Assembly (NCBI GenBank): GCA_019359245.1
Contig: JAHHHR010000012.1
Coordinates: forward strand, 58,243-122,242
From: Nostoc desertorum CM1-VF14
GTDB taxonomy: Bacteria > Cyanobacteriota > Cyanobacteriia > Cyanobacteriales > Nostocaceae
Reading direction: 5' to 3'
Length of the DNA: 64,000 nt
In this document: positions 1 to 64,000 of the stretch, piece after piece
How positions within the stretch are numbered: position 1 is the stretch's first letter
Layout of the letters: the number at the start of each line of letters is the position of its first letter
The notes under the pieces: generated by a model
The model's database searches: none
What the model was told of the DNA's origin: nothing
Seen by the model: only the letters and a program-made list of their open reading frames with translations
Position numbers and translations under genes: made by a program

Positions 1-424
1 TACCTGTTTGTTTAGCTTTTTGTACTATTGGTCTAATTCCACTTTTATCAGCAGCATTTAAAACAATGATGTCAGTATTGGCAGCAGTAAAATTTTCAAT
101 TTGATTGGCTTGTTGGTTGAGGTCATAGGCACTGGAAGCTATAATAACATTGACATCTTTTCCACCAATTTTCTTCGCTTCTGCCTCAACTGCTTGACCC
201 ATAACAACGAAGAAAGGGTTACTTAAATCGCCAACGGTGAAGGCAACCGATCGCAACTTTTTATCCCCAGTGGCGGTTTTACTTCCTGCACTAGTATTGA
301 TAGCAGTTGTAGTATCAGTGTTAGTAACAGTGTTGTCATCGGGAGAACTATTTGTACAGCCGATAAGGCTACCACTAATGATACTTAGTATGCTAGCTGC
401 GATTACAATTTTTCTCACATTCAT
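1..424 (-). CDS. Periplasmic sugar-binding lipoprotein of an ABC transporter (PBP type 1); N-terminal part only, the rest lies beyond the window start
   Basis: Hand translation of the minus strand from ATG (rc of 422-424) gives MNVRKIVIAASILSIISGSLIGCTNSSPDD...KKLRSVAFTVGDLSNPFFVVMGQAVEAEAKKIGG..., open to position 1. Lipobox LIGC. Clear paralog of the 596..1609 product (GDLxNPF, EAKKIGG, NQIENFTAANTD). It is absent from the ORF track because it has no stop in the window. Confidence 0.8.
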   Translation of the reverse strand, partial: MNVRKIVIAASILSIISGSLIGCTNSSPDDNTVTNTDTTTAINTSAGSKTATGDKKLRSVAFTVGDLSNPFFVVMGQAVEAEAKKIGGKDVNVIIASSAYDLNQQANQIENFTAANTDIIVLNAADKSGIRPIVQKAKQTG

Positions 425-540
425 ATATCTCCTAAAAGCCATTTTGATTTACACCGAATTCGGAACCGATGTATTTTTTAAACAGGGTCAAAGATTCTAA
501 CCCTCCCGTATCAAGCCTTTTTCTATGCGTTGTAATTACC

Positions 541-561
541 AATTACGAATTACAAATTACG
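541..561. repeat. Heptamer tandem repeat AATTACG/AATTACA x3 (STRR-like)
   Basis: Read directly: aattacg aattaca aattacg. The same unit recurs at 8510-8530. Confidence 0.6.
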
Positions 562-595
562 TAGCTTGCTTCTCGCCGGAGGCGAGTATTACAAA

Positions 596-1609
596 CTACC
601 AGCCTTTGTAGCTGCTAAGGTTTTCTCTGGTAACCAACTTGACTGGAATCAGAATGTTAGATGACTCAAGTTTTTTGCCCTGGATGATATCATTTCCCAA
701 CTGAACTGCTTTTTGGGCCATCCCGGCGGGATTTTGAGCAGCAGTTGCAGCAAACAGACCATCTTTGTCTTCCATTGCTTTGGTTGCATCTGGCGAACCG
801 TCAACCCCAACGATAAAAAATTCATTACGTCTTGCTTGTGTAGCGGCTAAATCTGCACCAACACCGCTTTGATCGTTAGTGGCAAAAACGGCATCAATTT
901 TCGGAAAGGTTGTGAGCAAATCGCTCATAACTCTGAGTCCGCCATCCCTAGTCCCTTCTGCATTTTGGTTTTTAGAGATGAGTTTGATATCAGGATATTT
1001 GGACAATGACTCTTCACAGCCACTCACTCGCTGATTTATTGAGTCCATCGGAGTCCCGTTGAGGATGACTACACTACCTTGAACTTTGAGGCGATCGGCA
1101 ATATATTGACAAGCAATCTCACCAGCCTGGGTATTGTTGGAGCTAATCATTGCATCCACATCTGCATCAACGGCTGAATCTACTGCAATCACAACCTTAC
1201 CTGCAAGCCTTGCTTGGTCAATTACCGGTTTAACTCCTTTTTTATCAACTGCACTGATGATAATTAAATCAGTATTTGCAGCAGTGAAATTTTCAATTTG
1301 ATTAGTCTGTTGATTCAGATCAAAAGCACTGGAAACCGCATTAACTCTAATATTACCCCCGATTTTCTTCGCTTCTGTCTCAGCCCCTTTTTGCACTGCA
1401 TTATAAAAAGGGTTGCCTAAGTCACCCAAAGCGACACCGATTGTTTGCAATTTTCTATTTGGAGCATTAGCCTGATTCTCTAAACTAGCGTTGGTAGCAG
1501 TGTTAGTACCAGTATTATTAGCAGTGTTGTCGTTTTGAGCGCCATTTGTGCAACCAACAACAGCGAAACCTAATATGCCAAGTATTAGCGAAAATCTATT
1601 CATATTCAT
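596..1609 (-). CDS. Sugar ABC transporter substrate-binding lipoprotein (RbsB/PBP1-like); candidate inositol or uronate binding protein
   Basis: 337-aa ORF with signal peptide plus lipobox (FAVVGCTNG) and an Asn/Thr-rich linker. The body is typical of ribose/inositol-type periplasmic binding proteins. It sits next to inositol/uronate catabolic genes. Confidence 0.85.
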   Translation of the reverse strand: MNMNRFSLILGILGFAVVGCTNGAQNDNTANNTGTNTATNASLENQANAPNRKLQTIGVALGDLGNPFYNAVQKGAETEAKKIGGNIRVNAVSSAFDLNQQTNQIENFTAANTDLIIISAVDKKGVKPVIDQARLAGKVVIAVDSAVDADVDAMISSNNTQAGEIACQYIADRLKVQGSVVILNGTPMDSINQRVSGCEESLSKYPDIKLISKNQNAEGTRDGGLRVMSDLLTTFPKIDAVFATNDQSGVGADLAATQARRNEFFIVGVDGSPDATKAMEDKDGLFAATAAQNPAGMAQKAVQLGNDIIQGKKLESSNILIPVKLVTRENLSSYKGW

Positions 1610-2695
1610 CTATTTTTAACAACGGATTTAAATTCAAAAAGGTCAAAAGAAGATAAGTTTGCCAAGTTATCGCAAGATGAGCTATGTCTAAAAATTTCAG
1701 ACAGAAGCTAGCACTACTAGTAGATTTAGCAATTTAAACTCCTTCCAAAAGTTTAATAATGTGACCTAACTTGAGCTAGTGCTATTAATTGCCCTAAATC
1801 GAATGGTTTGTTTTTTAAAGCAAAACTATGAGCGTTACACTACTTCAAAAAATCACTTTTTTTTTGTAAAAATACATTTGGAAGCGTGTGGGATAAAAAC
1901 AGATATTAACTAAAACGAAAATTAGTAGAGCCTAATGTTATGAGAATTGAAAATTTGTGTTTCCTTTTAGATTATTTCAGTTTAACCTGCATGATTGTAA
2001 ATATGATCCCCGTTTATTGAACTTTACAAAACCAAGAAAACTATTCCATTTCTATGTATTTTAATTTTTTCCCACTAGAGTATTTGCGAAAAATTAAGTA
2101 ATTTTCAGCTTAGTAGAGTTTAAAAAACTTAACACCTTTAACTCAAGTTGAGTTTGGGTAAGTTAATCTTCTCAAAGGAAAAATTTTGCTTTAAATCTAT
2201 CCTTTAGGGGTAGAAATACATAGCCCATTACCATACGCGAAAATCCTCGTGTTTTATTTTTGGAGTTTACTCAAATACACCTGCCAAGTGTGCTTATTAG
2301 CTATACTAATTGGTCAGAGCTAATCTTGTTATATCTCGATCAGAATAATTCTTTGGATATAGAGAGAAGAAATACCAAAAAAGTCATTATTACCCTATTG
2401 TCGCTGTTGTCAAGATGTGAAAGAACGGACGCGATAAGTAGTTCTTACCTGTTTAGTTTCTCTGGTAATTAAAGAAAATTTGAGCCAATAGCGATAAACT
2501 TTAGGACATCCGCATAGATATTTTATAAGTTTATAACTGGCAATGATTTTTTCTTGGAAAATATTTTACTGGTTTAGGCTTGCCGAAGAATTGTTATTCA
2601 TCATTAGCTAGAAATATTCGCAATCTCCACAAGTTCAATCAGTTAAAATTTGTAAGGAATGTTTGAAATTCTTTACCTTTATTACTAGGAAAAAT

Positions 2696-3592
2696 TTAGA
2701 ATCTCAAACTTCTGGGTAAATATTTAGCCGCTAAATCTTCATAGTAAGGCTTTAATTTTTGCCAGTCTGGAGGATTAGGGTTTTTTGAATACAAATCGTA
2801 GGGATTGAATAACTTCACCCATTTAAACATTTCTTTATCGTGTTTATCCATCAAATGTTCGTAAGCATTTTCACGATGTTGAGGATAAAATGAGTGATAG
2901 CGAAGGATATACAACGCAGATTCGGGCAAGTAGTTTTTCATCATGTAATATACATACTCATCATGCCCCCATGACATATGTACATTACTCAAACCACAAT
3001 TCGGCTCGTAAACACCATATACGGAGTTATATATAGGGTTACTATAATCAGGGTTTTGTTTGAAAAATTCTGAAAAAACAATCTTATCAGAAAATGCACA
3101 ACCTACAGGATAGGTATCGCCTACTGTAGCCCATTGGGGTTCACCAAATAAGCAAAGTACCTTCCCCATATCATGAAACAAGCCAGTAAGTACCATCCAG
3201 TCTGGGTAACCATCAGCGCGAATGGCTTCTGATGTTTGCAATAGGTGCTGTAATTGGTCTAAGTCTGTATCAGGATCTGAATCATCAACCAATTGATTCA
3301 AAAACTCTAATGCATCCCAGACAGACATTTCTTTCTTATCCAACTTCAGAAAGTCTTCTTTTTTATCTAACACAAAATCATATGTTTGATTGATATGATT
3401 TAACCGATAAAACTCTTTCACCGTCTCTCTAGTCGGCGTTTCGTAATTCCTGTACTCTTTGGTGGTTTTACCTTCTTTAATTATGCTGTCCGGATTGGGA
3501 TAGCGATTAAGTAAGTCTTCTTCCCATTCTTCTAGTGAATGTAAGGGATTGTTTTGAGTTTGTTCGATGGCATTATTTAGAGTTTGAGACAT
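2696..3592 (-). CDS. myo-Inositol oxygenase (MIOX, HD-domain di-iron oxygenase)
   Basis: 298-aa ORF with MIOX-like motifs FHDMGK, YPVGC, WGHDEYVYY, RYHSFYP and a C-terminal PYY..L..KYLP. Confidence 0.9.
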   Translation of the reverse strand: MSQTLNNAIEQTQNNPLHSLEEWEEDLLNRYPNPDSIIKEGKTTKEYRNYETPTRETVKEFYRLNHINQTYDFVLDKKEDFLKLDKKEMSVWDALEFLNQLVDDSDPDTDLDQLQHLLQTSEAIRADGYPDWMVLTGLFHDMGKVLCLFGEPQWATVGDTYPVGCAFSDKIVFSEFFKQNPDYSNPIYNSVYGVYEPNCGLSNVHMSWGHDEYVYYMMKNYLPESALYILRYHSFYPQHRENAYEHLMDKHDKEMFKWVKLFNPYDLYSKNPNPPDWQKLKPYYEDLAAKYLPRSLRF

Positions 3593-3647
3593 AGCTTGTT
3601 ACTTGTCGATATTGATTTGTTAAATAGTACTTTCGCACTCCACCTTA

Positions 3648-3661
3648 TGCACAGGTGTGCA
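3648..3661. promoter_or_regulatory. Candidate LacI-family operator (TGCACAGGTGTGCA, one mismatch from palindrome)
   Basis: 56 bp upstream of the MIOX start. It is related to the perfect palindromes at 3689-3706 and 5152-5165. Confidence 0.5.
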
Positions 3662-3688
3662 AAACCTGTATTGGACTTATTTTTTATT

Positions 3689-3706
3689 CTTGCACACGTG
3701 TGCAAG
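3689..3706. promoter_or_regulatory. Candidate LacI-family operator, perfect 18-bp palindrome CTTGCACACGTGTGCAAG
   Basis: Read directly. It lies 97 bp upstream of the MIOX start, with its centre about 43 bp from the 3648-3661 site. Confidence 0.6.
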
Positions 3707-4048
3707 AATGTGTGTTAAGTTTCTTTTCGTCGTATTTTGTTAAATTTGCTTGGAGCGAAAGAAATTAGCAATTAGGTAACACATTGACAAAAGACATCTC
3801 CAGAAATTGATTCTGCGTTACCTGAAACCCTTGTAAGACCTTGCATTGCAACGTCTATACAATCTTTTTCACTCCTATGTCGAAAATAAATAAAATCTGT
3901 TAGATGCTTTCTCGGCAACAACTAAATTATACCGCATTTATACTTAAACGGGCATAACTATACTAAAATATAAGCTCATCTTTTATTTTAAAGACGTAGG
4001 CAAAATAATATATATTAATCTTTTTTACCAACCTTATGCAGAGGGGTA

Positions 4049-4372
4049 TCAATTTGTCAATTGTATAGCAAGAGAATACTTAACAAGATTAGCCAACTCT
4101 TGTAATTGGCTTATCGCTTCTGCACCCTCCAACTTCATTAATTCGCGATCGTCCCATAATTCCATCCAGGTTATCCCGTAATCAGACACTAAAAACCGAA
4201 TCAGGTGTTTTTCTCCTAGGCTAACCATAAATGAAGCACTCTGCATTTGGTCACCGCATATATAACAAGACGCAGTATAGCCACGCCGCTCAAGTATAAT
4301 TGTCAAGGCTTGCAGGTTCATTACCAAGTCTTGGGCGAATTCCTGATGCTGTTGCGCTAATCTTAAAAACAC
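4049..4372 (-). CDS. Hypothetical small protein (about 90-107 aa); start uncertain (GTG at 4372 or internal ATG)
   Basis: ORF lying between gluconokinase and MIOX on the same strand. No family recognised. Confidence 0.45.
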   Translation of the reverse strand: MFLRLAQQHQEFAQDLVMNLQALTIILERRGYTASCYICGDQMQSASFMVSLGEKHLIRFLVSDYGITWMELWDDRELMKLEGAEAISQLQELANLVKYSLAIQLTN

Positions 4373-4509
4373 TTTTCTCTCCTACCACTCCACTTATGTG
4401 GTTAATTTTGAAATTTCTTTAGATTTACGTTCGACGTAATTTAATTACCAAAAGTTCCTGTTTTTGTAAAGACGTTATTAATCTTAATCTTGCGCTTGTA
4501 ACCAATAAG

Positions 4510-5010
4510 CTAAATTTCTAAAGCCGTTCTAATGTTTTGGACAATTATCTGGGGTGGTTGTGCAACATCCATAGATAAGATGTTTAATGGCTCTTCAAGA
4601 GTATTAAACTGACTGTTGAGGAGTTTTTCACTCATGTAATGATTGCTACGCTCTTGTAGCCGCTTTTGAATCAGCTCATAAGACCCTTTGAGGTAAACTA
4701 GCTTGATGCGTTCGCTATCCAATACCAGAAATTGCCGATAACTATCTTTTAAAGCCGAACACGCCAGCACCACATTTTTATTTTCTTGCAGCCAATGTTT
4801 TATAGCTGTTTGTAAATCTTGCAACCAAGGCATCCTGTCAGCTTCGCTTAGAGGGATACCGCACCGCATTTTCTCAACATTCTCTGGCGAGTGGAAAGCA
4901 TCAGCATCGCTAAACTCCCATTGTAACAAGTCTGCTAAGAGTTTTCCTATTGTGGTTTTGCCAGAGCCAGATACACCCATTACGATAATAATCATTGACT
5001 GCTTAATCAT
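4510..5010 (-). CDS. gntK: Gluconokinase (GntK/IdnK family)
   Basis: 166 aa with P-loop GVSGSGKTT. DADAFHSPENVEKMRCGIPLSEADRMPWL matches the GntK DxDxxHxxxNxxKMxxGxPLxDxDRxPWL pattern. Confidence 0.9.
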   Translation of the reverse strand: MIKQSMIIIVMGVSGSGKTTIGKLLADLLQWEFSDADAFHSPENVEKMRCGIPLSEADRMPWLQDLQTAIKHWLQENKNVVLACSALKDSYRQFLVLDSERIKLVYLKGSYELIQKRLQERSNHYMSEKLLNSQFNTLEEPLNILSMDVAQPPQIIVQNIRTALEI

Positions 5011-5151
5011 ATTTTACTTAAGAAAAGTTAAGTTATTAAAATCGAGGTAGAAGTCAGGACTACTGATAACAATTTACTCAAGCTACTTGTCTACCTAGTT
5101 AATTTTGTACAGTTTGACAAATAACGATTATTTTCTATAATAAAATATATA

Positions 5152-5165
5152 TGCACACGTGTGCA
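5152..5165. promoter_or_regulatory. Candidate LacI-family operator, perfect 14-bp palindrome TGCACACGTGTGCA
   Basis: Located in the gntK / lacI-like divergent region, 142 bp upstream of the gntK start. A MITE-like insertion separates it from the lacI-like start. Confidence 0.6.
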
Positions 5166-5177
5166 ATAGTTAAAACT

Positions 5178-5423
5178 TTAAGAGGATGTTTGAAAAGTCC
5201 TCTTGCCGATATCAAAAGTTCTAAATCCTCTAAATCCACGGTACTTGCTCCACTTTGGTAAACCCCTTCTCTACGGAAGGCGCTAGCCTCTCCCTTTGGG
5301 TGAAGACCACATTGGCTTCCCTAAAAAAGGTGGACTTTAATTCCGGTTCCCCGCTTTTTAAGGGGGTTAAGGAGGATCTAAAAGTGCCTAAAGTCACAGC
5401 GAAAAACTTTTCAAACAACCTCT
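5178..5423. mobile_element. MITE-like non-autonomous repeat with hairpin-forming ends (AAGAGGATGTTTGAAAAG ... CTTTTCAAACAACCTCT)
   Basis: It aligns by eye end-to-end with the reverse complement of 11518-11684, apart from an extra internal segment of about 85 bp. The terminal inverted repeats have one mismatch. The track ORF 5230..5418 lies wholly inside it. Confidence 0.65.
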
Positions 5424-5433
5424 AAGATAAAAA

Positions 5434-6468
5434 ATGAATAAACGAAGAATTTCTATTGAAGATATTGCTCGGAGAGCAGGCGTTTCTCATTCTACTGTTT
5501 CACGTGCTTTGCGAGATAACGCTCTTATTAGCCCTAAAGTGCGAGAAGAAATTAAGCAACTGGCGCAAGAAATGAACTATGTGCCGAATGCGATCGCTCA
5601 AAGCTTGCAAAATAAACGTACTAATACTATTGGAGTAGTAGTAACTTCAATAGCAGATCCCTTTTTTGCTGAGGTAGTAGATGGAATTGAACAGATAGCT
5701 AGACCCGCAGGCTTGAGTGTTTTGTTAAGTGCTTCACACCGAGATTTTGAGCAGGAAATAGCAGCTATAAATACTTTTCATCGCCGGAGAGTGGATGGAA
5801 TCTTAGTAGCCGACTCACGAATTAGTAAACAGCACACCAAGCAACTGACACAAATTGCAGTGCCAACAGTTCTAATTAACAGCCAGACCGAAGAGCAATC
5901 AGAGATATTTCACTCAGTGGCAATAGACGATCGCTTAGGTGCTAGATTAGCCACAGAGCATTTAATAAGTCTGGGACATACCGCTATTGGTTATCTAGGT
6001 GTAGGCGATCGCAGCAGGTCTAATCAGCAGCGCCTAGAAGGATATCGAATGGCTCTTGCTGAAGCTGGTTTACCACAAAATCCTGATTGGGTTGCAATTA
6101 GTGATCAAGAGAATACCAGAACCAGCGATGTTATGACTGGACAACAGATGCTATCTAAACTATTGGCTGCTGAGGTAACAGGCATCTTTTGTTACAACGA
6201 TATGGTGGCGATTGGCGCTTTATTAGCCTGCCAAGAACTAGGTATTTTAGTACCACGAAGTTTAAGCCTGGTTGGATTTGATGGTATTGCTTTGGGCTGT
6301 TACGTTACACCTGCACTTACGACAGTCAGCCAGCCAATGTTAGAAATTGGTGGCTATGCCATGCAAATGTTACTCGATTTATTAGAAGAAAAAACTGTAG
6401 AAAACCGCGTTTTATCTCCTTCTCTATTACAACGTGGCAGTAGTGCAGCATTAAGAAAGTCATCTTAA
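5434..6468 (+). CDS. LacI-family transcriptional regulator
   Basis: 344 aa with an N-terminal HTH (IEDIARRAGVSHSTVSRALRD) and a periplasmic-binding-protein-like effector domain. Confidence 0.9.
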   Translation: MNKRRISIEDIARRAGVSHSTVSRALRDNALISPKVREEIKQLAQEMNYVPNAIAQSLQNKRTNTIGVVVTSIADPFFAEVVDGIEQIARPAGLSVLLSASHRDFEQEIAAINTFHRRRVDGILVADSRISKQHTKQLTQIAVPTVLINSQTEEQSEIFHSVAIDDRLGARLATEHLISLGHTAIGYLGVGDRSRSNQQRLEGYRMALAEAGLPQNPDWVAISDQENTRTSDVMTGQQMLSKLLAAEVTGIFCYNDMVAIGALLACQELGILVPRSLSLVGFDGIALGCYVTPALTTVSQPMLEIGGYAMQMLLDLLEEKTVENRVLSPSLLQRGSSAALRKSS

Positions 6469-6881
6469 ACCATATCTACCGTCATTGAAGAAGGCAGGAG
6501 GCAGAGGGCAGAAGGCAGAAGGTTGAATTTAGAAGGGGATTCAACACCGTACTTAATTGGGACCACCAAATTTTCAATTTGGTGGGGGTCTTAAACCCTT
6601 ACTCCCTCCGGTCATAGCAGAGGAAAGGAAGACGCTCGAATACTCGCTCTAAGCGAAGCACCCGAAGGGTATACGCTGCGCTATCAGAATTCCCTTGTGC
6701 CTCCTGCCCTCTGCCTTTCTTGATAACTTCACCCTAAACTTTAATCCGTTGGCTCATTGGTTTTGAGGCTGGGGCTTGGGTAGTTAAACTGAATTGAAAA
6801 AATTGGAAATTTTTACTCTCTGCATGAGGCAAATTCATCTTTTCACTCAGCAATACTAAAAATTTTAAGCAAACAAAAATT

Positions 6882-8300
6882 ATGTTAACCAAAAAACCAA
6901 GTTTATCTCCCGATCGCTGCTTTTCTCCAGAACCAGTTCAAAGACGGCTAGCTCATCAATTTTTTGATAGCATATCTGCGCTACCCCTGGTTTGTCCACA
7001 CGGACACGTAGATCCAGCCTTGTTAGCTAATCTCGCAGCCCGTTTTGGTTCACCGACTGAATTATTTATTATCCCTGATCATTACCTTTTGCGAATGCTT
7101 TATAGTCGGGGCGTGCCTCTGCAAGCTTTGGGCATACCTACTAGTGATGCACCAACAGAAACAGACCATCGCAAAATCTGGCAATTGTTCGCCGAACATT
7201 TTTATCTATTTCGAGGTACTCCGTCTGGGTTGTGGCTCAAAGACGAACTAACTAATGTCTTTGGCGTAGATGAACCTTTAAACTCTCGCAATGCCGGACA
7301 TATCTATGATTACCTGGAACGTCTCTTAGCTTTGCCTGAGTTCTCCCCCCGTGCTTTATTTAAACGCTTTAACATCGAAGTGCTTTGTACTACCGATGCA
7401 GCTAGTGATAGCCTAGAGAATCAGCGATCGCTCCACGAAGAAGGTTTTACTCAAATCAGACCGACTTTTCGACCAGATGCAGTAGTTAACCTAGATGCTC
7501 CTAGTTGGCGCGAAAATATTACTAAATTGGAAAGCGCTGTAGGTAGAGAAATTAGCACCTACGCCACTTTTGTACAAGCTTTAGAAGAACGTCGGGCTTT
7601 CTTCAAAAAAATGGGCGCAACCGCTACCGATCAAAGTGCAGCTACACCTTATACCACACGCCTTTCTGACTACGAAGCAGAAGCTATCTTTTCTAGAGCA
7701 TTAATCGGCAAGCTGAATCCAGGAGATGTAGAGCATTTTACCGGTCATATGTTCATGGAAATGGCTCGGATGAGTGTAGAAGATGGCTTGGTGATGCAAA
7801 TGCATTGTGGTGTTATGCGTAACCACAACCCGGCTTTCTTTGAGAGATTCGGATCTGATAAAGGTGCTGATATTCCGTTGAAAATAGAATGGACTCAAAA
7901 TCTGCATCCGTTGTTGTCAGCTTACGGTAATGACAAACGCTTTAGTTTAATTCTTTTTGGCATGGATGAAAGCACTTACAGCCGAGAATTGGCTCCGCTA
8001 GCTGGTCATTATCCCACTGTATTGCTCGGGCCGCCTTGGTGGTTTCATGACAGTGTAAATGGCATGGAACGCTACTTCAATCAGGTAATGGAAACTGCTG
8101 GACTTTATAATACTGCCGGGTTTAATGATGATACCCGCGCTTTCGTTTCTATCCCGGCTCGTCATACAGTCTGGCGGCGAGTAGCTTGTAATTGGTTAGC
8201 TGGATTGGTAACGCGAGGATTAGTTGAGGAAGAGGAAGGGTATGATATGGCCCGCGCTTTAGCTTACGACCTCGCGAAGAGTGCTTACAAACTGGACTAA
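6882..8300 (+). CDS. uxaC: Glucuronate (uronate) isomerase
   Basis: 472 aa with typical UxaC length and N-terminus (PLVCPHGHVDP) and a C-terminal PWWF..S motif. Confidence 0.9.
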   Translation: MLTKKPSLSPDRCFSPEPVQRRLAHQFFDSISALPLVCPHGHVDPALLANLAARFGSPTELFIIPDHYLLRMLYSRGVPLQALGIPTSDAPTETDHRKIWQLFAEHFYLFRGTPSGLWLKDELTNVFGVDEPLNSRNAGHIYDYLERLLALPEFSPRALFKRFNIEVLCTTDAASDSLENQRSLHEEGFTQIRPTFRPDAVVNLDAPSWRENITKLESAVGREISTYATFVQALEERRAFFKKMGATATDQSAATPYTTRLSDYEAEAIFSRALIGKLNPGDVEHFTGHMFMEMARMSVEDGLVMQMHCGVMRNHNPAFFERFGSDKGADIPLKIEWTQNLHPLLSAYGNDKRFSLILFGMDESTYSRELAPLAGHYPTVLLGPPWWFHDSVNGMERYFNQVMETAGLYNTAGFNDDTRAFVSIPARHTVWRRVACNWLAGLVTRGLVEEEEGYDMARALAYDLAKSAYKLD

Positions 8301-8331
8301 TACCAATTTTCCCAAATCAGGCTATTAGAAT

Positions 8332-8489
8332 TAGCCCTTTCAAGGTGATTCAGAAAATCTCTTTTTTTCTCTTTGTGTTTTCTGTGCCTCTGCGGTTTAA
8401 AAGTAATTTATTTAACCACAGGGGACACAGAGTAAATAGCTCAAACAGGAATTTATTAATCAAACTTTTTACCCACCTTGAAAGGGCTA
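8332..8489. repeat. Small element bounded by perfect 16-bp inverted repeats (TAGCCCTTTCAAGGTG / CACCTTGAAAGGGCTA)
   Basis: Read directly. It sits in the uxaC-SDR intergenic region, with the AATTACG heptamer repeat immediately downstream (8510-8530). Confidence 0.55.
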
Positions 8490-8536
8490 GTCCTAATATT
8501 GATTTTTTTAATTACGAATTACGAATTGAAAATAAG

Positions 8537-9373
8537 ATGTCAGACTTAATTTTGAATAAACTTTTTAGCCTAAAAGAGCAGGTAGCAGTCGTCACAGGCG
8601 GCTCTGGTGTGCTTGGTGGGGCTATGGCACGGGGTTTAGCCCTTGCTGGAGCGCGAGTTGTGGTTTTGGGTCGCAATGAAGCAAGGGCGGGTGCAGTAGT
8701 AGCTGATATTACTGCTAACGGTGGAGAAAGCATAGCTGTGCTGGCAGATGTTAGCGATCGCTCCCAATTAGAAATAGCCAGGGATGTAATTATACAGCGT
8801 TGGGGTCAAATAGATATTTTGGTAAACATGGCCGGCGGTAATATTCCGGCTGCCACAATTACCCCTGATGCGACTATTTTTGATATGCCACACACGGCTT
8901 TTGAGGAAGTAGTTAGCTTAAACTTACTCGGTACTCTACTACCCAGCCAAGTTTTTGGTCAAGCAATGATAGAAAAAAATCAGCCCTATGGTTGTATTGT
9001 CAATATTTCTTCTATGTCTGCAATTCGGGTGATCAGCCGTGTGGTTGGCTATTCAGCTGCTAAAGCCGGGATAGATAACTTTACTCGCTGGTTAGCCGTC
9101 GAACTCGCCCAAAAGTATGGAGATGGAATGCGAGTAAATGCGATCGCGCCAGGTTTCTTTATTGGGGAACAAAATCGAGATTTACTCCTAAATACAGATG
9201 GCAGTTTGACCGTTCGCGGGCAAAAAATTATCGAGCATACCCCCGCCGGACGTTTTGGAAAACCGGATGAATTACTCAGCACTTTAATCTGGTTATGCAG
9301 TTCTGGTTCTAGTTTCGTCAACGGAGTAGTTGTACCTGTAGACGGTGGGTTTAGTATTTACAGTGGAGTTTAA
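8537..9373 (+). CDS. Short-chain dehydrogenase/reductase; candidate fructuronate (D-mannonate) oxidoreductase of the SDR type
   Basis: I trimmed the track ORF 8345..9373 to the ATG at 8537 (MSDLILNKLF..), because the upstream 64 codons translate repeat DNA. Motifs: TGGSGVLG, SS....YSAAK, PG.F. The 278-aa length matches SDR-type UxuB/YjmF (from memory). The function is inferred from context. Confidence 0.8.
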   Translation: MSDLILNKLFSLKEQVAVVTGGSGVLGGAMARGLALAGARVVVLGRNEARAGAVVADITANGGESIAVLADVSDRSQLEIARDVIIQRWGQIDILVNMAGGNIPAATITPDATIFDMPHTAFEEVVSLNLLGTLLPSQVFGQAMIEKNQPYGCIVNISSMSAIRVISRVVGYSAAKAGIDNFTRWLAVELAQKYGDGMRVNAIAPGFFIGEQNRDLLLNTDGSLTVRGQKIIEHTPAGRFGKPDELLSTLIWLCSSGSSFVNGVVVPVDGGFSIYSGV

Positions 9374-9375
9374 TC

Positions 9376-10632
9376 ATGTATTCACTGGCTGTAACTAACG
9401 GGACACTTTCAAATCAGCAAGTTTCCGAGCTAGTTCATCAAGCTTTGACAGATCCTAAGTTGGATGGACAGCGTATTTTAGTATTAATTCCAGATGGGAC
9501 TCGTACTGCTCCCATCCCTCAAATGTTTCGATTGCTTCATCAGGAGTTGGGTAAAAGGGTAGCGGCTCTAGATTTTTTGATCGCTCTGGGTACACATAAT
9601 CCCATGAGTCAAGAACAAATCAATCGCTTGGTGGGGGTGACACAGGAGGAGCGAGAGACAATCTTTAAAAAAGTTCAGATATTTAACCACCTTTGGAATG
9701 AACCGAATACCTTTATTTCTTGCGGAGTAATTTCGGCAGATGAAATAGCAGATATCAGCCGGGGAATGCTACATCAGGCAGTTGAAGTCCGTGTCAACAA
9801 ATTGGTAACAGAATACGATTTAATAATGATTTGCGGTCCGGTTTTTCCGCACGAAGTTGTCGGTTTCTCTGGTGGAAATAAATACTTTTTTCCCGGCATT
9901 GGTGGTCAGGAAGTAATTGATATATCACATTGGTTAGGTGCATTAATCACCTGCTACGAAATTATTGGTACACCGGGAATAACACCAGTTCGGCGCTTGA
10001 TTAACCGAGCCGCTAACCTGATTTCTACCCCGAAACTTTGCTTGGCGATGGTGGTTGCACCCAAAACAAATCAGCTAGCTGGACTTTACATAGATCAACC
10101 AGAGTCAGCCTGGGAAGCTGCTGCAAAATTATCAGCCAAACTGCATATTAAATATGTAGATCAGCCTTTTAAACAAGTGCTTTCAGTAATGCCCCAAATG
10201 TATGACGACATTTGGACAGCAGCTAAAGGAATGTACAAGCTAGAGCCAGTAGTGGCCGACGGAGGCGAAGTAATTATATACGCCCCTCACATTACCGAGT
10301 TTAGCTATACACATGGCGAAATCCTAGCCCAAATTGGTTATCATGTGCGGGATTACTTCCTCAAACAGTGGGATGAATTCCAAGAGTATCCCGGTGGAGT
10401 GCTGGCCCATAGTACTCATTTAAAAGGTATGGGTACATTTGATCCCATAGAAGGGGAACAAGCGCGGATTCGTGTGACTTTAGCTACTGGCATTTCTGCC
10501 GAACGGTGTGCTGCTCATAACTTGAACTATCGTGATCCGGCTACCATTAGACCCTCTGAATGGGCTAACCGCGAGGATGAAGGTATCTTGCTTGTGCCAA
10601 AGGCTGGTGAAATACTATACCGTACAATATAA
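9376..10632 (+). CDS. LarA-family (lactate racemase domain, nickel-pincer-nucleotide dependent) 2-hydroxyacid racemase/epimerase
   Basis: 418 aa with PDGTR, LGTH and PHEVVGFSGGNKYFFPG....ISH. The His-x9-Lys-x15-His spacing equals LarA His174/Lys184/His200 as I recall it. The start is 2 nt after the SDR stop. Confidence 0.8.
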   Translation: MYSLAVTNGTLSNQQVSELVHQALTDPKLDGQRILVLIPDGTRTAPIPQMFRLLHQELGKRVAALDFLIALGTHNPMSQEQINRLVGVTQEERETIFKKVQIFNHLWNEPNTFISCGVISADEIADISRGMLHQAVEVRVNKLVTEYDLIMICGPVFPHEVVGFSGGNKYFFPGIGGQEVIDISHWLGALITCYEIIGTPGITPVRRLINRAANLISTPKLCLAMVVAPKTNQLAGLYIDQPESAWEAAAKLSAKLHIKYVDQPFKQVLSVMPQMYDDIWTAAKGMYKLEPVVADGGEVIIYAPHITEFSYTHGEILAQIGYHVRDYFLKQWDEFQEYPGGVLAHSTHLKGMGTFDPIEGEQARIRVTLATGISAERCAAHNLNYRDPATIRPSEWANREDEGILLVPKAGEILYRTI

Positions 10633-10665
10633 ACGTAGTGATTGTGTAATACCAAAGTCATCTAG

Positions 10666-10686
10666 CGGCTGGTCAGCCGGATTTTG
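10666..10686. terminator. Possible weak bidirectional terminator hairpin (CGGCTG-GT-CAGCCG then GATTTTG)
   Basis: Lies between the convergent LarA-like and Uma2 genes. The stem is short. Confidence 0.3.
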
Positions 10687-10708
10687 TAATAATTAGTGAA
10701 GTTATTCA

Positions 10709-11434
10709 TTAGGACAAATTATTCGGGTCAATACCCTGAGATTGCAAATAAGCAATCAGCCGTTCTTTTTCCTGGCGTTCTTGTTCAATCTGTTCCACAG
10801 CCCACGGTAATAAATTACCAGCTTGATCCCACCAGCGCAACCAATAACCACTTCGCCCTTCTTTTGTTCCTTGCCAAGTTCCTAAAAATAAGCCCATTAC
10901 ATCAATCCAATGGCGGCCATTTTCATCGGGTTGCTTTAACTCATAGCGTTTATTTTCCAGTTGATAGAATTCTAATAAACCGCCATCTGGTTCAAAAATT
11001 ACGTAGATGGGAATTTGCAAAATTTGCTCGTAGAAAAACCATTTTCCTGGTGGATAGGTTCGCTTGACCGAATATTCTCCCCCCTCAGTATCGGATAAAA
11101 ATTCGATGGAGATCGCTGGGATATCCCCTTCTAAATTGGGTGTATAACTTTTGCGATTACCTACAACTTGATTAACCGACGGCACATAAACCCAGTCAGG
11201 TGCTTTGGCAATAAATTGGCCGTTGACTGTCGCACAAAGACCAAAGTTTGAAGCTATCAACATCTGGGGTTGGATGAATCCAGTGATTTCTAAGCTTTCA
11301 CGCAAAGCACCAGCCAAAAGTGGCTGACCTGTATTCTCCACTGGTTCATCCTCTAGTTTAAAATCTTTGGGTAAGGCTTCCCAAGAAATTACCAGTTCAG
11401 TTTGGAATTTGGCTTCACTGAGTTGGGTTGCCAT
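10709..11434 (-). CDS. Uma2-family (DUF820) putative endonuclease
   Basis: 241 aa. The central IEFLSD..... block and overall pattern are typical of the cyanobacterial Uma2 family. Confidence 0.8.
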   Translation of the reverse strand: MATQLSEAKFQTELVISWEALPKDFKLEDEPVENTGQPLLAGALRESLEITGFIQPQMLIASNFGLCATVNGQFIAKAPDWVYVPSVNQVVGNRKSYTPNLEGDIPAISIEFLSDTEGGEYSVKRTYPPGKWFFYEQILQIPIYVIFEPDGGLLEFYQLENKRYELKQPDENGRHWIDVMGLFLGTWQGTKEGRSGYWLRWWDQAGNLLPWAVEQIEQERQEKERLIAYLQSQGIDPNNLS

Positions 11435-11517
11435 AAATACAGCATGAATTTATTTTTAATCTTATCGCTTGCCATACCAGGATCAAAAAAAGGCGCAGAA
11501 AACCCGCCTCTCTATTT

Positions 11518-11684
11518 AAAGGTTGTTTGAAAAGTTTTTCGCTGTGACTTTAGGCACTTTTGATCCCCCCTAACCCCCCTTAAAAAAGGGGGAACCGAAA
11601 TCAAAGTCCCCCAATTTATCGGGGGATTTAGAGGGATCTAGAACTTTTGATACCGACAAGAGGAGTTTTCAAACATCCTCTTAA
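11518..11684. mobile_element. MITE-like repeat, second (shorter, inverted) copy of the 5178-5423 family
   Basis: Its reverse complement matches 5178-5423 at both ends (ggttgtttgaaaagtttttcgctgtgactttaggcactttt ... ttttcaaacatcctctt). Confidence 0.65.
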
Positions 11685-11723
11685 CTAGAAACTTCAAATT
11701 ATTTAAATTTTTTAATAAAAACA

Positions 11724-13940
11724 ATGCAATTGAATCGAAATAATTTTCTTAAATTTCTGATCCAGTCAGAGCCAGGAAAACCAGCAATATCCAACGGCTT
11801 GCGAGCAGCTTTAGGATTGGGGGTTCCCATGCTAATCGGTCAACTGATCAACCAGAGAGAAAGCGGATTATTTATCGGTTTAATGGCTTACTTTGTCAAC
11901 TTAGCGAATGTTGGTGGCCCTTACCAAATAAAAGCTAAGGCAATGACGGCGGCTACTTTGGGTATGGCTGTTTCAATGTTTGTGGCTACTCTAGTCGCTA
12001 AAGTTCCAGCGCTAACTGTGGTGCTGACATTTCTCTGGGGTCTTGCTTCAGGTTTTGCATCCATGTACGGTAATGCTGGCGCGAATGTCGGTCTGGTGGT
12101 AGGCATATCATTTATTTCCACGATCGCACAGCCAGGAAACTTGGAAGCCGCACTCATGCGATCGCTGCTATGTCTTATTGCAGGCGGATGGGCGATGCTA
12201 CTCTCGTTAGTAATGTGGCCTTTTAGACCTTATGACCCCCTACGGATAGCTTTGGCTGGCTGCTTCAGTGCAATCGCTAACTACATTCAGGCATTTCTCG
12301 GTAAAGTGGCAACACCTGAAAAGATTCTCGAAATTAGAAAGGCGTTAGAGACAGCACGCAGTACTTTAGCTACTGCACGAATTGGAAAGTCGGCTCGAAG
12401 TTGGATGGATGAGCAATTGTTGGTACTAATCCAGGATGGCGATCGCTTGCTTGGTTCAGTTATTGCCTTAACCGAGTTACTAGAAACTCACTTTCAACAT
12501 CAGGAATATCACGCAGTCCAGCAATTAGTAGACGATGCACTCGAACAAATATCAGTCATTCTTCGAGCCATAGCGAAAGCCATATCTGGCAAGCCTACCA
12601 GCATCGATCTGGGAAATCTCAACCGCATCTATGAGGCACTGAAAGAACAAGAAAATCTGCAAAGAAAAGCAATTGCTGGGAGTGAGACACACTACACAAC
12701 TCTCGTTGCTCTTACTAACCTGGTGCTGATGATAGAAAAGCTGATGAAGCAATTGCAATACATGGCTCAGACAGCTAAATCTTTAATAGATCACAGCAAA
12801 ATGAGTGGGCGAGATGTAGATACACTTCTTGTAGTTGAAGATAAACAGCGATCGCTCTTAGATTTATTCAAAGAAAACCTCACCTTAGACTCAGCAATCT
12901 TTCGCCACGCTCTCCGCATTGCTGTGACTCTAGCCATAGGTGTAATTCTGTATAGCATTACCAATTTACCAATGGGCTATTGGGTGACACTGACAAGCAT
13001 CTTAGTCCTCAAACCTAACTTTGGTGCAACTTTCTGGCGTTTCTTCCAGCGAGTTGGCGGGACTATCTTGGGAGCTGTGTTAGCAGCTGTCATAGTTGCA
13101 ACCATCACAAGTAAGCCTGTGTTAGACATAATCATTGTGCTGACAGTCTTTTGTGGCATTTCCCTGATCAGTTTCAACTATGCTTATTCAGTGATTTTCT
13201 TATCAATATTTGTCTTACTAATTATCGATATTGGTCATCCGATTGGTTGGGAATTTGCTGGCTTTCGCGTGTTGAATACATTAATTGGGGCGGGACTAGC
13301 TTATGCGAGTCATTATTTTGTATTGCCAAATCGGGAACGCGATCGCTTACCCACTCAACTCGCCACTGCTCTGCGAGAATCCCACAAATACTTTAGGGAT
13401 GTAATGGCTGTTTACCAGGGAACAAAGGAGCAAGACTCTACGATTATCAGCCAACGCCGGCAAACTGGACTGGCAATTGGTAATGCCCAAGCCTGTTTCC
13501 AAGGATTGCTGCGTGAACCCCAGATGCAGAAAAAAATGGTGGAACCAGTAATGACGCTGTTGGTATACATGGGACGTTTTACTAATGCCGTGACAGTTTT
13601 GGCTGTACATCTCGAATATTTTCGAGGAACTGTGCCACTCCCAGAATTAGAAACCTTTGTTCGCCAAGTTTCATTACTGTTACAGCAGTTAACTGATTCA
13701 GTACAGCATGAAGTTATACCACCGCCTTTACCTGACTTGGAAGAAACGCTGCAAAAAATTCAACCGCACCTGCAAGCCCTACGTACGGCGCGTATACAAG
13801 AGCTAGCTGTCAATCAAGGAGATACACCTATTCGTCAGGCAGTCATTGATTACAGCATATTAGATTTGGAGATTGATCAGATTGTCCGACGGTTGACTGC
13901 TATGCACTCAGCGATGGTACGGCTCGTATCAGCTAAATAA
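11724..13940 (+). CDS. FUSC-family (YccS/YhfK-like) integral membrane protein
   Basis: 738 aa with two multi-helix hydrophobic blocks separated and followed by long helical soluble regions, as in fusaric-acid-resistance family proteins. Confidence 0.75.
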   Translation: MQLNRNNFLKFLIQSEPGKPAISNGLRAALGLGVPMLIGQLINQRESGLFIGLMAYFVNLANVGGPYQIKAKAMTAATLGMAVSMFVATLVAKVPALTVVLTFLWGLASGFASMYGNAGANVGLVVGISFISTIAQPGNLEAALMRSLLCLIAGGWAMLLSLVMWPFRPYDPLRIALAGCFSAIANYIQAFLGKVATPEKILEIRKALETARSTLATARIGKSARSWMDEQLLVLIQDGDRLLGSVIALTELLETHFQHQEYHAVQQLVDDALEQISVILRAIAKAISGKPTSIDLGNLNRIYEALKEQENLQRKAIAGSETHYTTLVALTNLVLMIEKLMKQLQYMAQTAKSLIDHSKMSGRDVDTLLVVEDKQRSLLDLFKENLTLDSAIFRHALRIAVTLAIGVILYSITNLPMGYWVTLTSILVLKPNFGATFWRFFQRVGGTILGAVLAAVIVATITSKPVLDIIIVLTVFCGISLISFNYAYSVIFLSIFVLLIIDIGHPIGWEFAGFRVLNTLIGAGLAYASHYFVLPNRERDRLPTQLATALRESHKYFRDVMAVYQGTKEQDSTIISQRRQTGLAIGNAQACFQGLLREPQMQKKMVEPVMTLLVYMGRFTNAVTVLAVHLEYFRGTVPLPELETFVRQVSLLLQQLTDSVQHEVIPPPLPDLEETLQKIQPHLQALRTARIQELAVNQGDTPIRQAVIDYSILDLEIDQIVRRLTAMHSAMVRLVSAK

Positions 13941-13985
13941 AGCGATTGCCTCCAATGTATCGCCAAGATTGTTGGCAGCAATGAG

Positions 13986-14699
13986 CTAATTATTAATTTC
14001 CAATAATCCAGGCGGCGGGGTAATTTCAATGCGACGAGATTTCAAGTCTACGACTGGTGCGATCGCTTCCACAAATGGAATCAAAACAGTCTGTTGCTTT
14101 TTGTCAGTAGCAAATGATTCATGGAACTTTACTTCTAACAAATCATTTCCGGCGGGGATGATATCTACCACCGTACCAACGAGTTCGCCAGATGCTTGCA
14201 TGAATACTTCCAAGCCTATCAAATCGAGGACATGATATTCATCTTCATCTAATTGGGGGCGATCGCTTGCTGGTACCATTAACTTACAACCGCGCAACGC
14301 CTCGGCCTGATCGCAATGTTCCACGCCAGCTAATTTGATCACATACAAGTTTTTGTTACTGATATAACGTCCTGTCAATAATTCGATTGGTTGTGGTTCT
14401 GTATCACCTGAACGCAACAACCAACGTTTCCCTGGTACCTCAAATCTTTCAGGGAAGTCAGATACAGGATAAACGCGTAATTCCCCAGACAAACCTTGAG
14501 GGGCAACAATTTTACCAATTTCTAGCCAATCGTCGAGATTGGGGGCTGGGGATTGGGTATTAGGAACTACGGGCTGGGGATTAGGGACTGGAGATTGGAC
14601 ATTTTGAATTTTTGAATTTCCTTTTACTCTCTTGCCCCTCTGCCTCTCTACTCCTTTGCCTCCGATCTCTTTATTAGCTTCTTCGTGTTTCACTTCCAT
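13986..14699 (-). CDS. rimM: Ribosome maturation factor RimM with a repeat-derived N-terminal extension
   Basis: The core [21 protein letters not shown]...PRB/PRC-barrel pattern is present. I prefer the ATG at 14699 (AGGAAA upstream) over the GTG at 14735. There is no canonical start closer to the conserved domain. Confidence 0.8.
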
Positions 14700-14807
14700 T
14701 TTTCCTACTAGAACAACACGGCGGAAATAAACCACCTACGCTAAATCAATGAAATACTTACGCTGTATTCATTTTTAATTTTTAATTTTTAATTCCGCCT
14801 TGCGGTA

Positions 14808-16091
14808 CTAGGCAGTCACCGCCGCACCTTTATAAGCTTCTTCAGCTACTTTTGCTAAACGTTGCATAGCAGTGGCTATTTCTTCATCCGTACCCGTGAG
14901 GCTGATGCGGAAACATTGGTGCTTGTGCGCCCACTCTTCCTTTAAACCGGGGAAGAAGCTACTTCCAGGAACAATAATCACACCTACTTGCTTAAGTTGC
15001 TGATAAAATTCCCAGTCACTGATGGGTAGATCCTGTAACCACAACCAAGCAAAAATTGCTCCTTCACCGCGATGGAGGAACCAAGGTAAATCTTTGGGCA
15101 TCGCTTGTTCTAAGCTAGTTTCTAAAACGGTAAATTTATTTTGGTAAAAGGGACGGATGACACTGTGAGAAATTTCCACTAAAGCGCCAGAGTTGATTGC
15201 AAGAGCTGCGATCGCTTGGCCGTAACGTGAAGAATGGAGACTAATATTTGCCTGGAAACACTCCAGCACTTCAATCCACTTTTCATCCCCAATGGCAATA
15301 CCAACCCTTTCTCCTGGTAATCCCGCTTTTGATAAACTCATGCAGTGTAAGATGTTATCGCCAAACACTGGTGTCATTTCGGTAAAGTTCAATGCCGGGA
15401 AGGGAGGCGCATAAGCCGAGTCAATTAACACCGGCAGATTGTAAGGCGCAGCCAGAGCAGCAATTTTTTTCACCTCATCATCAGTGAGAACATTACCAGT
15501 AGGATTACAAGGGCGAGAGAAGAGAACACAACCCGTATTTTCTGTAATCGTAAGTTGGCTGAAGTCGGGACGATATTTAAATCGATGGGCGGCTGCATCG
15601 ATATCGAGAGTCGGTTTGTAGGCGATTAAGGCTTTTGGAACTAAGCAAACACCGCCGTAACCTGTGTAGTCAGGACTGAGGGGCAAAACGATTTGTTTTA
15701 ACTCGCCGCTAGGAGTGTAACCACCGAAAGTATTAGCAGCGTAGAAGTAGAGGGTTTGACTACCGGGGGTAATGAGGATATTGCGTTCGGTTAATTTTAA
15801 CCCGTAGCGTTTGTTAAAGTCGTTGGCGATCGCTTCAACTAATGGTGCATAACCCTGACTTGAGCCGTAGCGACAAACTACCTCACCATATTCAGGGCTA
15901 GCCAAAAGCTGTGCAGTACAATCCCGCCATAATTGCTCTACCTCTGGCAAAATCAACGGATTGCCAGCACTCAAATTAATAAACTGCTGCCCTGCACCCG
16001 CTCGTAATGTCTCGATAATATCCTTCATGATTGCTCTTACGCCAGTCAGGTTGGACATTTGAGCGCCAATTTGAGTTAGAGCAGGGTTCAT
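14808..16091 (-). CDS. PLP-dependent aminotransferase, valine-pyruvate (AvtA)-like
   Basis: 427 aa with class I/II aminotransferase features and SLSKAGLPGERVG around the PLP lysine. Confidence 0.75.
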   Translation of the reverse strand: MNPALTQIGAQMSNLTGVRAIMKDIIETLRAGAGQQFINLSAGNPLILPEVEQLWRDCTAQLLASPEYGEVVCRYGSSQGYAPLVEAIANDFNKRYGLKLTERNILITPGSQTLYFYAANTFGGYTPSGELKQIVLPLSPDYTGYGGVCLVPKALIAYKPTLDIDAAAHRFKYRPDFSQLTITENTGCVLFSRPCNPTGNVLTDDEVKKIAALAAPYNLPVLIDSAYAPPFPALNFTEMTPVFGDNILHCMSLSKAGLPGERVGIAIGDEKWIEVLECFQANISLHSSRYGQAIAALAINSGALVEISHSVIRPFYQNKFTVLETSLEQAMPKDLPWFLHRGEGAIFAWLWLQDLPISDWEFYQQLKQVGVIIVPGSSFFPGLKEEWAHKHQCFRISLTGTDEEIATAMQRLAKVAEEAYKGAAVTA

Positions 16092-16277
16092 AAGCTGTAA
16101 TAAAATGTATTAATTGAAGGGTGGACAAATTATTTGGGGGTTGCTGCTGACATCAAGTTTTAGATTGTTGGCAAAACAACTGTTGCCGCCTTTAACCAAT
16201 CTAGCTAGAGAATGATATTTTAACAAAGATAAGATTTATCGTTATCGCGGCGATCGTCCTTAATAAATACGATGAAG

Positions 16278-16295
16278 TGATACAAAAGTGTATCA
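16278..16295. promoter_or_regulatory. Palindrome TGATACA-AAAG-TGTATCA upstream of the alcohol dehydrogenase gene (possible operator)
   Basis: Read directly, about 80 bp upstream of the ATG at 16375. Function unknown. Confidence 0.25.
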
Positions 16296-16374
16296 TGCGC
16301 TCAATATGTTTAAGTGAAATAATCCCTGTATTGCAGCACTAGGGAAAAGTCAAATAACTATATTAGGAGGGCTG

Positions 16375-17487
16375 ATGTTGCAAGTTAAAGCAGCAGTAGC
16401 TTACAGCGCAGGTAAGCCGTTGACGATTGAAACCGTTCAACTATCGGGGCCAAAAGCTGGTGAAGTGTTAGTTGAGGTGAAAGCCAGCGGGGTTTGCCAT
16501 ACCGACGCTTTTACCCTATCTGGTGATGATCCCGAAGGTTTGTTTCCGGCAATTTTGGGACATGAAGGTGCTGGTGTGGTAGTGGAAGTAGGCGCTGGTG
16601 TCACCAGTCTCAAACCAGGGGATCATGTAATTCCTCTATACACTCCCGAATGTCGCCAATGTGAATATTGTCTAAGTTTCAAAACTAATCTTTGTCAAGC
16701 CATTCGCTTAACTCAAGGACGTGGAGTCATGCCCGATGGCACTAGTCGTTTTAGCATTGATGGACAGATGATTCATCATTATATGGGTACATCCACTTTT
16801 GCCAACTATACGGTGCTGCCAGAAATCGCTCTGGCAAAAATTCGGGAAGACGCTCCATTTGATAAGGTTTGTTACATTGGCTGTGGTGTGACTACTGGTG
16901 TTGGTGCAGTTATCAATACTGCCAAGGTGGAACCAGGAGCAAATGTTGTGGTTTTCGGCTTGGGTGGTATTGGCTTAAATGTTATCCAAGCGGCGCGGAT
17001 GGTAGGAGCCAATATGATTGTTGGGGTAGATATTAATCCCAGCAAACGCACCTTGGCAGAAAAGTTTGGTATGACGCACTTTGTCAATCCCCAAGAAGTA
17101 GAAGGTGATTTAGTCCCCTATCTAGTTGATTTAACAAAAGGCGGTGCTGATTACAGTTTTGAATGTATCGGTAATGTCAAAGTTATGCGTCAAGCATTAG
17201 AATGCTGCCACAAAGGTTGGGGCGTTAGTGTGATTATTGGTGTTGCTGGTGCTGGACAGGAAATCAGTACTCGTCCTTTTCAACTAGTAACTGGACGCGT
17301 TTGGAAAGGTTCGGCGTTTGGTGGCGCTAGAGGACGTACAGATGTGCCAAAAATTGTTGATTGGTATATGGAAGGTAAGATAAACATTGATGATTTGATT
17401 ACCCATGTAATGCCCATTGAGCAAATTAATGATGCTTTTGAATTGATGCACAAAGGCGAATCAATTCGCAGTGTAGTGACTTTTTAG
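16375..17487 (+). CDS. frmA: S-(hydroxymethyl)glutathione dehydrogenase / class III alcohol dehydrogenase
   Basis: 370 aa zinc-ADH with GVCHTD, GHEGAG, the CxxCxxC structural zinc loop and GLGGIGL. AGGAGG lies 8 nt upstream. Confidence 0.88.
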
Positions 17488-17515
17488 CTAATTCCAATTT
17501 TTTTCCTCTACCCTC

Positions 17516-17547
17516 TTGACACTCCAGTTCACTGGAGGATTCAAGAT
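17516..17547 (+). promoter_or_regulatory. MerR-type promoter: TTGACA, 20-bp spacer containing ACTCCAGT-TC-ACTGGAG, then CAAGAT
   Basis: Read directly, ending 42 nt upstream of the ATPase ATG. It has the same architecture as 20576-20607 and 21283-21314. Confidence 0.6.
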
Positions 17548-17588
17548 GAAATCAGTCTTGAACACGACTTGATAATTGGAGGCTTAAA

Positions 17589-19847
17589 ATGGAGAATGCC
17601 ACACTTAAGCTGCGCGGTATGAGTTGCGCTTCCTGTGCCAGAAGTATTGAAGATGCTATCAGTTCTGTCCCAGGTGTGAATGAATGTAGTGTGAATTTTG
17701 GGGCAGAACAGGCAACAGTTGATTATGACCCCAGAACAACAGATTTACAAGCCATCCAAGATGCGGTGGATGCAGCAGGTTATTCTGCCTATCCCCTCCA
17801 AGAACAAAACTTGATGACTGGGGAAGATGATGAAAAAAGATATCGCCAGAAAGAATCCCGTGATTTAGTGCGAAAGGTGACGGTAGGGGGCATCATTGGC
17901 ACTGTGCTGGTGATTGGCTCACTACCGATGATGACAGGGTTACAGCTGCCTTTGATTCCAATGTGGCTGCATAACCCTTGGCTGCAATTAGTCCTTACTA
18001 CTCCTGTACAGTTCTGGTGCGGTTACTCTTTTTACGTTAATACCTGGAAAGCTTTCAAACGCCATACTGCAACAATGGATACCTTAATAGCTTTGGGTAC
18101 AAGTGCCGCATATTTCTATTCACTATTTGCCACTTTATTTCCTGGCTTTTTCATGGCTCAGGGATTGATGCCAGATGTGTATTATGAAACTGCGGCGATT
18201 GTAATTACCTTGATTTTGTTAGGGCGGCTGTTTGAAAATCGCGCCAAAGGCCAAACTTCAGAAGCTATCCGCAAGCTGATTGGTTTGCAGGCGAAAACAG
18301 CACGGTTAATTCGCAACGGGCGAGAAGTAGATGTACCCATTGAACAAGTACAAATTGGCGATGTAGTGTTGGTTCGTCCTGGGGAGAAAATTCCGGTTGA
18401 TGGCGAAGTAGTTGACGGGACATCCACTGTTGATGAAGCAATGGTGACTGGCGAAAGTGTCGCAGTGAAAAAGCAACCAGGGGATGAAGTTATCGGAGCA
18501 ACCATCAACAAAACTGGAAGTTTTAAGTTTCGGGCGACAAGAGTTGGTAAAGACACTGTACTGGCGCAGATTGTCCAACTAGTGCAACAGGCTCAAGGCT
18601 CAAAAGCTCCCATTCAGAGACTAGCAGACCAAGTTACAGGGTGGTTTGTGCCGGCGGTAATTGCGATCGCTATCTTTACCTTTATCATTTGGTACAACAT
18701 GATGGGTAATGTCACCCTGGCGTTGATTACCACAGTCGGGGTGTTAATTATCGCTTGTCCTTGTGCGTTGGGTTTAGCCACACCAACTTCGGTGATGGTG
18801 GGTACTGGGAAAGGTGCAGAAAACGGCATTTTAATTAAAGGAGCCGAAAGCCTAGAAATAGCACATCAGATTCAAACAATTGTGTTAGACAAAACCGGCA
18901 CAATTACCCAAGGTAAACCGACAGTTACAGATTTTCTCACAGTTAACGGTACACTTAACGGCAACGAAATTAAGCTGATACAACTAGCAGCATCCTTAGA
19001 ACGTAATTCTGAACACCCATTAGCAGAAGCAGTTGTTCGATACGCCCAATCTCAGGAAGTAACCTTAGCAGATGTCAAAGATTTTGAAGCCGTTGCAGGT
19101 AGTGGTGTACAAGGTATCGTTACTAACCGTTTCGTACAAATTGGTACACAACGCTGGATGGAAGAGTTGAGTATTAACACTCAAGCCTTGCAACAAGATA
19201 AAGAACGCTTAGAATACCTCGGTAAAACAGCAGTTTGGTTAGCAGTTGACGGCGAAATCAAAGGATTGATGGGGATTGCTGATGCTATTAAACCCACTTC
19301 CACCCAGGCTGTGAGAGCGTTGCAAAAACTTGGTTTAGAAGTTGTCATGCTCACAGGTGATAACCGCCGCACCGCAGAAAGTATCGCCCGTGAAGTTGGT
19401 ATCAAGCGGGTTTTGGCAGAAGTCCGCCCCGATCAAAAAGCTGCTACAGTGCAAGCACTACAAGCAGAAGGCAAAATCGTCGCAATGGTTGGTGATGGTA
19501 TTAATGATGCACCAGCCCTAGCTCAAGCCGATGTCGGAATTTCAATTGGTACTGGTACAGATGTGGCGATCGCAGCTAGCGACATTACCTTAATCTCTGG
19601 TGATTTGCAAGGCATAGTTACAGCAATTCAACTCAGCCGCGCCACAATTCGCAATATTCGCCAAAACTTATTCTTCGCTTTCATTTACAACGTTGCTGGT
19701 ATTCCCATCGCCGCCGGAATTCTTTTTCCCATCTTTGGTTGGTTACTGAACCCAATCATCGCCGGTGCAGCAATGGCCTTTAGTTCGGTTTCTGTAGTTA
19801 CTAATGCATTACGTTTACGTAGCTTCCAACCTAAAACACTTGGGTAG
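17589..19847 (+). CDS. copA: Copper(I)-translocating P1B-type ATPase
   Basis: 752 aa with an N-terminal HMA domain (GMSCASCA), [20 protein letters not shown], and YN / MxxSS in the last helices (the Cu(I) subgroup signature as I recall it). Confidence 0.9.
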
Positions 19848-19858
19848 AGGAAATAACA

Positions 19859-19939
19859 ATGTTGAATCAAGTCATATTTTTCGGGACTTTAGCAGGATTT
19901 GGATTTCTGCTAGGAGCAATTTCAGGAACTTTAGTATAG
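19859..19939 (+). CDS. Candidate 26-aa single-helix membrane peptide (MLNQVIFFGTLAGFGFLLGAISGTLV)
   Basis: Found by hand; it is below the track length cutoff. GAGGA lies 7 nt upstream of the ATG. It starts 12 nt after the ATPase stop and ends 38 nt before the cupredoxin gene. Confidence 0.35.
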   Translation: MLNQVIFFGTLAGFGFLLGAISGTLV

Positions 19940-19976
19940 CTGGTAACTTACTCAGATTCACGTAGGAGGTTTTTCA

Positions 19977-20555
19977 ATGTTGAACAAAACAGCACTTATC
20001 GGGAGTATAGCCAGTTTAGGAGTTGTATTCTCAATTGCATCTGGTGAAGCAGCTGCACAAAACTCCCACCAGGCGCACTCATCTGCAACAGTCCAAACCA
20101 ATCAATTTCAACGCATTGAGCAGCCATTAGGGAACAAAGTAGCCGTCACCCTCGGCGGATTGGGACTAATTGGCTTAGAAATTTGGTGGTTCTTGCTGAG
20201 TAAACCCAAGTCTCAGAAAGCAGTTGCAACGAGTGGAAATATTCAGGAAGCAACCGTCACCGTTGATGGGGGATATGAGCCAAGTCGAATTGTAGTGCAA
20301 GCCGGGAAACCAGTACGACTAAAATTTGAACGCAAAGATCCCAGCAGTTGTTTAGAACAAGTTTTGATTCCAGACTTTCACATTGCCGCAGATTTACCGC
20401 TTAATCAAGCTACTACTGTGGAATTTACCCCTGAAACAACAGGTGAATATACTTTCACTTGCGGTATGAATATGTTTCGTGGTGCGCTCGCAGTCCAAGC
20501 CGCAAACACTACTGAAGAAAAGTTGTCCACTCAAATCAGTGTCTCATCAGCTTGA
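19977..20555 (+). CDS. Membrane-anchored cupredoxin-like domain protein
   Basis: 192 aa with a signal/TM segment and a C-terminal domain: VTVDGGYEPSRIVVQAGKPVRLKFERKD..SC....IPDF...FTP...GEYTFTCGMNM. This is typical of cupredoxin_1-type accessory proteins of copper ATPases. Confidence 0.75.
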   Translation: MLNKTALIGSIASLGVVFSIASGEAAAQNSHQAHSSATVQTNQFQRIEQPLGNKVAVTLGGLGLIGLEIWWFLLSKPKSQKAVATSGNIQEATVTVDGGYEPSRIVVQAGKPVRLKFERKDPSSCLEQVLIPDFHIAADLPLNQATTVEFTPETTGEYTFTCGMNMFRGALAVQAANTTEEKLSTQISVSSA

Positions 20556-20575
20556 TGGAATGATCCTTTTCATAC

Positions 20576-20607
20576 TTGACTCTCCAGTTGAATGGAGAGT
20601 CTAGGAT
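20576..20607 (+). promoter_or_regulatory. MerR-type promoter: TTGACT, 20-bp spacer containing CTCTCCAGTTGAATGGAGAG, then TAGGAT
   Basis: Read directly, ending 39 nt upstream of the MerR-family gene, which implies autoregulation. Confidence 0.6.
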
Positions 20608-20645
20608 AAGATCAGTAATCATATCTCACTGAGGGTTTAGTTAGT

Positions 20646-21059
20646 ATGTTAGCCCAAGCAGAAGCAAAACAAATTGGTGTAGTTGCCAAAGAAAGCGGCG
20701 TACCCATTAAAACTATTCGCTACTATGAAGAACTTGGTCTATTAAAATCATCAGGAAGAACAGAAGGTGGATTTAGATTATTTAACTCTGATATTTTGGA
20801 GCGACTACACTTTATTAAACGCGCTCAAAGCTTAGGATTAAGCTTATCAGAGATTAAAGATTTTTTAAATGTTCATGATGGAGGAGAATTACCTTGTGAG
20901 CATATCAAAATTAAACTAGAAGATAAGGTAAAAGCTATTGATGAGCAAATTCAGCAATTACTAATTTTGAGGCAAGAATTATCGGGGTTGCTCTCTGGTT
21001 GGGAAATTAAGCCTGATGATTCTTATTCAACTATTTGTCCAATTATTGAGCATAATTAG
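20646..21059 (+). CDS. MerR-family heavy-metal-responsive transcriptional regulator
   Basis: 137 aa with an N-terminal HTH (IKTIRYYEELGLL), a dimerisation helix, and Cys84, Cys131 and His136 as candidate ligands. Confidence 0.85.
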   Translation: MLAQAEAKQIGVVAKESGVPIKTIRYYEELGLLKSSGRTEGGFRLFNSDILERLHFIKRAQSLGLSLSEIKDFLNVHDGGELPCEHIKIKLEDKVKAIDEQIQQLLILRQELSGLLSGWEIKPDDSYSTICPIIEHN

Positions 21060-21282
21060 TGAGAGATATACACATCCTTAGCTTAAAAACAGTTAAGTTT
21101 AATAAAAATAAAATTTCTAGTAAAAGTCAAAACTTGAAATTTTAATGGTGGCTATAAGTTAGTTTTGGCTGTTTTTAATATCCTCATTATAGTCTTTATT
21201 TTGAAAAATTCTGTTCATCATAAGTTGGTGAATAGAATTTTTGCTGTGTTTACTTATAAGTTGATGTTTTTGATTTTTCCTC

Positions 21283-21314
21283 TTGACTCTCCCGTTAGCT
21301 GGAGAATATAAGCT
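21283..21314 (+). promoter_or_regulatory. MerR-type promoter: TTGACT, 20-bp spacer containing CTCCCGTTAGCTGGAG, then TAAGCT
   Basis: Read directly, upstream of the Atx1-like remnant and the 21478 gene. Confidence 0.55.
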
Positions 21315-21383
21315 AATTCTAGGTTGAGTAAATAAATTAAAAACCTACTCAAACAAATCACGATTTATCAGTTATTTTCAGAG

Positions 21384-21446
21384 ATGACCCTACAAATTAC
21401 TGTTCATAAATTAGCTTGTTCAGCTTGTGTGGATACTTTTGAATAA
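21384..21446 (+). pseudogene. Truncated Atx1/CopZ-like metallochaperone remnant (20 codons: MTLQITVHKLACSACVDTFE-stop)
   Basis: Hand translation. It closely resembles the first 20 residues of cyanobacterial Atx1 (MTIQLTVPTIACEACAEAV.., from memory), including the CxxC motif. A stop follows where the domain should continue. Confidence 0.5.
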
Positions 21447-21477
21447 TTTAATCTATTAAAAAAGTGGAGTTAAATCA

Positions 21478-22356
21478 ATGAATCAAGTTCTAAATACGAT
21501 TGCTATAGCTACTACTTTAGTGCTAGCTCAAAGTTGCTCGTTATTATCTAATCAAGAAAAAGCAATATCTGTTAGCACACATCAGCATGAAGAGCGTTCA
21601 ACCACTGAGAGTCATCATAGAGAACATTCAACAAGTGGCACGATTCATGGTGAGAAGAAAGCATTAACTCAGGCAAAACTCAAAGTTTCCAGTAACATTA
21701 CCCAGAATAAAAATATTCCGATATTGATTGAGATTCAAGATTTAAATGGGAAAGCGATCGCAAATTTTGACACTTTCCAAGAAAAGCTCATGCATTTAAT
21801 TGTTGTTAGTGATGATCTTCAATTTTTTAGTCATCTTCATCCAACATATAACGATAATGGGCAGTTTGAAGTTGAAGCTAGTTTTCCACAAGCTGGTGGT
21901 TACACATTTTTTAGTGATTACAAACCTGTTGGTCAAACAGAACAAGTTTCAGTATTGAAAATGCAAGTTCCTGGAAATAGTATTGCTGCTCCAGAAATTA
22001 ACTTAGACAGAACTAAAATTTTTAATGATACTAAAGTCAATCTCGTTCTCTCTGAATCCACTGTTAAAGCAGGTCAAGAAGTCACTTTAATCTTTAAATT
22101 ACAAGAAGCTTCTAACAATCAATCGCTTACAGACTTACAGCCTTACTTGGGAGAAAAAGGACATTTAGTTATCTTGCGAAAGTCAACCTCTTTAACAGCA
22201 GAAGATTATATCCATGCTCATGCATTAAAAAATACTCCTGCTGGACAGGTTCATTTTATGACTAAATTTCCTCAATCAGGAAAGTATAAACTTTGGGGTC
22301 AGTTCAATCGAAATGGCAAAATCATCACTGCTGATTTCTTGCTCAATGTTGTTTAA
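21478..22356 (+). CDS. His-rich secreted lipoprotein, putative periplasmic metal-binding protein
   Basis: 292 aa with lipobox LAQSC, a His/Glu-rich linker (HQHEERSTTESHHREH) and a beta-rich body carrying HLHP and HAHA motifs. It lies downstream of a MerR-type promoter. Confidence 0.7.
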   Translation: MNQVLNTIAIATTLVLAQSCSLLSNQEKAISVSTHQHEERSTTESHHREHSTSGTIHGEKKALTQAKLKVSSNITQNKNIPILIEIQDLNGKAIANFDTFQEKLMHLIVVSDDLQFFSHLHPTYNDNGQFEVEASFPQAGGYTFFSDYKPVGQTEQVSVLKMQVPGNSIAAPEINLDRTKIFNDTKVNLVLSESTVKAGQEVTLIFKLQEASNNQSLTDLQPYLGEKGHLVILRKSTSLTAEDYIHAHALKNTPAGQVHFMTKFPQSGKYKLWGQFNRNGKIITADFLLNVV

Positions 22357-22380
22357 TTTAGCTTGAGGAAATTCCGAGCG

Positions 22381-22434
22381 ATCGCTTTTATCCGGGTGAG
22401 CCTGCGACAGATAATTTAATGGGATAAAAGCGAT
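22381..22434. terminator. 13-bp perfect inverted repeat (ATCGCTTTTATCC ... GGATAAAAGCGAT) between convergent genes
   Basis: Read directly. The loop is 28 nt and there is no clear U-tract. Confidence 0.3.
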
Positions 22435-22498
22435 GTTTAGGATGGGCTACGCTTACGCAATGAGAAAGGGCTGGAACAAGGTTGTGAGCTGGAATTCC

Positions 22499-23371
22499 TC
22501 ACCGATCTGATTCGCCTAGTTTCCACGGCTGCTGTCTCCACCCTAATCTGCGTCTTGCTTCGGAAGTATCCACTCTTCGCAGATGAATCTCCACAAGCTC
22601 TACGGTTTCTCGAACCAATGCTTCAAGTTCATTGACAGCTACAGAGGCTTCATGACAAAACAAACCTTCGAGACGAGAGGCAAGATTTTCAGGGGCAATC
22701 TTCATTTTCTCAATAAATCTGCTCATTCGCTTGAATTGAAATGTTGAATAATACAAGTGGTTCAATCCAGACAATACACCGAGAAGATTTTGGGCTGATT
22801 CAACCAGAATTTGGTAGTACCAGAGCGTTGTATCCCGTTTGGCAAGCTTGGACTGCATTCCCCAAATTGGAACAAATTTGAGATAATGCTCGACCATTGT
22901 TTGCGCGAGTCCATCGGGATAATTTGCAATCTTGGCTTTCCACTGCTGAATCAGTGTTTCGCCATACAACGGAATTCCGGCCAGTGTTCCTGACATTGCT
23001 TTTATCATTGGAGAGTGAACATCAAACTCCTCCAAGATGGTCGAAATTTCCTTTTCCCATTGTGCGATCGTTGCATGAGCAAACTGACATTCAACCCCGT
23101 TTACAAGGAAACTCTCACCAAACGCACCCTCTTGGCGATCGCCCAAAATCCCGATCAACTCTGAACCCTTATTTTGCTGACGCGCAAGGTGTAACTCTTC
23201 TTCAGAAGGCAATTCATCATAATAAAGCATTACATCGCAATCTGAGTATTCATCGCCCAGCCCTTCTGCGACTGAGCCTGTAACCATTACAGCTTTCGTT
23301 TTCGGGTTGGTGATATACGCTTTGACATTGCGTTTTACTAATTTCAACAAGTATTGAGTTTTATCAGTCAT
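22499..23371 (-). CDS. Nucleotidyltransferase-domain protein (minimal NTase fold with a helical C-terminal domain)
   Basis: 290 aa. GSVAEGLGDEYSDCDVMLYY matches the GS...G..D..SD.D NTase signature. The substrate is unknown. Confidence 0.65.
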   Translation of the reverse strand: MTDKTQYLLKLVKRNVKAYITNPKTKAVMVTGSVAEGLGDEYSDCDVMLYYDELPSEEELHLARQQNKGSELIGILGDRQEGAFGESFLVNGVECQFAHATIAQWEKEISTILEEFDVHSPMIKAMSGTLAGIPLYGETLIQQWKAKIANYPDGLAQTMVEHYLKFVPIWGMQSKLAKRDTTLWYYQILVESAQNLLGVLSGLNHLYYSTFQFKRMSRFIEKMKIAPENLASRLEGLFCHEASVAVNELEALVRETVELVEIHLRRVDTSEARRRLGWRQQPWKLGESDR

Positions 23372-23547
23372 GAGTTGTTATGACTTGCGTAAAGGTATAC
23401 ATCGATGAAAAGCTACGTTTATCTGCTGTTTTTACGTGACAGCTAGTGCAGCAAACCACGATGTTCTGGTTGTGGCTTCAAAAGTGCTAAGTGACTCTTG
23501 AGAGAAACGGGGGGATTGAAGTACGGATGAAAAAGTAGCAAAATTCG

Positions 23548-25227
23548 TTAACTTGATAATACTCCATCAAAGTATCGATCAATTTCTGCCGTAAGCACTT
23601 CAAAGTCTACAGGCTTGGTTAAGTGGCATTTAAAACCAGACTTAAGCGCAAACTCCCTATCCTCTTGGCCACCGTAGCCAGTAAGCGCAATCAGAATTGA
23701 GCGAGTAAATTTGGAGTCTTTACTCAGTTCCCGTGCAACGGCGAATCCATCCATTTCGGGAAGTCCGATGTCACAAATAATCACATGAGGCTCAAGTTCC
23801 CTTGCAGTTTCTACCCCTGAAATTCCGTTATTGGCAATGAAAACTTCATGCCCGAAGTACTCAAGCACTGCTTTTAATGTTATGGCTGAATCCTCGTTAT
23901 CTTCGATGACTAAAATCTTCAACGATTTTTTAGCCGCTTCTATAATCTCTGAGCCGTTATCCCAAGCTGTAATCTCTTCGCATACAGGGAGAGTGACTTT
24001 GAATTCTGCTCCCAAATTGATCCCTCTACTTGAGGCTTCAACATTACCACCATGAAGTTCCACAAGACTTTTTACTACCGATAATCCCAAACCTAGCCCA
24101 CCCCTCGAACGGTCTAAACTGCGATCAGCCTGGGTAAACGGCTCGAATAGTTCTGGTAAAATTGTCGGGTCTATCCCTATGCCTGAGTCTTTTACAGATA
24201 AAGCTGCTACACTGCCTGAGCCATTTTCACCTGGAATAAATGAGATATCCACCCAGATCATCCCATCTGGCTTGGAAAACTTTAAGGCGTTATCAAGAAG
24301 GTTTCCAAAGACTTGGAAGAATCGCGTCGGGTCAACATAAGCCCACAGAGGCGTGTTTGGTAGGTCTTGTACTACATTAAGGTTCGATTTCTTTATTGCT
24401 TGTGCATGGTCATTGAGACTCTGGCGAACCAATTCCACCAGATTAACCTTCTCCAGGTTTAATGAAATCTTCCCATAGGTGATGGACGATACATCAAGTA
24501 ACTCATCAATCAATTTCGAGAGGTGTTTAATCTGGTGCTGCATCTTTAAAACTGTTTCTCCGACTACACCAGTCTCGCCTAGCTTCAACTTGAGAAGCTG
24601 AACCCCATTTGAGATGGGAGCAACGGGATTTCTCAACTCGTGAGCTAGCATCGCAATAAATTTGTCTTTCAGGGCGTTTTGGTTCGTAAGTTTCTGAAAA
24701 AGTTGAACGTTTGCGATCGCTACTGCCGTAGTGTCGGTCAAAGTCTCAAGCAATTCTATCTCTTCGGGTGTGGCTCGGTGTGGTGTACTCCAGTAGGCTC
24801 CGATCGCACCGAGTGGATCAGAAATCCGTATCGGAACCATCACTAAACTCTTGACAAAAGTTACTTTATAAGCATCAAGAGGAATTCGCGCATCCTGATA
24901 AATGTCTTCAATCACGGCTGCTTGTTTATTGAGCATTGCCCAACCGGAGATGCAAGACTTGAGCGGAAAACGCATACCTTTCCAAAGTGGCCCGATGGCG
25001 TTTTCATCGACATAGTGGCAACATTCACCATCCCGCAGTACAAAAGTTACTCCATCAGCATTAGTTAGATCGCGAGCAGCCAAACGCACAATCTCAATAA
25101 TTTCCTCAATAGTCCGTACACAAGCCAAATCCTTCACGACCAAAAGCAGCCTATTGTAAGACGGAATACTATAGCTCTGATGTGAATTTTGTGCTTCAGA
25201 GATGGAGCCTTGTAATATATTTTTCAT
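23548..25227 (-). CDS. Hybrid sensor histidine kinase (GAF - HisKA - HATPase_c - receiver)
   Basis: 559 aa with H-box AHELRNP, G-boxes DSGIGI / GGLGLGLS, and a C-terminal REC domain (VIEDNEDS ... DIGLPEMDG ... LTGY ... K). Confidence 0.9.
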   Translation of the reverse strand: MKNILQGSISEAQNSHQSYSIPSYNRLLLVVKDLACVRTIEEIIEIVRLAARDLTNADGVTFVLRDGECCHYVDENAIGPLWKGMRFPLKSCISGWAMLNKQAAVIEDIYQDARIPLDAYKVTFVKSLVMVPIRISDPLGAIGAYWSTPHRATPEEIELLETLTDTTAVAIANVQLFQKLTNQNALKDKFIAMLAHELRNPVAPISNGVQLLKLKLGETGVVGETVLKMQHQIKHLSKLIDELLDVSSITYGKISLNLEKVNLVELVRQSLNDHAQAIKKSNLNVVQDLPNTPLWAYVDPTRFFQVFGNLLDNALKFSKPDGMIWVDISFIPGENGSGSVAALSVKDSGIGIDPTILPELFEPFTQADRSLDRSRGGLGLGLSVVKSLVELHGGNVEASSRGINLGAEFKVTLPVCEEITAWDNGSEIIEAAKKSLKILVIEDNEDSAITLKAVLEYFGHEVFIANNGISGVETARELEPHVIICDIGLPEMDGFAVARELSKDSKFTRSILIALTGYGGQEDREFALKSGFKCHLTKPVDFEVLTAEIDRYFDGVLSS

Positions 25228-25411
25228 AATAAACTCCGAAAAAAGGGATATCTGTATAAAAACTCAGGTAAAGCGGTTAGGTTTTAGCCGACACCTACTC
25301 TTAATCGTAATTTTAACTTTGATATTATTAGTACGTCTTGTTATTGCATTTTTTGCTTCTATGTTTATGGGTATAAATACTTTTAATCCAGCTCAGTAAA
25401 TATTCTGAATT

Positions 25412-25508
25412 TTCTTATAGAGTTACCCCACAGGCTTTTTATTCCCCCAACCCACCTTAAAAAGCTACGGTGTACACACAATTCTTTTAGAGTTACCCCA
25501 CAGGCTTT
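25412..25508. repeat. Two direct copies of a 27-nt motif (TTCTTWTAGAGTTACCCCACAGGCTTT) with a 70-bp period
   Basis: Copies at 25412-25438 and 25482-25508, one mismatch, immediately upstream of the IS982-like remnant. Confidence 0.5.
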
Positions 25509-25995
25509 GATCCCCGCAATCCCCTTTTTAAGCAGGGCTGTTTCATTGATTGGAGAGCGTCGCAGCACTTCTCGGATGCATCTATCGGAGGTAATGACGA
25601 TTGCATTAGCGAAGCTTACCGAAGGTATCGCTTTTCATGGTTCAGGCTGCCGAACATTCAAAGAGTTTTATACCCTGCATGTACTCCCTAGTTGGCGTGG
25701 CGCCTTCCCGAATCTAGTCAGCTACAGCAGATTCATTGAATTGATGCCGTGGTACTTGATGCTTTTGCCTTGTTTTTTACATACACGCATAAGTTAAATT
25801 ACAGAAATTAGTTTTATTGATTCTACACCAATAGAAGTTTGTCATTGATGTCGGGCACACGCACACAAGGTATTTAAAGGATTAGTCAAATGGGGGAAAA
25901 ATTCGGTGGGTTAGCATTTTGGTTTTAAACTTCATTTAATTATTAACGACTCTGGGGAATTTCAACTTACTGCTGCAAATGTTGATGACCGTCAG
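25507..25995 (+). mobile_element. IS982-family transposase pseudogene (three in-frame stops, 3' truncated)
   Basis: Single-frame translation gives ..SEVMTIALA..FHGSGCRTFKEFY...FPNLVSYSRFIELMPW..*..ISFIDSTPIEVCH*..AHKVFKGL..GKNSVG*HFGFKLHLIINDSGE...ANVDDRQP. In-frame stops are at 25795, 25846 and 25911. The homology ends abruptly at the stop of the neighbouring gene. Confidence 0.75.
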
Positions 25996-25996
25996 C

Positions 25997-27934
25997 CTAT
26001 TTTTTTTTCAGAGTGTTATCTAAAATCGAACCAGCTTTCCATATAGGAGCACCTCGTTCGTATGCACCAATATCAGGTGCATTACCCACAAAATTTTCTG
26101 TAATTCCGGGAATCATCACCCCAGCATCCACGGCTGGAGAGTTTGACTGTAAGGTAAAGTCGGGAATAGATTGGGAGGCTTCTGTAGGAGGTTGAGAAAA
26201 CTTAGGATTTTTATTGATAAACAAGTTATTGGATTGTTTATTGGCAGCTATAGTTTTAGATACCGCAAAAATATTATTACGCGTTTCAATTGAACCTCCA
26301 CCCGTAACCACATCTCCCATAAAAGTATTATTAAATACTCGCTCGTATCCCCGAGGACTACCTACCACTAAGTTATGGTTGTCCTTTCCTCCATTTAAAT
26401 TCCAGACTACATTATGGTGAATGGTGCTGTTAAATGTTTCGATGTCTAAATAAATACCACGAGTTCCCCAGAATGGACTAAAAGCTTGGGCATCCCGAAT
26501 CCAGTTATGATGAATCGAACCACCTTCTAAATTAACGTGGCAGCAAATATAAATAGCACCCAAGTCAGTACTGAGCATACCAAACTGAGAAATGTCATTG
26601 TAGGCAATTTCAATGTTACGACCATCTGTACCTGCGGTATGCCAATCAATATTAATTGCGTCACGACCAGCACGATAGATTGTGTTATGAGTAATTTTAT
26701 GACCATTGCCATTGATGCGGACAGGAGCCGCATAGGACACCATGTAATTACTATTGATAATAATATTATTGGTTACTGTGTGATTGCTACCTTCTAGCAG
26801 AACACCATTACCAGAACTCCATTCGATTATTGAGTTTTTTAATGTATGACTGTTTCCACGTAATTGAATTCCAGTATCATGGGCATGAGAAGTTACAATC
26901 AAAGCATTATCAGAATTAGGGGCTTGTTCTGACTGGGGTAGGGGTGGCAGAGTCATGTGGTGGGACACATATTTAGCCCGAATACCATCAATCACTATAT
27001 TAATGCTGCGATCGCTCGTGGTAATTGTGTTAGCAAATAGGTTTAAATTACGTAAAGAGATATAAGAACGATCGCTTAAATCAAAAGCAAAGTTCCGCTG
27101 TTTTACTTCTACGTTACTTGGGAGCTTACTGTCAGGCGACCAGAGGTAAAGAATTCGACTTTTATAGTCGTAAAACCATTCTCCTGGACTATCAAGTAAT
27201 TCTAATTTGCCAAACAGATAAAACCAAAATCCACCCCTATCCCAAGGAGCACTCATTTGAGCAGTTAACTTTCCTGCTGTTCCACCAGTGATTGTACCTG
27301 TGCGGGTGGTGTACCATTCATTAGTCCAGACTTTCGCACCAGTCCATCCCTCAGACAAATTAGGGATTTCTTTGTTTTCAATACTAGCTAATAGTCCTGC
27401 CTGACTTTTGACACCTCCACCTATGAGACTCGGACGCAGAAAATCTCGTTGTTTTTCATCCATGTTGGGAAAACGGGCTTCCGGCATCATTTCCCGATTG
27501 ACAAATAACTGATTGGCAAAGAAATTTATATCGCTATAGCCATTAACAGGTAAATTCACCTGGCTACGATAAACTGAGTTGCGATCTATAGCCCATCCTT
27601 CAACTAGTTCAGTCCCAGAAATAGTGACATTTTCATTTTTATAAGCTGCAAAGGTTATGGGTGCTTCTGCTGTGCCTGAAACCCCAGGACGAACTTGTTC
27701 ACGATAAATACCTGCTCTTAGCCAACAAGTTTCCCCTGGCTGAACAACAGTGGCACATTTTTGAATGGTTTTAAATGGGCGATCGATTGTTCCAGGATTT
27801 TTATCTGAACCAGTTGGTGCGATAATATAATAATTATTAGGTATTGCAATACTTTTACTGAAAAAAATTAAAATGCCAGGAGAAGTAGCAAAACAAAGAG
27901 AAAAGATTGAGTATTTCAATAGTTTCTTATTCAT
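25997..27934 (-). CDS. Secreted right-handed parallel beta-helix repeat protein (pectate-lyase/NosD-like fold); candidate polysaccharide lyase, hydrolase or epimerase
   Basis: 645 aa with a signal peptide and repeated N..I....G... rungs (HTVTNNIIINSN, HKITHNTIYRAGRDAINI, IHHNWI, IHHNVVWN). Confidence 0.8.
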   Translation of the reverse strand: MNKKLLKYSIFSLCFATSPGILIFFSKSIAIPNNYYIIAPTGSDKNPGTIDRPFKTIQKCATVVQPGETCWLRAGIYREQVRPGVSGTAEAPITFAAYKNENVTISGTELVEGWAIDRNSVYRSQVNLPVNGYSDINFFANQLFVNREMMPEARFPNMDEKQRDFLRPSLIGGGVKSQAGLLASIENKEIPNLSEGWTGAKVWTNEWYTTRTGTITGGTAGKLTAQMSAPWDRGGFWFYLFGKLELLDSPGEWFYDYKSRILYLWSPDSKLPSNVEVKQRNFAFDLSDRSYISLRNLNLFANTITTSDRSINIVIDGIRAKYVSHHMTLPPLPQSEQAPNSDNALIVTSHAHDTGIQLRGNSHTLKNSIIEWSSGNGVLLEGSNHTVTNNIIINSNYMVSYAAPVRINGNGHKITHNTIYRAGRDAINIDWHTAGTDGRNIEIAYNDISQFGMLSTDLGAIYICCHVNLEGGSIHHNWIRDAQAFSPFWGTRGIYLDIETFNSTIHHNVVWNLNGGKDNHNLVVGSPRGYERVFNNTFMGDVVTGGGSIETRNNIFAVSKTIAANKQSNNLFINKNPKFSQPPTEASQSIPDFTLQSNSPAVDAGVMIPGITENFVGNAPDIGAYERGAPIWKAGSILDNTLKKK

Positions 27935-29301
27935 GTGTCTAGATTGGGTATAAGGATTGATTTATTTTGAGTTTCCTTGCGTGCTCCTAAGTGCATTTGG
28001 TGTTCATGCCATGACAAGCCCAAAATAAAAGCAATAAAAATCATATATCCAGGTTCTTCCATTTGTGTAAAAATGCAACCCATGACAAATACACTTAAAA
28101 TAGTCACCTTTGCAATATCATTCCAGGCAAAAAATCGCCAAGTTAAAAATGCAAGATAAAAGTATGCACCTAATCCAAATAAACCTAGATCACCCCAAAT
28201 ACCAGACCAGCCAAAGACGGGGCTAAATAGACTAGACCCACTGGTTAGCCAAAAACCAGCGATAAAGTCCATAGAGTCTTGACCAATACCTGTTGTAGTG
28301 GCTCCTAAAGGACCTAAAAGTGCTGCATAATCTCTTAAAAACCATGCTCCAAGACGGCTGACTGTGTGTCCAGGACCTAGACCTACTAACCAGTTGAAAG
28401 GAGATTGGAAGTGAGCGAGAATCGTGCGAATGGAGTAGAACTTGGCATACCAAGCAAGACCATCTGAGCCATAGAGTTCGGGTCTAGCCCAAGCTGTATA
28501 GGCTTTAAATGCTTCTACATTTGTTACACACCAAACACCTATAATTACAATTAGTACTAGACCAAGAACAAGTTTTAAGGTTTTAACAATATTCTTTGAA
28601 TTGATTATAATTAACAGCCCCCATGCAACTCCATAAGCAAGTGCTAACTGTTTGGAGTCAGAAAATAAAAGTTGCCAGATAGCTGCCATTGCTACAGCAA
28701 TTTTGAGCGATAGGGGTTTATCTTTGCCAGATGTCCAAAAGTAAAGAGCAAACACAATTGAGACAGTAGCTGAAATATAGTTTCCAGCTCCTGATACAAA
28801 AAATACTCCCCCGCATCCGTCAGTTCCATCTAATCCAGTAGCATAGAGCTTGCCACTATCAATCAGGGGCTTTTGAGCGGCAGCTAACAAAAAATTAATC
28901 AGTACAGACCAGTACAATAATTTTTTCATTTTCCCGACAATTTGCTCGGTAATAGGGATGCATGTCATGGCAAGCAGAAACATATAAGGTTCTCCTAGCA
29001 TCATGAAACTGACGATCGCATTAATTAAACCCGCATTATTCCAAAGTGCGCTGGCGAGGGTGACTCCAAACAACACGATCAAAGCCAATATAAATGAAAA
29101 ACAAAGCGAAATTTGTTTAGGATCTTTAATTCGAGTTGTAGTTAAAGCAATTACACACACTGCTGGCACTAAGGCAAAATGGAATAGATTTAGCAGTGAA
29201 AAACGAATTGTTGTCGCTATAATACGCGAATAAAAAATACTACAAAATGTCAAAATAATCAAAAGTGAATTTTGGATATATCCTTTGTTTTTCATAGACA
29301 T
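27931..29301 (-). CDS. O-antigen ligase/polymerase-family polytopic membrane protein (Wzy-like)
   Basis: 456 aa with about 10-12 predicted helices and a large loop near GLGPGHTVSRLG. Its stop overlaps the downstream start by 4 nt. Confidence 0.65.
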   Translation of the reverse strand: MSMKNKGYIQNSLLIILTFCSIFYSRIIATTIRFSLLNLFHFALVPAVCVIALTTTRIKDPKQISLCFSFILALIVLFGVTLASALWNNAGLINAIVSFMMLGEPYMFLLAMTCIPITEQIVGKMKKLLYWSVLINFLLAAAQKPLIDSGKLYATGLDGTDGCGGVFFVSGAGNYISATVSIVFALYFWTSGKDKPLSLKIAVAMAAIWQLLFSDSKQLALAYGVAWGLLIIINSKNIVKTLKLVLGLVLIVIIGVWCVTNVEAFKAYTAWARPELYGSDGLAWYAKFYSIRTILAHFQSPFNWLVGLGPGHTVSRLGAWFLRDYAALLGPLGATTTGIGQDSMDFIAGFWLTSGSSLFSPVFGWSGIWGDLGLFGLGAYFYLAFLTWRFFAWNDIAKVTILSVFVMGCIFTQMEEPGYMIFIAFILGLSWHEHQMHLGARKETQNKSILIPNLDT

Positions 29302-29530
29302 CTAGCAGTGTTATCTTATGAAGTATAAGTTTATATCCTAGTGTAGTGCAGCCGAGAAAGTACTGACAATCAAAAAATAGCTACAAAAAATAGAACTTCA
29401 ATCTAGTTTAATCCAAATAAAAATTTATATGTTGGGTTACGAGTTTTTACCTTGAAAAAATTAGGTGGCTAGCTATTTTTGACGATTTTTTTATTAGATA
29501 TTGGCTTTGAATATCGGTGTAATGCAGAAA

Positions 29531-30790
29531 TTAAAACGTCCATGATGATTGATGATTTAAAGATTTTCCAGCAACAATTTCTTCATAAATTTGGGCTAGT
29601 TGTTTGCCCTTGACTTCCCAGCTATAGCATTCCCTCACGCGCTGTTGTCCTGATTGCCCCATTTGTAATCGCAGGTTATGATCGCTGGCAAGACGAACCA
29701 TTGCTTCAGATAGTCCACTAACTGATTGTTCTGGGTTATCTGCTAGCATTTTAAAACCAGTTTCTGAGGTAACTTGCGCTGCTGGTCCTCCCAAGTCTAG
29801 GCAGATAACAGGTCTTCCAGCAGCCATAGCTTCTAAACAGACTCCCGCTCCTGAATCGTGCAGACTGGGATGAACTAAAACAGAGCACTGGCCTAATTTG
29901 GCAAGTACCTCTTCGCGAGGTAATAAACCCCAGAACTTAACTTGACTAGCAATACCTAGATTGAGGGCAAGGTCTTGCAGTCGATCTATTTCAGCCCCAT
30001 CCCCTAAAATCCAGTATTCGGCATCAGAAAGCTTGGCCTTGGCAAAAGCACGCAAGCCTAAATGTAGACCTTTCCAATGCAGTAGACGGGCAATGCTGAT
30101 AAACCTCACAGAAGAATTGTCAGGGTGTGGGTACTGAGCAAGCTGTTCAATTTCTTCTGCGAACATACCGATCGCTGCATCGACCTGAACGCAGGAAGCG
30201 CCCATCTTTCGTACCCGCTTTGCTGTGTCTTCTGTTGTTGCATAGGCGATCGCACTGCGCCGCGCAGTTAACCGCGTAAAAGGATCAAGTTCTCCAAGCG
30301 ATCGCCATGCTAACCGAGCCACTTCGTAGAGCTTATTTTTCCAGTTAAAGTCTGTCCAAAATGGCAAAGGAGCTGATTCGCCACCACCTACCGGTCCCCA
30401 CACGAAAGGTACAGGTAGAAAGGACAAAAAACTAGGGCAAGCATAGCGAACAAATGTAACATGATGAATCACATCAAATCCAATGTTCTCATGTAGTTTC
30501 TTGCCAACTAAATATGCCTGAATTTGCCAAAGGTAGTAGTGCAATTGCATTGCCCCAGATTGCCCCCATCGTAGGCTATCTTTCCAAAAGGGAAGTGTGA
30601 GGTAAACAAAATGTAAATTGGGAATCGGATTGAGTGAGAGTTCTGCTTCAATCGCTTCTTTACTTTCGTCGGGTCGAGTTAGTACCCAAACCTCGTGATA
30701 TTTGGCGACTTCGCGAGCAACATTCCAACCGACACCTCGTTCTGAACCTTTACCAGGTTCACAGGAATAGGCAGAGATTAGAACCTTCAT
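29531..30790 (-). CDS. Glycosyltransferase family 4 (GT-B)
   Basis: I prefer the ATG at 30790 (MKVLISAYSCEPGKGSE); the track start at 30805 is GTG. The C-terminal half has the GT4 pattern (VHPSLHDSGAGVCLEAMAAGRPVI). Confidence 0.85.
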   Translation of the reverse strand: MKVLISAYSCEPGKGSERGVGWNVAREVAKYHEVWVLTRPDESKEAIEAELSLNPIPNLHFVYLTLPFWKDSLRWGQSGAMQLHYYLWQIQAYLVGKKLHENIGFDVIHHVTFVRYACPSFLSFLPVPFVWGPVGGGESAPLPFWTDFNWKNKLYEVARLAWRSLGELDPFTRLTARRSAIAYATTEDTAKRVRKMGASCVQVDAAIGMFAEEIEQLAQYPHPDNSSVRFISIARLLHWKGLHLGLRAFAKAKLSDAEYWILGDGAEIDRLQDLALNLGIASQVKFWGLLPREEVLAKLGQCSVLVHPSLHDSGAGVCLEAMAAGRPVICLDLGGPAAQVTSETGFKMLADNPEQSVSGLSEAMVRLASDHNLRLQMGQSGQQRVRECYSWEVKGKQLAQIYEEIVAGKSLNHQSSWTF

Positions 30791-30982
30791 AATATTAACA
30801 TCCACAGAGAATATACACTTTTAGTCTTACAATCAAACTTATGTTGGTAGTGTCATGAAGGGAAGGGTTTTTCCGCAGTGGAACGCTTTTTTGGAGGCAG
30901 ACCTCACCTACCGTTCAGCATACTACCCTGATCTTCATATCCAAATTGCAAAAATATTGACAATCTAGATAACTCCAAATTT

Positions 30983-32113
30983 TTAGATGCCAAACAGATA
31001 CTTTGCTGTCAGCTTATTTCTAGTGAGATAAGCAACGAGTACCCAAGATATCAAAAAGCAAGGTATAGAAAGAGCTAGCATGGAAGGAATTGAGATGGAA
31101 TTTGTAAGATCAGGTAATACTTTATATACTAAATATTTCACAATATTCATCACAAATGGATGAATTAAGTAAATACCAAAGGAACATGTTCCCACACTAG
31201 TTACTAAGCTGTCTACAGTATTTTCCCCAAAATATCTGGATAGGGAAATACTGAATAGGAGCATGGCATATGCTATGAGGACTGATTGTAAGGCTCCAGG
31301 CAAGAAAAAACTTCCGAACATATTACTGCATAGGAATAAAATAACCAATAAAAAAGTAGCAAATTTAGTATGTAATAATTTTACTTTCTGAATGAGCCGA
31401 TTTAATGTTAACGCGGCAAAAAAAAAGGGTAGACACCTAATTATCCAGGCAATCTCAACCAGAACTAGACGGAGTAGAGGATGCTGTTCTGCATTAATTC
31501 GTAAAGAACTTAATAAACTTTGAAAAGCAACATTTGTGCCTAGTTGAAATGAATTGCCAGAAGCTTCAAGAAAGTGATATGAGACCATACCTAAAACTGA
31601 TAGTAACAGTAACCCATAATTGCTAATTTTCAGCCTTTCCAGAAATGGAATTAACAATACTAGAGATGTTCCAGCAAACAGAAGAGTTAAGAAATAAAGA
31701 TGGTAGGAAGCACCGCCAAAGAAAAAAATTGATAGAGGATCTTGTAAAAGTTGTTGCATTCGATCAGACTTATTGGTAAGAGTGAAAATGATTACTCTGG
31801 ATACCAAGAAGATAACACTCCAAATTGCATAGGGAATTAAAATCCGTTCAACTTTCGCTCGCCAGAACTTTGATGAGTAGGCAATCCCTGGTTTAGCAGT
31901 CATGAAATAAAAAGCTGCTGCAAGAAAGAATGGAACAGCAAAATAGAAATGTAACCGAAATTCTATAGCACTGGGATTAGTAGGAAGCCCCCAAGTTTCA
32001 TCTCCTGAATGAACCAGAATAACTGCATAGGTCGATAGTCCTCGGCAAAACTCAATACCCAATAATTTCTTTTTATTCATCGTGATAAACGTATTATCCT
32101 GGTTTTGATACAT
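30983..32113 (-). CDS. Acyltransferase family 3 (OafA/NolL-like) membrane O-acyltransferase
   Basis: 376 aa, polytopic, with R..S...V...H near the N-terminus as in the AT3 family. The start could be the second ATG at 32080. Confidence 0.75.
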   Translation of the reverse strand: MYQNQDNTFITMNKKKLLGIEFCRGLSTYAVILVHSGDETWGLPTNPSAIEFRLHFYFAVPFFLAAAFYFMTAKPGIAYSSKFWRAKVERILIPYAIWSVIFLVSRVIIFTLTNKSDRMQQLLQDPLSIFFFGGASYHLYFLTLLFAGTSLVLLIPFLERLKISNYGLLLLSVLGMVSYHFLEASGNSFQLGTNVAFQSLLSSLRINAEQHPLLRLVLVEIAWIIRCLPFFFAALTLNRLIQKVKLLHTKFATFLLVILFLCSNMFGSFFLPGALQSVLIAYAMLLFSISLSRYFGENTVDSLVTSVGTCSFGIYLIHPFVMNIVKYLVYKVLPDLTNSISIPSMLALSIPCFLISWVLVAYLTRNKLTAKYLFGI

Positions 32114-32343
32114 GTATACTACTAATAATCTGCTTATAGCTACGGCTGAAAATGCTAGCTGCGATAGTTTTGGGGTTCATGATGTTTCAGATTTTAAGAG
32201 GATATTTGAAAAGTTACAAGTTGGGTAAAAAGCTCTCAGTTTATAAATAATTATCTAAGTTTAAACTAATACTAATGTATGGATTATTGTTGACAATTTG
32301 GCGAGATTTCTGGTTAATCTTTTTCAGAAATAATTTAGGATCT

Positions 32344-33465
32344 CTATAGGTGCAAAATTTTTTCGTAAACCGTTGCCACCTGTTCTGCTGTATTCTGCCA
32401 GGAAAACAACTTAGCTCTCGCAAGTCCTTTCTCAATTGAGCTCTTATAAAGAGTGGCGTTTTTATAAAGCTCAATAACTGCATCTGCGATCGCTTGCGGA
32501 CAATTGGGATCGATCATTATCCCCGCATCTCCTACGACTTCTGGCAAAGATGAAACATTAGAAGTAATCACAGGAGTGCCACAGGCCATTGCTTCCAGAA
32601 CTGTCAATCCAAATCCTTCATATAAAGAGGGAGCTAAAAGTACATCGGCAGCATTGTAAATTTGTACCAGCTTGGCTTTGTCTGGATTACCAAAATCGCA
32701 AATATCTAACTCTAGATGATGCTCTCGAATAAAAGCTTTTTGCTCTTGAGTAAAGTTACCTCCTGTTCGCCATAGGCATATTGGGAATCCCTGTTCTTTT
32801 AAATTTTTTAATACTCGTAGGACTGTCAAAATGTTTTTGCGTTGATGGGTGCTACCAACATTCAGTAAGCAAAAAGTGTCAGGCGATCGCTGGCACTGCT
32901 CACGAATCTTGGCAACCTCTGCATCAGGTAGTACACGAAATTCTGGATTTATCCCATTTGGGGCAACAGTAATTTGCTCTGGCTTGATATTTAGAATCCG
33001 ATTTACATCTTTAGCTGTATTTCTAGAAACCGTAATTACATGATCAGCTTTTTCCATTCCACCCACGGAATATTTCCACATAGCCATACTCAATGCAGGT
33101 AGACGTGACTGATCTCGCAAAATTTCTGGGTAGATAAACTGTACCAAGTCATGACAGGTGACAACTACGGGCTTGTTAGCTCGATGCAGTCCATAGGCGA
33201 TATGAGCATCACTCTGATCAATTACATGAAAAATATCTGCCTCTAATCGAGATACAGCGAGAGGATGCCGCCAAAAAGTTTCATAGTATTTTTTAATACC
33301 CAAGCCTGATAGATAGAGTTTATCAGGGCTATTCCAGGGAATGGGAGCAATTTCGGCAATTTCCCAATTTGGTCGCACCTTCCTTAATTCTGCTATTAGG
33401 TTGTCAGCATAGACCTCTAGACTAAACGTAGATCCTGGTACTCGTCGCACAATCATTACTCGCAT
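32344..33465 (-). CDS. Glycosyltransferase family 4
   Basis: 373 aa with [39 protein letters not shown] (EX7E region). Confidence 0.85.
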
Positions 33466-33528
33466 CTCATATCTCCCAATAAATTGATTTGATATCCCTA
33501 CGACTACTTAAATCATGCTTATTTCTGT

Positions 33529-34554
33529 TTAAGAATTAGCTTGAATAGCCTGATCTAAAATAGAGGCAGTTTTGGCAAGAGAACGCTCTATGTAATGACT
33601 TTCAAATGCAGAATTATCAGAGTGAATATTTAATGCTAAAGCTTGCTGTAAAGCTATTTCTAAATCCGTCTCATCTTGATAAACTACTCCGACTTGTGCT
33701 GGATAGTTAACTTGGCTACTCATAAAAGGAAAATCGGGACATACTACATAAGTTTGTACACCAATTGCATCTGCCGCAACACCACTACACCTGTAAAAAT
33801 ACTTTGATTTTTCATAATTCAATACAACAACGTCACAGGCTGATAAAGCAGCCATATAGGCATCATTAGTAGATGTATCAATCAATTTTATTCCCTGCAA
33901 ATCCATATCCTCAAAACATGAAAAATTATCAGTGCCAATAATTAGTAAAATATCTAGTTTTTTAGCAATTTTTGAAATTAAATCAAGGGTATTAGAGAAA
34001 TTTTTCCCTCGTCGTGATTCTCCAATAATACCAACTTTTTTCTTTCCGATTTCCTCAGTATCAAACCAATCTGATTTATTAGCAATCTTTACACTGCTGA
34101 CAACAGAGTGCGGTAATGAAATATGTCTTTTTAAATCTTGTTCTTCATAACCTAAATCCATTAGGACAGCAGAGGTCTCAAGTATAATAAATTTGTATCC
34201 TAGATAGTGATATATTTTAAGCATCAAATTCATGAATGGGTTTTCATAAGCTTGTTGGATATTATGATTATTTACTAAATAAACATTTTTAGTCCAAAAA
34301 GAAACTAAAAAGGAAAAAAATAGAAATTCTGTTGAGAAAGAATATACTATGGCTGCATCTTTATCTTTGGCTTTATTTATTTTTCTCCCCAAATCAATAT
34401 GATTGATGATTAATGTAATGACTTTAAAAAGATTTCGCAGCAAAACATTATTAATCTTTGGAAAGAGGTTAGGTGCATTTCCTGTAATAATGCAGATATT
34501 ATTTTTTGAAAGTTTGGCAGATTCAATTAACATTAACTCTAAATTATTACGCAT
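33529..34554 (-). CDS. Hypothetical protein in a visibly AT-rich stretch; possibly a divergent glycosyltransferase
   Basis: 341-aa ORF inside the island with no motif I can assign. It alternates beta-alpha-like segments. Confidence 0.5.
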   Translation of the reverse strand: MRNNLELMLIESAKLSKNNICIITGNAPNLFPKINNVLLRNLFKVITLIINHIDLGRKINKAKDKDAAIVYSFSTEFLFFSFLVSFWTKNVYLVNNHNIQQAYENPFMNLMLKIYHYLGYKFIILETSAVLMDLGYEEQDLKRHISLPHSVVSSVKIANKSDWFDTEEIGKKKVGIIGESRRGKNFSNTLDLISKIAKKLDILLIIGTDNFSCFEDMDLQGIKLIDTSTNDAYMAALSACDVVVLNYEKSKYFYRCSGVAADAIGVQTYVVCPDFPFMSSQVNYPAQVGVVYQDETDLEIALQQALALNIHSDNSAFESHYIERSLAKTASILDQAIQANS

Positions 34555-34770
34555 ATATAACTACTCCCTTAAAAGAATTATTTTTTATCATATTTGCACG
34601 TCGTATTGAGGAAATATTTATGTAATGATCAACAGAAATATCAGAAATAGTGATTAATTTATTTGGCAATAATAAGTATGAAGTGTCATCAAAGTATTAC
34701 GGGATAAGTATTCTACATATTTTCAATATGTCTCTCCAAGCCTTGCTAGACAAGGTTTTCATTATTTTGC

Positions 34771-36447
34771 TCATACCTTCTCTTTTATCTCCTTCAAATG
34801 GTCTGCTAGCCTTAAAGCAAACGACACAATCATAAATGTGGAATTAGCTTGCCCGGAAGTTACAAAAATAGAACTACTGGCAACAAACAAATTATCCAAA
34901 CTATGAACGTTGCAGTTAGTTCCTACAACACCATCCTTAGGGTATTCTGACATTCGAGTTGTCCCAACTTGATGAAATCCATCTCCAGCTTGCTCCCAGA
35001 CGCTAGATTCAGGATCATTTGTCACATACTTTAAATAACCACAGTTATGCTCTCTGAGGTACTGATCCCAATATTTATGAGCTTGAACCACACCATCTAT
35101 GTCTTGCTGTGTGAACTGAAGATTGATATTTAGCCTTCGCATTCCTAGTGCATCCCTTTCATCGGATAGGGTTACGACACTATTGGGATTGGGTATCTGC
35201 TCACTGTGATAGTGAAAAGGATATTCATTAGCAGCACTATAGACAAATAATGCTGGAATTTTTCTTTTGGCAATATATCGCCCATACCCAAAACGAGGAA
35301 CAAAAGTCAGTGCTTGGCCAAAGTCCTTCAAGACATTTATGATATGCGCCCGATAAATCCCCTGCTCCTCTTTTCCAATGGCGGCTTTTCGCATCGCCGT
35401 TGAGGTCAAGTAATTTCTCAGTACAGGCATACTCAATGCTAGGTAGGCAGAAGACAAGATGCTATTTTGATGAGATGGATCGCCAAACTTGGGAGAGCCT
35501 AACCAAGCCACAATGTTTGGAAGTTGCTTCTCATGTAAAAACTCACGGGTAAAGGAGAAGCGGCGGCGCAAATAGATTTTATCTGAATCTCGATCAAACC
35601 CAAAAACAGTATCCTTGGGAGGTGTCGTGAAATGTATAAGGGCGATGTCTCCTGAAAGATGCCCCATGTAGAATTTTCCTAACAGACCACTATGGTTGCC
35701 GATGCCACCTGGATGCTTGCGATCAGAGGCAAGTAGTAGACGAGTAGTATTTAATGCACCACCTGCTAGCACATATTTTTGACATTTCACATAAATAGTC
35801 TTTCCTCCTAAGGTCTTTCCATGCAGTAACTCAACTTGATTACCTTGCTCATTAGTTTCAATTTCAGTGCAAGTTAAGCCATAAAGTAGTTTGATTTTTT
35901 TAGATTGCTGCAAATCATGAAAATATTCTTTACCAAAGTTGGTAGGCAGAGACCATCTTTCTAGGGTTGAAGTAAAAGCTTCTGCATCAGATAACCCTGG
36001 AACAATCGATTTTTGATGAATGTTGGAGATATTTTTGATATTAAATTCTGACTTGCCGCAAAAGAAATAGTCACATGCTCTTTGAAAGTAACCTGCGATC
36101 GCCTCATAGGTAACGGGCCAATCAGAATTCTGAATATATGGTCGCTTATCAAAATCTACAGGATCGTAAGGCAAACAACGCCCACCCCAAATGATCGATG
36201 TCCCACCCAATTGTCTACGAGTACATTCCGACATGGGTGCATGAAATTTGGGATCGAAATGGCTGGCTTCACCGAGATTTTGAATCTCCTCAGAGAAATG
36301 TAAACGTCCACTCTCGATCAAAGCAACATCATATCCTGCCTTGGCTAACTCTAAAGCTAAAACAATACCAGCCGGACCTGAGCCAACTATTGCAATATCC
36401 GACCTGAAACTAGTTTCGTTTTCAAGACTTTCTGCATCAATAAACAT
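34771..36447 (-). CDS. GMC-family FAD-dependent oxidoreductase
   Basis: 558 aa with N-terminal IVGSGPAGIVLALELAKAG....ESG and C-terminal H..GT.RM / SS.F.T.G..N.T motifs. Confidence 0.85.
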   Translation of the reverse strand: MFIDAESLENETSFRSDIAIVGSGPAGIVLALELAKAGYDVALIESGRLHFSEEIQNLGEASHFDPKFHAPMSECTRRQLGGTSIIWGGRCLPYDPVDFDKRPYIQNSDWPVTYEAIAGYFQRACDYFFCGKSEFNIKNISNIHQKSIVPGLSDAEAFTSTLERWSLPTNFGKEYFHDLQQSKKIKLLYGLTCTEIETNEQGNQVELLHGKTLGGKTIYVKCQKYVLAGGALNTTRLLLASDRKHPGGIGNHSGLLGKFYMGHLSGDIALIHFTTPPKDTVFGFDRDSDKIYLRRRFSFTREFLHEKQLPNIVAWLGSPKFGDPSHQNSILSSAYLALSMPVLRNYLTSTAMRKAAIGKEEQGIYRAHIINVLKDFGQALTFVPRFGYGRYIAKRKIPALFVYSAANEYPFHYHSEQIPNPNSVVTLSDERDALGMRRLNINLQFTQQDIDGVVQAHKYWDQYLREHNCGYLKYVTNDPESSVWEQAGDGFHQVGTTRMSEYPKDGVVGTNCNVHSLDNLFVASSSIFVTSGQANSTFMIVSFALRLADHLKEIKEKV

Positions 36448-36531
36448 TTGTATGATTATACCTTTGGTTTAATATCCAGTTGTAAAATGTGCGGTACTAA
36501 GCACTCCACATCCTAACTCTAAAATCCTAAT

Positions 36532-37617
36532 TTAAATAGCTATTGACCAATTTCGTCGATATAAAAAGTAAGCAACTAGCCACCAGAACAAGAGAGTGAC
36601 TAAGGCAAAGAGAAATCCGGCAGTTGTGGGATCAACCCAACTTAAGAAAATATTTTTCTCCAACCAGTTATAGGTGGATAGTGCATCAGTACCTACACCT
36701 ACGTGGGTTTTCTCCAAAAGTTTAATTACCAACTCCGAACTGATATAGATAAAAATAGAGTTTAATCCTAAAACCTGTGCTGCATGACTCCAACGGTTCT
36801 GCTTCCGCACTTCAATCAACTCATAACAGGCTGCCAATAAAAGTAATGCAAGTCCAACAGTGAAGAGTGCATAGGAGCTAGTCCATAGTTTTTTGTTGAT
36901 TGGTAGCCAGAGGCTCCAAAGTTGTCCCAATACAATGCTGCTAAGACCAAACAGGACTAGTGTCATGCTTTGACTAGATGTACGAATTGCTTTAGTGACT
37001 ACTTCGGCCTTGAGCCAAGCTCCCGTAAAATAGCCCATCAAAACAATGGCGATCGTACTCATCATCCCGAACCAACTCATTAAACCAAACGTACCAATTT
37101 CTTTGTGAGTCAGTATATCTGCTATTTTAGGCTCAGGAACAGGAAAAGCGGCATATGTTGCCCAGTATCCAATTAACAGTAGTGCTGCTATTCCCCACTG
37201 AGCTTTGCGAGGAAATTTGAGGACAATAAGAGCAGTAGCTAGATAGGATAAACTAATCCGTTGCAGCACTCCTGATATCTCAAGCTCACTCCACTTGTAA
37301 GTCCAAAAGCCATTGATCATAAGTCCTAGGGCAAACAAGAAAACACTACGTCTTAGCAATCGCCAATATAATGCTCTTGTAGGTTTATTATCTTGGCTAT
37401 ATTTAGATAGAGAGAAAGCCATAGCCACACCGACGATGAACAAAAAGAAGGGAAACACCCAATCAGCTAAGGTGCAACCATTCCAATGTGAATGCTCTAG
37501 CCAGGGGTGTATTGATGGGGCAAGGCTAGCTATATTAACGAGGAGCATACCTGCAATTGTTATGCCACGAAAAGTATCTAGCGAATGCAAACGAATCGAT
37601 TGTTTTGGAGGGGGCAT
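36532..37617 (-). CDS. HGSNAT-like (DUF1624/DUF5009) transmembrane acyltransferase
   Basis: 361 aa. RLHSLDTFRGITIAGMLLVN......HS.W.G.TLADWVFPFFLFIVG resembles heparan-alpha-glucosaminide N-acetyltransferase family proteins. Confidence 0.75.
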   Translation of the reverse strand: MPPPKQSIRLHSLDTFRGITIAGMLLVNIASLAPSIHPWLEHSHWNGCTLADWVFPFFLFIVGVAMAFSLSKYSQDNKPTRALYWRLLRRSVFLFALGLMINGFWTYKWSELEISGVLQRISLSYLATALIVLKFPRKAQWGIAALLLIGYWATYAAFPVPEPKIADILTHKEIGTFGLMSWFGMMSTIAIVLMGYFTGAWLKAEVVTKAIRTSSQSMTLVLFGLSSIVLGQLWSLWLPINKKLWTSSYALFTVGLALLLLAACYELIEVRKQNRWSHAAQVLGLNSIFIYISSELVIKLLEKTHVGVGTDALSTYNWLEKNIFLSWVDPTTAGFLFALVTLLFWWLVAYFLYRRNWSIAI

Positions 37618-37685
37618 AAATTAAAAGTTCCTAAGATACAATTTGAAAAGCCCATCTTGATATTTTCTGAGCAAATAAATTTATA

Positions 37686-38996
37686 TTATTTTGAGGCTTC
37701 ATAAACTAATTCCTTAGTAATTTCATTAGTAGAGGCTACTTTGGAATTAAAGTACTTACGGATGACCTCAATATTTTTCTCAACTTCGTGTTGAGAATAG
37801 CGAGGGTAAGTTGGTAAGTACAACAACTCTTTTTCAACTTTTTTGGAGTTGGGGCAATCGCGATAAAACTCCTCAAAACGAGGTGAATCAGCAGTACTAG
37901 TAAAATGTCCAGCAGCTATATCTCTTCCCTGCTCGAACATAAACCTGAGAAGATCCTCTCTCTGAGAATAGAGAACTGGGAACCAAAGGTAGGTGTGAGA
38001 GCCATCGGTACGCAGGGGTGGTAATATCAAACCATCAATATCTTTTAGCCCCTCGTAATAAATATGGGCATACTCGATTCTTGTCTTAATATCACGATCA
38101 ACTTTCTTAATCTGTGATAAGCCAAGGCTAGCCTGCAATGGGGTAAACTGAGATTTATAAATATCAGGAAGTTCTTTTGCAGGCTTGCTTTCCTGCGGTT
38201 GTCTACGAACTCTACTGTTAATAAATTCAACATTATTCAGGTAACTGAATCGCAGAATTGGGTAGATTAAAAGTTGAAAGACAATAGGCAAACTAGCAAT
38301 GTCATGTATCAAACCTTTCTTAACTTTTTGGGTGATACCAGGAAGGGGAGGATGGGAAAAGTCCTTTAACTCAGCATGAATCTTTTCCACCACATCTTGC
38401 CGATTAGAGACTACAACTCCTCCAAGCCATGTAGGTACATTTTTGTGCATTTCAAAACTAAATACACCAACATCGCCAATTGTTCCAACTGGTTTTCCTT
38501 GTTCTTTTACGCCAAATGACTGAGCGGCATCTTCGATTAACGGAATTTTAGAGCGATCGCAAATTTCTTTAATGTGGTGTGCTTCCGCAGCAAGCCCATG
38601 TAAATGAGTAATCAAGACTGCCCCAGTATTGGGATTAATTAGACGCTCTACTTCAACCGCAGAGATATTACAAGTCTGTTGATCAACATCGGCAAATATG
38701 GGACGACCCCCAGCAAAAATCACCATGTTGATAACATCAACAATGGTATAAGGCGACAAAATTACTTCTTGTCCGGGCTTTATTAGTGCTTTGACAGCGA
38801 GGTATATACCAAGGCGACATTGATAAACACAAACTGCGTAATCAGTGCCGAATCTCTCGCAAAGTGCCTTCTCGAACAAGTCAATTTTTTTTCTGTCTGG
38901 CCATAATCTTCCAACTAGGATGTAATTCAAAAATGTGAGGTAGCTGTTCAGATTTGTATAAAGGCGATTTTTAGGATTAGGTCTAAAATTCAACAT
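37686..38996 (-). CDS. DegT/DnrJ/EryC1/StrS-family sugar aminotransferase
   Basis: 436 aa with the pattern ...SPYT....I...GG.P.F.D......N......IEDAAQS.G......G..G....FSF...K. Confidence 0.85.
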   Translation of the reverse strand: MLNFRPNPKNRLYTNLNSYLTFLNYILVGRLWPDRKKIDLFEKALCERFGTDYAVCVYQCRLGIYLAVKALIKPGQEVILSPYTIVDVINMVIFAGGRPIFADVDQQTCNISAVEVERLINPNTGAVLITHLHGLAAEAHHIKEICDRSKIPLIEDAAQSFGVKEQGKPVGTIGDVGVFSFEMHKNVPTWLGGVVVSNRQDVVEKIHAELKDFSHPPLPGITQKVKKGLIHDIASLPIVFQLLIYPILRFSYLNNVEFINSRVRRQPQESKPAKELPDIYKSQFTPLQASLGLSQIKKVDRDIKTRIEYAHIYYEGLKDIDGLILPPLRTDGSHTYLWFPVLYSQREDLLRFMFEQGRDIAAGHFTSTADSPRFEEFYRDCPNSKKVEKELLYLPTYPRYSQHEVEKNIEVIRKYFNSKVASTNEITKELVYEASK

Positions 38997-39075
38997 ATGT
39001 CTATTTATTTACCTCTCAATATTGCTTTCATAGTTAATTCCTGCGTTCATAGTTTATAGCCCCAATAAATTGTTG

Positions 39076-40287
39076 CTAGATCGCTAGATTTGAGCCATTT
39101 TGACCATCGAGTACACTTTGCCAAAGATTGACTAACCGTTTGGCAATTTTTTGATGGGAATACTGTTGATGTACTCTACTGATGCCATATTGGGCAACTT
39201 CTTTACGCCAAGTTGGTTCGCAAACTAGACGCTCTAAAATTGCTACCAATCCTGAAACATCATCTTCTTGAAATATCAGATCGGATCGCCCAATTACATT
39301 AGGAATTTCGCCGGAAGAGGAACCAACCACAGGAATTCCCATAGACATCGCTTCAATCAGAACATGACCAAATTGTTCTTTCCAAGTTGCGGTTGACCGA
39401 GAAGGTAATACTAATACATCAAACTGACTGAGTTCATCGGGAGCTTTGTTGTGGGGAACAGCACCTCGCCAGAGGATGCGATCGCCAATTTGGAGATTTT
39501 CTGCTAGTTTTCTCAGTGCGGCTTCTTCAGATCCAGAACCACAAAGAATAATTTGACTGTTGATACCGCGATCGCGTAGTTGAGCAACAGCACTAAAAAT
39601 TAGATCAATTCCTTTGCTTTGAGCCAATCGACCGAGAAAGCCAACCCGAAAAGTCGGTACATCCGAGGTAGGCGATTTTGTGACTGGAGTAAAAAATTCT
39701 GGATCAACACCCATTTGGGGCATCACTTCTAATAAACCATGATAGTCCCACTTTCGCATGATATCGGCTCCGTCTTGGTTGCCTGGAATAATCGCACTGG
39801 CAGTATTAAGCACATACTGACAAATTTTCCACCGAGCTAGGGGCAATTGTCGTAATTGATTTTCCCATCCAAATATGACAATTGGTTTTCCTATGATCCG
39901 AGCTAAGATAGCCACTTCAAAAGCACAGATCGAAAATACTTCTTCTTCAACTTGGATAATATCGGGTTTAAAGTCTTTCAAGACTTTCCAGAGTACCCAT
40001 GGTGCATAAAAATGTGCTCCAACTTTCCCCGGAAATAGGACGGGAGCAGAGTAGAGGTGTAGATTAGAATAGGGACACTCTAATGGTAATTTCCGATTCC
40101 ATTCTAATGCTGTCCAATTACTAGGAGCAAGTAGTCCAACTTCTACACCTTCAACTTGAGCGATCGCATCTAGTTTGCCTTGATTAACCCCCACCACATA
40201 AGCATGGCTGATAAAAAGTACCCTCAGCGAATCGCTAGAAGATTTTGGAGTAATTACGGGTAAGGGATGATTGGGAGTTTCTTTCAT
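39076..40287 (-). CDS. Glycosyltransferase family 4
   Basis: 403 aa with VLPSRSTATWKEQFGHVLIEAMSMGIPVVGSSSGEIPNVIG. Confidence 0.85.
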   Translation of the reverse strand: MKETPNHPLPVITPKSSSDSLRVLFISHAYVVGVNQGKLDAIAQVEGVEVGLLAPSNWTALEWNRKLPLECPYSNLHLYSAPVLFPGKVGAHFYAPWVLWKVLKDFKPDIIQVEEEVFSICAFEVAILARIIGKPIVIFGWENQLRQLPLARWKICQYVLNTASAIIPGNQDGADIMRKWDYHGLLEVMPQMGVDPEFFTPVTKSPTSDVPTFRVGFLGRLAQSKGIDLIFSAVAQLRDRGINSQIILCGSGSEEAALRKLAENLQIGDRILWRGAVPHNKAPDELSQFDVLVLPSRSTATWKEQFGHVLIEAMSMGIPVVGSSSGEIPNVIGRSDLIFQEDDVSGLVAILERLVCEPTWRKEVAQYGISRVHQQYSHQKIAKRLVNLWQSVLDGQNGSNLAI

Positions 40288-40312
40288 GTCCTAAACGCTC
40301 GATTTAATAGGT

Positions 40313-41368
40313 TTATTTGGTCAGCGCCCGAATTTTGTTAACACTCCAATCGATAAATTTTGGTCGATATTGGGGAGCATACAACCAAGCGATCGCGGGA
40401 GTAGCTAAAGGTAGTGGTAGTAAGCCTACCCAGATAAACCATATGCTGTAAAATAGCCGCTTTTGCCAGTTAAAGTCTGAGTATCTCCAGAGTGAGCGAA
40501 TGCCGTAGTAAATTAAATTTAATCCGCGATCATCAGCGATCGGATGCTCCTGAGGATCGAGGCGCAACGAGATAATACGAGACCATAAACGTCCAATCGA
40601 GCGCTGATCTAAGTCAGATGGACAATCATAACCAAATTCTTCCGCTTTTTGAATTATTAAGCCAAAATTCTGTAGATCGTGGCGAACAAAACGCTGGAAG
40701 CGTTTCGCTGTAACGGTTGACAAAGCCCACTGATTTGAATTATGAATTCTATAGGCTCCCAAAGGCTCTTCGATCGCTGCTACATTGCCATAAAAAGGAA
40801 CTTGAAATGATAAGTAATCATCGGCTGTAAGCTTGTAGGCATCGGGTATGGGGAACAGCTTTTCTAAAACATGGCGATTTAAAGCATTACCACTCGTTGG
40901 GGTGCTTACATAACCACCTTTATCGAGAATGCTTTTCCAGACCTCACCTTGGGAAAGTGGTAATGTCCCTTGAGGCGATGAATAACCTAGGGATTGCCCA
41001 ACCATATCTACTACTTGCAAACGATAGTGAACCTTGGCAAGTTCTGGACTCCAAATCGAGACAATCCGCTCGACAGTGTCGGGAAATAAATAATCATCTG
41101 AATCTAAAAATATGATTATATCTCCTTTACTTTTGGCAAAGCCACTATTGAAAGCTGCGGACTGTTTCCCATTTGGTTGCAAGATCGAGAGGATGTGATC
41201 GCCATAGCCTGCAATAATTTTACGAGAGTCATCTGTAGAGCCGTCATCAACAACAATGACTTCAATCTGAGGATAGGTCTGATTTAAGACACTATCGATT
41301 GCCTCTGCAAGAAAGCGATCGTAGTTATAGTTATTAATGATGATACTTACGATCAATTTTCGATCCAT
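40313..41368 (-). CDS. Glycosyltransferase family 2 (GT-A)
   Basis: 351 aa with VSIIINNYNYDRFLAEAIDSVLNQTY..IEVIVVDDGSTD and an FLDSDD DxD motif. Confidence 0.85.
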   Translation of the reverse strand: MDRKLIVSIIINNYNYDRFLAEAIDSVLNQTYPQIEVIVVDDGSTDDSRKIIAGYGDHILSILQPNGKQSAAFNSGFAKSKGDIIIFLDSDDYLFPDTVERIVSIWSPELAKVHYRLQVVDMVGQSLGYSSPQGTLPLSQGEVWKSILDKGGYVSTPTSGNALNRHVLEKLFPIPDAYKLTADDYLSFQVPFYGNVAAIEEPLGAYRIHNSNQWALSTVTAKRFQRFVRHDLQNFGLIIQKAEEFGYDCPSDLDQRSIGRLWSRIISLRLDPQEHPIADDRGLNLIYYGIRSLWRYSDFNWQKRLFYSIWFIWVGLLPLPLATPAIAWLYAPQYRPKFIDWSVNKIRALTK

Positions 41369-41463
41369 ACTGTAATGGCTCTCAATATTTCAGTAAACAC
41401 AATACACTGAAGACCACAGATTTCGCATACTAAGTAATGAATAGCGGTTTATTCTTACTTAAT

Positions 41464-42621
41464 TTATAGTATTGTCTCTAGTAAATGTTTAACTTCTAGT
41501 CCCGCAACTCTCCAATTCAGCCGCGACTCATATTCATGAAACGCAGATAAAGCTAAGTTTTTATAATCCTCATAATTTGTAAATAAGTTAGTAATGTAAT
41601 CGCAGTAATCTGAAATATTGCCGACTGGTGAAAATAGTTGTCCATTAATGCCATTACGAATCATGGTTGGTACTCCACCTACAGTAGTAGACAAACAGGG
41701 TATTCCCAAAGAGTTTGCCTCAGCAAAAACTATTGGTGTACAATCAGCAATCGTCGGTAAAATGAGAAAATGAGACTCCATAAGGAGTTGCTTGATTCGA
41801 TCCTGACCTTCTTGGGTGGCTTTGTTAATAAAGCCTAAAGGCTTAAGAAAGTCAGGTATTGGTGAATCAACCATCGGCGGACAACCAACGATAGTTAATT
41901 CAGTTTTCAACCCAGATTCATTTAACTTTTCCGTAACTTCATAAGCTATATTGCCTCCTTTTCTAATCCAATCTACTCCTAGAAACAACAGCTTACACCA
42001 ATCGGTTTTTCGGGATGAAATTACATCTTTAATCGTTTCTGAGTTAAAGGGACTATCTGTATTAGAACCAAAGGGAACAACTTTGACCCGATTAGGGTCT
42101 GCACCATAATCATTAATAGCAGATTGAGCAGCCCAGTCAGAGGAATAGATTGCTAGCTTACTTTTTTGTAAAGCCAGTTTTTCCATTTGATGCCAGTCTT
42201 GAATCACTTCTTCAGGCAAATTGCTATATTGAGGATAAAAGTTGTGGATATTAGCGAAAGTCCCATCTGCCCAAAACGCCATCGGGCGATCGCATTCTAA
42301 ATAGGCAATAGGATTAACAGTGGCGCTAAAAATTATATCTGATTTAGTGCTATTTAATTTTTTAGCAACCTGATTGGCATAATGCTTCAAAGTTAAAGTA
42401 TCAGCATCTTTCTGATAATTCTTCTGCTTAAATAAATCATAGTAATGACGCTTAAACTTGTGAATAGTTCTCGAAGTAACAGCATCTTGCAACGGACCGA
42501 TATATTCTATGTAAATTGATTGATTTTTCAACGACTGAGCAATATAGTAACCCGTTCCAGACCATTCATTACACCCTTTTAAACTCCCTGCATCGTAAGT
42601 AGTTACATAAGCTAACTTCAT
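41464..42621 (-). CDS. Glycosyltransferase family 4-like (GT-B)
   Basis: 385 aa with C-terminal ILPTIADCTPIVFAEANSLGIPCLSTTVGGVPTMI. Confidence 0.8.
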   Translation of the reverse strand: MKLAYVTTYDAGSLKGCNEWSGTGYYIAQSLKNQSIYIEYIGPLQDAVTSRTIHKFKRHYYDLFKQKNYQKDADTLTLKHYANQVAKKLNSTKSDIIFSATVNPIAYLECDRPMAFWADGTFANIHNFYPQYSNLPEEVIQDWHQMEKLALQKSKLAIYSSDWAAQSAINDYGADPNRVKVVPFGSNTDSPFNSETIKDVISSRKTDWCKLLFLGVDWIRKGGNIAYEVTEKLNESGLKTELTIVGCPPMVDSPIPDFLKPLGFINKATQEGQDRIKQLLMESHFLILPTIADCTPIVFAEANSLGIPCLSTTVGGVPTMIRNGINGQLFSPVGNISDYCDYITNLFTNYEDYKNLALSAFHEYESRLNWRVAGLEVKHLLETIL

Positions 42622-42785
42622 GAGTTTTTTGTTTTAAATCTGTTAAGAATAGCTTTATTTAAATAGCCAAAGAGGTTAAGTTTATGCTTTTTAGGTAGTG
42701 CAATAAACTTAGTAGTTAAAAATTACTCGTAAATTTATCGGCACTGTAAACTAACCAGAAAAATGAGTAAAATAAACCCCTCAGT

Positions 42786-44591
42786 CTAACTACAATTTTC
42801 TAATTTACCTAGAACAACTTCCTGATAACTGCCTGATTTAATAATTCGGCCTTGATCGATTTCGTAAATGCGATCGCAATGCTCAATAGTCGAAAGGCGA
42901 TGAGCAATGATAATAATAGTATTGCTACCACTCAAAGCTTTTGTTGCCTCTGTGACAAGATGTTCTGTTTCATTGTCCAGTGCCGCCGTCGCTTCATCAA
43001 ACACCAAAATTTCTCTTTCGTGGTAAAGTACACGGGCAATACCAACCCTTTGCCGTTGACCTCCAGACAAGAGTACTCCTCGTTCTCCCACAATTGTCTG
43101 AGTCCCATTGGGCAGTTGCTCAACAACCTCGTTTAATTGAGCCATCTTAATTGCGTTTTTTAATCTATTATGATCGATTAAATGATCCGGAACACCGAAT
43201 GCAATATTGCGCTCTAAGGTGTCATCGATCAAAAAGATAGACTGGGGTACATAACCGAGTATATTTTGCCAAGCTCTCAGATCTCTATATACCGAAACCC
43301 CATCAACTTTAATATCTCCAGATTGCACTTGGAAAAGCCCCAAAATCACATCTACCAGAGTTGTTTTACCAGAACCAGATTTACCAATTATTCCGATCGA
43401 TTGACCTTTGTGAATCGTTAACGATATCTCATCTAATGCTTGACGTATAGTATTTGGATATTGAAAAGTGAGCTTTTCTAGAGATATTTCTTTCTCAAAC
43501 AATATATGCTTACTATTTTTGCTTGACAATGCACTGTCAGATTTGCCCCTAAGGTCAATTTCGGAGCTTAGATTTTCCTTTTCTAAGTTTTTTAAGTCAA
43601 AAAACAACTGATCAACTGCAAAGGCATTAGACCTTACCATATTCAAGTTAGAAACCAAATTCCCAGATGCTGGAAGCAGGCGGATAGAGGCAAGCCCAAA
43701 AATCCCCAGAACAGCGCTAAGATTCTGTTCTTCCTGATTTAGCTTAATAAATAAAAGTGTAAAGCCAACCAGAAATGTGATCATAAACGCCTCGATTACA
43801 TAGCGTGGAAGATTTCCGTAGCCTTGAGCTAGAGTTAAATTTATGGCAAATTTTGTTGCCTCTTGCTCCATTTGCTGCTCGAAATAGGATTCACAACCAA
43901 TCACACGAGTCTCTTTTAAGCCACCTAAACCATGGTTTAGAATGCGAATCATTTTACCAGAAGCTAGCCATCCATTTTTGCTCCATCGGCTTAAGCGCTG
44001 TTTCATTGATTTTATAAGCCAAAGCATAATAGTTAAAAGCATCACAATAAGAATGAGCGCCATGGGGTTGGTCTTAACTAAAAGAGCCATTAATGCTAAT
44101 ACAACTAGTACATTCGATATAGATGTCAGTATACCCATGATGACACCTATACTGACACTATCTGTTGTGGCAGTAATATTCTGAATTAGGGTTGCGGAAT
44201 TAATATTTAAGTGAAAACTATAGGGAGCTTTTATATAAGCTTTCATGAGCTTGCAAGACAGCTCACTCTTGATCATATATCCAAATTGAAAAACTGCTTT
44301 TTGAGCATGAAAGCTCAAAAATGCTTTCACATAGAATGCAATAATGACTAATAAGCCTAAGACTATTAAGAATTGGTGTTGTGAGTTAAAATTCAACTTT
44401 GTATAAATTAGATATAACCAGCTATTACTCTTAACCAAATCTGGGTTAGTTGCGATCGCAATAAAAGGGCCGATGATTCCAGTTCCAAAAACTTCTAGTC
44501 CAGAAATAAAGAGGAAAATAAAAATCATTGCAAATAGCCACTTATGATGGCCTTTTGTAAGGTATAGGAGTTTAGATAGAAATTGAATCAT
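42786..44591 (-). CDS. ABC exporter, fused permease plus ATPase (MsbA/PglK/HepA-type)
   Basis: 601 aa with a six-helix N-terminal domain, Walker A GKSGSGKTT, signature LSGGQRQRVGIAR and Walker B ILVFDEATAALD. Confidence 0.9.
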   Translation of the reverse strand: MIQFLSKLLYLTKGHHKWLFAMIFIFLFISGLEVFGTGIIGPFIAIATNPDLVKSNSWLYLIYTKLNFNSQHQFLIVLGLLVIIAFYVKAFLSFHAQKAVFQFGYMIKSELSCKLMKAYIKAPYSFHLNINSATLIQNITATTDSVSIGVIMGILTSISNVLVVLALMALLVKTNPMALILIVMLLTIMLWLIKSMKQRLSRWSKNGWLASGKMIRILNHGLGGLKETRVIGCESYFEQQMEQEATKFAINLTLAQGYGNLPRYVIEAFMITFLVGFTLLFIKLNQEEQNLSAVLGIFGLASIRLLPASGNLVSNLNMVRSNAFAVDQLFFDLKNLEKENLSSEIDLRGKSDSALSSKNSKHILFEKEISLEKLTFQYPNTIRQALDEISLTIHKGQSIGIIGKSGSGKTTLVDVILGLFQVQSGDIKVDGVSVYRDLRAWQNILGYVPQSIFLIDDTLERNIAFGVPDHLIDHNRLKNAIKMAQLNEVVEQLPNGTQTIVGERGVLLSGGQRQRVGIARVLYHEREILVFDEATAALDNETEHLVTEATKALSGSNTIIIIAHRLSTIEHCDRIYEIDQGRIIKSGSYQEVVLGKLENCS

Positions 44592-44658
44592 TAGTTCTTA
44601 ATGTTATACAAACTAAATTTTTAGAATGGTTATCTAGAGCGATTTTGCAGTAGAGGTG

Positions 44659-44871
44659 TTACACCTGCAATGGAGAGCCTGTATATTTTAAAATTTCACA
44701 TCTTTTACTCAAAAAATGATCGATCATTTCAATATTTATTTTTACCTCACAAGTGTTTACTATATTTTCTAACAAATTCTTCAGAGCGTTTAAATTAACC
44801 TCCATGTCCAGCAAATTAAAGTTGCTTTTTGGAAATCCAGAAAATTTAATAATCAGTTCTCTTTGAAACAT
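44659..44871 (-). CDS. Doubtful small ORF (70 aa from ATG at 44871)
   Basis: An ORF only. It is AT-rich, matches no recognisable family, and the track start is TTG. Confidence 0.2.
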   Translation of the reverse strand: MFQRELIIKFSGFPKSNFNLLDMEVNLNALKNLLENIVNTCEVKINIEMIDHFLSKRCEILKYTGSPLQV

Positions 44872-44936
44872 ATTTTTTGGCAACCGAGGATATAAATATA
44901 AATAAACAGTAGAGAAATAAACAATAGCCGTTTTGT

Positions 44937-46028
44937 CTAAGTTATACTACTCGAGTGCTGTTTTAAACGATAGTAAGTTGGACGCAAGGCAATGAACGAT
45001 CGACGTGCCTTCAAGAAAAGCTTCTGTTGCCAACTTTTCATTGTACACCAGTCTTTATACGCTGGTATCGCGATGTTTGTCAAAAAATCTTGCCATCTTT
45101 TAACCATAGCGTCTGGCTGAGTTTCTTTGGAACGTGTCCAACCATTCTCAACCATTTCATGGCGAAATTGTTTATTATCTTTCAGACGTGACAGCGCAAA
45201 AATGACCTCCTCCACTGAAGTTGCTTCTAAGTAATCTAAATCGCTTTTACGTTCAGATCGAAATGCTGATTCATATCCTAAAATTGCTGGTACGCCCGAG
45301 TGCCAAGCACTGTACAATTTAGAAGCAGGCTTTCCTCTCCAATCGTTTGCGACTCCCATACTCCGAATCGCCAGAATCACATCTGTACTGCTGTAATCAT
45401 GCCATTCATAATGATTGAGTTTTTTATGAAAATTTAATCCTAAATCCTGAAGCTGATCGTACCAATTTTGCTCCCGAAACTCCGGTACTAAGTTCACTTC
45501 ATTACCTAAAAACATTACATTTTTAAAGGTTTCACCTCTTTCTAGATTGCGGGGGATAATTGCTGGCTGCGGCCAATGAGGAATAAAGTGACTTTCCCAC
45601 AGTTCCATTGATCGTTTTGCGATAACTTGATGGGGATTTTGAACGACATGAAGTTGTGCATAGGGATGCCTATCTACATCTGCTCGCAAACACACTAGCA
45701 ATAATTTAGCCCCAGGCTGAAACGAATTTGCTAGGAAATCACGATGAGTCACAACAATACCTTCGTCCGGCATTTCCGCTACTAACTTGCAAGGAAAGCC
45801 GTAATCATTGAGATAAAGATAGGTTTGCAATGTCCAAAAACAACCACCGCTCTGCATTGGAGAGATGGAATGCTGATCGCATTGCCACTCCCAATAATAT
45901 CTGGCATTCTGCGGTAAGCTACTAACGGATAGTTTAGTGTCAGGAAAATAAAAATAAATTTCTGGTAATTCTTGAAACATAAGATGAACTATTAAAAATA
46001 TAATTAAGTTGTAATTTTTATCAAACAA
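44937..46028 (-). CDS. Hypothetical protein in the polysaccharide island (possible uncharacterised glycosyltransferase)
   Basis: 363-aa ORF, tightly packed with an 8-nt overlap with the upstream GT2 gene. No motif assigned. Confidence 0.55.
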   Translation of the reverse strand: MFDKNYNLIIFLIVHLMFQELPEIYFYFPDTKLSVSSLPQNARYYWEWQCDQHSISPMQSGGCFWTLQTYLYLNDYGFPCKLVAEMPDEGIVVTHRDFLANSFQPGAKLLLVCLRADVDRHPYAQLHVVQNPHQVIAKRSMELWESHFIPHWPQPAIIPRNLERGETFKNVMFLGNEVNLVPEFREQNWYDQLQDLGLNFHKKLNHYEWHDYSSTDVILAIRSMGVANDWRGKPASKLYSAWHSGVPAILGYESAFRSERKSDLDYLEATSVEEVIFALSRLKDNKQFRHEMVENGWTRSKETQPDAMVKRWQDFLTNIAIPAYKDWCTMKSWQQKLFLKARRSFIALRPTYYRLKQHSSSIT

Positions 46029-46932
46029 TATTTTTTATTTCTTGAACCGCTAAATTCAGCCCTCGAAAATGTGCATATTTAAATCGGCGTTCTCGGGGGT
46101 GTAAAAACCAACTTCGAAAATAGTTTAGAAGTCTTGATTTCCCAGAATAGTTGGGTGGAGTTTTACCTCGAAAGGATTCTAGAATTGTGACAGAATAGGT
46201 TAGTCCTTCTATCAACCTTAAAAGATACTCTTCTTGTAAACGATTTGACGGGATAAGATGAGTCAACTTTAAAGCTGAAAATATTCCAGTGCCTAAACCA
46301 TTATCACAAGCTGTATATGCTAGATCGATATCTTCACATGCTGAAAGTGATTTACCTTTACGCCCTAACTTGGAACGTTTAGGGTCTTTGCGAATTAATT
46401 CAGCATACTTTTCAGCAACAATTCTACGAACGCACAAACCCGCACCATAAGGGGTAGTTTCATCCTGATGGATTAAATTTGACCATTTGTCTTGATTGAA
46501 CTCCCGGATTGCCAATTTACCCCAAAAAGGCTTCGTCCAGTCTGGCGGTTGTTCCTCAAATTCTGCTACAGCTTGTCCACCCCAGGCTCCAAGTATCGGC
46601 CACTGGTTACCAATTTGCAAGGCAATCGCTAAATAGTCCGCATCTAAAACGTTATCGTCATCTACAAATATGATAATATCGGCTTGAGCCGCTTGAATTC
46701 CACGCAGACGAGATGGAGTCAGACCTAGTCGCTCCTCACGCAGATGACGAGCATTAAGATGCCAATTCAGATCGACTTTTTGACAAACTGGCTGAACACT
46801 TGCATTATCAATTAGTACTAATTCCCACTTTTCCATAGGCAATGTTTGCGCTTTCAAAGCCTTAAGTACGCGATCAAAATATTCAATTCTGGGGTTGTGA
46901 GTACAGATGATAATACTGAGGGCAGGTTTCAT
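46021..46932 (-). CDS. Glycosyltransferase family 2
   Basis: 303 aa with LSIIICTHNPRIEYFDRVLKAL..QT and IIIFVDDDN (DxD). Confidence 0.85.
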   Translation of the reverse strand: MKPALSIIICTHNPRIEYFDRVLKALKAQTLPMEKWELVLIDNASVQPVCQKVDLNWHLNARHLREERLGLTPSRLRGIQAAQADIIIFVDDDNVLDADYLAIALQIGNQWPILGAWGGQAVAEFEEQPPDWTKPFWGKLAIREFNQDKWSNLIHQDETTPYGAGLCVRRIVAEKYAELIRKDPKRSKLGRKGKSLSACEDIDLAYTACDNGLGTGIFSALKLTHLIPSNRLQEEYLLRLIEGLTYSVTILESFRGKTPPNYSGKSRLLNYFRSWFLHPRERRFKYAHFRGLNLAVQEIKNIV

Positions 46933-47042
46933 TTTAGTTGGCTTCTTGTAGGTATTGAATAGCTATGAACGAATGCAAAACTATGCAAATAATTATGGAA
47001 TATTCGATCTCCGAAAATCGAGATAATCTCGATCATTGCACA

Positions 47043-47993
47043 TCAAACATTTTGAATCATCTTTGAACTTGCAGACAATTCTGTAGTTGTTTCAGTCGCC
47101 AACCCTTTGAAAAAATTGAGTAACTCAGGATGGCGATCATACTGATGGATAATTGCCGGATACTGATCTCCAATTTTAACTCGTCCCTGAGCAAAATCGT
47201 CAGTAATTTCACTAGAATCTTCAAGACTGATCGTAGCGATAAGTCCTTGATGGTTAGTAGTCAGTTCGAGTTTAATGTGGTTCTCAAAAATCAAGTAAAT
47301 ATGGGCAGCTTGATCGTATCCAAAATCTTGAAAGATCATTTGCGGGAGATGTCTCCACATCTCATCACATAGCTCGGTTAAATAATTCTCGATTTTCTCG
47401 GCTGAACCTAGTGTTACACCGGCACAGGCAACTAGCTTATCTGAAAATCTATTCAAAACATCCCGACCATAAGCAGCCTCAATCCAAGTAGATGTATAAC
47501 GTTCATTTCTAATAATTTTCGGCTCAAGTCCAGAAACTAATTTTCCATCCAGATGACTAAACGGATCTCTTTGAATCACCACATCACGACAATCTGTGAG
47601 TAGAACGTTTGAAAAAACATTGTGGTGAGACTTCAAAATTTGGAGTGCAATAAAAAACCGCTCGTGGATAATCCGAACTGCCAGTTGACCGATCAACCTG
47701 AGTGGATCAATCGTAGCTGAGTATTTTCTTTTGCTTAACTGACGAGCCAACCAAGTAAAAGAAGGACGGGTTCGGTAATTAGCCAGTCTGGCAAACTGTT
47801 TGCGGATGGATGCACCAATATAGACAGGTCTTACAAATGGATACTTTTCTCGCAGCTTTTCTATAGATTTGCGATCTTGGTGATAGACGATTAGAAAAAC
47901 CGTTGTATTTTTGCAATTTATTGCTACTGACCAGAGGAAAATTTGAATATCAGCTTCGGTGTAACCTGTAGCGGCTGTAATAATTGCATTCAT
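47043..47993 (-). CDS. Hypothetical protein in the polysaccharide island
   Basis: 316-aa ORF. The N-terminus MNAIITAATGY...IFL.S resembles Rossmann/GT-A-like starts, but nothing can be assigned. Confidence 0.55.
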   Translation of the reverse strand: MNAIITAATGYTEADIQIFLWSVAINCKNTTVFLIVYHQDRKSIEKLREKYPFVRPVYIGASIRKQFARLANYRTRPSFTWLARQLSKRKYSATIDPLRLIGQLAVRIIHERFFIALQILKSHHNVFSNVLLTDCRDVVIQRDPFSHLDGKLVSGLEPKIIRNERYTSTWIEAAYGRDVLNRFSDKLVACAGVTLGSAEKIENYLTELCDEMWRHLPQMIFQDFGYDQAAHIYLIFENHIKLELTTNHQGLIATISLEDSSEITDDFAQGRVKIGDQYPAIIHQYDRHPELLNFFKGLATETTTELSASSKMIQNV

Positions 47994-48222
47994 GCCTTGT
48001 TTCCTTTAATACGAACCTTCATTATGCTTTTCATCAAGCATCAAGACTCTACACTTAGAGCCTGTCAAGAAACAACTTTTACAATTTATTCTCTAGAAAG
48101 CTTACTGAGAAAGCATTTCTAGCTCAAAAGAAGCAAGATTGTTATATGACAAGCTCTTAGGATATTGATGCCCCTTTTAGATAGATTATGCAACTGGTTA
48201 ACGGAACTTACGCTAGCTAAAG

Positions 48223-51200
48223 TTAGGCAGCTTTCCACCGGCCAATTTCACCGCCGTAGAGGCTGGCATAGTAAAGATTTCCGTCAAGTCCCGTCTCCAT
48301 GTCAATGATATAGGGTAAGTTGTCAAACACTTGAGTAGACTTTACAGTTCCATTTGGATTAAAGAATGTTGTATATATAGTTCCCAATCCAACATCGTTG
48401 TAGAACAATGCACCATTATAAATTGCGGGATAGGAGTTCCCAGTATAAAAGTCACCCATGATTAGGGCAGTAGTTGGCAGCCCATCAGAGTTCTGGCTGG
48501 CATCATGGTTGCGAGTTAGCAATGGAGAAACTACTGTCTGTCCGCTGTTATAGAACGCTTGCGCCTGAGGTAGAGTGCTATACCCTGCATTTTGTGGGGA
48601 ACCTTCAAAGTAAGGCCACCCAAAATTACTGCCCCTCGTTGCTACGTTAATTTCCTCCCATGTGTTCCAACCTACTTCACCGAGATAGGGAGTTCCTGTT
48701 GTTGGGTTGATAGTAAAGCGGAAGGAATTTCGCAATCCGAGGCTCCACACCTTGGAGCGGTTGCTGTCCAGATTACCGTTGGAGAATGGATTGTCGGCAT
48801 ATCCTTGTCCGGTGAGAGGATTAATCCGCAGCAGTTTGCCAGATAAATTATCGACATCTTGGACGCGAGTTGATCGCCAGTCAACTGAGTTGTAGGAAGT
48901 TCCATCCCCAACGGTGACATACAACGATCCATCGAGCCCAAATTGAACTTGTCCGATACTATGGCTGTCACTGTCACCTGCCAAGTAGTCTCTGATATTG
49001 TTGTTGTGATCAAAGTTGGTATCTGTTGCCGAATAGTCTCTCCCAATATTACTAGTGTCCGCATCTTCAATTAGTGCTGGCGGTGCTGTAATAGTTGAAC
49101 CATTGACAATTCCAGAGGGAAGGGTGGTGAAGCTAACCGTACTATCCACATCGGGACGGCTGGTGTATTGCCAGAGACTATTCTTGCCGAGCAATACCAC
49201 TTCACTGTTAGGCAATGCAGTGGTGTAGTTTGTGGCGGGGTTAGCCGTCACTCTGATCAGACGGGCGGGACGATTCCCAAGTCCATCTGGACCTGCTAAC
49301 CCTGTGTTATTTTGGGTTTCTGGGGGGTCATAGGTAAATAGTAGGTAGACATAGTCCCGACCTTGATTTTGACCAAAGGACGGATCGACAGCCAGCCCTA
49401 GTAAGCCGCGATCAGCCACATTATTGACCTGCGCTGAAATATCTATAAAGGGTGTAGGCCGAAGCCCTAAGGACACTGGTAATGGAGCAGTGCTCGTGTT
49501 GATCAGCACCCCAACGTCGCTGGTGTGCCAGTTGGCAGTAGCAATATCGGCTTTACCGTCATTATTAAAGTCAGCTACATTCAGACTAAAGGGAGTCCGG
49601 CCCGTAATGTAAGTGCTGGGAGCGGCAAAGGTGCCATTGCCGTTTCCAAGCAACACACTAATCGTATTACCTCCAGGATTATCGTTGTTGGGATAGTTGC
49701 CCGCTGTATTGGCCGTAAGCAAATCGAGTATGCCATCACCATTGATGTCACCGATCGCCACACCCTTGGGCACGCTACCCGTTGCATAGCTCGCGACTGG
49801 TGCAAAGCCACCGATGCCGTTACCTAGCAACACCCCTACCGTGTCAGCGTATTCGTTCGCGGCAACGAGATCGATCCGACCATCGCCATTTAGATCGGCT
49901 GCGCGGAGTGAGTGGGGACCATCGCCAATAATATAATTCGATGTACTACCAAAGATCCCAGCACCAGAATTAAGTATGACACTTATTGCATCAGTACCCT
50001 GGTTGGCAACTGCTATATCGGCTCTGCCATCGCCGTTGAAATCGGCAAGCTGAAGAGAGTGTGGTGCACTACCAACAACGTAGTCAGCGAAGTTCCCGAA
50101 CGTGCCGTTACCATTATTTCGCATGATGCGGACGATCGTGCTCCCCCATCCAGTCACGGCGATGTCGATGTCACCATCCCCATCCACATCTGCGGCTACT
50201 GCTTCATGGGCCCCAGTTGATCCCGCATAGCTGACACTAGGCGCAAAGGTTCCATTACCGTTACCGAGTAGTACATTGACATTGTTGGAGGTCTGGCTGG
50301 CAGTAAATAAGTCAAGCCTGCCGTCACCATTGAAGTCTGCCGCAAACACTGATTTCGGCTCAACTCCAACTCCAAAGTTGACAGCAGGGGCAAAGGTGCC
50401 ATTACCGTTGCCGAGTAGGACACTGACGTTGTTACTGCCAGCATTGGCGGTCGCTAAGTCAAGCCTGCCGTCCCCGTTAAAATCGGCTGAAACGATTCCA
50501 TGGGTGTGAGTACCAGTGGCATACTGCTGAACGGGAGCGAATCTCACGGTATTATTTGGCTGTACGAAAGTTCTGACTACCCCACCTTTTTCGGCGATGA
50601 ACATTAATTGACCATCTGGTGACCAATCGAATGTAGTAGGCTGGTTCAAACCGCCAACTATCTGCTCCCGTGGTAAGGTCAATAGTCGAGGTGGTGGTGG
50701 GGTGTATGTACCTATGACCAATTGGGCATCTGCCCAGTCGGCATGATCCGAACCAAAACCATTGCCCCCATCGTTTACCACTAGCGTTAGGGTTTGTTTG
50801 CCTGTGACATCGACATTCGCTAACTGCGTATCACTGAGTCCTGTCATGACTCCACTGTCAAAGAGGACTACTCCATCTGCCAAAATCCGGAAGACTACGG
50901 AGCCATTTCTACCGACTTCGTCATCTACTCCAACATAGGCGAAGAAACTATTGTAAGCTCCTGCAAGATTGTAGGTGATCTGAGAGCCAGCATGGACTCC
51001 CAGTCCTTTAGCATAGGTCACACCATTGAGTGTCAATGTGTTACCATCAGCTGCTTCTTGTTCACCATTTGAGCGATCTCTTTCGACTGGTCCATAGCCG
51101 TTGGTTGATGAGGCAAAAGGGAGATCGCTCAGGTACGTTAGAGTTGGCGCAGATCCGTCGCGAATTGAGATCGAAGAAGTGCGAGATGGTCCGAGATCGG

Positions 51201-53718
51201 CACCTGTAGGATTTTGAATCAACAAACTGACTGTTGTATTTGTATTGGCAGCACCATCATTGAGCGTTTGAACGGTGACCATTTTCTGGGTTTCGCCTGG
51301 TGCAAAGGTCAGGGTGCTAATCGGAATCGGGACGTAGTTGACATTCGGAATCGCCGTTGAGTTACCGCCAGTAAAGTAATCGATTGTCGCGACTCCCGTA
51401 GTATCTCCTAGTCTTTGAATTGGGATTGTGACAATGCTGCCTTCTGCTACCTGAGAGCTATTGGATCCAACCACCAAGATGGATTCCACCGTGTTCTGAA
51501 AGGTGCCTAATAGGGTGTCAGCAGATGTAGTGTTACCAAAGGAATCTCGCACTTCTCCAGCTAATAAGGTCGCAGTGTAGGTACCGCGATCGTTCCAATT
51601 CCAGATGCTATCGGGTGCTGTAATCTGATACGTGGCGGTTACCGATGGACTGTTTGTGTTGGGTGTCACACTCACCAATTGAGCTAGTTGAGAGAACCCG
51701 TTCGGTCCAGTGACCCGAACATCACTGCTGTTAATTGTACTGACGTTCACCGCAGTAGCATCTGCATATGTAACACTAAATGCGTAAGGTGCAGAAATAC
51801 TAGTACTGATTGCTGCTGCTGTTAGAGTAGGAGTTGGGGTGCTGGTATCGGGACCCGACGGAACTGAAGTCAACCGAGCACCCGCCCAATCGGCATGGTC
51901 ATACCCAAACCCATTCCCGCCATCAGTTACCACCAGTCGCAGGTTCTGTCTCCCCGTCACATCGACATCCACAGTACGCGTGGCAGTGATGCCCGTCATT
52001 ATGCCACTATCATAAATCTGTACCCCATCAGCCCACACTTGGAAGACGACGGAGCCATTGCTGCCCACCGTATCATCTACGCCAATATCTGAAATAAAGC
52101 GAGTATAGCTCCTGCCTAGGGCGTAAGTCGTATCCGAGCCAGCATGGACTCCCAGTCCTTTAGCATAGGTCACACCGTTGAGTGTCAATATGCCACCATC
52201 AGTCGCTCCTTGTTCGCCGTTGGATCGGTCTCGCTCGATAAGTCCCCAGCCATTCGTCGCCGATGTCGCTGTCAAATCGCTTAGATAAACAGTCGTTCCC
52301 ACTACAACCTGGAAAGTTCCTAGGGTTGCCGCCGCGATCTCATTGCTGCTGGTATCGCTGACTTGAGTACTTTCCAGCGCGACAATATAGGTTCCCGCTT
52401 CGTTTGTATCCCAACTACCACCCGGAGCCCCAATCTGATAGGTTGCTATAATTTGCAAACTGTTAGCAGCAGGAGTTGCGCTGATAAAAGTAGCTGCTTG
52501 ACTGTAGCCATTGAGACCTGTCACCAACAGGTCATTGGAGTCTAGAGTACTAAAATTGACAGCAACATTATCCCTGTATGTCACTGTGAAGGTATAGGGA
52601 GTAGTGCTGCTGGGCACTGTTGTCAGTGTGCTAGCGTTGAGCGTTGCAGATGGAGGGGTAGTATCAGGTGTAGGAGTGCTTGCAATGAGTTGAGCATTTG
52701 CCCAATTGGCATGGTCATAAGCAATGCCGTCGCTTCCACCAGTAACCACCAACCGCAGGTTCTGTCTCCCAGTCACATCTACATCCACGGTTTTTGTGAT
52801 ACTGCTACCAGTCATTATTCCACTGTCGTAAATCTGTACCCCATCTCCCCAGACTTGGAAAACGACGGAGCCGTTGTTACCAACCTCATCGTCTACACCA
52901 ATGTCTGAAATAAAGCGGGTATAGTTCCTCCCCAAGGCGTAGGTAATGTCCGAGCTAGCATGGACTCCTAGTCCTTTGAGATAGGTCACACCATTAAGTG
53001 TCAGTGTGCCTCCATCTTCTGCTCCTTGTTCACCGTTGGACCTATCTCGTTCGGCTGGCCCCCAGGCATTTGTCGCCGATGTCGGTGTCAAATCACTCAG
53101 ATAAAAACTCGGTAAGATTCCTTGGTAGGAGTCCATCAAGGAAGTTGTGAAAGGTATAGCCGTTTCAATCTTGCCAGTAGCATACTCCAGATTCCAATCG
53201 CCACCTTGCAGGGAATTGCCTGTAGGATTTGTAGAGGCTGCAACATCCGCTCCAGTCAAAGCACTTATCTCGTTGACGAATGTTTGCCCGAATTCTCCGG
53301 CCGCAATATTACATCCGTAAAAAAGAATATCCGCTCCTGGAACAAGAGATGATTTCCATTGTTTTATCTCATTTGCATATTCTTGAAGGGAGTTCGCACT
53401 GAGAAAACTGTTTCCTAATTGCAGAGCCGCAACATTTCCATGGGAAATGATATTAATGCCTGACAAACCCTCATAGTGCTTGAGAGTTTCGGTTATTTGG
53501 GTAATCCCGTTTCGAGTAGGATCTAGGAGAATTTTGACATCTGATTGCAGGTTTACTAAGACTGTTAGAGGATTGGAAATATTTTGATCGACAAAAGTAA
53601 TCGTTTGTGGACTTATTAAGTTGTTTCCAGGAAATGCTGGTAGTTGTAGAGGATTTGTGAATTGCTGTGGAACTAATGGCGATTCAAATGTCTGGATAGC
53701 AAAATAATTGTCTAACAT
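48223..53718 (-). CDS. Giant multidomain protein: DUF4347 - 3x NPCBM (with Ig-like spacers) - Calx-beta - PQQ-type glucose/sorbosone-dehydrogenase-like propeller interrupted by a seven-repeat FG-GAP/VCBS block
   Basis: 1831-aa uninterrupted ORF. Approximate nt spans on the minus strand:
- DUF4347: 53110-53718 (ILFYGCNIAAG..LTGADVAAS..GGDWNLE).
- NPCBM: 52688-53103, 51871-52287 and 50719-51135 (YLSDL..WGP.ERDRSNGE..LNGVTY.KGLGVHA...DHA.WA.A.L).
- Calx-beta: 51190-51480.
- FG-GAP x7: 49495-50520 (DFNGDGRLDL...).
- Dehydrogenase-like segments: 50570-50690 and 48223-49480. Confidence 0.88.
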   Translation of the reverse strand: MLDNYFAIQTFESPLVPQQFTNPLQLPAFPGNNLISPQTITFVDQNISNPLTVLVNLQSDVKILLDPTRNGITQITETLKHYEGLSGINIISHGNVAALQLGNSFLSANSLQEYANEIKQWKSSLVPGADILFYGCNIAAGEFGQTFVNEISALTGADVAASTNPTGNSLQGGDWNLEYATGKIETAIPFTTSLMDSYQGILPSFYLSDLTPTSATNAWGPAERDRSNGEQGAEDGGTLTLNGVTYLKGLGVHASSDITYALGRNYTRFISDIGVDDEVGNNGSVVFQVWGDGVQIYDSGIMTGSSITKTVDVDVTGRQNLRLVVTGGSDGIAYDHANWANAQLIASTPTPDTTPPSATLNASTLTTVPSSTTPYTFTVTYRDNVAVNFSTLDSNDLLVTGLNGYSQAATFISATPAANSLQIIATYQIGAPGGSWDTNEAGTYIVALESTQVSDTSSNEIAAATLGTFQVVVGTTVYLSDLTATSATNGWGLIERDRSNGEQGATDGGILTLNGVTYAKGLGVHAGSDTTYALGRSYTRFISDIGVDDTVGSNGSVVFQVWADGVQIYDSGIMTGITATRTVDVDVTGRQNLRLVVTDGGNGFGYDHADWAGARLTSVPSGPDTSTPTPTLTAAAISTSISAPYAFSVTYADATAVNVSTINSSDVRVTGPNGFSQLAQLVSVTPNTNSPSVTATYQITAPDSIWNWNDRGTYTATLLAGEVRDSFGNTTSADTLLGTFQNTVESILVVGSNSSQVAEGSIVTIPIQRLGDTTGVATIDYFTGGNSTAIPNVNYVPIPISTLTFAPGETQKMVTVQTLNDGAANTNTTVSLLIQNPTGADLGPSRTSSISIRDGSAPTLTYLSDLPFASSTNGYGPVERDRSNGEQEAADGNTLTLNGVTYAKGLGVHAGSQITYNLAGAYNSFFAYVGVDDEVGRNGSVVFRILADGVVLFDSGVMTGLSDTQLANVDVTGKQTLTLVVNDGGNGFGSDHADWADAQLVIGTYTPPPPRLLTLPREQIVGGLNQPTTFDWSPDGQLMFIAEKGGVVRTFVQPNNTVRFAPVQQYATGTHTHGIVSADFNGDGRLDLATANAGSNNVSVLLGNGNGTFAPAVNFGVGVEPKSVFAADFNGDGRLDLFTASQTSNNVNVLLGNGNGTFAPSVSYAGSTGAHEAVAADVDGDGDIDIAVTGWGSTIVRIMRNNGNGTFGNFADYVVGSAPHSLQLADFNGDGRADIAVANQGTDAISVILNSGAGIFGSTSNYIIGDGPHSLRAADLNGDGRIDLVAANEYADTVGVLLGNGIGGFAPVASYATGSVPKGVAIGDINGDGILDLLTANTAGNYPNNDNPGGNTISVLLGNGNGTFAAPSTYITGRTPFSLNVADFNNDGKADIATANWHTSDVGVLINTSTAPLPVSLGLRPTPFIDISAQVNNVADRGLLGLAVDPSFGQNQGRDYVYLLFTYDPPETQNNTGLAGPDGLGNRPARLIRVTANPATNYTTALPNSEVVLLGKNSLWQYTSRPDVDSTVSFTTLPSGIVNGSTITAPPALIEDADTSNIGRDYSATDTNFDHNNNIRDYLAGDSDSHSIGQVQFGLDGSLYVTVGDGTSYNSVDWRSTRVQDVDNLSGKLLRINPLTGQGYADNPFSNGNLDSNRSKVWSLGLRNSFRFTINPTTGTPYLGEVGWNTWEEINVATRGSNFGWPYFEGSPQNAGYSTLPQAQAFYNSGQTVVSPLLTRNHDASQNSDGLPTTALIMGDFYTGNSYPAIYNGALFYNDVGLGTIYTTFFNPNGTVKSTQVFDNLPYIIDMETGLDGNLYYASLYGGEIGRWKAA

Positions 53719-53933
53719 AGTAATACTCTTCGCTGTTTTTTGTGATGAGATAGTGATTTAACAAGCGTTAATAAAGTTGTTAGAACAACTAGATTATTTA
53801 GTAATAAATCTCAAGACTTTTGTTCTAAAATTGCTTTAGCGATTTCAAATAAAGAAATTGCTGGTGGGGACAGCACATGGCAAACATGGATTTAATTTTG
53901 TGTTTTGATAATTTTTTAATCATCAATTAAGTA

Positions 53934-54201
53934 CAGGGTAAGCGCATCTAATTTTGTAGCTCTTGATACAGATAAAAACCTTAAAACTGTATCTGAATAT
54001 CAATTTTTCATTCAAAATAGGATGAATTGTCGTAAATGATTGAAAAAATATGGGTCAAACAACTTTTTATGTTTTTTCACCACATAAATACGAAAATGTC
54101 AATCCCACCGCTTGGCTCAGTGTAGTAATTTTGAACTTTTTTGTACTTTGGTTGAACCCCAAAACCACCGTGTCAATATGGTTTGAGATGCGCTTACCCT
54201 G
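53934..54201. repeat. Element bounded by perfect 16-bp inverted repeats (CAGGGTAAGCGCATCT / AGATGCGCTTACCCTG)
   Basis: Read directly. The arms are at 53934-53949 and 54186-54201 with 236 bp between them. It lies in the intergenic region upstream of the giant gene. Confidence 0.45.
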
Positions 54202-54234
54202 GTCGAAGTAAGATTGAGCAGCTAAAATTTTTAT

Positions 54235-55494
54235 TTATACTTTTTGTTGACCAAAAGTAAAATACAGTTGTTGTTGCTCAACTTGAGACGTGGTTTTATC
54301 TGAGGTATTTTCAATTAAAAATAGCCCCTTGCGTCTTAGGGATTGTTCAATAAGAACCTCCTTTAAAATATCTTCAGAAAACTGTTCTTGCTGGACAAGA
54401 AGCTCTCCTAACTTATGGTTAGTAGCACTTTGTAACGCTAGAATTTTATCCAGAAACTGCTTTCTTACAAGCTTTTTTTCTAATACAAGGCTACCAAATT
54501 GAATATTTTGGTTCTTCAGATAAAACTTTAACTGTTTTAAAGATATTAATTGCTTTGACACTAAAATTTCACCAATTTTTAAATTTGGGTTTAAACTTTG
54601 CTCTAGTAAAGCTTGTCTGATATCTTCTCTAGTTACAATATTTTGTCGAACAAAAATTTCACCAATTTTTTCAGGCGTAAAATCTAAATTTTCTATATCT
54701 GTTCCTAATAAAAGATTCTTTGTTTGATTAGAATTATGCTTATGGGTGATTGCCAACTCCTTAATAGCTAAATAGATAAAATATGGAATTGTTGAAGCGT
54801 AACGCTTCCAAAGACGAAGTGGCTCTTGTGTTAACCGATACAACCATTCCAAACATAATTGTTGAACCCAATGGGGAGCGCGTGGAGTAATCCCTGCGTA
54901 CATAGAGAATACTGCACCTACACCAACCATTACTGCTTGAATCTTTCCGTGATAGTGGGACATCCAAATTTCCTGTTTAGGACATCCCAAACAAACAAAA
55001 ATAATTCCCGCACCACTTTGATTAATTTCTTCAATTAATTCTGTATTATGACTTTTGTCAATCTCATCAATAGGAACAAAGGGAATGGATTTCATTCCTG
55101 CAACTTTTAAAATCGGATATTCTTCGTCTAGTTTTCGCTTAATTTTGTCTAAAATCTCTTGTGTAGAGCCAAGAAAATAAACTGGCTTTCCAGTGATTTC
55201 AGCTAAAGCACACAAATTAAGGAAAACATCCATTCCTGATACTTGATTTTGGTGATAAATCCCCAATTGGCGTAACATCAACACTAAAGGCTTGCCATCA
55301 GGGGTAACCAAATCTGCTTTATTTAAAATTTTTCTAAATGAAAAGTTCCAATGGGCTTCCATAAGCATATGAACATTGGCTAAATAGACAACCTTACTAG
55401 CCCTCATATTTGCCCAGCGCAAAATTAACATAATCTGCTCATCCAAAGGCAAACACGTAATAGGAACATTAAACAAACCTTTCTTGGGTATCAT
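54235..55494 (-). CDS. WecB/TagA/CpsF-family (GT26) glycosyltransferase fused to four C-terminal MshEN/T2SSE_N-like 24-residue repeats
   Basis: 419 aa. The N-terminal 250 aa or so carry the GT26 pattern (V..ANVH......PDG.P.V......FLG.....GCPKQE.W...........GVGA.F). The C-terminal repeats (nt about 54343-54670) are KIGEIFVRQNIVTREDIRQALLEQ, KIGEILVSKQLISLKQLKFYLKNQ, QFGSLVLEKKLVRKQFLDKILALQ and KLGELLVQQEQFSEDILKEVLIEQ. Confidence 0.85.
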   Translation of the reverse strand: MIPKKGLFNVPITCLPLDEQIMLILRWANMRASKVVYLANVHMLMEAHWNFSFRKILNKADLVTPDGKPLVLMLRQLGIYHQNQVSGMDVFLNLCALAEITGKPVYFLGSTQEILDKIKRKLDEEYPILKVAGMKSIPFVPIDEIDKSHNTELIEEINQSGAGIIFVCLGCPKQEIWMSHYHGKIQAVMVGVGAVFSMYAGITPRAPHWVQQLCLEWLYRLTQEPLRLWKRYASTIPYFIYLAIKELAITHKHNSNQTKNLLLGTDIENLDFTPEKIGEIFVRQNIVTREDIRQALLEQSLNPNLKIGEILVSKQLISLKQLKFYLKNQNIQFGSLVLEKKLVRKQFLDKILALQSATNHKLGELLVQQEQFSEDILKEVLIEQSLRRKGLFLIENTSDKTTSQVEQQQLYFTFGQQKV

Positions 55495-56255
55495 TGCTTT
55501 TATCAGTAGTATTTAGATATTCGTAAAGTTTTATAGTGCTTATGCAACTATCACAAGGAAACGTAAATTTCAGCTTATAACTGCTCTCGCCGTTTGTGCA
55601 TTCCAATCAAAATGAGCCGCTATTCTCATTACATATCAATTATCTGCGTTTAATCTGATTACTTCTGCTCGATCTTTTATTTTCTGCGGTACATCTGCCA
55701 TTCTCAGGTTAAACAGAGTTTTCAATACCCTTTAACGGCGATTCATGTAGCTAGCTATTAGCTTGGTAGATACATCCGGGGGGGCCGCATCTAAATTACT
55801 CTTGAGCAAAACCAAAGTTGATCATCAACGAAAAAATCAGCATTTTCATCTTGATTTACTTTCCGAGCTTCAATGAGATCGCTTAATTCTTTCGCAATAA
55901 GCGAGGTTAAAAGACGAAAATCTAGGCTCTATTGAGAATTCAATAGTCTTATTAACATGATGCGTCCGCCCTGTAGATACATCATAGGTATTTACTTATC
56001 TTTACCTAGATAACTTATTTATTTCATTTTTTTATACTTGTTGTTACTTATCTTCCTCGTATGCTAAGTATTATGACCAGCTTAAGTCAATAGATATTAG
56101 TGCAATTGAACCAAAGTTGTTTCAATTATTACATATTAGATATGTTTAATAAAATCTAAGTAAAATTTAGGCATTGAACATTGACATCATAGTGGATAAT
56201 AGCAACAGTGGTTTTGTATAAGAAACTAAAAGCATTCTGAAGTATAAATCTAAAA

Positions 56256-56736
56256 TCAGGTTAGCTATTTTGCTAACACTATTACAACAAGCGATCGCAG
56301 CACTGGGATAGTGATTGATGGTATTCAGGCTAAGTATGTTTCCCACCACATGGCTCTGCCACCCCTACCGAAGTCAGAAAAAGCTTATGAATCTGATAAT
56401 GCTTTATTTTTGGCTTCTCATACTCACGATACTGGCATTCAGTTACGTGGTACTAGTCATACATTCAAAAACTCTACTATCGAATGGAGTTCTGGTAATG
56501 GCGTACTGTTAGAAGATAAAAACCATACAATAACCAACAATATTATTGCCAGCAGCAATTACATGGCGTCCTATGCGGCTCCTGTCCGTATCAATGGCAA
56601 TGGTCATAAAATTACTCATAACACTATCTTTCGCGCTGGTCGTGACGCAATTAATATTGATTGGCATACCGCTAGTACAGACGGTCGTAATATCGAAATC
56701 GCTTACAATGATACTGCTTTACTAACTTCTGTATAA
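56256..56736 (+). pseudogene. Internal fragment of a beta-helix gene paralogous to 25997..27934, in inverted orientation
   Basis: The translation ..FANTITTSDRSTGIVIDGIQAKYVSHHMALPPLP...HKITHNTIFRAGRDAINIDWHTA.TDGRNIEIAYND aligns with residues about 300-450 of the 645-aa protein. Stops lie immediately upstream and homology is lost after AYND. Nucleotide identity is roughly 80-85% by eye. Confidence 0.8.
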
Positions 56737-57015
56737 AAATCCTTGAGCAAACTTTGCTCTTGAATAGTCATAGTCTATCCAAAGAACTTCAAGATAACTC
56801 TTTCAATCGCTTCGTAAAGGCAATTGCCTCTAAAGGTTCCAATGCGAATCTGCAAAGATATAACACTTAGAATGCTCATGCATAGCCGATTCATCTATAG
56901 CTATTAAACTAGGCTCGATTTAGCCTACAGGCTACTCCTAGATAGATTAGATGTTATTTATTAAATTCTATTGACGAATCAAAGCTTAGAGTACACCCTA
57001 AAAAAATAATTGAAT

Positions 57016-59193
57016 ATGCATATTTTAATAGCAGCTTTACATAGACCTATTCAACCAACTGGTATTTGCAGACATGCTGCTAATCTAGCCCACTGCTTAG
57101 CAGAAAATAAAGAAGTTACCAGAATCAGTTTAGTTATCGGATCTTGGCAACAGCATTATTTTAAAGCTGCTTTTTCTCTTGATTCTGAAAAAATTAAACT
57201 AATCATTGTCAACATCAAAAACAGTTCCGTTGTCAGGAATAGTTGGTTTCTCAGTGGCTTACCTCAATTAGCAAATAATCTCGGTTCAGATATTGTTCAT
57301 CTTTCCTTTCCTTTTCCTTTTTTTAGAGCTAGTTTTAACGCTTATGTAGTTACTACAATTCATGATTTATACCCCTACGAATGTCCTGAAAACTTTGGTT
57401 TTCCTCAAGCTTGGTTTAATCGTTTATTTTTTAAGCAATGCATTAGCAATAGCGATGGACTTGCTTGTGTATCTCAAGTTACATTAGAAAAACTAAAAGT
57501 TTATTTTCCTCATCTTGATCCACATAAAGAAATCGATGTGATTTATAATTATGTTGATTTTGAAAAGTTAGAACCTAAAATACCTCAACAACTACCGAAA
57601 AACAGTTCATTTTTATTGTCTGTTGCCCAGCATCGTCAAAATAAAAATTTAGATTTATTGATTAAAGCTTATTCTTGGTTATTAGATAACAAAAAATTAA
57701 ATCCAGATGCTAAGTTAGTGATTGTCGGTACTTCTGGGCCTGAAACTCAAAATATTAAGAATTTAATTAGCGATTTATCTTTAGAGACTAAAGTAGTTTT
57801 GCTAGCAGCCATCGATGATTCAGAATTATGCTGGCTATATCAAAATTGCCAAGCTTTTGTAATCCCATCCTCTACAGAAGGTTTTTGCTTGCCCCTAGCT
57901 GAAGCGTTGTATTGGAGTAATATAATTGTATGCTCTGACATACCAATTTTTAGAGAAATCGGTAGTTATAAATGTACTTATTTTTCTTTAGAAAATGATG
58001 CTGTTAATAATCTCGGTCAAGCCATTATTCAATCTATCAGTAGGTCTAGTTTATCAAGCTATACTAATGTATCTCGTTTTGAGAAGTCAAATATAGCCAA
58101 GCAGTATTTAAATTTATATTCTAGATTAAATCTAGAAGAAGAAACCCGATTTTTGAAAAATATACAAGAGACTGAAAAACTCACTAAGGTAAAATTTACT
58201 ATTACTACCTTAGATGAAAGAATTATCATACAAATTCCTGAGAAATTGAGCGTATTTGAAGCACTAAATTTAAAGCAGATTTGCCAAGAAATAACCCAAA
58301 GAGAGGCTATTTTCAAAGAAATAATTATTGACTTCTACCAAACAATTTTTATGGACAGTAGCGGTTTAGGAGCTTTGGTTAGTATTTGGAAAACTGCTCA
58401 AGCAAAGGGAATTATCGTGCTTTTCAAGAATGTTACACCCCAGGTTTGGTCAGTGTTAAGCCTGACAGGGCTAGATACAGTTTTTTCTATTAAATCTAGT
58501 TTTGAAACACATTTTATAGCAACAGATTATGCCTTGGATAAGGAGAGGGCTTTTCGCATGAACAAAGACCAGCTCCCAGCAACTCATCTTTCTGTAAAAT
58601 CTTGGATTAAAAGATTTATAGATGTTATTGGTGCTTTAGTTGGTTTAGTTATAATAGGAATTGTGTTTGTTCCGGTTGTAATTGCTATTCAAATCGATGA
58701 TCCTGGGCCTATTTTCTTTAGCCAAGTTCGTTGTGGTTGGATGGGTAAGAAGTTCAGAATTTGGAAGTTTCGCTCTATGTGTATAGATGCAGAAGCGAAA
58801 AAATCCCAAGTTAAAAATCAAGTACAGGGTGCTTTTTTTAAGAATGAACAAGACCCCAGGGTTACGAGAGTCGGTAAATTTATTCGGCGAACCAGTATTG
58901 ATGAACTGCCACAATTTTGGAATGTGTTGAAAGGAGATATGAGTTTAGTTGGGACGAGACCACCCACACCTGATGAAGTAGAACATTATGAAGTACCACA
59001 ATGGCAGCGTTTAGACATCAAACCAGGAATGACGGGAGAATGGCAAGTAAATGGTCGATCTAGAGTCCGTAGTTTTGAAGATGTAATTCGCATGGATTTG
59101 TTCTATCAACAGAACTGGAGTCTGATGTACGATTTGAAGTTGATTGTTAAAACTTTCGCCGTTCTGTTTACTAAAAATAGTGGCGCTTACTAA
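57016..59193 (+). CDS. Triple fusion: GT4 glycosyltransferase - STAS (SpoIIAA-like) domain - polyprenyl-phosphate sugar phosphotransferase (WbaP/EpsL-type bacterial sugar transferase)
   Basis: One continuous ORF; I prefer the ATG at 57016 to the TTG at 57010.
- GT4: VIPSSTEGFCLPLAEAL.
- STAS, nt about 58186-58500, with FMDSSGLGAL.
- TM helix plus sugar-transferase core, nt about 58602-59190: DDPGPIFFSQVRCG..GK.F.IWKFRSM, RVT.VG.F.R..S.DELPQ..NVL.G.MSLVG.RP, ending ..GAY. Confidence 0.85.
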   Translation: MHILIAALHRPIQPTGICRHAANLAHCLAENKEVTRISLVIGSWQQHYFKAAFSLDSEKIKLIIVNIKNSSVVRNSWFLSGLPQLANNLGSDIVHLSFPFPFFRASFNAYVVTTIHDLYPYECPENFGFPQAWFNRLFFKQCISNSDGLACVSQVTLEKLKVYFPHLDPHKEIDVIYNYVDFEKLEPKIPQQLPKNSSFLLSVAQHRQNKNLDLLIKAYSWLLDNKKLNPDAKLVIVGTSGPETQNIKNLISDLSLETKVVLLAAIDDSELCWLYQNCQAFVIPSSTEGFCLPLAEALYWSNIIVCSDIPIFREIGSYKCTYFSLENDAVNNLGQAIIQSISRSSLSSYTNVSRFEKSNIAKQYLNLYSRLNLEEETRFLKNIQETEKLTKVKFTITTLDERIIIQIPEKLSVFEALNLKQICQEITQREAIFKEIIIDFYQTIFMDSSGLGALVSIWKTAQAKGIIVLFKNVTPQVWSVLSLTGLDTVFSIKSSFETHFIATDYALDKERAFRMNKDQLPATHLSVKSWIKRFIDVIGALVGLVIIGIVFVPVVIAIQIDDPGPIFFSQVRCGWMGKKFRIWKFRSMCIDAEAKKSQVKNQVQGAFFKNEQDPRVTRVGKFIRRTSIDELPQFWNVLKGDMSLVGTRPPTPDEVEHYEVPQWQRLDIKPGMTGEWQVNGRSRVRSFEDVIRMDLFYQQNWSLMYDLKLIVKTFAVLFTKNSGAY

Positions 59194-59229
59194 GGCATTC
59201 TTCTGGCACTGTTGGGTGGAACGATTGTA

Positions 59230-59746
59230 CATACGCACTCGAAATTAGCTGCCACAGCCGATGAACATGGCGGTTTGATTTGGGCAATTGATGCCTTACA
59301 GCTAGAAGGTCACGGGAATTTGTTATATGTGTTATATAAAGTATTAAAAACTACAACTTTTATGTGATAAATACGGGACTAACTTATTGCACTGTTATGA
59401 TATTCCTGGCTTACTACTAGATAACCTGAAGATGGAAGCTATGTTTAAACATTTGCGTCGTCACCAGCGGCGAATTAGGGGATGCAAATCTACTGCCGAA
59501 TTACGTGATTTTGGGCAATATCAAGTCCTCTTTCTTGCTGAAAGCGAAAAACAGCTACTTGAGCAAATTCAGCAAGTACCTGTAGCTCAGTATAAAGTTC
59601 AACGTCGTAGATTAGCTTTGTCCGAACTCCTCGCCAACGCAAACATCGCCTTCACCATCAGCCAATTACCACAATACAAGCTTTGGTTAACTAACATACG
59701 GAACTTCTCTCTGTGCTTGATTCTCAAGCTCTCACATACCAATTAG
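59230..59746 (+). mobile_element. Degenerate transposase remnant (family uncertain, possibly ISKra4-like)
   Basis: The fragments ..HGGLIWAIDALQLEGHGNLLYVLYKVL.. and ..YDIPGLLLDNLKMEAMFKHLRRHQRRIRGCKSTAELRDFGQYQVLFLAESEKQLLEQI.. lie in different frames with stops. The pattern recalls cyanobacterial transposases; the family call is from memory only. Confidence 0.4.
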
Positions 59747-59750
59747 ATAG

Positions 59751-60491
59751 CTAGGGTTCGGAGTGCTTCGATCTAAAGTCAGCGATCGCGCTACTCCTCC
59801 CAATATTAACCAACTCCCCATCAACAACCGCAATCCCCCATTGCGGAAACTTCGCCAGCAATTTCTTGATCGCAATCTGCAACGCCGGATCATCCCAACA
59901 CTCCTGTTGAGGTCGCATATCTGACCTCGCTACAATCGCTTCATGCGACCATTTCTCAGCACTGGGGACAGGCGCGGCGGAACTTTTACCCTCATGATCT
60001 GCTTTGACTTCTACACCTGAAGCTGAATTTTCAGTCTTTAACGAAGTGGGGAGGGTTGCTTGTGCTTGGGCAAGTTCAAGCAAATCAGTTAAATTTTGAG
60101 CGACGGACGCGGCGGAATCAGTACCTTCATGACAGTCCCTCGAGTCAATACCACAATCTTGGTTTTCAGCCAACAAAGAAGCGGGATTACTTTGTGCAGC
60201 ATCCACAAGCATTAACGTCATGCAGTCCATTGCCACAGGCAAGTCAACTTCATTCTCTGACACGCTTACAACAATCTGAGGCGACGCGACCCCCAAGGGA
60301 GCGTGAGCCGTCTCTTCCTCACGCGAATTTCCTGTAAGCGTATCAGAGATACATCTCACAAACTCATCAAATGAGTTTGTGAGATGTTCCTGAGCAGTTC
60401 GTAAGGTTTCCTGAAACCCCTGCTCTGACTTATTTTGGACTAAAATAGATGCTTCATATAAAGCACGCATTCCTTCAGAGCCAGCATTCAT
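59751..60491 (-). CDS. Hypothetical acidic, low-complexity protein
   Basis: 246-aa ORF that looks more GC-rich than the flanking island genes. No family recognised. Confidence 0.45.
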   Translation of the reverse strand: MNAGSEGMRALYEASILVQNKSEQGFQETLRTAQEHLTNSFDEFVRCISDTLTGNSREEETAHAPLGVASPQIVVSVSENEVDLPVAMDCMTLMLVDAAQSNPASLLAENQDCGIDSRDCHEGTDSAASVAQNLTDLLELAQAQATLPTSLKTENSASGVEVKADHEGKSSAAPVPSAEKWSHEAIVARSDMRPQQECWDDPALQIAIKKLLAKFPQWGIAVVDGELVNIGRSSAIADFRSKHSEP

Positions 60492-61392
60492 CTCTCAATC
60501 TCCGGCATTTGGTTCTTGTTTTTCAGAATTGTTTTTCTCCCAAAATTCTTTCATTAGGTACCATGTAAATTCTTCACCATCCAGCTAGCTGTTTCTCGTC
60601 CATCCTCTATGGACGACCGATTGATGAATAGCTGAGGCACTGGCGCAACCAGAGAAGGCAAGGGGTACACAGCCGGGAAATGGATTTGCACTTAATAAGA
60701 AATTACCAGCAGGACGACGGACGGCAGTTGAAGCGTTTGAAGTCATACACGTTGCCTGATACGGTGTATCTTATGTTTCGGTAATACTCAAGTGCCACTG
60801 GCTTTGAGCCACAAATATATGGCTACGCCAAACCTTTTTGGGAGCGTTGTGCTAAACCACAACGTTGTTTGCACATATAACAAAGGCGATCGCCCTCGTC
60901 TGGTAAACAAAGCGATCGCCTTTTCCCCGATTAACCAACTTTCGATGCTTGGAGCGTCTTTTAGTCATACCCAGACCCCCTGAAAAATCAATGTCGTTTT
61001 GTCTGGTATTGCCTACTTTCACTCATAAGTTGGTATTTGAGTCCTGACTGTATTAATTAGTAACCATGTACTATGTTGGGTCTGCTTGTAGCCTTCTTCT
61101 GTTTGGTTAAAGCAGAATAGTAAAAACCTGAAACCTATAATTGGTAAGGGTTTTCAGCTTCTATTTCCGTTTTTGCAGCTAAAAAATAGATAAAGTTGTG
61201 CTAAAAAAGAATTTCCCAATGTAGGTAAAGTGAGCTTTTGATGACTAAAGAGACAGGATCAGGCATTTGGATATGTTAGTCTCAGCAACCTCAACTAGGG
61301 TCTGTCATCAATTAGCTAAGATTACTCAAGCATCTTTTATGACTTTTTAGAATCAAATAGCCCTCCGTTGAATCTTTAATTAAAGCAGACAT

Positions 61393-63528
61393 ATGAAAAC
61401 AAGTAAATCTCATCAAATAGAGTCAATTAATCAAAGTTACCAAAATTATGAAGCTGCGGAAGGCGGATTAAATTTAATTGATTTAAAAGACAACATTATC
61501 CGGCAGATTCATATCGTATTAGGAATAACTATTTGTATGTCTTCTTTAGCTTTTTTTAGCGCACTCAGGCGTACTCCTACTTATCAAGCTAGTTTTGAAA
61601 TACTGTCTGAGCGAGTAAGTATTGAAACAAAAGTTACTTCTTCTGTTTCACAATCCAAAGAAACCACAGAAGACATTGGGGCTGTCACTTTAGACGAAGT
61701 ACAAATAAAAAACTTAAAAAGTCCTGATATCATTACGCCTGTCGTTACAAAACTAAAATATAAGTATCCAGGAATTAATAATGACTCAATTACTAGCACA
61801 CTAACCTTAAAAGCTGATGAGAAAAAAGGCATTTTAGAAGTAGCTTACCAAAACAGCGATCGCCAACAAGTTAAAGATGTTTTAGAAGCGTTAACAAAAG
61901 CATATTTGAACTATAGTTTAAAAAGAAGACAGTCCGGAGTAAATCGAGGACTAGATTTTTTAAACCAGCAAATTCCCAGAATACAGACTAAGGTTAATAT
62001 ACTTAATTATAAAATCCAACAATTAAGAAAAAAATATAATATTATCAACCCACAAATTCAGGGTTCTCAAATATCTCAAAGGATAGATAGTTATATTATT
62101 AAGCAAGTTGAATATAAATCACAACTAGAAAAAACTCAAAAGCTAGCTGGTCTTGCTAAAAAAGAACTCAATGAGCGGTCTACTACATCAACTACAGCTA
62201 TGCTAATTGGTACTTCCCGATACAATGCATTATTGGAAGATATACAAAAAATAGATAGTGAAATTGCCAAAAAATCCGTCATTTTTTCAGATCAAAGCAT
62301 CCAAATTCAAAATTTACAAGAACAAAGACGATCCATAGTTTCTCTAATAAATCTAGAAATTGCCACTATCCAACAGAAAATTGACAATCAGATTAGGTTA
62401 GAAAAAGAACAGGTACAAGCTATTAATGAAGAAATAGCAAATATCCAACAAAATTTCCAAGAATGGTTAGAGGCTACAGGACAATACGAAAATATCGAAC
62501 GAGAAATGACAATCACAGTAAAACAGCTGAATGAACTTTTAATTCAAAGAGAAGCCCTACGACTGGAATCTGCTCAAAAAGAAGCTCCTTGGAAGTTACT
62601 TACTCTCGTAGGAGAACCCAACACAAATGCTGCTAGTATTGCTAATTATATAGTATTGGGTACCCTCTTAGGGTTGTTGATTGGTGTAGGAGCAGCATTG
62701 CTCTTAGAGAGCTACCAAAATCTAGTTTACAATCCTAATCAAATTCAAGAAATTACTAATCAACCAATTTTAGGAATTATTCCCTTTAACCGCTATTACA
62801 AAAAATTGTATTTTCTGAAAAAATTCAATTCAATTATTCCACCATATTCAAAAACAGAGAAGTCAAAGAATAAAGATTATCATAAAAACTTTACTTTCAA
62901 TAATATGCTCTTCCCACCTGTGGAAGCTTATGCTTTTTTAGGATCTAACTTGGGTTTGTTTGAAAAGGATAAAAATATTCATTCTTTGATTATTACTTCC
63001 ACGGTATCTGGTGAAGGAAAATCTACTGTAGCGCTTAATTTAGCTAAAGTAATAGCTGCGACAGGAATCAGAGTCTTAGTTGTTGATGTTGATGTGCGTA
63101 ATCCAGATAATTTAACTAGCGCTATGGCATTAAATTCAATCAAAGGTCTAAGTGATATTTTATCGTCTGATAGTTTAAGTACTGAGATAAATGTCAAGAA
63201 CGTTATTCAAAAATCTTTTTTAGGTGAGAATTTATTTATTTTGTCATCGAGAAATGCAAGTAGTGATGTTAATACTAGTTGCTTACTAGCTTCTTCTAAA
63301 ATGCGAGACTTGATGAAAGAATTACAACAGATATTTGAGTTAGTAATCTACGATGTTGCTTCTATTGTTGATTATGCCGATGTAAATTTGTTAGCTAATC
63401 ATGCTGATGGAGTAGTTTTGGTAACTGGTTTAGGTAAATTACCAGGTTTAAAGCTCAAAGAAGCTGTTTCTCAATTAAATATATCTAAAACACCTGTTTT
63501 GGGTGTAGTAATTAATAATTTGGTCTAA
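61393..63528 (+). CDS. Polysaccharide co-polymerase (Wzz/GumC/Wzc-like, PCP-2a architecture) with a C-terminal P-loop kinase-like domain
   Basis: 711 aa: TM1 (IVLGITICMSSLAFF), a long coiled-coil periplasmic region, TM2 (IVLGTLLGLLIGVGAALLL), then STVSGEGKST (Walker A), VLVVDVDVRNP (Walker A') and ELVIYDVAS. There is no C-terminal Tyr cluster. Confidence 0.85.
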   Translation: MKTSKSHQIESINQSYQNYEAAEGGLNLIDLKDNIIRQIHIVLGITICMSSLAFFSALRRTPTYQASFEILSERVSIETKVTSSVSQSKETTEDIGAVTLDEVQIKNLKSPDIITPVVTKLKYKYPGINNDSITSTLTLKADEKKGILEVAYQNSDRQQVKDVLEALTKAYLNYSLKRRQSGVNRGLDFLNQQIPRIQTKVNILNYKIQQLRKKYNIINPQIQGSQISQRIDSYIIKQVEYKSQLEKTQKLAGLAKKELNERSTTSTTAMLIGTSRYNALLEDIQKIDSEIAKKSVIFSDQSIQIQNLQEQRRSIVSLINLEIATIQQKIDNQIRLEKEQVQAINEEIANIQQNFQEWLEATGQYENIEREMTITVKQLNELLIQREALRLESAQKEAPWKLLTLVGEPNTNAASIANYIVLGTLLGLLIGVGAALLLESYQNLVYNPNQIQEITNQPILGIIPFNRYYKKLYFLKKFNSIIPPYSKTEKSKNKDYHKNFTFNNMLFPPVEAYAFLGSNLGLFEKDKNIHSLIITSTVSGEGKSTVALNLAKVIAATGIRVLVVDVDVRNPDNLTSAMALNSIKGLSDILSSDSLSTEINVKNVIQKSFLGENLFILSSRNASSDVNTSCLLASSKMRDLMKELQQIFELVIYDVASIVDYADVNLLANHADGVVLVTGLGKLPGLKLKEAVSQLNISKTPVLGVVINNLV

Positions 63529-64000
63529 TCTTCTTCCACCACTTTGGGGAGAGAAAAATAAATGTTTTATATTTTCATCTTGCGAGAGTGATTAAAGAAG
63601 GATAAGAGGTTATTTGAAAAGTCTAAATTCATAAACGTTAGATGTTGATACAAAACTTAATATTGATACTGATACTAAGCCTAAAAAGGTGAAATTAGTC
63701 AACAGAACATAATCTCCTCAAACCAGTTAACATAACTAATTTTCTGACACATACAAGACTGTAAATAACGTGAGTTCGACGGTTAGAAAACGGCAAAAAG
63801 CTTGCTAGATATGAAATATAAGAAACTGGGCAGGTGTTGGGTGCGATGGCTACGTCCGCCGCAGGCATCGCTGTTTTCACCAAAGAGAGCCATGTCTACT
63901 TTAAGGGGTTGCCATTGTTGGAAAGTTCAATGGAGCAGGCGATTGGCTGCGGCATTACTCCAAAGGCGATCGCTCTCTCTTGCCAGGGAAGTGGGTTCGC

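Follow-up and report, generated by a model that had tools for sequence, protein, structure and literature searches.

What is already known of gene clusters of this kind? In symbiotic Nostoc, the hrm (hormogonium-regulating) locus has been described since 1997, in accounts that give its role as halting the production of motile filaments inside the plant host (Cohen & Meeks 1997). Its genes hrmE, hrmK, hrmR, hrmI and hrmU have been published as an inositol oxygenase, a gluconate kinase, a LacI regulator, a glucuronate isomerase and a mannonate oxidoreductase, respectively (PMC5987646, Fig. 6; Cohen & Meeks 1997; Campbell et al. 2003); hrmA appears in the hrm literature as 'unknown' and is the sole hrm gene with no printed function annotation. 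For Thermotoga maritima, a route from fructuronate through mannonate and gluconate to 6-phosphogluconate is cited as having been proposed in 2012 (PMC6978723, PMC7583248). In 2020, the LarA-family enzymes GntE1 and GntE2 were shown to have mannonate/gluconate epimerase activity in vitro (PMC7583248), as the first-pass annotation of the present DNA had noted. Its further belief that the complete pathway had not been described is contradicted both by the published hrm locus and by the Thermotoga proposal.

The hrm locus and the adjoining frt genes

Positions 2-10632 of the window (the whole 64-kb stretch of DNA that was analysed) are the hrm locus of symbiosis-competent Nostoc and the start of the adjoining frt sugar-transport genes (Table 1). 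This identification follows from gene order: taken together, the window and two further loci (L001 and L003) read OprB, Gfo/Idh/MocA, MFS, permease, ATPase, two binding proteins, MIOX, DUF1815, GntK, LacI, UxaC, SDR and LarA homolog, which agrees gene for gene with the published hrm/frt map (PMC5987646, Fig. 6). The genes on which the first-pass annotation built its proposal (sugar-binding lipoproteins, MIOX, UxaC, SDR, LarA homolog, GntK and LacI) are all present where it had placed them, their family scores exceed the curated cut-offs, and the SDR is indeed of the fructuronate-reductase class; of the two lipoproteins, the second is present only as its first 147 codons, running off the left window edge. 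The DUF1815 gene was missing from that annotation.

Table 1. Positions of genes and candidate control elements in the hrm/frt region of the window.
Feature	Position	Strand	Evidence
frtA2, second sugar-binding lipoprotein, 5' part (147 codons)	2..442 (442 to 2)	-	Signal peptide, lipobox LIGC, Peripla_BP-like; matches second binding protein of L001
frtA1, sugar-binding lipoprotein of CUT2-type ABC transporter	596..1609	-	PF13407 (Peripla_BP_4), E = 1e-52
AT-rich, ORF-free hrmE/frtA1 spacer, GC 0.31	1610..2695	.	Without ORF of at least 80 aa
hrmE, myo-inositol oxygenase (MIOX)	2696..3592	-	PF05153, 362 bits, full length
Two candidate HrmR operators upstream of hrmE	3648..3704 (3648-3661, one mismatch; 3691-3704, perfect TGCACACGTGTGCA)	.	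Palindrome count
DUF1815 gene ('unk' in published map)	4049..4372	-	PF08844, E = 8e-50; same position in 8 Nostocales loci
hrmK, P-loop gluconokinase (GntK/IdnK type)	4510..5010	-	TIGR01313, 156 bits vs cut-off 113.75
hrmR promoter TTGACA-16-TATAAT (5114-5141), then perfect candidate HrmR operator (5152-5165)	5114..5165	+	12/12 promoter matches
hrmR, LacI-family repressor	5434..6468	+	LacI HTH and Peripla_BP_3 domains
hrmI, glucuronate isomerase (UxaC)	6882..8300	+	NF002794, 487 bits vs cut-off 387
hrmU, SDR-type D-mannonate oxidoreductase (fructuronate reductase)	8537..9373 (ORF from 8345)	+	NF006132 'D-mannonate oxidoreductase', 386 bits vs cut-off 281
hrmA, predicted LarA-family hexonate 2-epimerase (GntE, group 19), nickel-pincer-nucleotide (NPN)-dependent	9376..10632	+	Lar_N domain
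Terminator-like hairpin followed by T-run, 3' of hrmA	10666..10679	+	Consensus match only

The lipoprotein genes are named frtA1A2 in the published map (PMC5987646, Fig. 6), and according to the literature the ABC system transports fructose and the MFS gene encodes a glucose permease. The best NCBIfam match of the frtA1 product is RbsB-like and below the cut-off, and the protein is 63% identical to its paralog. Next after frtA2 in the syntenic loci come genes for an ABC ATPase, permease and MFS sugar porter, then Gfo/Idh/MocA and OprB genes. Two candidates for roles in inositol metabolism were rejected here: the lipoproteins as a demonstrated inositol uptake system, since they are FrtA1/FrtA2 of the published fructose transporter, and the Gfo/Idh/MocA oxidoreductase, which lies just past the left window edge in the syntenic genomes, as an IolG equivalog (score 76 bits, cut-off 355). 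Within the window, genes for IolG, UxuA, KdgK and Eda are absent, as first annotated.

In HrmE, all six iron ligands (H116, H140, D141, H210, H233 and D266) and the substrate lysine (K144) are intact, and the protein matches mouse MIOX (2HUO) at E = 4e-75. MIOX is widespread in bacteria, with many Bacteroidota proteins among the 8000 scored matches, and a Francisella operon combines MIOX with uxaC (PMC3479022); the earlier view of MIOX catabolism as mostly eukaryotic is thus not borne out. The regulator gene appears as hrmR/frtR in PMC5987646 and PMC8461463. The ATG at position 8537 is probably the true start of hrmU, because its homologs are 278-284 aa long and begin at the matching position.

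HrmA and the predicted route to 6-phosphogluconate

The hrmA gene starts 3 nt past the hrmU stop codon. Among solved structures, its product best matches 4NAR (GntE2 of T. maritima, TM0442; E = 8e-65, full length), and it retains all of the catalytic (H74, H159 and K169) and NPN-binding residues together with the complete group-19 gluconate 2-epimerase signature. It is identical at 79 of 94 positions to the N-terminus of Npun_F5335, the Nostoc punctiforme ortholog, which a 2020 supplement places in group 19, 'gluconate 2-epimerases'. We found no literature linking that entry to hrmA among the searchable papers. Here hrmA is assigned, on sequence evidence, to the GntE group-19 gluconate 2-epimerases; its product looks like a nickel-dependent enzyme of this kind and would complete a route from inositol/glucuronate to 6-phosphogluconate.

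We consider it moderately probable that the hrm/frt region encodes such a route under repression by HrmR. HrmR would keep two divergent transcription units off by binding TGCACACGTGTGCA at the hrmE and hrmK/hrmR promoters. Upon derepression, myo-inositol and O2 would be converted to D-glucuronate by HrmE, a point at which imported glucuronate could also join; HrmI would isomerize D-glucuronate to D-fructuronate, and HrmU would reduce this to D-mannonate. HrmA, which as a LarA-family enzyme would need the nickel-pincer nucleotide cofactor, would then invert C2 to yield D-gluconate, which HrmK would phosphorylate to 6-phosphogluconate for entry into the oxidative pentose phosphate pathway. Gene identities, active sites, neighbourhoods and operator sites are observed, whereas all of the substrates, the order of epimerase and kinase, and the entry of inositol under physiological conditions are inferred. 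These five steps, as first annotated, remain the best biochemical reading of the locus in view of the active sites, the group-19 GntE signature, the neighbourhoods and the shared operator, but the system to which they belong is a described one. Genes for LarB, LarC and LarE were found neither in the window nor near hrmA in any locus examined, which counts against the proposed route. The weak affinity for D-mannonate of GntE1, the one group-19 enzyme assayed, likewise speaks against it.

Candidate operators, neighbourhoods and alternative readings

The 14-bp palindrome occurs three times in the 64-kb window, against 0.08 copies expected, each time at the promoter of hrmE or of hrmK/hrmR. It is conserved upstream of MIOX in the Nostocales loci; a 62-bp stretch comprising the hrmR promoter and operator is about 90% conserved across Nostocales, whereas the remaining spacer is not. 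Outside cyanobacteria, three loci (Anaerolineae/Syntrophothermus) have the same palindrome close upstream of their LacI gene. The predicted operators lie at exactly the places, 5' of hrmR and hrmE, at which HrmR is reported to bind (PMC5987646, citing Campbell 2003). The hrmE/frtA1 spacer has a promoter-like site (TTGACA-16-AATAAT at 2413-2386, minus strand), and its frtA1-adjacent part is conserved in other Nostocales.

Of the 11 Nostocales loci with enough flank, 10 keep the set and order of genes (MIOX, LacI, UxaC, SDR and LarA homolog), with GntK in 9 of the 10. Because of this recurrence and the excess of the palindrome, the cluster exceeds what chance would produce. The 72 non-cyanobacterial loci of the HrmA clade all have the group-19 signature; 6-phosphogluconate dehydrogenase is a neighbour in 30 of them, UxaE in 21, UxaC in 10-12 and the SDR in most. 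Across 87 loci, an SDR mostly lies directly upstream of the LarA homolog. This architecture is that of the T. maritima gnd-uxaRED-gntEK operon, and the association of the epimerase clade with 6-phosphogluconate dehydrogenase and UxaE supports 6-phosphogluconate as the end-point.

Could the locus instead serve signalling? The published model has the hrm enzymes turn a hormogonium-repressing factor of plant origin into a uronate-like metabolite, or make one themselves, so that HrmR is relieved and hormogonia are blocked, with the flow to 6-phosphogluconate incidental or absent. The published accounts prefer this synthesis of an inhibitor, as a hypothesis of their authors, over carbon catabolism. 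They describe over-infection of the host by hrmA and hrmU mutants, induction of the locus by Anthoceros extract and flavonoids, and a galacturonate-like compound that relieves HrmR binding; that inositol is not among these reported inducers and effectors also argues against inositol as the input. Moreover, the palindrome scan of the window found no HrmR operator in the hrmE/frtA1 spacer or at the frt genes, which is consistent with signalling and counts against the proposed route. However, the genes form a complete and stoichiometrically sensible catabolic chain with a kinase at its end, and close HrmA relatives from organisms without hormogonia adjoin 6-phosphogluconate dehydrogenase and sugar kinases. 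We therefore regard a purely signalling role as possible but rather unlikely; the signalling and catabolic readings are compatible if the signal is the flux or one of the intermediates.

A similarly tentative reading takes glucuronate as the physiological input, with a module for host-derived glucuronate or glucuronides to which MIOX was a late accessory entry. MIOX is absent from all 72 non-cyanobacterial loci and from one Nostocales locus (L017), and so seems to have been added to a module for glucuronate, which counts against the proposed route; the LacI-UxaC-SDR-epimerase core and the same operator exist without it outside cyanobacteria and in L017, and beta-glucuronidase and UxaC are among the published contexts of group 19. 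Its origin also appears separate: hrmE has a GC content of 0.37, against 0.44-0.46, and HrmE is closest to Bacteroidota proteins (77% identity), while the hrmU and hrmA products are closest to Chloroflexota (66-71%), which suggests that the locus was put together from two or more sources. Against glucuronate as the input, MIOX is kept in those 10 of 11 Nostocales loci, and its own pair of HrmR operators points to co-regulation with the core. No dedicated transporter for either inositol or glucuronate was identified at the locus, a finding that weighs on this reading and on the inositol route alike.

Least probable, we believe, is that the same net route proceeds through another epimerase substrate, with the kinase acting first and HrmA converting 6-phospho-D-mannonate to 6-phosphogluconate, or with HrmA acting on another hexonate or an aldarate: although the KM of GntE1, the only assayed group-19 enzyme, is so high for D-mannonate (120 mM) that its native substrate is uncertain and its authors propose an isomer or aldarate instead (PMC7583248), although Lactobacillus suebicus extracts contain a kinase acting on mannonate as well as a 2-epimerase for 6-phosphomannonate (PMC6978723), and although non-cyanobacterial group-19 loci have PfkB/PFK-family kinases and a HAD-like hydrolase beside the epimerase rather than a classical gluconokinase, the Nostoc kinase is of the GntK/IdnK type, above the family cut-off, mannonate is reportedly not used by Escherichia coli GntK (cited in PMC6978723), and both GntE1 and GntE2 epimerize free mannonate.

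Comparison with known systems

The catabolic route proposed here can be set against several described systems. The hrm locus of N. punctiforme ATCC 29133 has the same genes in the same order, beside frtA1A2BC, glcP, mviM and oprB (Gagunashvili & Andresson 2018, PMC5987646); the present locus is from another strain, with proteins 85-94% identical to those of other Nostoc, and the window ends inside frtA2. GntE1 of Corynebacterium glutamicum (LarAH19) is 47% identical to HrmA and has the same catalytic, NPN-binding and substrate-pocket signature in a group context that includes LacI and glucuronate isomerase; actinobacterial group-19 members often have larB/C/E adjacent, unlike the Nostoc locus.

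Like hrm, the gnd-uxaRED-gntEK operon of T. maritima combines an SDR fructuronate reductase, a LarA-type mannonate/gluconate 2-epimerase and a gluconate kinase leading to 6-phosphogluconate (Rodionova 2012; PMC3750489; PMC7583248). However, its GntE belongs to group 20 rather than group 19, its kinase is not of the P-loop GntK type of HrmK (the published group-20 context has a COG1070 sugar kinase), its regulator is the GntR-type UxaR rather than a LacI-type protein, and its input is galacturonate via UxaE rather than, as we propose, inositol via MIOX; UxaE and gnd are both absent from the Nostoc locus. In Francisella, the MIOX-xylT-uxaC-kdgA-kdgK-uxuA-uxuB operon (PMC3479022) likewise clusters MIOX with a glucuronate isomerase and a mannonate oxidoreductase for a predicted catabolism of inositol through glucuronate, but it ends via UxuA/KdgK/KdgA (Entner-Doudoroff-type) and has no LarA homolog or gluconokinase. 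The canonical myo-inositol pathway (IolG/IolE/IolD/IolB/IolC/IolJ) shares the presumed substrate, whereas none of its enzymes is encoded at the hrm locus. Finally, the L. suebicus route (PMC6978723) also leads from a uronate isomerase pathway to 6-phosphogluconate by C2 epimerization and phosphorylation, with these steps in the reverse order and with cell-extract biochemistry, rather than genes, as its evidence.

Gene content and identity of the locus

Which genes make up the left end of the window, and has their arrangement been seen before? The ORF listing and family scans recovered every gene that the first-pass annotation had named, at the positions tabulated below; both of its sugar-binding lipoproteins are real, but the second is partial, with only its first 147 codons inside the window. 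A DUF1815 gene missing from that annotation was also found. The UxaC, mannonate oxidoreductase and GntK/IdnK assignments all exceed the curated NCBIfam cut-offs. Because homologs of the SDR are 278-284 aa long, the true start of its gene is probably at 8537, the N-terminal extension of the ORF being spurious; 3 nt separate its stop from the start of the epimerase gene. In homology searches, the LarA homolog and MIOX both matched Nostoc sp. proteins at 94% identity, which places the window in Nostoc.

Features of the hrm locus and of the remainder of the window
Feature	Coordinates	Strand	Basis or content
Second lipoprotein (frtA2), 5' 147 codons	442 down to 2	-	translation
Sugar-binding lipoprotein (frtA1)	596-1609	-	Peripla_BP_4
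MIOX (hrmE)	2696-3592	-	PF05153, 362 bits
One-mismatch copy of palindrome	3648-3661		
Perfect palindrome	3691-3704		
DUF1815 gene	4049-4372		
P-loop gluconokinase (hrmK)	4510-5010	-	TIGR01313 GntK/IdnK, 156 bits (cut-off 114)
Perfect palindrome	5152-5165		
LacI regulator (hrmR)	5434-6468	+	LacI HTH and Peripla_BP_3
Glucuronate isomerase UxaC (hrmI)	6882-8300	+	NF002794, 487 bits (cut-off 387)
SDR (hrmU), ORF	8345-9373	+	NF006132 'D-mannonate oxidoreductase', 386 bits (cut-off 281)
LarA homolog (hrmA)	9376-10632	+	Lar_N domain, PF09861
Uma2-family putative endonuclease	10709-11434	-	
Copper-homeostasis cluster	17589-21059		heavy-metal P-type ATPase with HMA domain, cupredoxin-like protein, MerR-family regulator
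Four ORFs of 290-645 aa	21478-22356, 22499-23371, 25997-27934, 27931-29301		no Pfam match at E <= 1e-5
Polysaccharide-synthesis cluster	29531-63528		many GT1/GT2/GT4 glycosyltransferases, acyltransferases, DegT aminotransferase, WecG, ABC exporter, Bac_transf priming transferase fused to GT4 and STAS domains
1831-aa protein within that cluster	48223-53718		DUF4347, three NPCBM, FG-GAP repeats, glucose/sorbosone dehydrogenase domain

The pathway had been put forward as undescribed, a view that we abandon. The gene order of the window and of two syntenic Nostocales loci (L001 and L003) is that of the published hrm/frt map (PMC5987646, Fig. 6 legend), in which hrmE-(unk)-hrmK diverges from hrmR-hrmI-hrmU-hrmA beside frtA1A2BC-glcP-mviM-oprB. 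Beyond the left edge, these relatives carry the second binding protein, an ABC ATPase, a permease, an MFS sugar porter, a Gfo/Idh/MocA protein and OprB; the transporters beside hrm are described in the literature as fructose and glucose systems (PMC5987646). Work on hrm goes back to 1997, and the feature is therefore no novelty: it is the known hrm locus, every gene assignment except that of hrmA is already in print, and the lower shunt was also proposed earlier. The conservation of the neighbourhood was borne out, with MIOX, LacI, UxaC, SDR and epimerase genes together in 10 of the 11 Nostocales loci with enough flank (GntK in nine of those); one Nostocales locus, L017, is without MIOX.

Outside this locus the window encodes housekeeping functions, a cluster for copper resistance and a large one for exopolysaccharide, in which GC rises to 0.47-0.50 at the gene for the 1831-aa protein, versus 0.40 for the window. 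The Uma2-family gene lies directly downstream of hrmA, a position that is not conserved in other Nostocales hrm loci.

HrmA and the group-19 epimerases

The best match of HrmA among solved structures is 4NAR (E = 8e-65, residues 32-415); the scores of HrmA against lactate and malate racemases do not exceed 40 bits. The 4NAR protein is Thermotoga maritima TM0442, or GntE2, which interconverts D-mannonate and D-gluconate with a nickel-pincer nucleotide (NPN), and the other characterised enzyme, Corynebacterium glutamicum GntE1, is 47% identical to HrmA. This epimerase activity has been demonstrated for GntE1 and GntE2 only, and GntE1 is the sole assayed group-19 enzyme (PMC7583248). HrmA retains all of the NPN-binding residues (R43, K169 and H185, equivalent to LarA R75, K184 and H200) and all of the catalytic residues (D40, H74, H159 and K284, equivalent to LarA D72, H108, H174 and K298). 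Its pocket (E160, V161, W280, T281, A283, K284, G341, L343, A344, S346, T347, H348 and K350) reproduces exactly the group-19 substrate-pocket signature, namely EV in the loop, W-T-A-K in alpha11 and G-L-A-S-T-H-K/R in alpha14, and is the same as the row for the N. punctiforme ortholog Npun_F5335, which Desguin et al. (2020) placed among the group-19 'gluconate 2-epimerases' (PMC7583248 supplement). The N-termini of HrmA and Npun_F5335 share 79 of 94 residues. In the literature searchable here, no paper names hrmA alongside LarA, racemase or epimerase, and the link between this symbiosis gene and the enzyme family thus appears not yet to have been made in print. What is new here is that the 'unknown' HrmA is explicitly identified, from its sequence, as the probable epimerase closing the pathway. 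Neither the window nor the flanks (8-10 kb of hrmA) of 87 loci contain larB, larC or larE, a PP-loop motif search included.

What accompanies this epimerase in other genomes? When genomes were scanned with an HrmA alignment, 591 matches were confirmed, and we kept the 80 best loci. Among the matches listed, 72 loci are non-cyanobacterial (Chloroflexota, Acidobacteriota and others; 54-69% identity), and all 72 carry the group-19-type signature. None of these listed loci has MIOX and one has a P-loop GntK, and in the majority an HrmU-like SDR lies directly upstream of the epimerase. The same listed loci include 6-phosphogluconate dehydrogenase in 30 cases, mostly directly downstream on the same strand, the tagaturonate epimerase UxaE in 21, UxaC in 10-12, PfkB kinases in 11, PFK-family kinases in 11, Gfo/Idh/MocA proteins in 10 and a HAD-like hydrolase in 14. 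Their architecture is that of the T. maritima gnd-uxaRED-gntEK operon, the basis of a 2012 proposal in which gluconate, formed from mannonate by epimerisation, enters the pentose phosphate pathway. The adjacency of gnd is strong, independent backing for a 6-phosphogluconate end-point in this epimerase clade.

A live alternative to direct epimerisation of mannonate is that the kinase acts first and HrmA epimerises 6-phosphomannonate. In Lactobacillus suebicus extracts this order was measured, kinase first and then a 6-phosphomannonate epimerase; the KM of GntE1 for mannonate is 120 mM, and its authors suspected another substrate (PMC7583248); and the kinases and HAD-like hydrolase of the non-cyanobacterial loci also fit. 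Within the series L036-L086 of those loci, a PfkB or PFK-family kinase and a HAD-like hydrolase (about 310 aa, with a weak PF13419 match) replace the classical gluconokinase, for example in L063 (11275-13273), L056 (11430-13654) and L075 (7250-8353), a hint that intermediates of the pathway are phosphorylated there.

The predicted HrmR operator and the suggested origin of MIOX

The 14-bp palindrome TGCACACGTGTGCA is present in the window at three sites, two perfect and one with a single mismatch, versus 0.08 expected; no further site was found in the window at up to 3 mismatches. All three are confined to the region upstream of hrmE and that between hrmK and hrmR, and these positions coincide with the places, 5' of hrmR and hrmE, at which N. 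punctiforme HrmR is reported to bind (PMC5987646); TGCACACGTGTGCA is a predicted HrmR operator. The site at 5152 directly follows a perfect TTGACA-16-TATAAT promoter. Both operator regions form islands of conservation (82-90%) within otherwise diverged spacers, and the palindrome occupies the same positions across Nostocales loci. Before the frt genes and hrmI there is no HrmR operator, with 3 mismatches allowed. Because the sites lie upstream of hrmE and at hrmK/hrmR, we predict that MIOX shares its regulation with the uronate genes. We reject chance juxtaposition of the genes, given their conservation and common operator.

Exact copies of the palindrome also occur just upstream of a LacI gene in three UxaE-SDR-epimerase-Gnd operons of Syntrophothermus and Anaerolineae genomes (L044, 2717-2730; L075, 1172-1185; L085, 6551-6564), with second copies at 9858, 8402 and 13815, respectively; in L075 this second copy precedes a Zn-alcohol-dehydrogenase gene. 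It seems that regulator and operator move between phyla along with the enzyme module.

The hrmE-frtA1 spacer (1610-2695) is 1.09 kb long, AT-rich (GC 0.31) and without an ORF; its length is unchanged in the closest relatives (L001 and L011), and in more distant Nostocales only about 450 nt beside frtA1 are conserved. There is a near-consensus promoter at 2413-2386(-); if it serves frtA1, about 780 nt downstream, the transcript would have a long leader. A second perfect palindrome in this spacer, AACTCAAGTTGAGTT, is conserved in no locus and was dropped, and no structured RNA was found by Rfam matching over the whole window. The hrmK-hrmR spacer measures 423 nt versus about 185 nt in L001, the extra DNA lying within 5166-5433, and the hrmR-hrmI spacer (6469-6881) 413 nt versus about 120 nt. 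Part of the extra DNA, at about 5319-5427, is similar to stretches at other places in different Nostoc loci (L015 near 12951, L016 near 8999), which suggests that a small dispersed repeat has inserted.

The family match of HrmE is full-length, and the iron ligands of mouse MIOX (H98, H123, D124, H194, H220 and D253) correspond to H116, H140, D141, H210, H233 and D266, and the substrate lysine K127 to K144. The nearest non-cyanobacterial relatives are from Bacteroidota (77% identity), and the GC of the gene is 0.37 versus 0.44-0.46 for hrmIUA. This low GC and Bacteroidota affinity suggest a mosaic origin of the hrm locus: in Nostocales, a Bacteroidota-type MIOX and a gluconokinase seem to have joined a Chloroflexota-related LacI-UxaC-SDR-epimerase module. 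At its core the locus may be a glucuronate module, to which MIOX gives an accessory entry. The three Bacteroidota loci checked have an adjoining SSF transporter and, in some, LacI or a GDPD phosphodiesterase; they contain no uronate genes within 10 kb and offer no model for the Nostoc arrangement. In two loci from Pontibacter and Olivibacter (L090, 7864-11935; L091, 8808-12686), a MIOX 76% identical to that of Nostoc is paired with the sodium:solute symporter (SSF); the pair looks like an uptake-plus-oxygenase inositol module, of which we met no description in the papers searched.

The proposed pathway and its relation to known systems

How might these enzymes act together? In the route that we propose, all substrates and fluxes of which we infer from the gene identities, residues, neighbourhoods and operators observed here, release of HrmR would allow HrmE to convert myo-inositol to D-glucuronate, which HrmI would isomerise to D-fructuronate and HrmU reduce to D-mannonate; NPN-dependent epimerisation by HrmA would then give D-gluconate, and HrmK would form 6-phosphogluconate, entering the oxidative pentose phosphate pathway. 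The absences noted at first reading persisted in family scans: UxuA, KdgK and Eda are found neither in the window nor within 10 kb in Nostocales hrm loci, and the window has no IolG-type dehydrogenase. The Gfo/Idh/MocA protein just past the left edge in L001 and L003 was rejected as IolG (76 bits versus the TIGR04380 cut-off of 355). The Nostoc literature annotates mviM as 'inositol 2-dehydrogenase'; the best model for its product (L001, 19553-20599) is an Escherichia coli YdgJ-type oxidoreductase (277 bits), and the published name is probably inaccurate.

In the working model of the Meeks laboratory, the role of the hrm enzymes is not catabolic; they produce a metabolite inhibitory to hormogonium differentiation. 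The inducers reported for the N. punctiforme hrm genes are plant extract and flavonoids, the effector is described as galacturonate-like, and hrmA and hrmU mutants are reported to over-infect Anthoceros. This signalling model and our pathway can both hold, provided that the signal is an intermediate or the flux. We rejected, as the main reading, a route through L-gulonate and L-idonate in which C2 epimerisation, on the pattern of the glucuronate pathway of fungi, is followed by an IdnK-type kinase: UxaC would have no place in it, and HrmU scores 386 bits as a mannonate oxidoreductase versus 178 as a gluconate 5-dehydrogenase.

Few controls of cyanobacterium-plant and lichen symbiosis have been defined genetically. 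The hrm locus is one of them, and its biochemistry has so far been vague ("similar to sugar uronate metabolism"), with hrmA listed as unknown. If HrmA is a nickel-pincer gluconate 2-epimerase, the way from inositol or glucuronate to 6-phosphogluconate is complete in this locus and can be tested, which supplies concrete candidates for the host signal and the repressing metabolite and predicts a requirement for nickel and LarB/C/E. We speculate, while thinking it rather unlikely, that the plant 'hormogonium-repressing factor' works via the hrm pathway: host myo-inositol and/or glucuronate would be imported and turned into 6-phosphogluconate by HrmE, HrmI, HrmU, HrmA and HrmK, and either an intermediate or the ensuing oxidative pentose phosphate flux and NADPH supply would be the signal that halts hormogonium formation. 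If so, because HrmA would need the nickel-pincer cofactor, Nostoc would require nickel and LarB/C/E to regulate its infection of the plant. The long-standing questions of what the hrm genes do and of the nature of the hormogonium-repressing signal can now be tested directly. In addition, the poorly understood group 19 of LarA homologs gains a clear genomic tie to 6-phosphogluconate dehydrogenase and UxaE.

The hrm pathway is not a new kind of system, in that both halves were previously proposed in other bacteria. In Francisella, MIOX also lies beside uxaC, but catabolism finishes through UxuA/KdgK/KdgA (PMC3479022), whereas the Nostoc exit would be GntE/GntK. The lower shunt is itself a known proposal, the key activity of which has been demonstrated. 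What appears to be new, judging from the genes and their predicted operator, is that a phototroph joins a MIOX front end to an exit through GntE/GntK and places both under a single LacI operator.

Follow-up and report, generated by a model that had tools for sequence, protein, structure and literature searches.

On balance, we judge it probable that positions 25997–63528 of the analysed 64-kb stretch of DNA (the window), from a Nostoc near strains XA013 and UHCC 0251, form a heteropolysaccharide biosynthesis cluster in which two enzymes of the kind that act consecutively early in the pathway are each fused to a sensor and are gated as proposed below. Both sensor-fused enzymes are variants of regulatory designs that are already known. 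A preliminary description of this DNA had proposed that four signalling inputs converge on one island. The domain assignments of all four features hold at the coordinates given there, with corrections, and two of the four inputs, GT26-MshEN and STAS-PGT (phosphoglycosyl transferase), are credible as post-translational gates fused to enzymes of early lipid-linked steps. The other two, the co-polymerase and the hybrid kinase, are unsupported as inputs. The cluster comprises 19 co-directional genes on the minus strand (25997–55494) and a divergent pair on the plus strand.

Table 1 Features of the cluster and its surroundings in the window.
Feature	Position	Strand	Evidence
Soluble hybrid histidine kinase, GAF-HisKA-HATPase_c-REC	23548–25227	−	Pfam
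IS982-family transposase remnant, N-terminal ~94 aa only	25507–25797	+	tblastn
Pel9A-like right-handed β-helix protein, 645 aa, N-terminal hydrophobic segment	25997–27934	−	Pfam, NCBIfam
Polytopic membrane protein, 456 aa, multiple hydrophobic segments	27931–29301	−	Hydrophobicity
Repeat-unit assembly and modification genes (the next ten lines)	29531–42621	−	Pfam
GT4	29531–30805	−	Pfam
Acyltransferase_3	30983–32113	−	Pfam
GT4	32344–33465	−	Pfam
341-aa protein, family not assigned; no PDB match	33529–34554	−	
GMC oxidoreductase	34771–36447	−	Pfam
Acyltransferase_3	36532–37617	−	Pfam
DegT aminotransferase	37686–38996	−	Pfam
GT4	39076–40287	−	Pfam
GT2	40313–41368	−	Pfam
GT4	41464–42621	−	Pfam
Fused TMD-NBD ABC exporter, PglK/MsbA/HepA type, 601 aa	42786–44591	−	Pfam, NCBIfam
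363-aa protein, family not assigned; no PDB match	44937–46028	−	
GT2	46021–46932	−	Pfam
316-aa protein, family not assigned; no PDB match	47043–47993	−	
Giant 1831-aa protein: DUF4347, Calx-beta, 3× NPCBM, FG-GAP repeats, GSDH propeller	48223–53718	−	Pfam
GT26 (WecG/TagA/CpsF) glycosyltransferase with C-terminal tandem of two MshEN_N	54235–55494	−	Pfam, TagA alignment, Foldseek, family alignment
(MshEN_N)2 tandem, predicted c-di-GMP receptor	54343–54669 (residues 276–384)	−	NCBIfam NF053729, profile vs PDB, AF2, motif
Pseudogene remnant of ancestral β-helix gene	56269–56712	+	Pfam Beta_helix on 141-aa ORF
Three-domain enzyme GT4-STAS-PGT, 725 codons	57016–59193 (start 57010/57016)	+	Pfam, NCBIfam, motifs
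GT4 domain, complete	Residues about 1–370 (Pfam match 18–344); EX7E at 288–296	+	Pfam, motif
STAS domain	58210–58506 (residues about 399–499)	+	Pfam; SpoIIAA and TM1442 comparison
DSSG serine 448 of STAS	Codon 58357–58359	+	
Monotopic PGT (Bac_transf)	58609–59169 (residues about 532–720)	+	Pfam
Multi-copy Nostoc repeat, presumed mobile-element debris	59200–59760	.	blastn
246-aa ORF; no Pfam or NCBIfam match	59751–60491	−	
PCP-2a-like co-polymerase: Wzz domain, two TM segments, P-loop ATPase	61393–63528	+	Pfam, NCBIfam, tail analysis

Enzymes of the GT26 family normally add the second sugar to a lipid-PP-linked primer. In the present protein the Glyco_tran_WecG domain (residues 60–232; Pfam, 2.2e-57) is followed by a tandem of four 24-residue repeats, which start at residues 276, 306, 332 and 361 and follow, in order, the patterns KIG..Q, KIG..Q, QFG..Q and KLG..Q. 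Pfam T2SSE_N is silent on the protein even at E ≤ 10. The NCBIfam model NF053729 (c-di-GMP_motif, MshE-related) gives 58.8 bits (E 3.4e-16), above its cut-off of 38, which agrees with the putative c-di-GMP receptor module of the preliminary description. Searched against the PDB, the profile of the family matches PilF (1e-12), PilB (7e-11) and MshE (5HTL, 2.4e-6), in each case exactly on the 53-residue binding module. Across 29 relatives with 57–93% identity, Gly at position 3 and Gln at position 24 are invariant in the first two repeats, with conserved hydrophobic residues at positions 17 and 21. None of the four repeats fits the published relaxed 24-mer motif when it is applied as a regular expression, because the turn residue at position 10 is Asn, Gln, Lys and Glu in place of the Gly, Ala or Ser that the motif asks for. 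With position 10 freed, three of the four match, and the remaining one is off at a single core position. Lys occupies motif position 1 in the tandem, as in PilF GSPII-B, where it leads to nM affinity (PMC11731258). In the AF2 model the tandem forms helical hairpins (core pLDDT ~83–92), and in Foldseek it is most similar to c-di-GMP-bound PilF GSPII-B and MshE, at ~1 Å rmsd over 55 columns and with E values that are not significant. The full-length model places a low-confidence linker of ~25 residues between the GT26 appendage and the tandem. The whole architecture is conserved in many cyanobacteria. We therefore predict that the tandem is a c-di-GMP receptor, and an MshEN gate is credible because the module is conserved, scores above a curated cut-off and keeps the ligand-contacting residues.

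In the gene on the other strand, the preliminary description had recognized a STAS module on the initiating transferase; the STAS–Bac_transf pairing stands, and a complete GT4 in front of it had been missed. The PGT has its re-entrant helix (530–558), a KFRSM motif (584–588) and the DE dyad (629–630). The STAS segment FMDSSGLG aligns with the corresponding segment of SpoIIAA, with the SpoIIAA-type serine intact, and DSSGLG is invariant in five independent sequences amid neighbouring STAS residues that vary. The ORF is intact, and dN/dS values of 0.20–0.28 against three orthologs indicate purifying selection on the gene. The STAS-PGT half is 65–74% identical to 349-aa STAS-Bac_transf proteins found throughout the Nostocales and, by sequence and architecture alike, is a homolog of All4160-type proteins. 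In Anabaena All4160 a phospho-switch was demonstrated in 2026, in which phosphorylation inactivates the protein and HenR reactivates it (PMC13555669). The STAS gate is credible because the DSSG serine is invariant and because of this homology to All4160-type proteins. Other GT-STAS-PGT fusions exist, with a GT26 or an Alg13/14-like transferase as the N-terminal partner.

The priming PGT and the GT4 are a single polypeptide with a SpoIIAA-type STAS in between. In the mechanism that we propose, an RsbW-type kinase would phosphorylate Ser448 and a PP2C/SpoIIE-type phosphatase would remove the phosphate, the two enzymes presumably being encoded elsewhere in the genome. Priming would thereby be turned off and on, by analogy with All4160 acting with Alr3423 and HenR. 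The two MshEN_N modules are tethered behind the C-terminal appendage of GT26, which in TagA is membrane-binding and catalytically essential (PMC6493773). By analogy with NfrB, c-di-GMP on the tandem may control whether the appendage is able to complete the active site at the membrane. If this is true, polymer output would need a permissive phospho-state and c-di-GMP together. The polymer may be tightly gated and condition-specific, as the preliminary description suggests. Partner-switch kinases, PP2C phosphatases, diguanylate cyclases and c-di-GMP riboswitches are all missing from the 64-kb window, and neither a Wzx flippase nor an outer-membrane exporter was found in it.

Among the other genes, the Pel9A-like product is a probable secreted glycanase or lyase, and the polytopic membrane protein beside it, which matches no Pfam or NCBIfam family and has homologs in some related loci, is a candidate Wzy-type polymerase. 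Over its full length the ABC exporter scores 296 bits with the NCBIfam model for PglK, 286 with MsbA and 263 with the HepA family, all below the equivalog cut-offs. The giant protein is carbohydrate-binding and probably extracellular; in related loci L001, L005 and L006 the slot downstream of GT26-MshEN holds a differently built giant protein (CBM6/CBM35/malectin/Kelch).

The cluster is a mosaic in which an old core (the co-polymerase divergent from GT26-MshEN, the giant lectin-like protein and the PglK/HepA-like ABC exporter) has been remodelled beside IS debris. This core is common to many cyanobacteria: the co-polymerase lies divergently upstream of GT26-MshEN in 25 of the 41 MshEN-positive loci with enough flank, and 22 of 61 MshEN-positive loci have an ABC homolog downstream. 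The fused GT4 is the ancestral neighbour of the GT26 gene, as in the order of loci L001 and L003, where a β-helix gene lies between the two. The pseudogene is 91–93% identical in nucleotides to the middle of that intact gene, L010 keeps a longer remnant, and the Pel9A-like gene is an intact paralog of the remnant (80% nucleotide identity to the L001/L003 gene). The block at 44937–47993 is also kept in L010. On the other side of the fusion gene lies the multi-copy repeat, which occurs in eight plasmid records at up to 10 places per record, and here synteny with the closest strains breaks: homology with L010 ends at 59199 and with L009 at 59194. In this Nostoc lineage, the GT4/β-helix module and an All4160-type STAS-PGT gene would have been joined to the core beside IS debris. 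The cluster is real, but to call it one island is too simple, because its right flank past the fusion gene differs among three near-identical strains and because it contains IS debris and a pseudogene. Parts of the cluster may be decaying, given this pseudogene and IS debris.

The full model of the preliminary description, in which c-di-GMP, STAS, tyrosine autophosphorylation of the co-polymerase and transcriptional control by the GAF kinase all converge on one island, seems to us very improbable, even though all four domain sets are present. The co-polymerase was described as BY-kinase-like, and it does have a Wzz domain and a P-loop: it retains an intact Walker A motif (GEGKST, 540) and Walker A' motif (VDVDVR, 564), and its top NCBIfam matches are tyrosine autokinase models. 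However, Walker B keeps its Asp and has lost the Pro of DxxP, TIGR01007 falls below its cut-off (105.7 against 108.05), and the defining C-terminal tyrosine cluster is missing from the protein (which ends ...VVINNLV*), from the other frames downstream and from the 36 related co-polymerases examined in other cyanobacterial loci. As a BY-kinase signal input it is therefore unsupported; it reads as an ATPase-type co-polymerase with no tyrosine-phosphorylation switch. The hybrid kinase does lie beside the cluster, on the same strand and separated from the last cluster gene by 770 bp, and UHCC 0251 has a different two-component pair (a REC-PAS kinase and a stand-alone REC) flanking the fusion gene, so such neighbours do recur. 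Against a role as input, the IS982 remnant, as described, lies in between (69–71% identical to annotated IS982 transposases on Nostoc plasmids by tblastn; Pfam is silent on its ORF), and the kinase has neither a DNA-binding output nor a cognate regulator nearby. It has no TM segment, and no PDB structure is related to its GAF domain at E ≤ 0.01. In the closest relative, kinase locus L089 (89% nucleotide identity), only positions 23566–25407 are shared: on the island side homology runs ~180 bp past the kinase gene, up to the edge of the IS982 remnant, and on the other side it ends within the last codons of the gene. The L089 neighbourhood is unrelated on both sides, and 5 kb of upstream and 10 kb of downstream sequence contain no cluster gene. 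The kinase, adjacent in this lineage only, is an accidental neighbour whose cluster membership is not demonstrable.

Two further readings question the gates that we retain. MshEN could be a degenerate oligomerization or docking module (e.g., to the co-polymerase ATPase) and STAS a fixed linker or scaffold that joins GT4 to PGT, which we consider unlikely. The loss of the position-10 Gly from all four repeats, and with it the failure of the published motif, would fit, as would the absence of a kinase or phosphatase nearby; among the MshEN-like proteins listed by Wang et al. are some with no binding motif or no binding, and STAS lies between GT and PGT in several unrelated fusions, which a structural role would suit too. 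Yet the ligand-contact positions (Gly at 3, hydrophobic residues at 17 and 21, Gln at 24) are the most conserved of the tandem, the NF053729 score is 20 bits above the curated cut-off, the DSSGLG segment is invariant, and the equivalent serine is a working switch in the architecturally equivalent All4160. Somewhat less likely still is that rearrangement has juxtaposed two pathways, the fusion priming another polymer (e.g., an All4160-like heterocyst envelope polysaccharide) and the GT26-MshEN core using a primer made elsewhere, with no convergence. In keeping with this, the STAS-PGT half is closest to stand-alone proteins scattered in the Nostocales, of which the one in PCC 7524 is not flanked by polysaccharide genes; the tri-domain fusion is seen in four closely related loci only; most MshEN-positive loci have no PGT within 10 kb; and IS and repeat debris surround the fusion gene. 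What argues for a single pathway is that the nearest relative of the STAS-PGT half (74% identity) is the divergent neighbour of a GT26 gene and a co-polymerase, that single-chain GT26-STAS-PGT fusions exist, that five other loci have PGT genes immediately upstream of GT26-MshEN, and that the GT4, as noted, is by ancestry the neighbour of this GT26 gene.

The favoured reading, two sensor-fused early enzymes, has counterparts in known systems. E. coli NfrB is likewise an exopolysaccharide glycosyltransferase with a C-terminal MshEN-type c-di-GMP module; it is a GT2 synthase activated by c-di-GMP from DgcJ, and its models PRK11234 and PRK15489 match GT26-MshEN weakly and exactly on the MshEN module. 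NfrB is processive and membrane-integral with a full MshEN (N and C subdomains), whereas GT26-MshEN is a peripheral enzyme acting on a lipid-linked intermediate, with two MshEN_N, no MshEN_C and no adjoining diguanylate cyclase. GT26-(MshEN_N)2 is absent from the 2016 table of architectures. Anabaena PCC 7120 All4160 (with HenR and Alr3423), with which Synechocystis XssP is grouped as the closest known system, also has STAS followed by Bac_transf and the DSSG serine (Ser74). The link is homology at the level of type and not orthology to All4160 itself, as there are several paralogs per genome. The fusion differs from All4160 in its complete GT4 in front (725 aa) and in having no kinase or phosphatase gene in the window, and nothing links its polymer to heterocysts. 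The co-polymerase shares with the PCP-2a BY-kinases E. coli Wzc and Synechocystis Sll0923 a periplasmic Wzz between two TM segments and a cytoplasmic P-loop with Walker A and A', and departs from them in the tyrosine cluster, the DxxP Pro and the TIGR01007 score. With TagA/TarA and WecG (GT26, GT-E fold) the GT26 domain shares its fold (Foldseek against TagA: E 9e-12, TM 0.8 on target), the catalytic Asp (D66, aligned with D65, the catalytic base of TagA) and three appendage Arg (R220/R227/R231, aligned with R214/R221/R224). It differs from TagA in that Thr37, proposed to orient ManNAc, is Leu, and in its 170-residue C-terminal extension with the MshEN tandem. Methylobacillus EpsG provides another MshEN_N module within a Wzc-type polysaccharide machine; there the module is on the AAA_31 co-polymerase ATPase, whereas here it is on GT26, encoded divergently from the co-polymerase.

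The preliminary description proposed a polysaccharide island, and as a biosynthetic cluster this is borne out on both strands. Nineteen co-directional genes running from 55494 down to 25997 encode transferases of families GT26 (one), GT2 (two) and GT4 (four), two acyltransferases, a DegT aminotransferase and a GMC oxidoreductase as modifying enzymes, a giant carbohydrate-binding protein of 1831 aa, a fused ABC exporter, a polytopic membrane protein, a β-helix protein and three unassigned proteins, and the opposite strand adds a 725-aa fusion protein and a Wzz/P-loop co-polymerase. This gene content indicates a heteropolysaccharide cluster. The window is cyanobacterial, with Nostoc sp. XA013 (96–98% nucleotide identity over the shared part) and Nostoc sp. 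UHCC 0251 as the top DNA matches. The ABC exporter gives full-length yet sub-threshold matches to the NCBIfam models of PglK, MsbA and the heterocyst HepA family, and such a PglK/HepA-like protein could act as flippase. Of the Wzx/Wzy-type parts, the PCP is present, the sole Wzy candidate is the polytopic protein, which has no family matches, and neither Wzx nor OPX occurs in the window. The unassigned ORFs of 341, 316 and 363 aa, and one of 246 aa, have no match in Pfam, NCBIfam or PDB.

Main features of the window, with the strand where assigned
Feature	Coordinates	Strand
Inositol/uronate catabolic set	596–10632	
Copper/heavy-metal module	17589–21059	
GAF hybrid kinase	23548–25227	-
Stretch homologous to the nearest kinase relative	23566–25407	
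Intact Pel9A-like β-helix gene	25997–27934	-
Giant carbohydrate-binding protein	48223–53718	-
GT26-(MshEN_N)2	54235–55494	-
β-helix remnant	56269–56712	
GT4-STAS-PGT fusion	57016–59193	+
Codon of Ser448 in the fusion	58357–58359	+
End of synteny with XA013 and UHCC 0251	~59199	
Multi-copy Nostoc repeat	59200–59760	
Co-polymerase	61393–63528	+

The left 23 kb of the window contain no signalling genes and serve unrelated functions, namely inositol and uronate catabolism and copper efflux. The catabolic set (sugar-binding protein, myo-inositol oxygenase, LacI regulator, glucuronate isomerase, short-chain dehydrogenase and LarA-like protein) is odd-looking for a cyanobacterium and bears no relation to the polysaccharide finding; the metal module comprises a P1B-type ATPase with an HMA domain, a cupredoxin-like protein and a MerR regulator. 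No c-di-GMP riboswitch was detected, Rfam being empty across the whole window, and no diguanylate cyclase, partner kinase or phosphatase was found in it. Scans of the window for promoters (23 found, 25 expected, i.e., chance level) and terminators (10 found, 4.9 expected, only mildly above chance) were uninformative on operons. The sequencing runs in which the locus was detected are all metagenomic DNA, with no RNA run among them.

Predicted fold, catalytic Asp and C-terminal appendage arginines all mark the 419-aa product of the gene at the head of the long run as a GT26 protein. Residues 60–232 form a WecG/TagA/CpsF domain (PF03808, 2.2e-57) in which D66 aligns with the catalytic base D65 of T. 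italicus TagA, and R220, R227 and R231 align with the TagA appendage arginines R214, R221 and R224. The predicted structure matches TagA with a Foldseek E of 9e-12 (GT-E fold). In TagA the C-terminal appendage is needed for both catalysis and membrane binding (PMC6493773). Residue 38 is Leu where TagA has Thr37, which was proposed to orient ManNAc, so the donor sugar of this subfamily may be other than UDP-ManNAc. The columns beside residue 38 are invariant within the family.

After a linker of ~25 residues, modeled with low confidence, four 24-residue repeats start at residues 276, 306, 332 and 361, with spacers of 6 residues between the first two and 5 residues between the last two; an MshEN_N unit consists of two such motifs and a ~5-residue spacer, 53 residues in all. 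The NCBIfam model NF053729 ('c-di-GMP_motif, MshE-related') is covered from position 1 to 53 of 53 at residues 276–329, scoring 58.8 bits on the C-terminal part against a cut-off of 38. Pfam T2SSE_N was silent on this region even at E ≤ 10, and homology was shown instead through NCBIfam and a family profile. This profile, based on 20 members, matches PilF (1e-12), PilB (7e-11) and V. cholerae MshE (2.4e-6), in each case exactly at the binding modules. Homology of the tandem to MshEN_N is thereby established from sequence.

The ligand-contacting positions of the motif, defined by the MshE structure (PMC5013675), are 1 (R, K or L), 3 (Gly), 17 and 21 (hydrophobic) and 24 (Gln); the consensus at position 1 was widened to R/K/L following work on PilF GSPII-B, where a Lys at this position gives 6 nM affinity (PMC11731258). 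In the four repeats position 1 reads K, K, Q and K, Gly3 and Gln24 are present throughout, and positions 17 and 21 are Leu in three repeats and Ile then Leu in the first. Across an alignment of 29 relatives positions 3, 17, 21 and 24 are among the invariant or nearly invariant columns, with G278, G308, G334, G363, Q299 and Q329 invariant. None of the four repeats matches the published relaxed MshEN regex, which requires Gly, Ala or Ser at position 10. The failure is due to that residue, the sole clear deviation from the motif: located at the helix-helix turn, it is N, Q, K and E in the window repeats and mostly N or K in the family, with G in only 4 of 79 repeats. As to the four-helix fold of the bound state, in the AlphaFold (AF2) model the core of the tandem has pLDDT ~83–92, and its top Foldseek matches are c-di-GMP-bound PilF GSPII-B and MshE (~1 Å rmsd over 55 columns; probability 0.91–1.0, with E of 0.4–4, not significant for so short a unit). 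Thus, of the c-di-GMP receptor on a glycosyltransferase proposed in the preliminary description, the module and its carrier are secure, and ligand binding is a plausible prediction.

Thousands of related proteins were returned by the search; the best 120 are all 394–443 aa long, with alignments spanning 94% or more of the query, and those with names are cyanobacterial. The GT26-MshEN locus occurs in Pleurocapsales, Chroococcales and some Nostocales (Nostoc, Calothrix, Brunnivagina and Mastigocoleus). We compared 61 MshEN-bearing loci, taken as one genome per species plus some loci fetched separately. Of the 41 loci with sufficient upstream sequence, 25 have a co-polymerase homolog immediately upstream, mostly divergent; an ABC exporter homolog lies downstream in 22 of all 61. 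In the loci inspected (the window and related loci L001, L003, L005 and L006) the next gene after GT26 encodes a giant protein of 1.6–2.0 thousand residues. The recurrence of these three genes beside GT26-MshEN identifies a conserved, unstudied cyanobacterial locus type.

The giant-protein slot always carries carbohydrate-binding and propeller domains, and their make-up differs by lineage: DUF4347, NPCBM, FG-GAP and GSDH in the window and in FACHB-152, and CBM6, CBM35, malectin and Kelch elsewhere. The giant gene of the window has a GC content of 44–51%, compared with 34–40% around it. Its product has no obvious signal peptide, and the adjacent ABC exporter is one candidate for its export route.

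The proposed STAS module on the initiating transferase was confirmed, and the same chain additionally carries a complete GT4 domain (EX7E at 288–296). The STAS domain (PF01740, 1e-11; also TIGR00377) contains a segment, FMDSSGLG, that aligns with the equivalent segment of SpoIIAA, including the site mutated in the 1TID structure, and Ser448 is the predicted phospho-acceptor. Monotopic phosphoglycosyl transferases (PGTs), as typified by PglC, have a re-entrant helix, a KFR(S/T)M motif and an Asp-Glu dyad. The PGT domain here (PF02397, 8.4e-66) has a single hydrophobic, re-entrant segment at 540–558, KFRSM at 584 and the dyad within DELPQ at 629.

A three-domain chain of this kind could be an assembly error, a frameshift artefact or a relic. 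These explanations are ruled out by five independent sequences (the window, XA013, UHCC 0251 and two metagenome contigs) that share the intact 725-codon ORF, with an overall dN/dS of 0.20–0.28 and DSSGLG invariant in all five. The fusion is thus real and maintained. It is joined end to end, with the normal C-terminal tail of GT4 kept and STAS-PGT beginning near its usual N-terminus. Among 5.8 billion clustered proteins only one further cluster has all three domains, the remaining relatives of the GT4 half being stand-alone proteins of ~400 aa, and no protein in a 1.84-billion representative library matches both halves. The same design does occur with other partners, as GT26-STAS-PGT (600 aa) and Alg13/Alg14-like-STAS-PGT (673 and 717 aa); single chains of these two kinds are P0367, P0381 and P0397 of the representative library. 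STAS as the middle domain of bifunctional enzymes that join the next transferase to the priming transferase seems to be a recurring, undescribed design. The nearest stand-alone relative of the STAS-PGT half is encoded divergently beside a GT26 gene and a co-polymerase, which together with the GT26-STAS-PGT fusions supports a joint function of the PGT, GT26 and the transferase that acts next; here either GT26 or the fused GT4 could take the second step.

The STAS-PGT half is 65–74% identical to 349-aa STAS-Bac_transf proteins found throughout Nostocales, and proteins with this architecture are described as widespread among cyanobacteria, XssP of synechan synthesis being one example (PMC13555669; PMC8205485). 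In Anabaena PCC 7120 the kinase Alr3423 phosphorylates Ser74 of the STAS-Bac_transf protein All4160, rendering it inactive, and the REC-PP2C phosphatase HenR reactivates it (PMC13555669). No RsbW/SpoIIAB-type kinase and no PP2C/SpoIIE phosphatase is present among the Pfam-scanned ORFs of the 64-kb window. This is weak evidence against phospho-control, since the Anabaena kinase and phosphatase genes are likewise unlinked (PMC13555669).

The two other proposed inputs fared less well. The co-polymerase has the Wzz domain, two TM segments and a P-loop, and its best NCBIfam matches are tyrosine autokinase models (TIGR01007, 105.7 against a cut-off of 108.05), in keeping with the 'BY-kinase-like' label as a domain call. 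Its C-terminus reads PVLGVVINNLV to the stop codon; the last 50 residues are free of tyrosine, and no downstream frame encodes a tail. Truncation as the cause is ruled out, because related co-polymerases of other cyanobacterial loci also lack the tail: none of 36 has a tyrosine cluster, and the last 25 residues lack Tyr altogether in 32 of them and contain one or two in the other 4. Both Walker A (GEGKST) and Walker A' (VDVDVR) are conserved; in Walker B (DxxP) the Asp is kept and the Pro is replaced by Ser, Ala or Cys. Lacking the defining Tyr cluster, the protein is, judged by its sequence, not a BY-kinase; it is better described as an ATPase-type co-polymerase, and nothing justifies listing it among the signal inputs. 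The neighboring GAF hybrid kinase is a soluble protein with the domains originally assigned (Pfam). Its GAF domain (residues ~38–172), which holds a conserved ECCHYVDE stretch, has no solved relative in the PDB at E ≤ 0.01. The 770-bp gap between kinase and cluster contains an IS982 transposase remnant, as described, identified by tblastn against plasmids; Pfam gave no match on its ORFs. In the nearest available relative (89% nucleotide identity) homology ends ~180 bp beyond the gene toward the island and within the last codons on the other side, and the 5 kb upstream and 10 kb downstream contain no cluster gene. The adjacency is, on this comparison, lineage-specific and coincides with an IS scar, and we therefore treat the kinase as an accidental neighbor.

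The cluster itself is mosaic rather than unitary, which tells against a single island. Synteny with XA013 and UHCC 0251 stops right after the fusion gene, and a multi-copy Nostoc repeat begins at the break. Individual Nostoc plasmid records match this repeat at as many as 10 sites, where the annotation gives nothing more than hypothetical or HTH proteins, and the repeat may represent a mobile element not yet described. Past the break XA013 has IS66 and other transposase genes where the window has the co-polymerase; UHCC 0251 has a REC-PAS-HisKA-HATPase kinase and a stand-alone REC (3621–5655 of its locus, L009) and no co-polymerase. The two-component neighbor of the fusion gene in UHCC 0251 differs from that of the window. 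FACHB-152 and a JGI contig have an intact β-helix gene that is oriented divergently to the GT26 gene and followed by a stand-alone GT4. The window retains only a 444-bp in-frame remnant in this ancestral position between GT26 and GT4 (XA013 retains a longer one), and an intact paralog with 80% nucleotide identity lies 30 kb off at the far end of the cluster. The pair looks as if the gene had been duplicated or replaced and one copy had then decayed. Because the co-polymerase/GT26 pairing is the common arrangement across cyanobacteria, the window looks like an old core of co-polymerase, GT26-MshEN, giant protein and ABC exporter with a Nostoc-specific module inserted between co-polymerase and GT26.

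The features named in the preliminary description are thus confirmed, and its interpretation is supported in part: of the four inputs proposed to converge here, two remain credible, the MshEN tandem and the STAS module. Beyond the gene and domain anatomy, we infer the following mechanism. PGT priming would be allowed as long as Ser448 carries no phosphate, its state being set, as in Anabaena, by a kinase/phosphatase pair encoded at an unlinked site, and the fused GT4 would channel the primer. c-di-GMP on one or both MshEN_N modules would free or position the GT26 appendage, giving an active site at the membrane. The remaining transferases and modifying enzymes would complete the repeat unit, the PglK/HepA-like ABC, the candidate polymerase and the co-polymerase would carry out translocation and polymerization, and the β-helix and giant lectin-like proteins would work outside the cell. 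GT26-(MshEN_N)2 would then be the c-di-GMP effector of an uncharacterized cyanobacterial exopolysaccharide machine, acting on the lipid-linked second step via its appendage, and in this Nostoc lineage the STAS phospho-switch on GT4-STAS-PGT would complete an AND gate in which two signals control consecutive steps in the synthesis of one polymer. We put this combined reading forward tentatively; taken as a whole, it is rather doubtful. If both gates do act on one polymer, the cluster offers compact natural two-signal control of committed steps in glycan assembly. If not, it provides a useful correction: a 'BY-kinase-like' label or an adjacent kinase gene is not by itself a signalling input.

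To our knowledge, few cyanobacterial c-di-GMP receptors are known (PilZ cellulose synthase, CdgR and PilB-type ATPases), and the route from c-di-GMP to heteropolysaccharide synthesis in cyanobacteria is largely open. A GT26 with a conserved MshEN tandem is a concrete candidate effector, placed in a conserved locus. We found no published characterization of GT26-(MshEN_N)2 in the literature, and nothing relevant on hps genes, DUF4347 or a c-di-GMP link of characterized cyanobacterial GT26 proteins. The named strains with this locus are not standard models, a possible reason for the lack of papers. Our searches turned up no earlier description of GT26-(MshEN_N)2, of the conserved locus around it or of the single-chain GT-STAS-PGT theme.

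Neither credible input is of a new regulatory kind; each is a member or a variant of a known one. The 2016 catalogue of MshEN architectures includes GT2-MshEN (NfrB), MshEN-GT2 and MshEN_N-AAA_31 (EpsG); unlike the NfrB and EpsG designs, GT26-(MshEN_N)2 is absent from it. All4160 has the same STAS-Bac_transf architecture as the fusion protein, which adds GT4. Direct phospho-control of a priming enzyme, newly shown for All4160, is a principle that GT-STAS-PGT single chains, with GT4 here and GT26 or an Alg13/14-like partner elsewhere, would carry over to bifunctional enzymes.

Follow-up and report, generated by a model that had tools for sequence, protein, structure and literature searches.

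The 1831-residue protein encoded on the minus strand at 48223..53718 of the window (the whole 64-kb stretch of DNA that was analysed) has one propeller nested in another: a complete seven-bladed FG-GAP propeller is inserted in a six-bladed one of the glucose/sorbosone dehydrogenase (GSDH) type, where it occupies the tight hairpin that joins strands C and D of blade 1. The reading frame starts with ATG and is preceded by in-frame stop codons, so that the protein has no N-terminal extension. The modules follow one another from the N to the C terminus in the order of Table 1. A Pfam scan bears out the domain inventory that the first-pass annotation of this DNA had drawn up from the letters alone.

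Table 1. Modules of the 1831-residue protein and their positions in the window
Module	Residues	Position	Strand	Basis
Leader (disordered, aa 1-33) and DUF4347	1-205	53104..53718	(-)	Pfam, AF2, Foldseek
NPCBM module 1 (CBM51-type)	206-345	52684..53103	(-)	Pfam NPCBM
Spacer module 1	346-477	52288..52683	(-)	homology to spacer 2
NPCBM module 2	478-617	51868..52287	(-)	Pfam NPCBM
Spacer module 2	618-745	51484..51867	(-)	homology to spacer 1
Calx-beta-like domain (borderline)	746-858	51145..51483	(-)	Pfam 27.1 bits; NCX1 CBD E 0.02
NPCBM module 3	859-1004	50707..51144	(-)	Pfam; solved CBM51 modules
GSDH N-terminal fragment: first strand, then blade 1 strands A-C	1005-1052	50563..50706	(-)	alignments across splice, AF2
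Inserted seven-bladed FG-GAP propeller	1053-1414	49477..50562	(-)	Pfam FG-GAP_3 x7, motifs, AF2
GSDH remainder, blade 1 strand D to blade 6	1415-1831	48226..49476	(-)	Pfam GSDH, PDB profile search, Foldseek

Pfam matches residues 1580-1817 to positions 107-321 of the 332 of the GSDH profile PF07995 (E 1e-28). The score is 101 bits for the native protein (cut-off 25), and it climbs from 103.6 to 117.6 bits once the FG-GAP block is removed; adding the N-terminal GSDH fragment to the domain is worth 14 bits. The strings at which the first-pass annotation had the dehydrogenase-like domain begin and resume, LLTLPREQ... and RPTPFIDIS..., start at residues 1012 and 1420. With the block taken out, single alignments span the junction and cover residues 23-95 of 2ism, 19-106 of sGDH and 7-88 of HHIP, and a profile search against the PDB aligns positions 3-97 with sGDH 12-107, again across the junction. 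The block is missing at exactly this point in the relatives P0012, P0031, P0037 and others. P0012, which is 85% identical over the best BLASTP alignment, reads through the junction as ...VRTFVQ and then PNNLAVPLGLQPTPFIDIS.

The AF2 model of residues 1005-1831 consists of two propellers (pLDDT 89.4, pTM 0.78), in which the N-terminal GSDH fragment forms four strands (pLDDT 88-94). The protein ends with the last strand of the GSDH propeller. In Foldseek comparisons, the outer domain matches the PQQ sugar dehydrogenases 3a9g, 1c9u, 7cdy, 2ism, 2g8s and 7pgm, as well as HHIP; the predicted six-bladed GSDH fold has TMt values of 0.73 for 3a9g, 0.72 for 7cgz and 0.69 for 2ism, and sGDH is also matched.

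The split would be illusory if the N-terminal fragment were an unrelated linker, or if the reading frame were an assembly chimera, so that two separate domains would remain. When submitted to Pfam alone the fragment indeed gives no match, being too short at 48 residues. Against this, the alignments are continuous across the splice, the fragment adjoins the GSDH domain in at least 17 relatives devoid of FG-GAP repeats and in 76 of 80 species-level genome loci, the nested order is repeated in 22 independently assembled sequences, and the AF2 model is confident. This evidence contradicts the reading as two separate domains, to which we give almost no credence, and it upholds the domain insertion that had been proposed from the sequence.

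The guest propeller is complete. Pfam finds seven FG-GAP_3 stretches (E 8.2e-62), and seven D[FVLI][ND][GN]DG motifs, at residues 1079, 1128, 1177, 1226, 1275, 1324 and 1383, recur with a period of 49 residues and one step of 59. The full calcium loop D-x-[ND]-x-D-G-x-x-D is present in 7/7 blades. The fold predicted by AF2 is closed and contains 28 strands (7x4), which agrees with the Pfam stretches and the motifs on the count of exactly seven repeats given at first reading. The insert matches the PVL lectin by sequence (E 3.1e-13), and Foldseek relates its fold to PVL, AAL2 and CRTAC1, with 22-24% identity to PVL and AAL2. A recent amplification of the seven blades is not supported, the mean pairwise identity between blades being 38%.

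The nested arrangement is rare. It is found in 22 of the 120 best database matches, all of them from one cyanobacterial lineage and including a protein of Nostoc sp. FACHB-152, and in 3 of the 80 best species-level genome loci. A look-up of the exact sequence of the 1831-residue protein gave no record; its closest relatives are a metagenome protein from ENA, 96% identical, and this FACHB-152 protein. Arranged in tandem, the same set of modules (NPCBM, seven FG-GAP repeats and GSDH) is widespread, with examples in Planctomycetota and further phyla. The first-pass annotation knew of no described protein with this architecture, and our literature searches gave no paper describing it; given the nested matches and the common tandem sets, the architecture is nevertheless not a one-off. 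No nesting outside the cyanobacterial clade was found in the best 150 representatives, the best 120 word-index matches and the 80 best genome loci, the top 150 of the representative search being dominated by giant multi-FG-GAP proteins. Six candidate divergent nested proteins, whose alignments extended past a junction, proved to be FG-GAP-only. Within the matches searched, the nested placement occurs only in one cyanobacterial lineage.

In a tree of the GSDH parts, nested and FG-less forms are interleaved. Three pairs of proteins with flanks that are 90-97% identical differ by deletions with different endpoints. For the pair P0022 and P0031, the DNA flanks are 97.7% and 99.5% identical and the difference is an exact deletion of 1053 nt, at whose junction direct repeats and microhomology were looked for and none found. 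The insert has been removed by at least three independent, exact in-frame deletions in near-identical relatives, which left the GSDH domain intact, and the fact that it is often lost shows that it is dispensable. The FG module is 45-60% identical to those of proteins whose GSDH part is only 30-39% identical, and in P0019 and P0129 the same FG module lies just upstream of an intact GSDH domain. A conserved module, of which the insert is one copy, accompanies this GSDH subfamily and occupies varied positions in other proteins.

Residues of the host propeller were compared across 25 members of its GSDH subfamily, which come from cyanobacteria, Planctomycetota and rhizobia. The counterpart of sGDH His144 is His1586 (nt 48961-48963), and Arg1663-Asn1664 (nt 48727-48732) align with sGDH Arg228/Asn229, the dyad located at the PQQ quinone; all three residues are invariant in the 25 sequences. 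Other charged stretches are also invariant in the subfamily (DRGLL, DGTSYN..D.R..RVQD, WEE and NFGWPY.EG). In sugar dehydrogenases, the equivalent of His1586 is the catalytic base (PMC6881810), and the roles of the PQQ-contacting residues equivalent to those aligned here have been described (PMC6881789, PMC6881810). The PQQ carboxylates are held by basic residues, Arg406/Arg408 in sGDH and RIR in Asd, together with Lys377 (PMC6881789). Here, the RxRDV of sGDH and Asd is replaced by YIIDM at 1803-1807, and the equivalents of Arg406/Arg408 are missing in all 25 aligned members, the positions being hydrophobic throughout the subfamily; around Lys377 the alignment is unreliable. The look at PQQ-binding residues that the first-pass annotation had suggested thus gives a mixed picture: the protein retains the catalytic His and the Arg-Asn dyad but not the pair of arginines for the PQQ carboxylates, so that its use of PQQ is putative. 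The calcium loop of sGDH (Gly247/Pro248) aligns to D/E-V-G-W, where Gly is kept and Pro becomes Trp; its ligands are main-chain carbonyls, which lie beyond what a sequence can tell. The protein scores 63.2 bits against the NCBIfam model TIGR03606 (non_repeat_PQQ, sGDH-type), below the cut-off of 434.55. The pqq genes, for which a search had also been suggested, are absent from the 64-kb window, and literature searches gave nothing useful on pqq genes in cyanobacteria or on the combination of NPCBM with sorbosone dehydrogenase.

The DUF4347 domain (residues 40-202, Pfam E 2.9e-53) is modelled by AF2 with pLDDT above 90 over residues 40-200. His93 (nt 53440-53442), which is followed by Gly94, and Cys136 (nt 53311-53313) are invariant in 40/40 sequences, and Cys136 is the sole cysteine of the whole protein. 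A sequence search against the PDB gave no match for this domain, for which fold comparison alone was informative. Its best Foldseek match, a weak one, is Tce1 (9qpe_G, E 1.1e-4, TMq 0.48), and further weak matches are CED-3, legumain, caspases and Csx29 (E 2e-3 to 3e-2). Tce1 (PA0256), an effector of the H3-T6SS of P. aeruginosa described as a putative Cys protease, belongs to the same Pfam family and has been compared with the cysteine protease domains of the TcdB/MARTX type; the invariant His/Cys pair follows the clan-CD pattern. On the basis of its predicted caspase/CPD-like fold, DUF4347 looks like a clan-CD, CPD-like cysteine-protease domain, which would be more than the adhesin-type head noted at first reading. 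Whereas Tce1 is a small effector loaded on Hcp, DUF4347 stands here at the head of a large modular cyanobacterial protein; both are putative proteases. This result offers a testable role for DUF4347, which often forms the "head" of giant surface proteins in bacteria.

The protein has no signal peptide, in agreement with the absence of an obvious Sec signal remarked on at first reading, and no transmembrane segment; its first 35 residues contain no Lys or Arg. The composition is rich in G, T, A, S and N, with 1.1% Lys and one Cys. Cyanobacterial exoproteins devoid of a signal are known, and All4539, a protein of the GSDH family, was found in the exoproteomes of Anabaena and N. punctiforme (PMC4390845). 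From its sequence, the protein is probably secreted. Partner secretion genes were not found in the window. A type I-secreted giant adhesin of the RTX type would account for a large and repetitive protein with calcium-binding modules, no Sec signal and an ABC protein encoded nearby. The best matches of this ABC protein are PglK, MsbA and HepA, however, rather than type I secretion ABC proteins; the 64-kb window contains no HlyD or TolC gene, the protein has no GGxGxD motif or RTX nonapeptides, and its C terminus belongs to the GSDH propeller. We therefore reject this reading as highly improbable.

The gene sits in an EPS island, and its central position there had suggested to the first-pass annotation a surface enzyme or anchor that binds the polymer and perhaps oxidises it. 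Synteny with the island extends to Nostoc sp. FACHB-152 and to the contig of the 96%-identical P0001, but the nested orthologs at loci L001 and L066 (73% identical) have no neighbours in common with it, and those of the L001 ortholog are housekeeping genes. The position holds among the closest relatives only and is not conserved. A scan for promoters and terminators around the gene gave no signal above shuffled expectation.

We propose, with a probability of about 0.55, that the nested propeller protein is an exported, glycan-targeted oxidoreductase rather than a pure adhesin, its function being inferred. The protein would be exported by a non-Sec route and be active in the sheath or the EPS layer. 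There, glycans would be bound by the CBM51 modules and by the FG-GAP propeller, which is lectin-like, and the GSDH domain would in this way be kept against its substrate and oxidise a sugar, for which an aldose or a reducing end is the most likely candidate. It speaks against this proposal that enzymes of the sGDH type use free reducing sugars and that polymers offer few such ends. The cofactor may be PQQ or a related quinone, bound otherwise than in sGDH, and DUF4347 may process the protein by means of its His93/Cys136 pair. From general propeller topology, the C-D hairpin should lie on the face opposite the usual active-site face, so that nesting would fix the lectin propeller rigidly without blocking catalysis.

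It may be, on the other hand, that the protein is a non-catalytic matrix adhesin or scaffold, in which all modules, the GSDH-like one included, only bind ligands in the manner of HHIP, and which cross-links or anchors extracellular polysaccharide. The presence of HHIP among the sequence and fold matches, the missing PQQ-carboxylate arginines, the lack of pqq genes in the window, the score far under the NCBIfam sGDH-type cut-off and the lectin-rich architecture would all fit. The alignment with HHIP, however, is confined to the N-terminal ~90 residues, outside the catalytic core, and the invariance of the His, the Arg-Asn dyad and many charged residues across 25 members is a pattern typical of an active site. 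We regard such an adhesin as unlikely, though it deserves serious attention. Far less probable is that catalysis resides in the FG-GAP propeller, which could then be a polysaccharide lyase or hydrolase that depends on calcium, with the GSDH-like domain as a mere scaffold. In favour of this, conservation across phyla is higher in the FG module than in the GSDH part, and its seven calcium loops are all intact; but there is no lyase among the top 50 matches of the insert, the best single-domain ones being the lectins PVL and AAL2 and CRTAC1, and the module has been deleted, with all else retained, in near-identical strains.

GSDH domains with the motifs NFGWPYFE and DVGWNxWEE occur in at least 595 loci, spread over cyanobacteria, Planctomycetota and rhizobia. 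More speculatively, and we consider this doubtful, this subfamily could form an unrecognised class of glycan oxidoreductases that are extracellular and targeted by lectins, the bacterial equivalent of the AA12 enzymes of fungi, with a new mode of quinone binding; in the nested lineage, the lectin propeller would set the geometry of the substrate, export would occur without a Sec signal and the CPD-like domain would process the protein itself. For cyanobacterial and planctomycete glycobiology, the protein points to a large family in which arrays of lectins or CBMs are fused to a dehydrogenase-like propeller that keeps catalytic residues and lacks the canonical PQQ-carboxylate site. If it is active, it would be a new kind of enzyme that modifies EPS or the cell surface.

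Comparison with known systems shows what is shared and what is new. The sGDH of Acinetobacter calcoaceticus (1C9U), E. coli Asd/YliI (2G8S), 3A9G and 2ISM share the six-bladed propeller by sequence and fold; their catalytic His and Arg-Asn dyad recur here, and sGDH and Asd are, like this protein, apparently extracytoplasmic. Unlike in sGDH and Asd, blade 1 contains here a seven-bladed propeller, within an 1831-residue protein, the C-terminal RxR that would hold the PQQ carboxylates has gone, a loop of about 65 residues peculiar to the clade has been added, and the likeness to dehydrogenases comes from sequence and predicted fold, the score being far under the sGDH-type cut-off of NCBIfam. The fungal CcPDH (AA8-AA12-CBM1, from the AA12 pyranose dehydrogenases) also has a catalytic-type propeller fused to carbohydrate-binding modules.

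The guest resembles the FG-GAP propellers of the integrin-alpha type, such as the fungal GlcNAc lectins PVL (2BWR/4UP4) and AAL2 (4TQM) and CRTAC1, in its seven blades and DxNxDGxxD calcium loops. In contrast to these, it resides inside another propeller, all its blades have a calcium loop, and sugar binding is putative. In integrins, the alpha-I (vWA) domain that separates blades 2 and 3 is likewise an autonomous ligand-binding domain in a propeller loop, with adjacent termini and a host fold that is unaffected, and the propellers of bacterial sialidases have lectin or insertion domains inside them. Unlike in those insertions, guest and host are here both propellers; a phrase search of the literature, which was not exhaustive, gave no description of such a case. 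The protein matters to protein evolution and design as a clean case, supplied by nature, of one closed propeller lodged in a hairpin of a second. It comes with natural controls, since the same module is in tandem in relatives and has been excised exactly in near-identical strains, which shows that the host fold tolerates both states.

Last, the modules upstream of the host propeller differ in how well they are assigned. NPCBM is matched in three stretches (Pfam E 4.3e-153), and module 3 matches the solved CBM51 modules 7js4 (1.4e-41), 2vmg/2vmh (1.5e-28) and 2ygl (5.9e-9). The homology with the CBM51/NPCBM modules of Clostridium perfringens glycoside hydrolases (2VMG, 2VMH, 2YGL) is clear from the sequence; the three copies are joined here to a dehydrogenase-like domain, and not to a glycoside hydrolase. 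The two spacers are homologous to each other (local score 281) and, although they had been called Ig-like, match no Pfam family or solved structure. The Calx-beta domain (residues 758-853) is borderline, as its 27.1 bits are to be compared with a Pfam cut-off of 27.0. Family members with the same scaffold can have other glycan-binding modules: an L-type lectin takes the place of NPCBM in P0095 and P0109, and CBM6/CBM35 is added in P0040.

The dehydrogenase domain of the 1831-residue protein is truly split, and four independent lines of evidence (a splice test, natural FG-less controls, AlphaFold2 and Foldseek) bear out the domain insertion proposed in the first-pass annotation. When the N-fragment (aa 1005–1052) is joined to the C-fragment (aa 1415–1831), the Pfam score for the glucose/sorbosone dehydrogenase domain (GSDH) rises to 117.6 bits, from 103.6 bits for the C-fragment alone. 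In phmmer searches of the PDB, single alignments of this construct cross the junction, covering residues 23–95 of 2ISM, 19–106 of the PQQ glucose dehydrogenase from Acinetobacter calcoaceticus (sGDH) and 7–88 of HHIP; similarly, positions 3–97 of a subfamily profile (25 sequences) align to sGDH residues 12–107. Close relatives that share the overall architecture have no FG block, and in them the dehydrogenase domain runs on without a break. The homolog P0012, 85% identical over the best BLASTP alignment, reads ...GGVVRTFVQ and then directly PNNLAVPLGLQPTPFIDIS at the junction, where our protein has about 360 residues; members further off have a tight turn at the insertion point (VVNG.LQ).

The AlphaFold2 model of aa 1005–1831, obtained with 46 aligned sequences, has a mean pLDDT of 89.4 and a pTM of 0.78. 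Four strands of the N-fragment are modelled with confidence, and the insert has 28 (7 × 4). Compared to the PDB with Foldseek, the outer domain retrieves PQQ sugar dehydrogenases (3A9G, sGDH, 7CDY, 2ISM and Asd from E. coli) plus HHIP, and the insert retrieves the seven-bladed fungal lectins PVL and AAL2, plus CRTAC1. Aligned with sGDH, the N-fragment accounts for the first strand and for strands A–C of blade 1, and the chain resumes at strand D of the same blade, so that the insert sits in the 1C–1D hairpin. From general propeller topology, this hairpin would be on the face opposite the active site. The C-fragment also contains an extra segment of about 65 residues (aa ~1513–1577, window ~48988–49179, reverse strand), absent from the alignments of Planctomycetota-type relatives, which match C-fragment positions 5–98 and 163–413 only. 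As the AlphaFold2 model shows mostly coil here, the segment seems to be a loop particular to this clade, close to the catalytic histidine.

The open reading frame itself (48223..53718, reverse strand) is real, in-frame upstream stops precluding its extension, and the modules listed from the sequence were matched exactly by Pfam (see the table). The seven DxNGDG motifs lie at aa 1079, 1128, 1177, 1226, 1275, 1324 and 1383. The two spacers described as Ig-like (aa 346–477 and 618–745) are homologous to one another; neither Pfam families nor solved structures match them, and an Ig-like fold is thus only putative. The third-position GC of the gene is 0.41–0.52 from the first NPCBM to the end (window 48226–53103), compared to 0.34 in the DUF4347 part and 0.26–0.33 in adjoining island genes, which could reflect a foreign origin of the gene body or a composition effect.

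Features of the protein and of the EPS island in which its gene is situated
Feature	Residues (aa)	Window position	Strand	Remark
DUF4347 part	1–205	53104–53718	-	predicted caspase/CPD-like fold
DUF4347 (Pfam)	40–202		-	E 2.9e-53
NPCBM x3 (Pfam)			-	E 4.3e-153
Calx-beta (Pfam)	758–853		-	borderline, 27.1 bits vs cut-off 27.0
FG-GAP_3, seven stretches (Pfam)			-	E 8.2e-62
GSDH (Pfam)	1580–1817		-	profile positions 107–321 of 332 only
WecG/TagA-type transferase		54235–55494	-	island; directly upstream of the gene
GT2 and GT4 enzymes				island
PglK/MsbA/HepA-like ABC exporter				island
EpsZ/WcaJ-type priming transferase				island
Wzc-like kinase				island
GMC-family FAD oxidoreductase		34771–36447	-	island; pyranose-oxidase-like C terminus
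Right-handed beta-helix proteins, pectate-lyase/GH141-like		25997–27934; 56311–56736	-; +	island edges

Nesting is rare, though not unique to this protein. It occurs in 22 of the 120 best database matches, all 65–96% identical; some 17 share the scaffold but lack FG-GAP, and some 70, from other phyla, combine GSDH with a seven-repeat FG-GAP block in tandem, in varying orders, nearly all having NPCBM too. In a scan of 185,579 species-representative genomes, this GSDH subfamily was present at no fewer than 595 loci, belonging to cyanobacteria, Planctomycetota and Bradyrhizobium/Rhizobium. Among the best 80 of these, nesting is seen in three (two Synechococcales MAGs and Nostoc sp. FACHB-152), a tandem order in one, and GSDH without an FG block in the other 76. 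When 1.84 billion representatives were searched exhaustively, P0015 alone among the best 150 matches covered the whole region in one stretch. The first-pass annotation knew of no described counterpart, and our literature searches found no paper on the nested architecture; given the nested matches, however, it is not a never-seen arrangement, and we would rather call it a rare permutation, confined to one lineage, of a module set that is widespread.

The FG module is 45–60% identical to those of proteins whose GSDH part is only 30–39% identical, and is thus a conserved companion of this GSDH subfamily. P0019 from Leptolyngbya ohadii (aa 1049–1865) and P0129 carry this module, its boundaries unchanged, directly upstream of an uninterrupted GSDH and no more than about 45 residues away from the nested site; that of P0019 is 69% identical to our insert. 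Such proteins could represent an intermediate, or else another product of the same shuffling of modules. When only the GSDH part is used for a neighbour-joining tree, nested and FG-less forms are interleaved, and three pairs with 90–97% identical flanks show clean FG absences whose endpoints differ. P0022 and P0031, the same locus in two different samples, have DNA flanks 97.7% and 99.5% identical and differ by an exact in-frame deletion of 1053 nt with no flanking repeat; P0031 retains the final strand of blade 7. Most parsimoniously, the insert was gained once, in one cyanobacterial lineage, and was then excised repeatedly, with a working GSDH fold left behind. Transposase fragments (Tn3-type DDE and IS1; L082:2840–3595 and L083:1502–2149) lie a few kb upstream of the P0012 and P0022 genes, whose surroundings are therefore mobile and rearranging.

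Regarding catalysis, the equivalents of sGDH His144, the catalytic base, and of Arg228/Asn229, whose roles have been described (PMC6881810, PMC6881789), are invariant in 25/25 subfamily members. In sGDH and Asd, the RxRDV motif supplies the arginines that bind the PQQ carboxylates, whereas the subfamily is hydrophobic there throughout (YIIDM in our protein) and has invariant charged motifs of its own (DRGLL, DGTSYN..D.R..RVQD, WEE and NFGWPY.EG). The score with the NCBIfam sGDH-type model is far below cut-off, and the 64-kb window contains no pqq genes. On this basis, we consider an active enzyme whose cofactor site is non-canonical more likely than a domain that only binds; as a hypothesis, the functional reading is reasonable but unproven.

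Their match to solved modules from Clostridium perfringens (E 1.5e-28 to 1.4e-41) places the NPCBM modules clearly in the CBM51 type. Among solved structures, the insert is nearest in sequence to the GlcNAc lectin PVL (E 3.1e-13), and the calcium loops are complete in all seven blades. On the same scaffold, P0095 and P0109 have an L-type lectin in place of NPCBM and P0040 has an added CBM6/CBM35; these variants support glycan targeting.

The DUF4347 head is modelled with pLDDT >90 over aa 40–200. Its best fold match is Tce1 (PA0256, itself a DUF4347 protein, in the P. aeruginosa Hcp3–Tce1 complex), followed by CED-3, legumain, caspases and Csx29. Tce1, a T6SS protein, has been described as a putative cysteine protease, its His/Cys dyad being superimposable on the autoprocessing domain of TcdB (PMC13323088). 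His93-Gly94 and Cys136, the sole cysteine among the 1831 residues, are invariant in 40/40 homologs, and the domain may plausibly have a processing role.

The protein contains neither a Sec signal nor a TM segment, and it lacks RTX repeats and known sorting motifs; its amino-acid composition is one typically seen in extracellular proteins. Cyanobacteria are known to have exoproteins without a signal, and a GSDH-family protein is present in the exoproteomes of Anabaena and N. punctiforme (PMC4390845).

The EPS island, from which a role in polymer binding had been proposed, is shared with Nostoc sp. FACHB-152 and a 96%-identical contig, and partly with FG-less relatives. However, the nested orthologs at loci L001 and L066 have no neighbours in common with it (those of L001 are housekeeping genes), so the protein is not tied to one island. 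Within the island, the GMC oxidoreductase is a second candidate sugar-oxidising enzyme, and the beta-helix proteins at the edges may cleave EPS. The C-terminus of the WecG/TagA-type glycosyltransferase has an MshE-type c-di-GMP-binding motif (58.8 bits vs a cut-off of 38, two stretches), which suggests that the island could be under c-di-GMP control. An unusual three-part fusion (57010–59193, forward strand) joins a GT4 glycosyltransferase, a STAS domain (anti-sigma antagonist-like) and an EpsZ/WcaJ-type priming phosphotransferase.

Elsewhere in the window, an unrelated sugar-acid cluster (596–10632) encodes a periplasmic sugar-binding protein, myo-inositol oxygenase, a LacI regulator, glucuronate isomerase, an SDR and a LarA-like protein. 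Last, a copper-type P1B ATPase with an HMA domain, a cupredoxin-like protein and a MerR regulator (17589–21059, forward strand) look like a metal-resistance unit.
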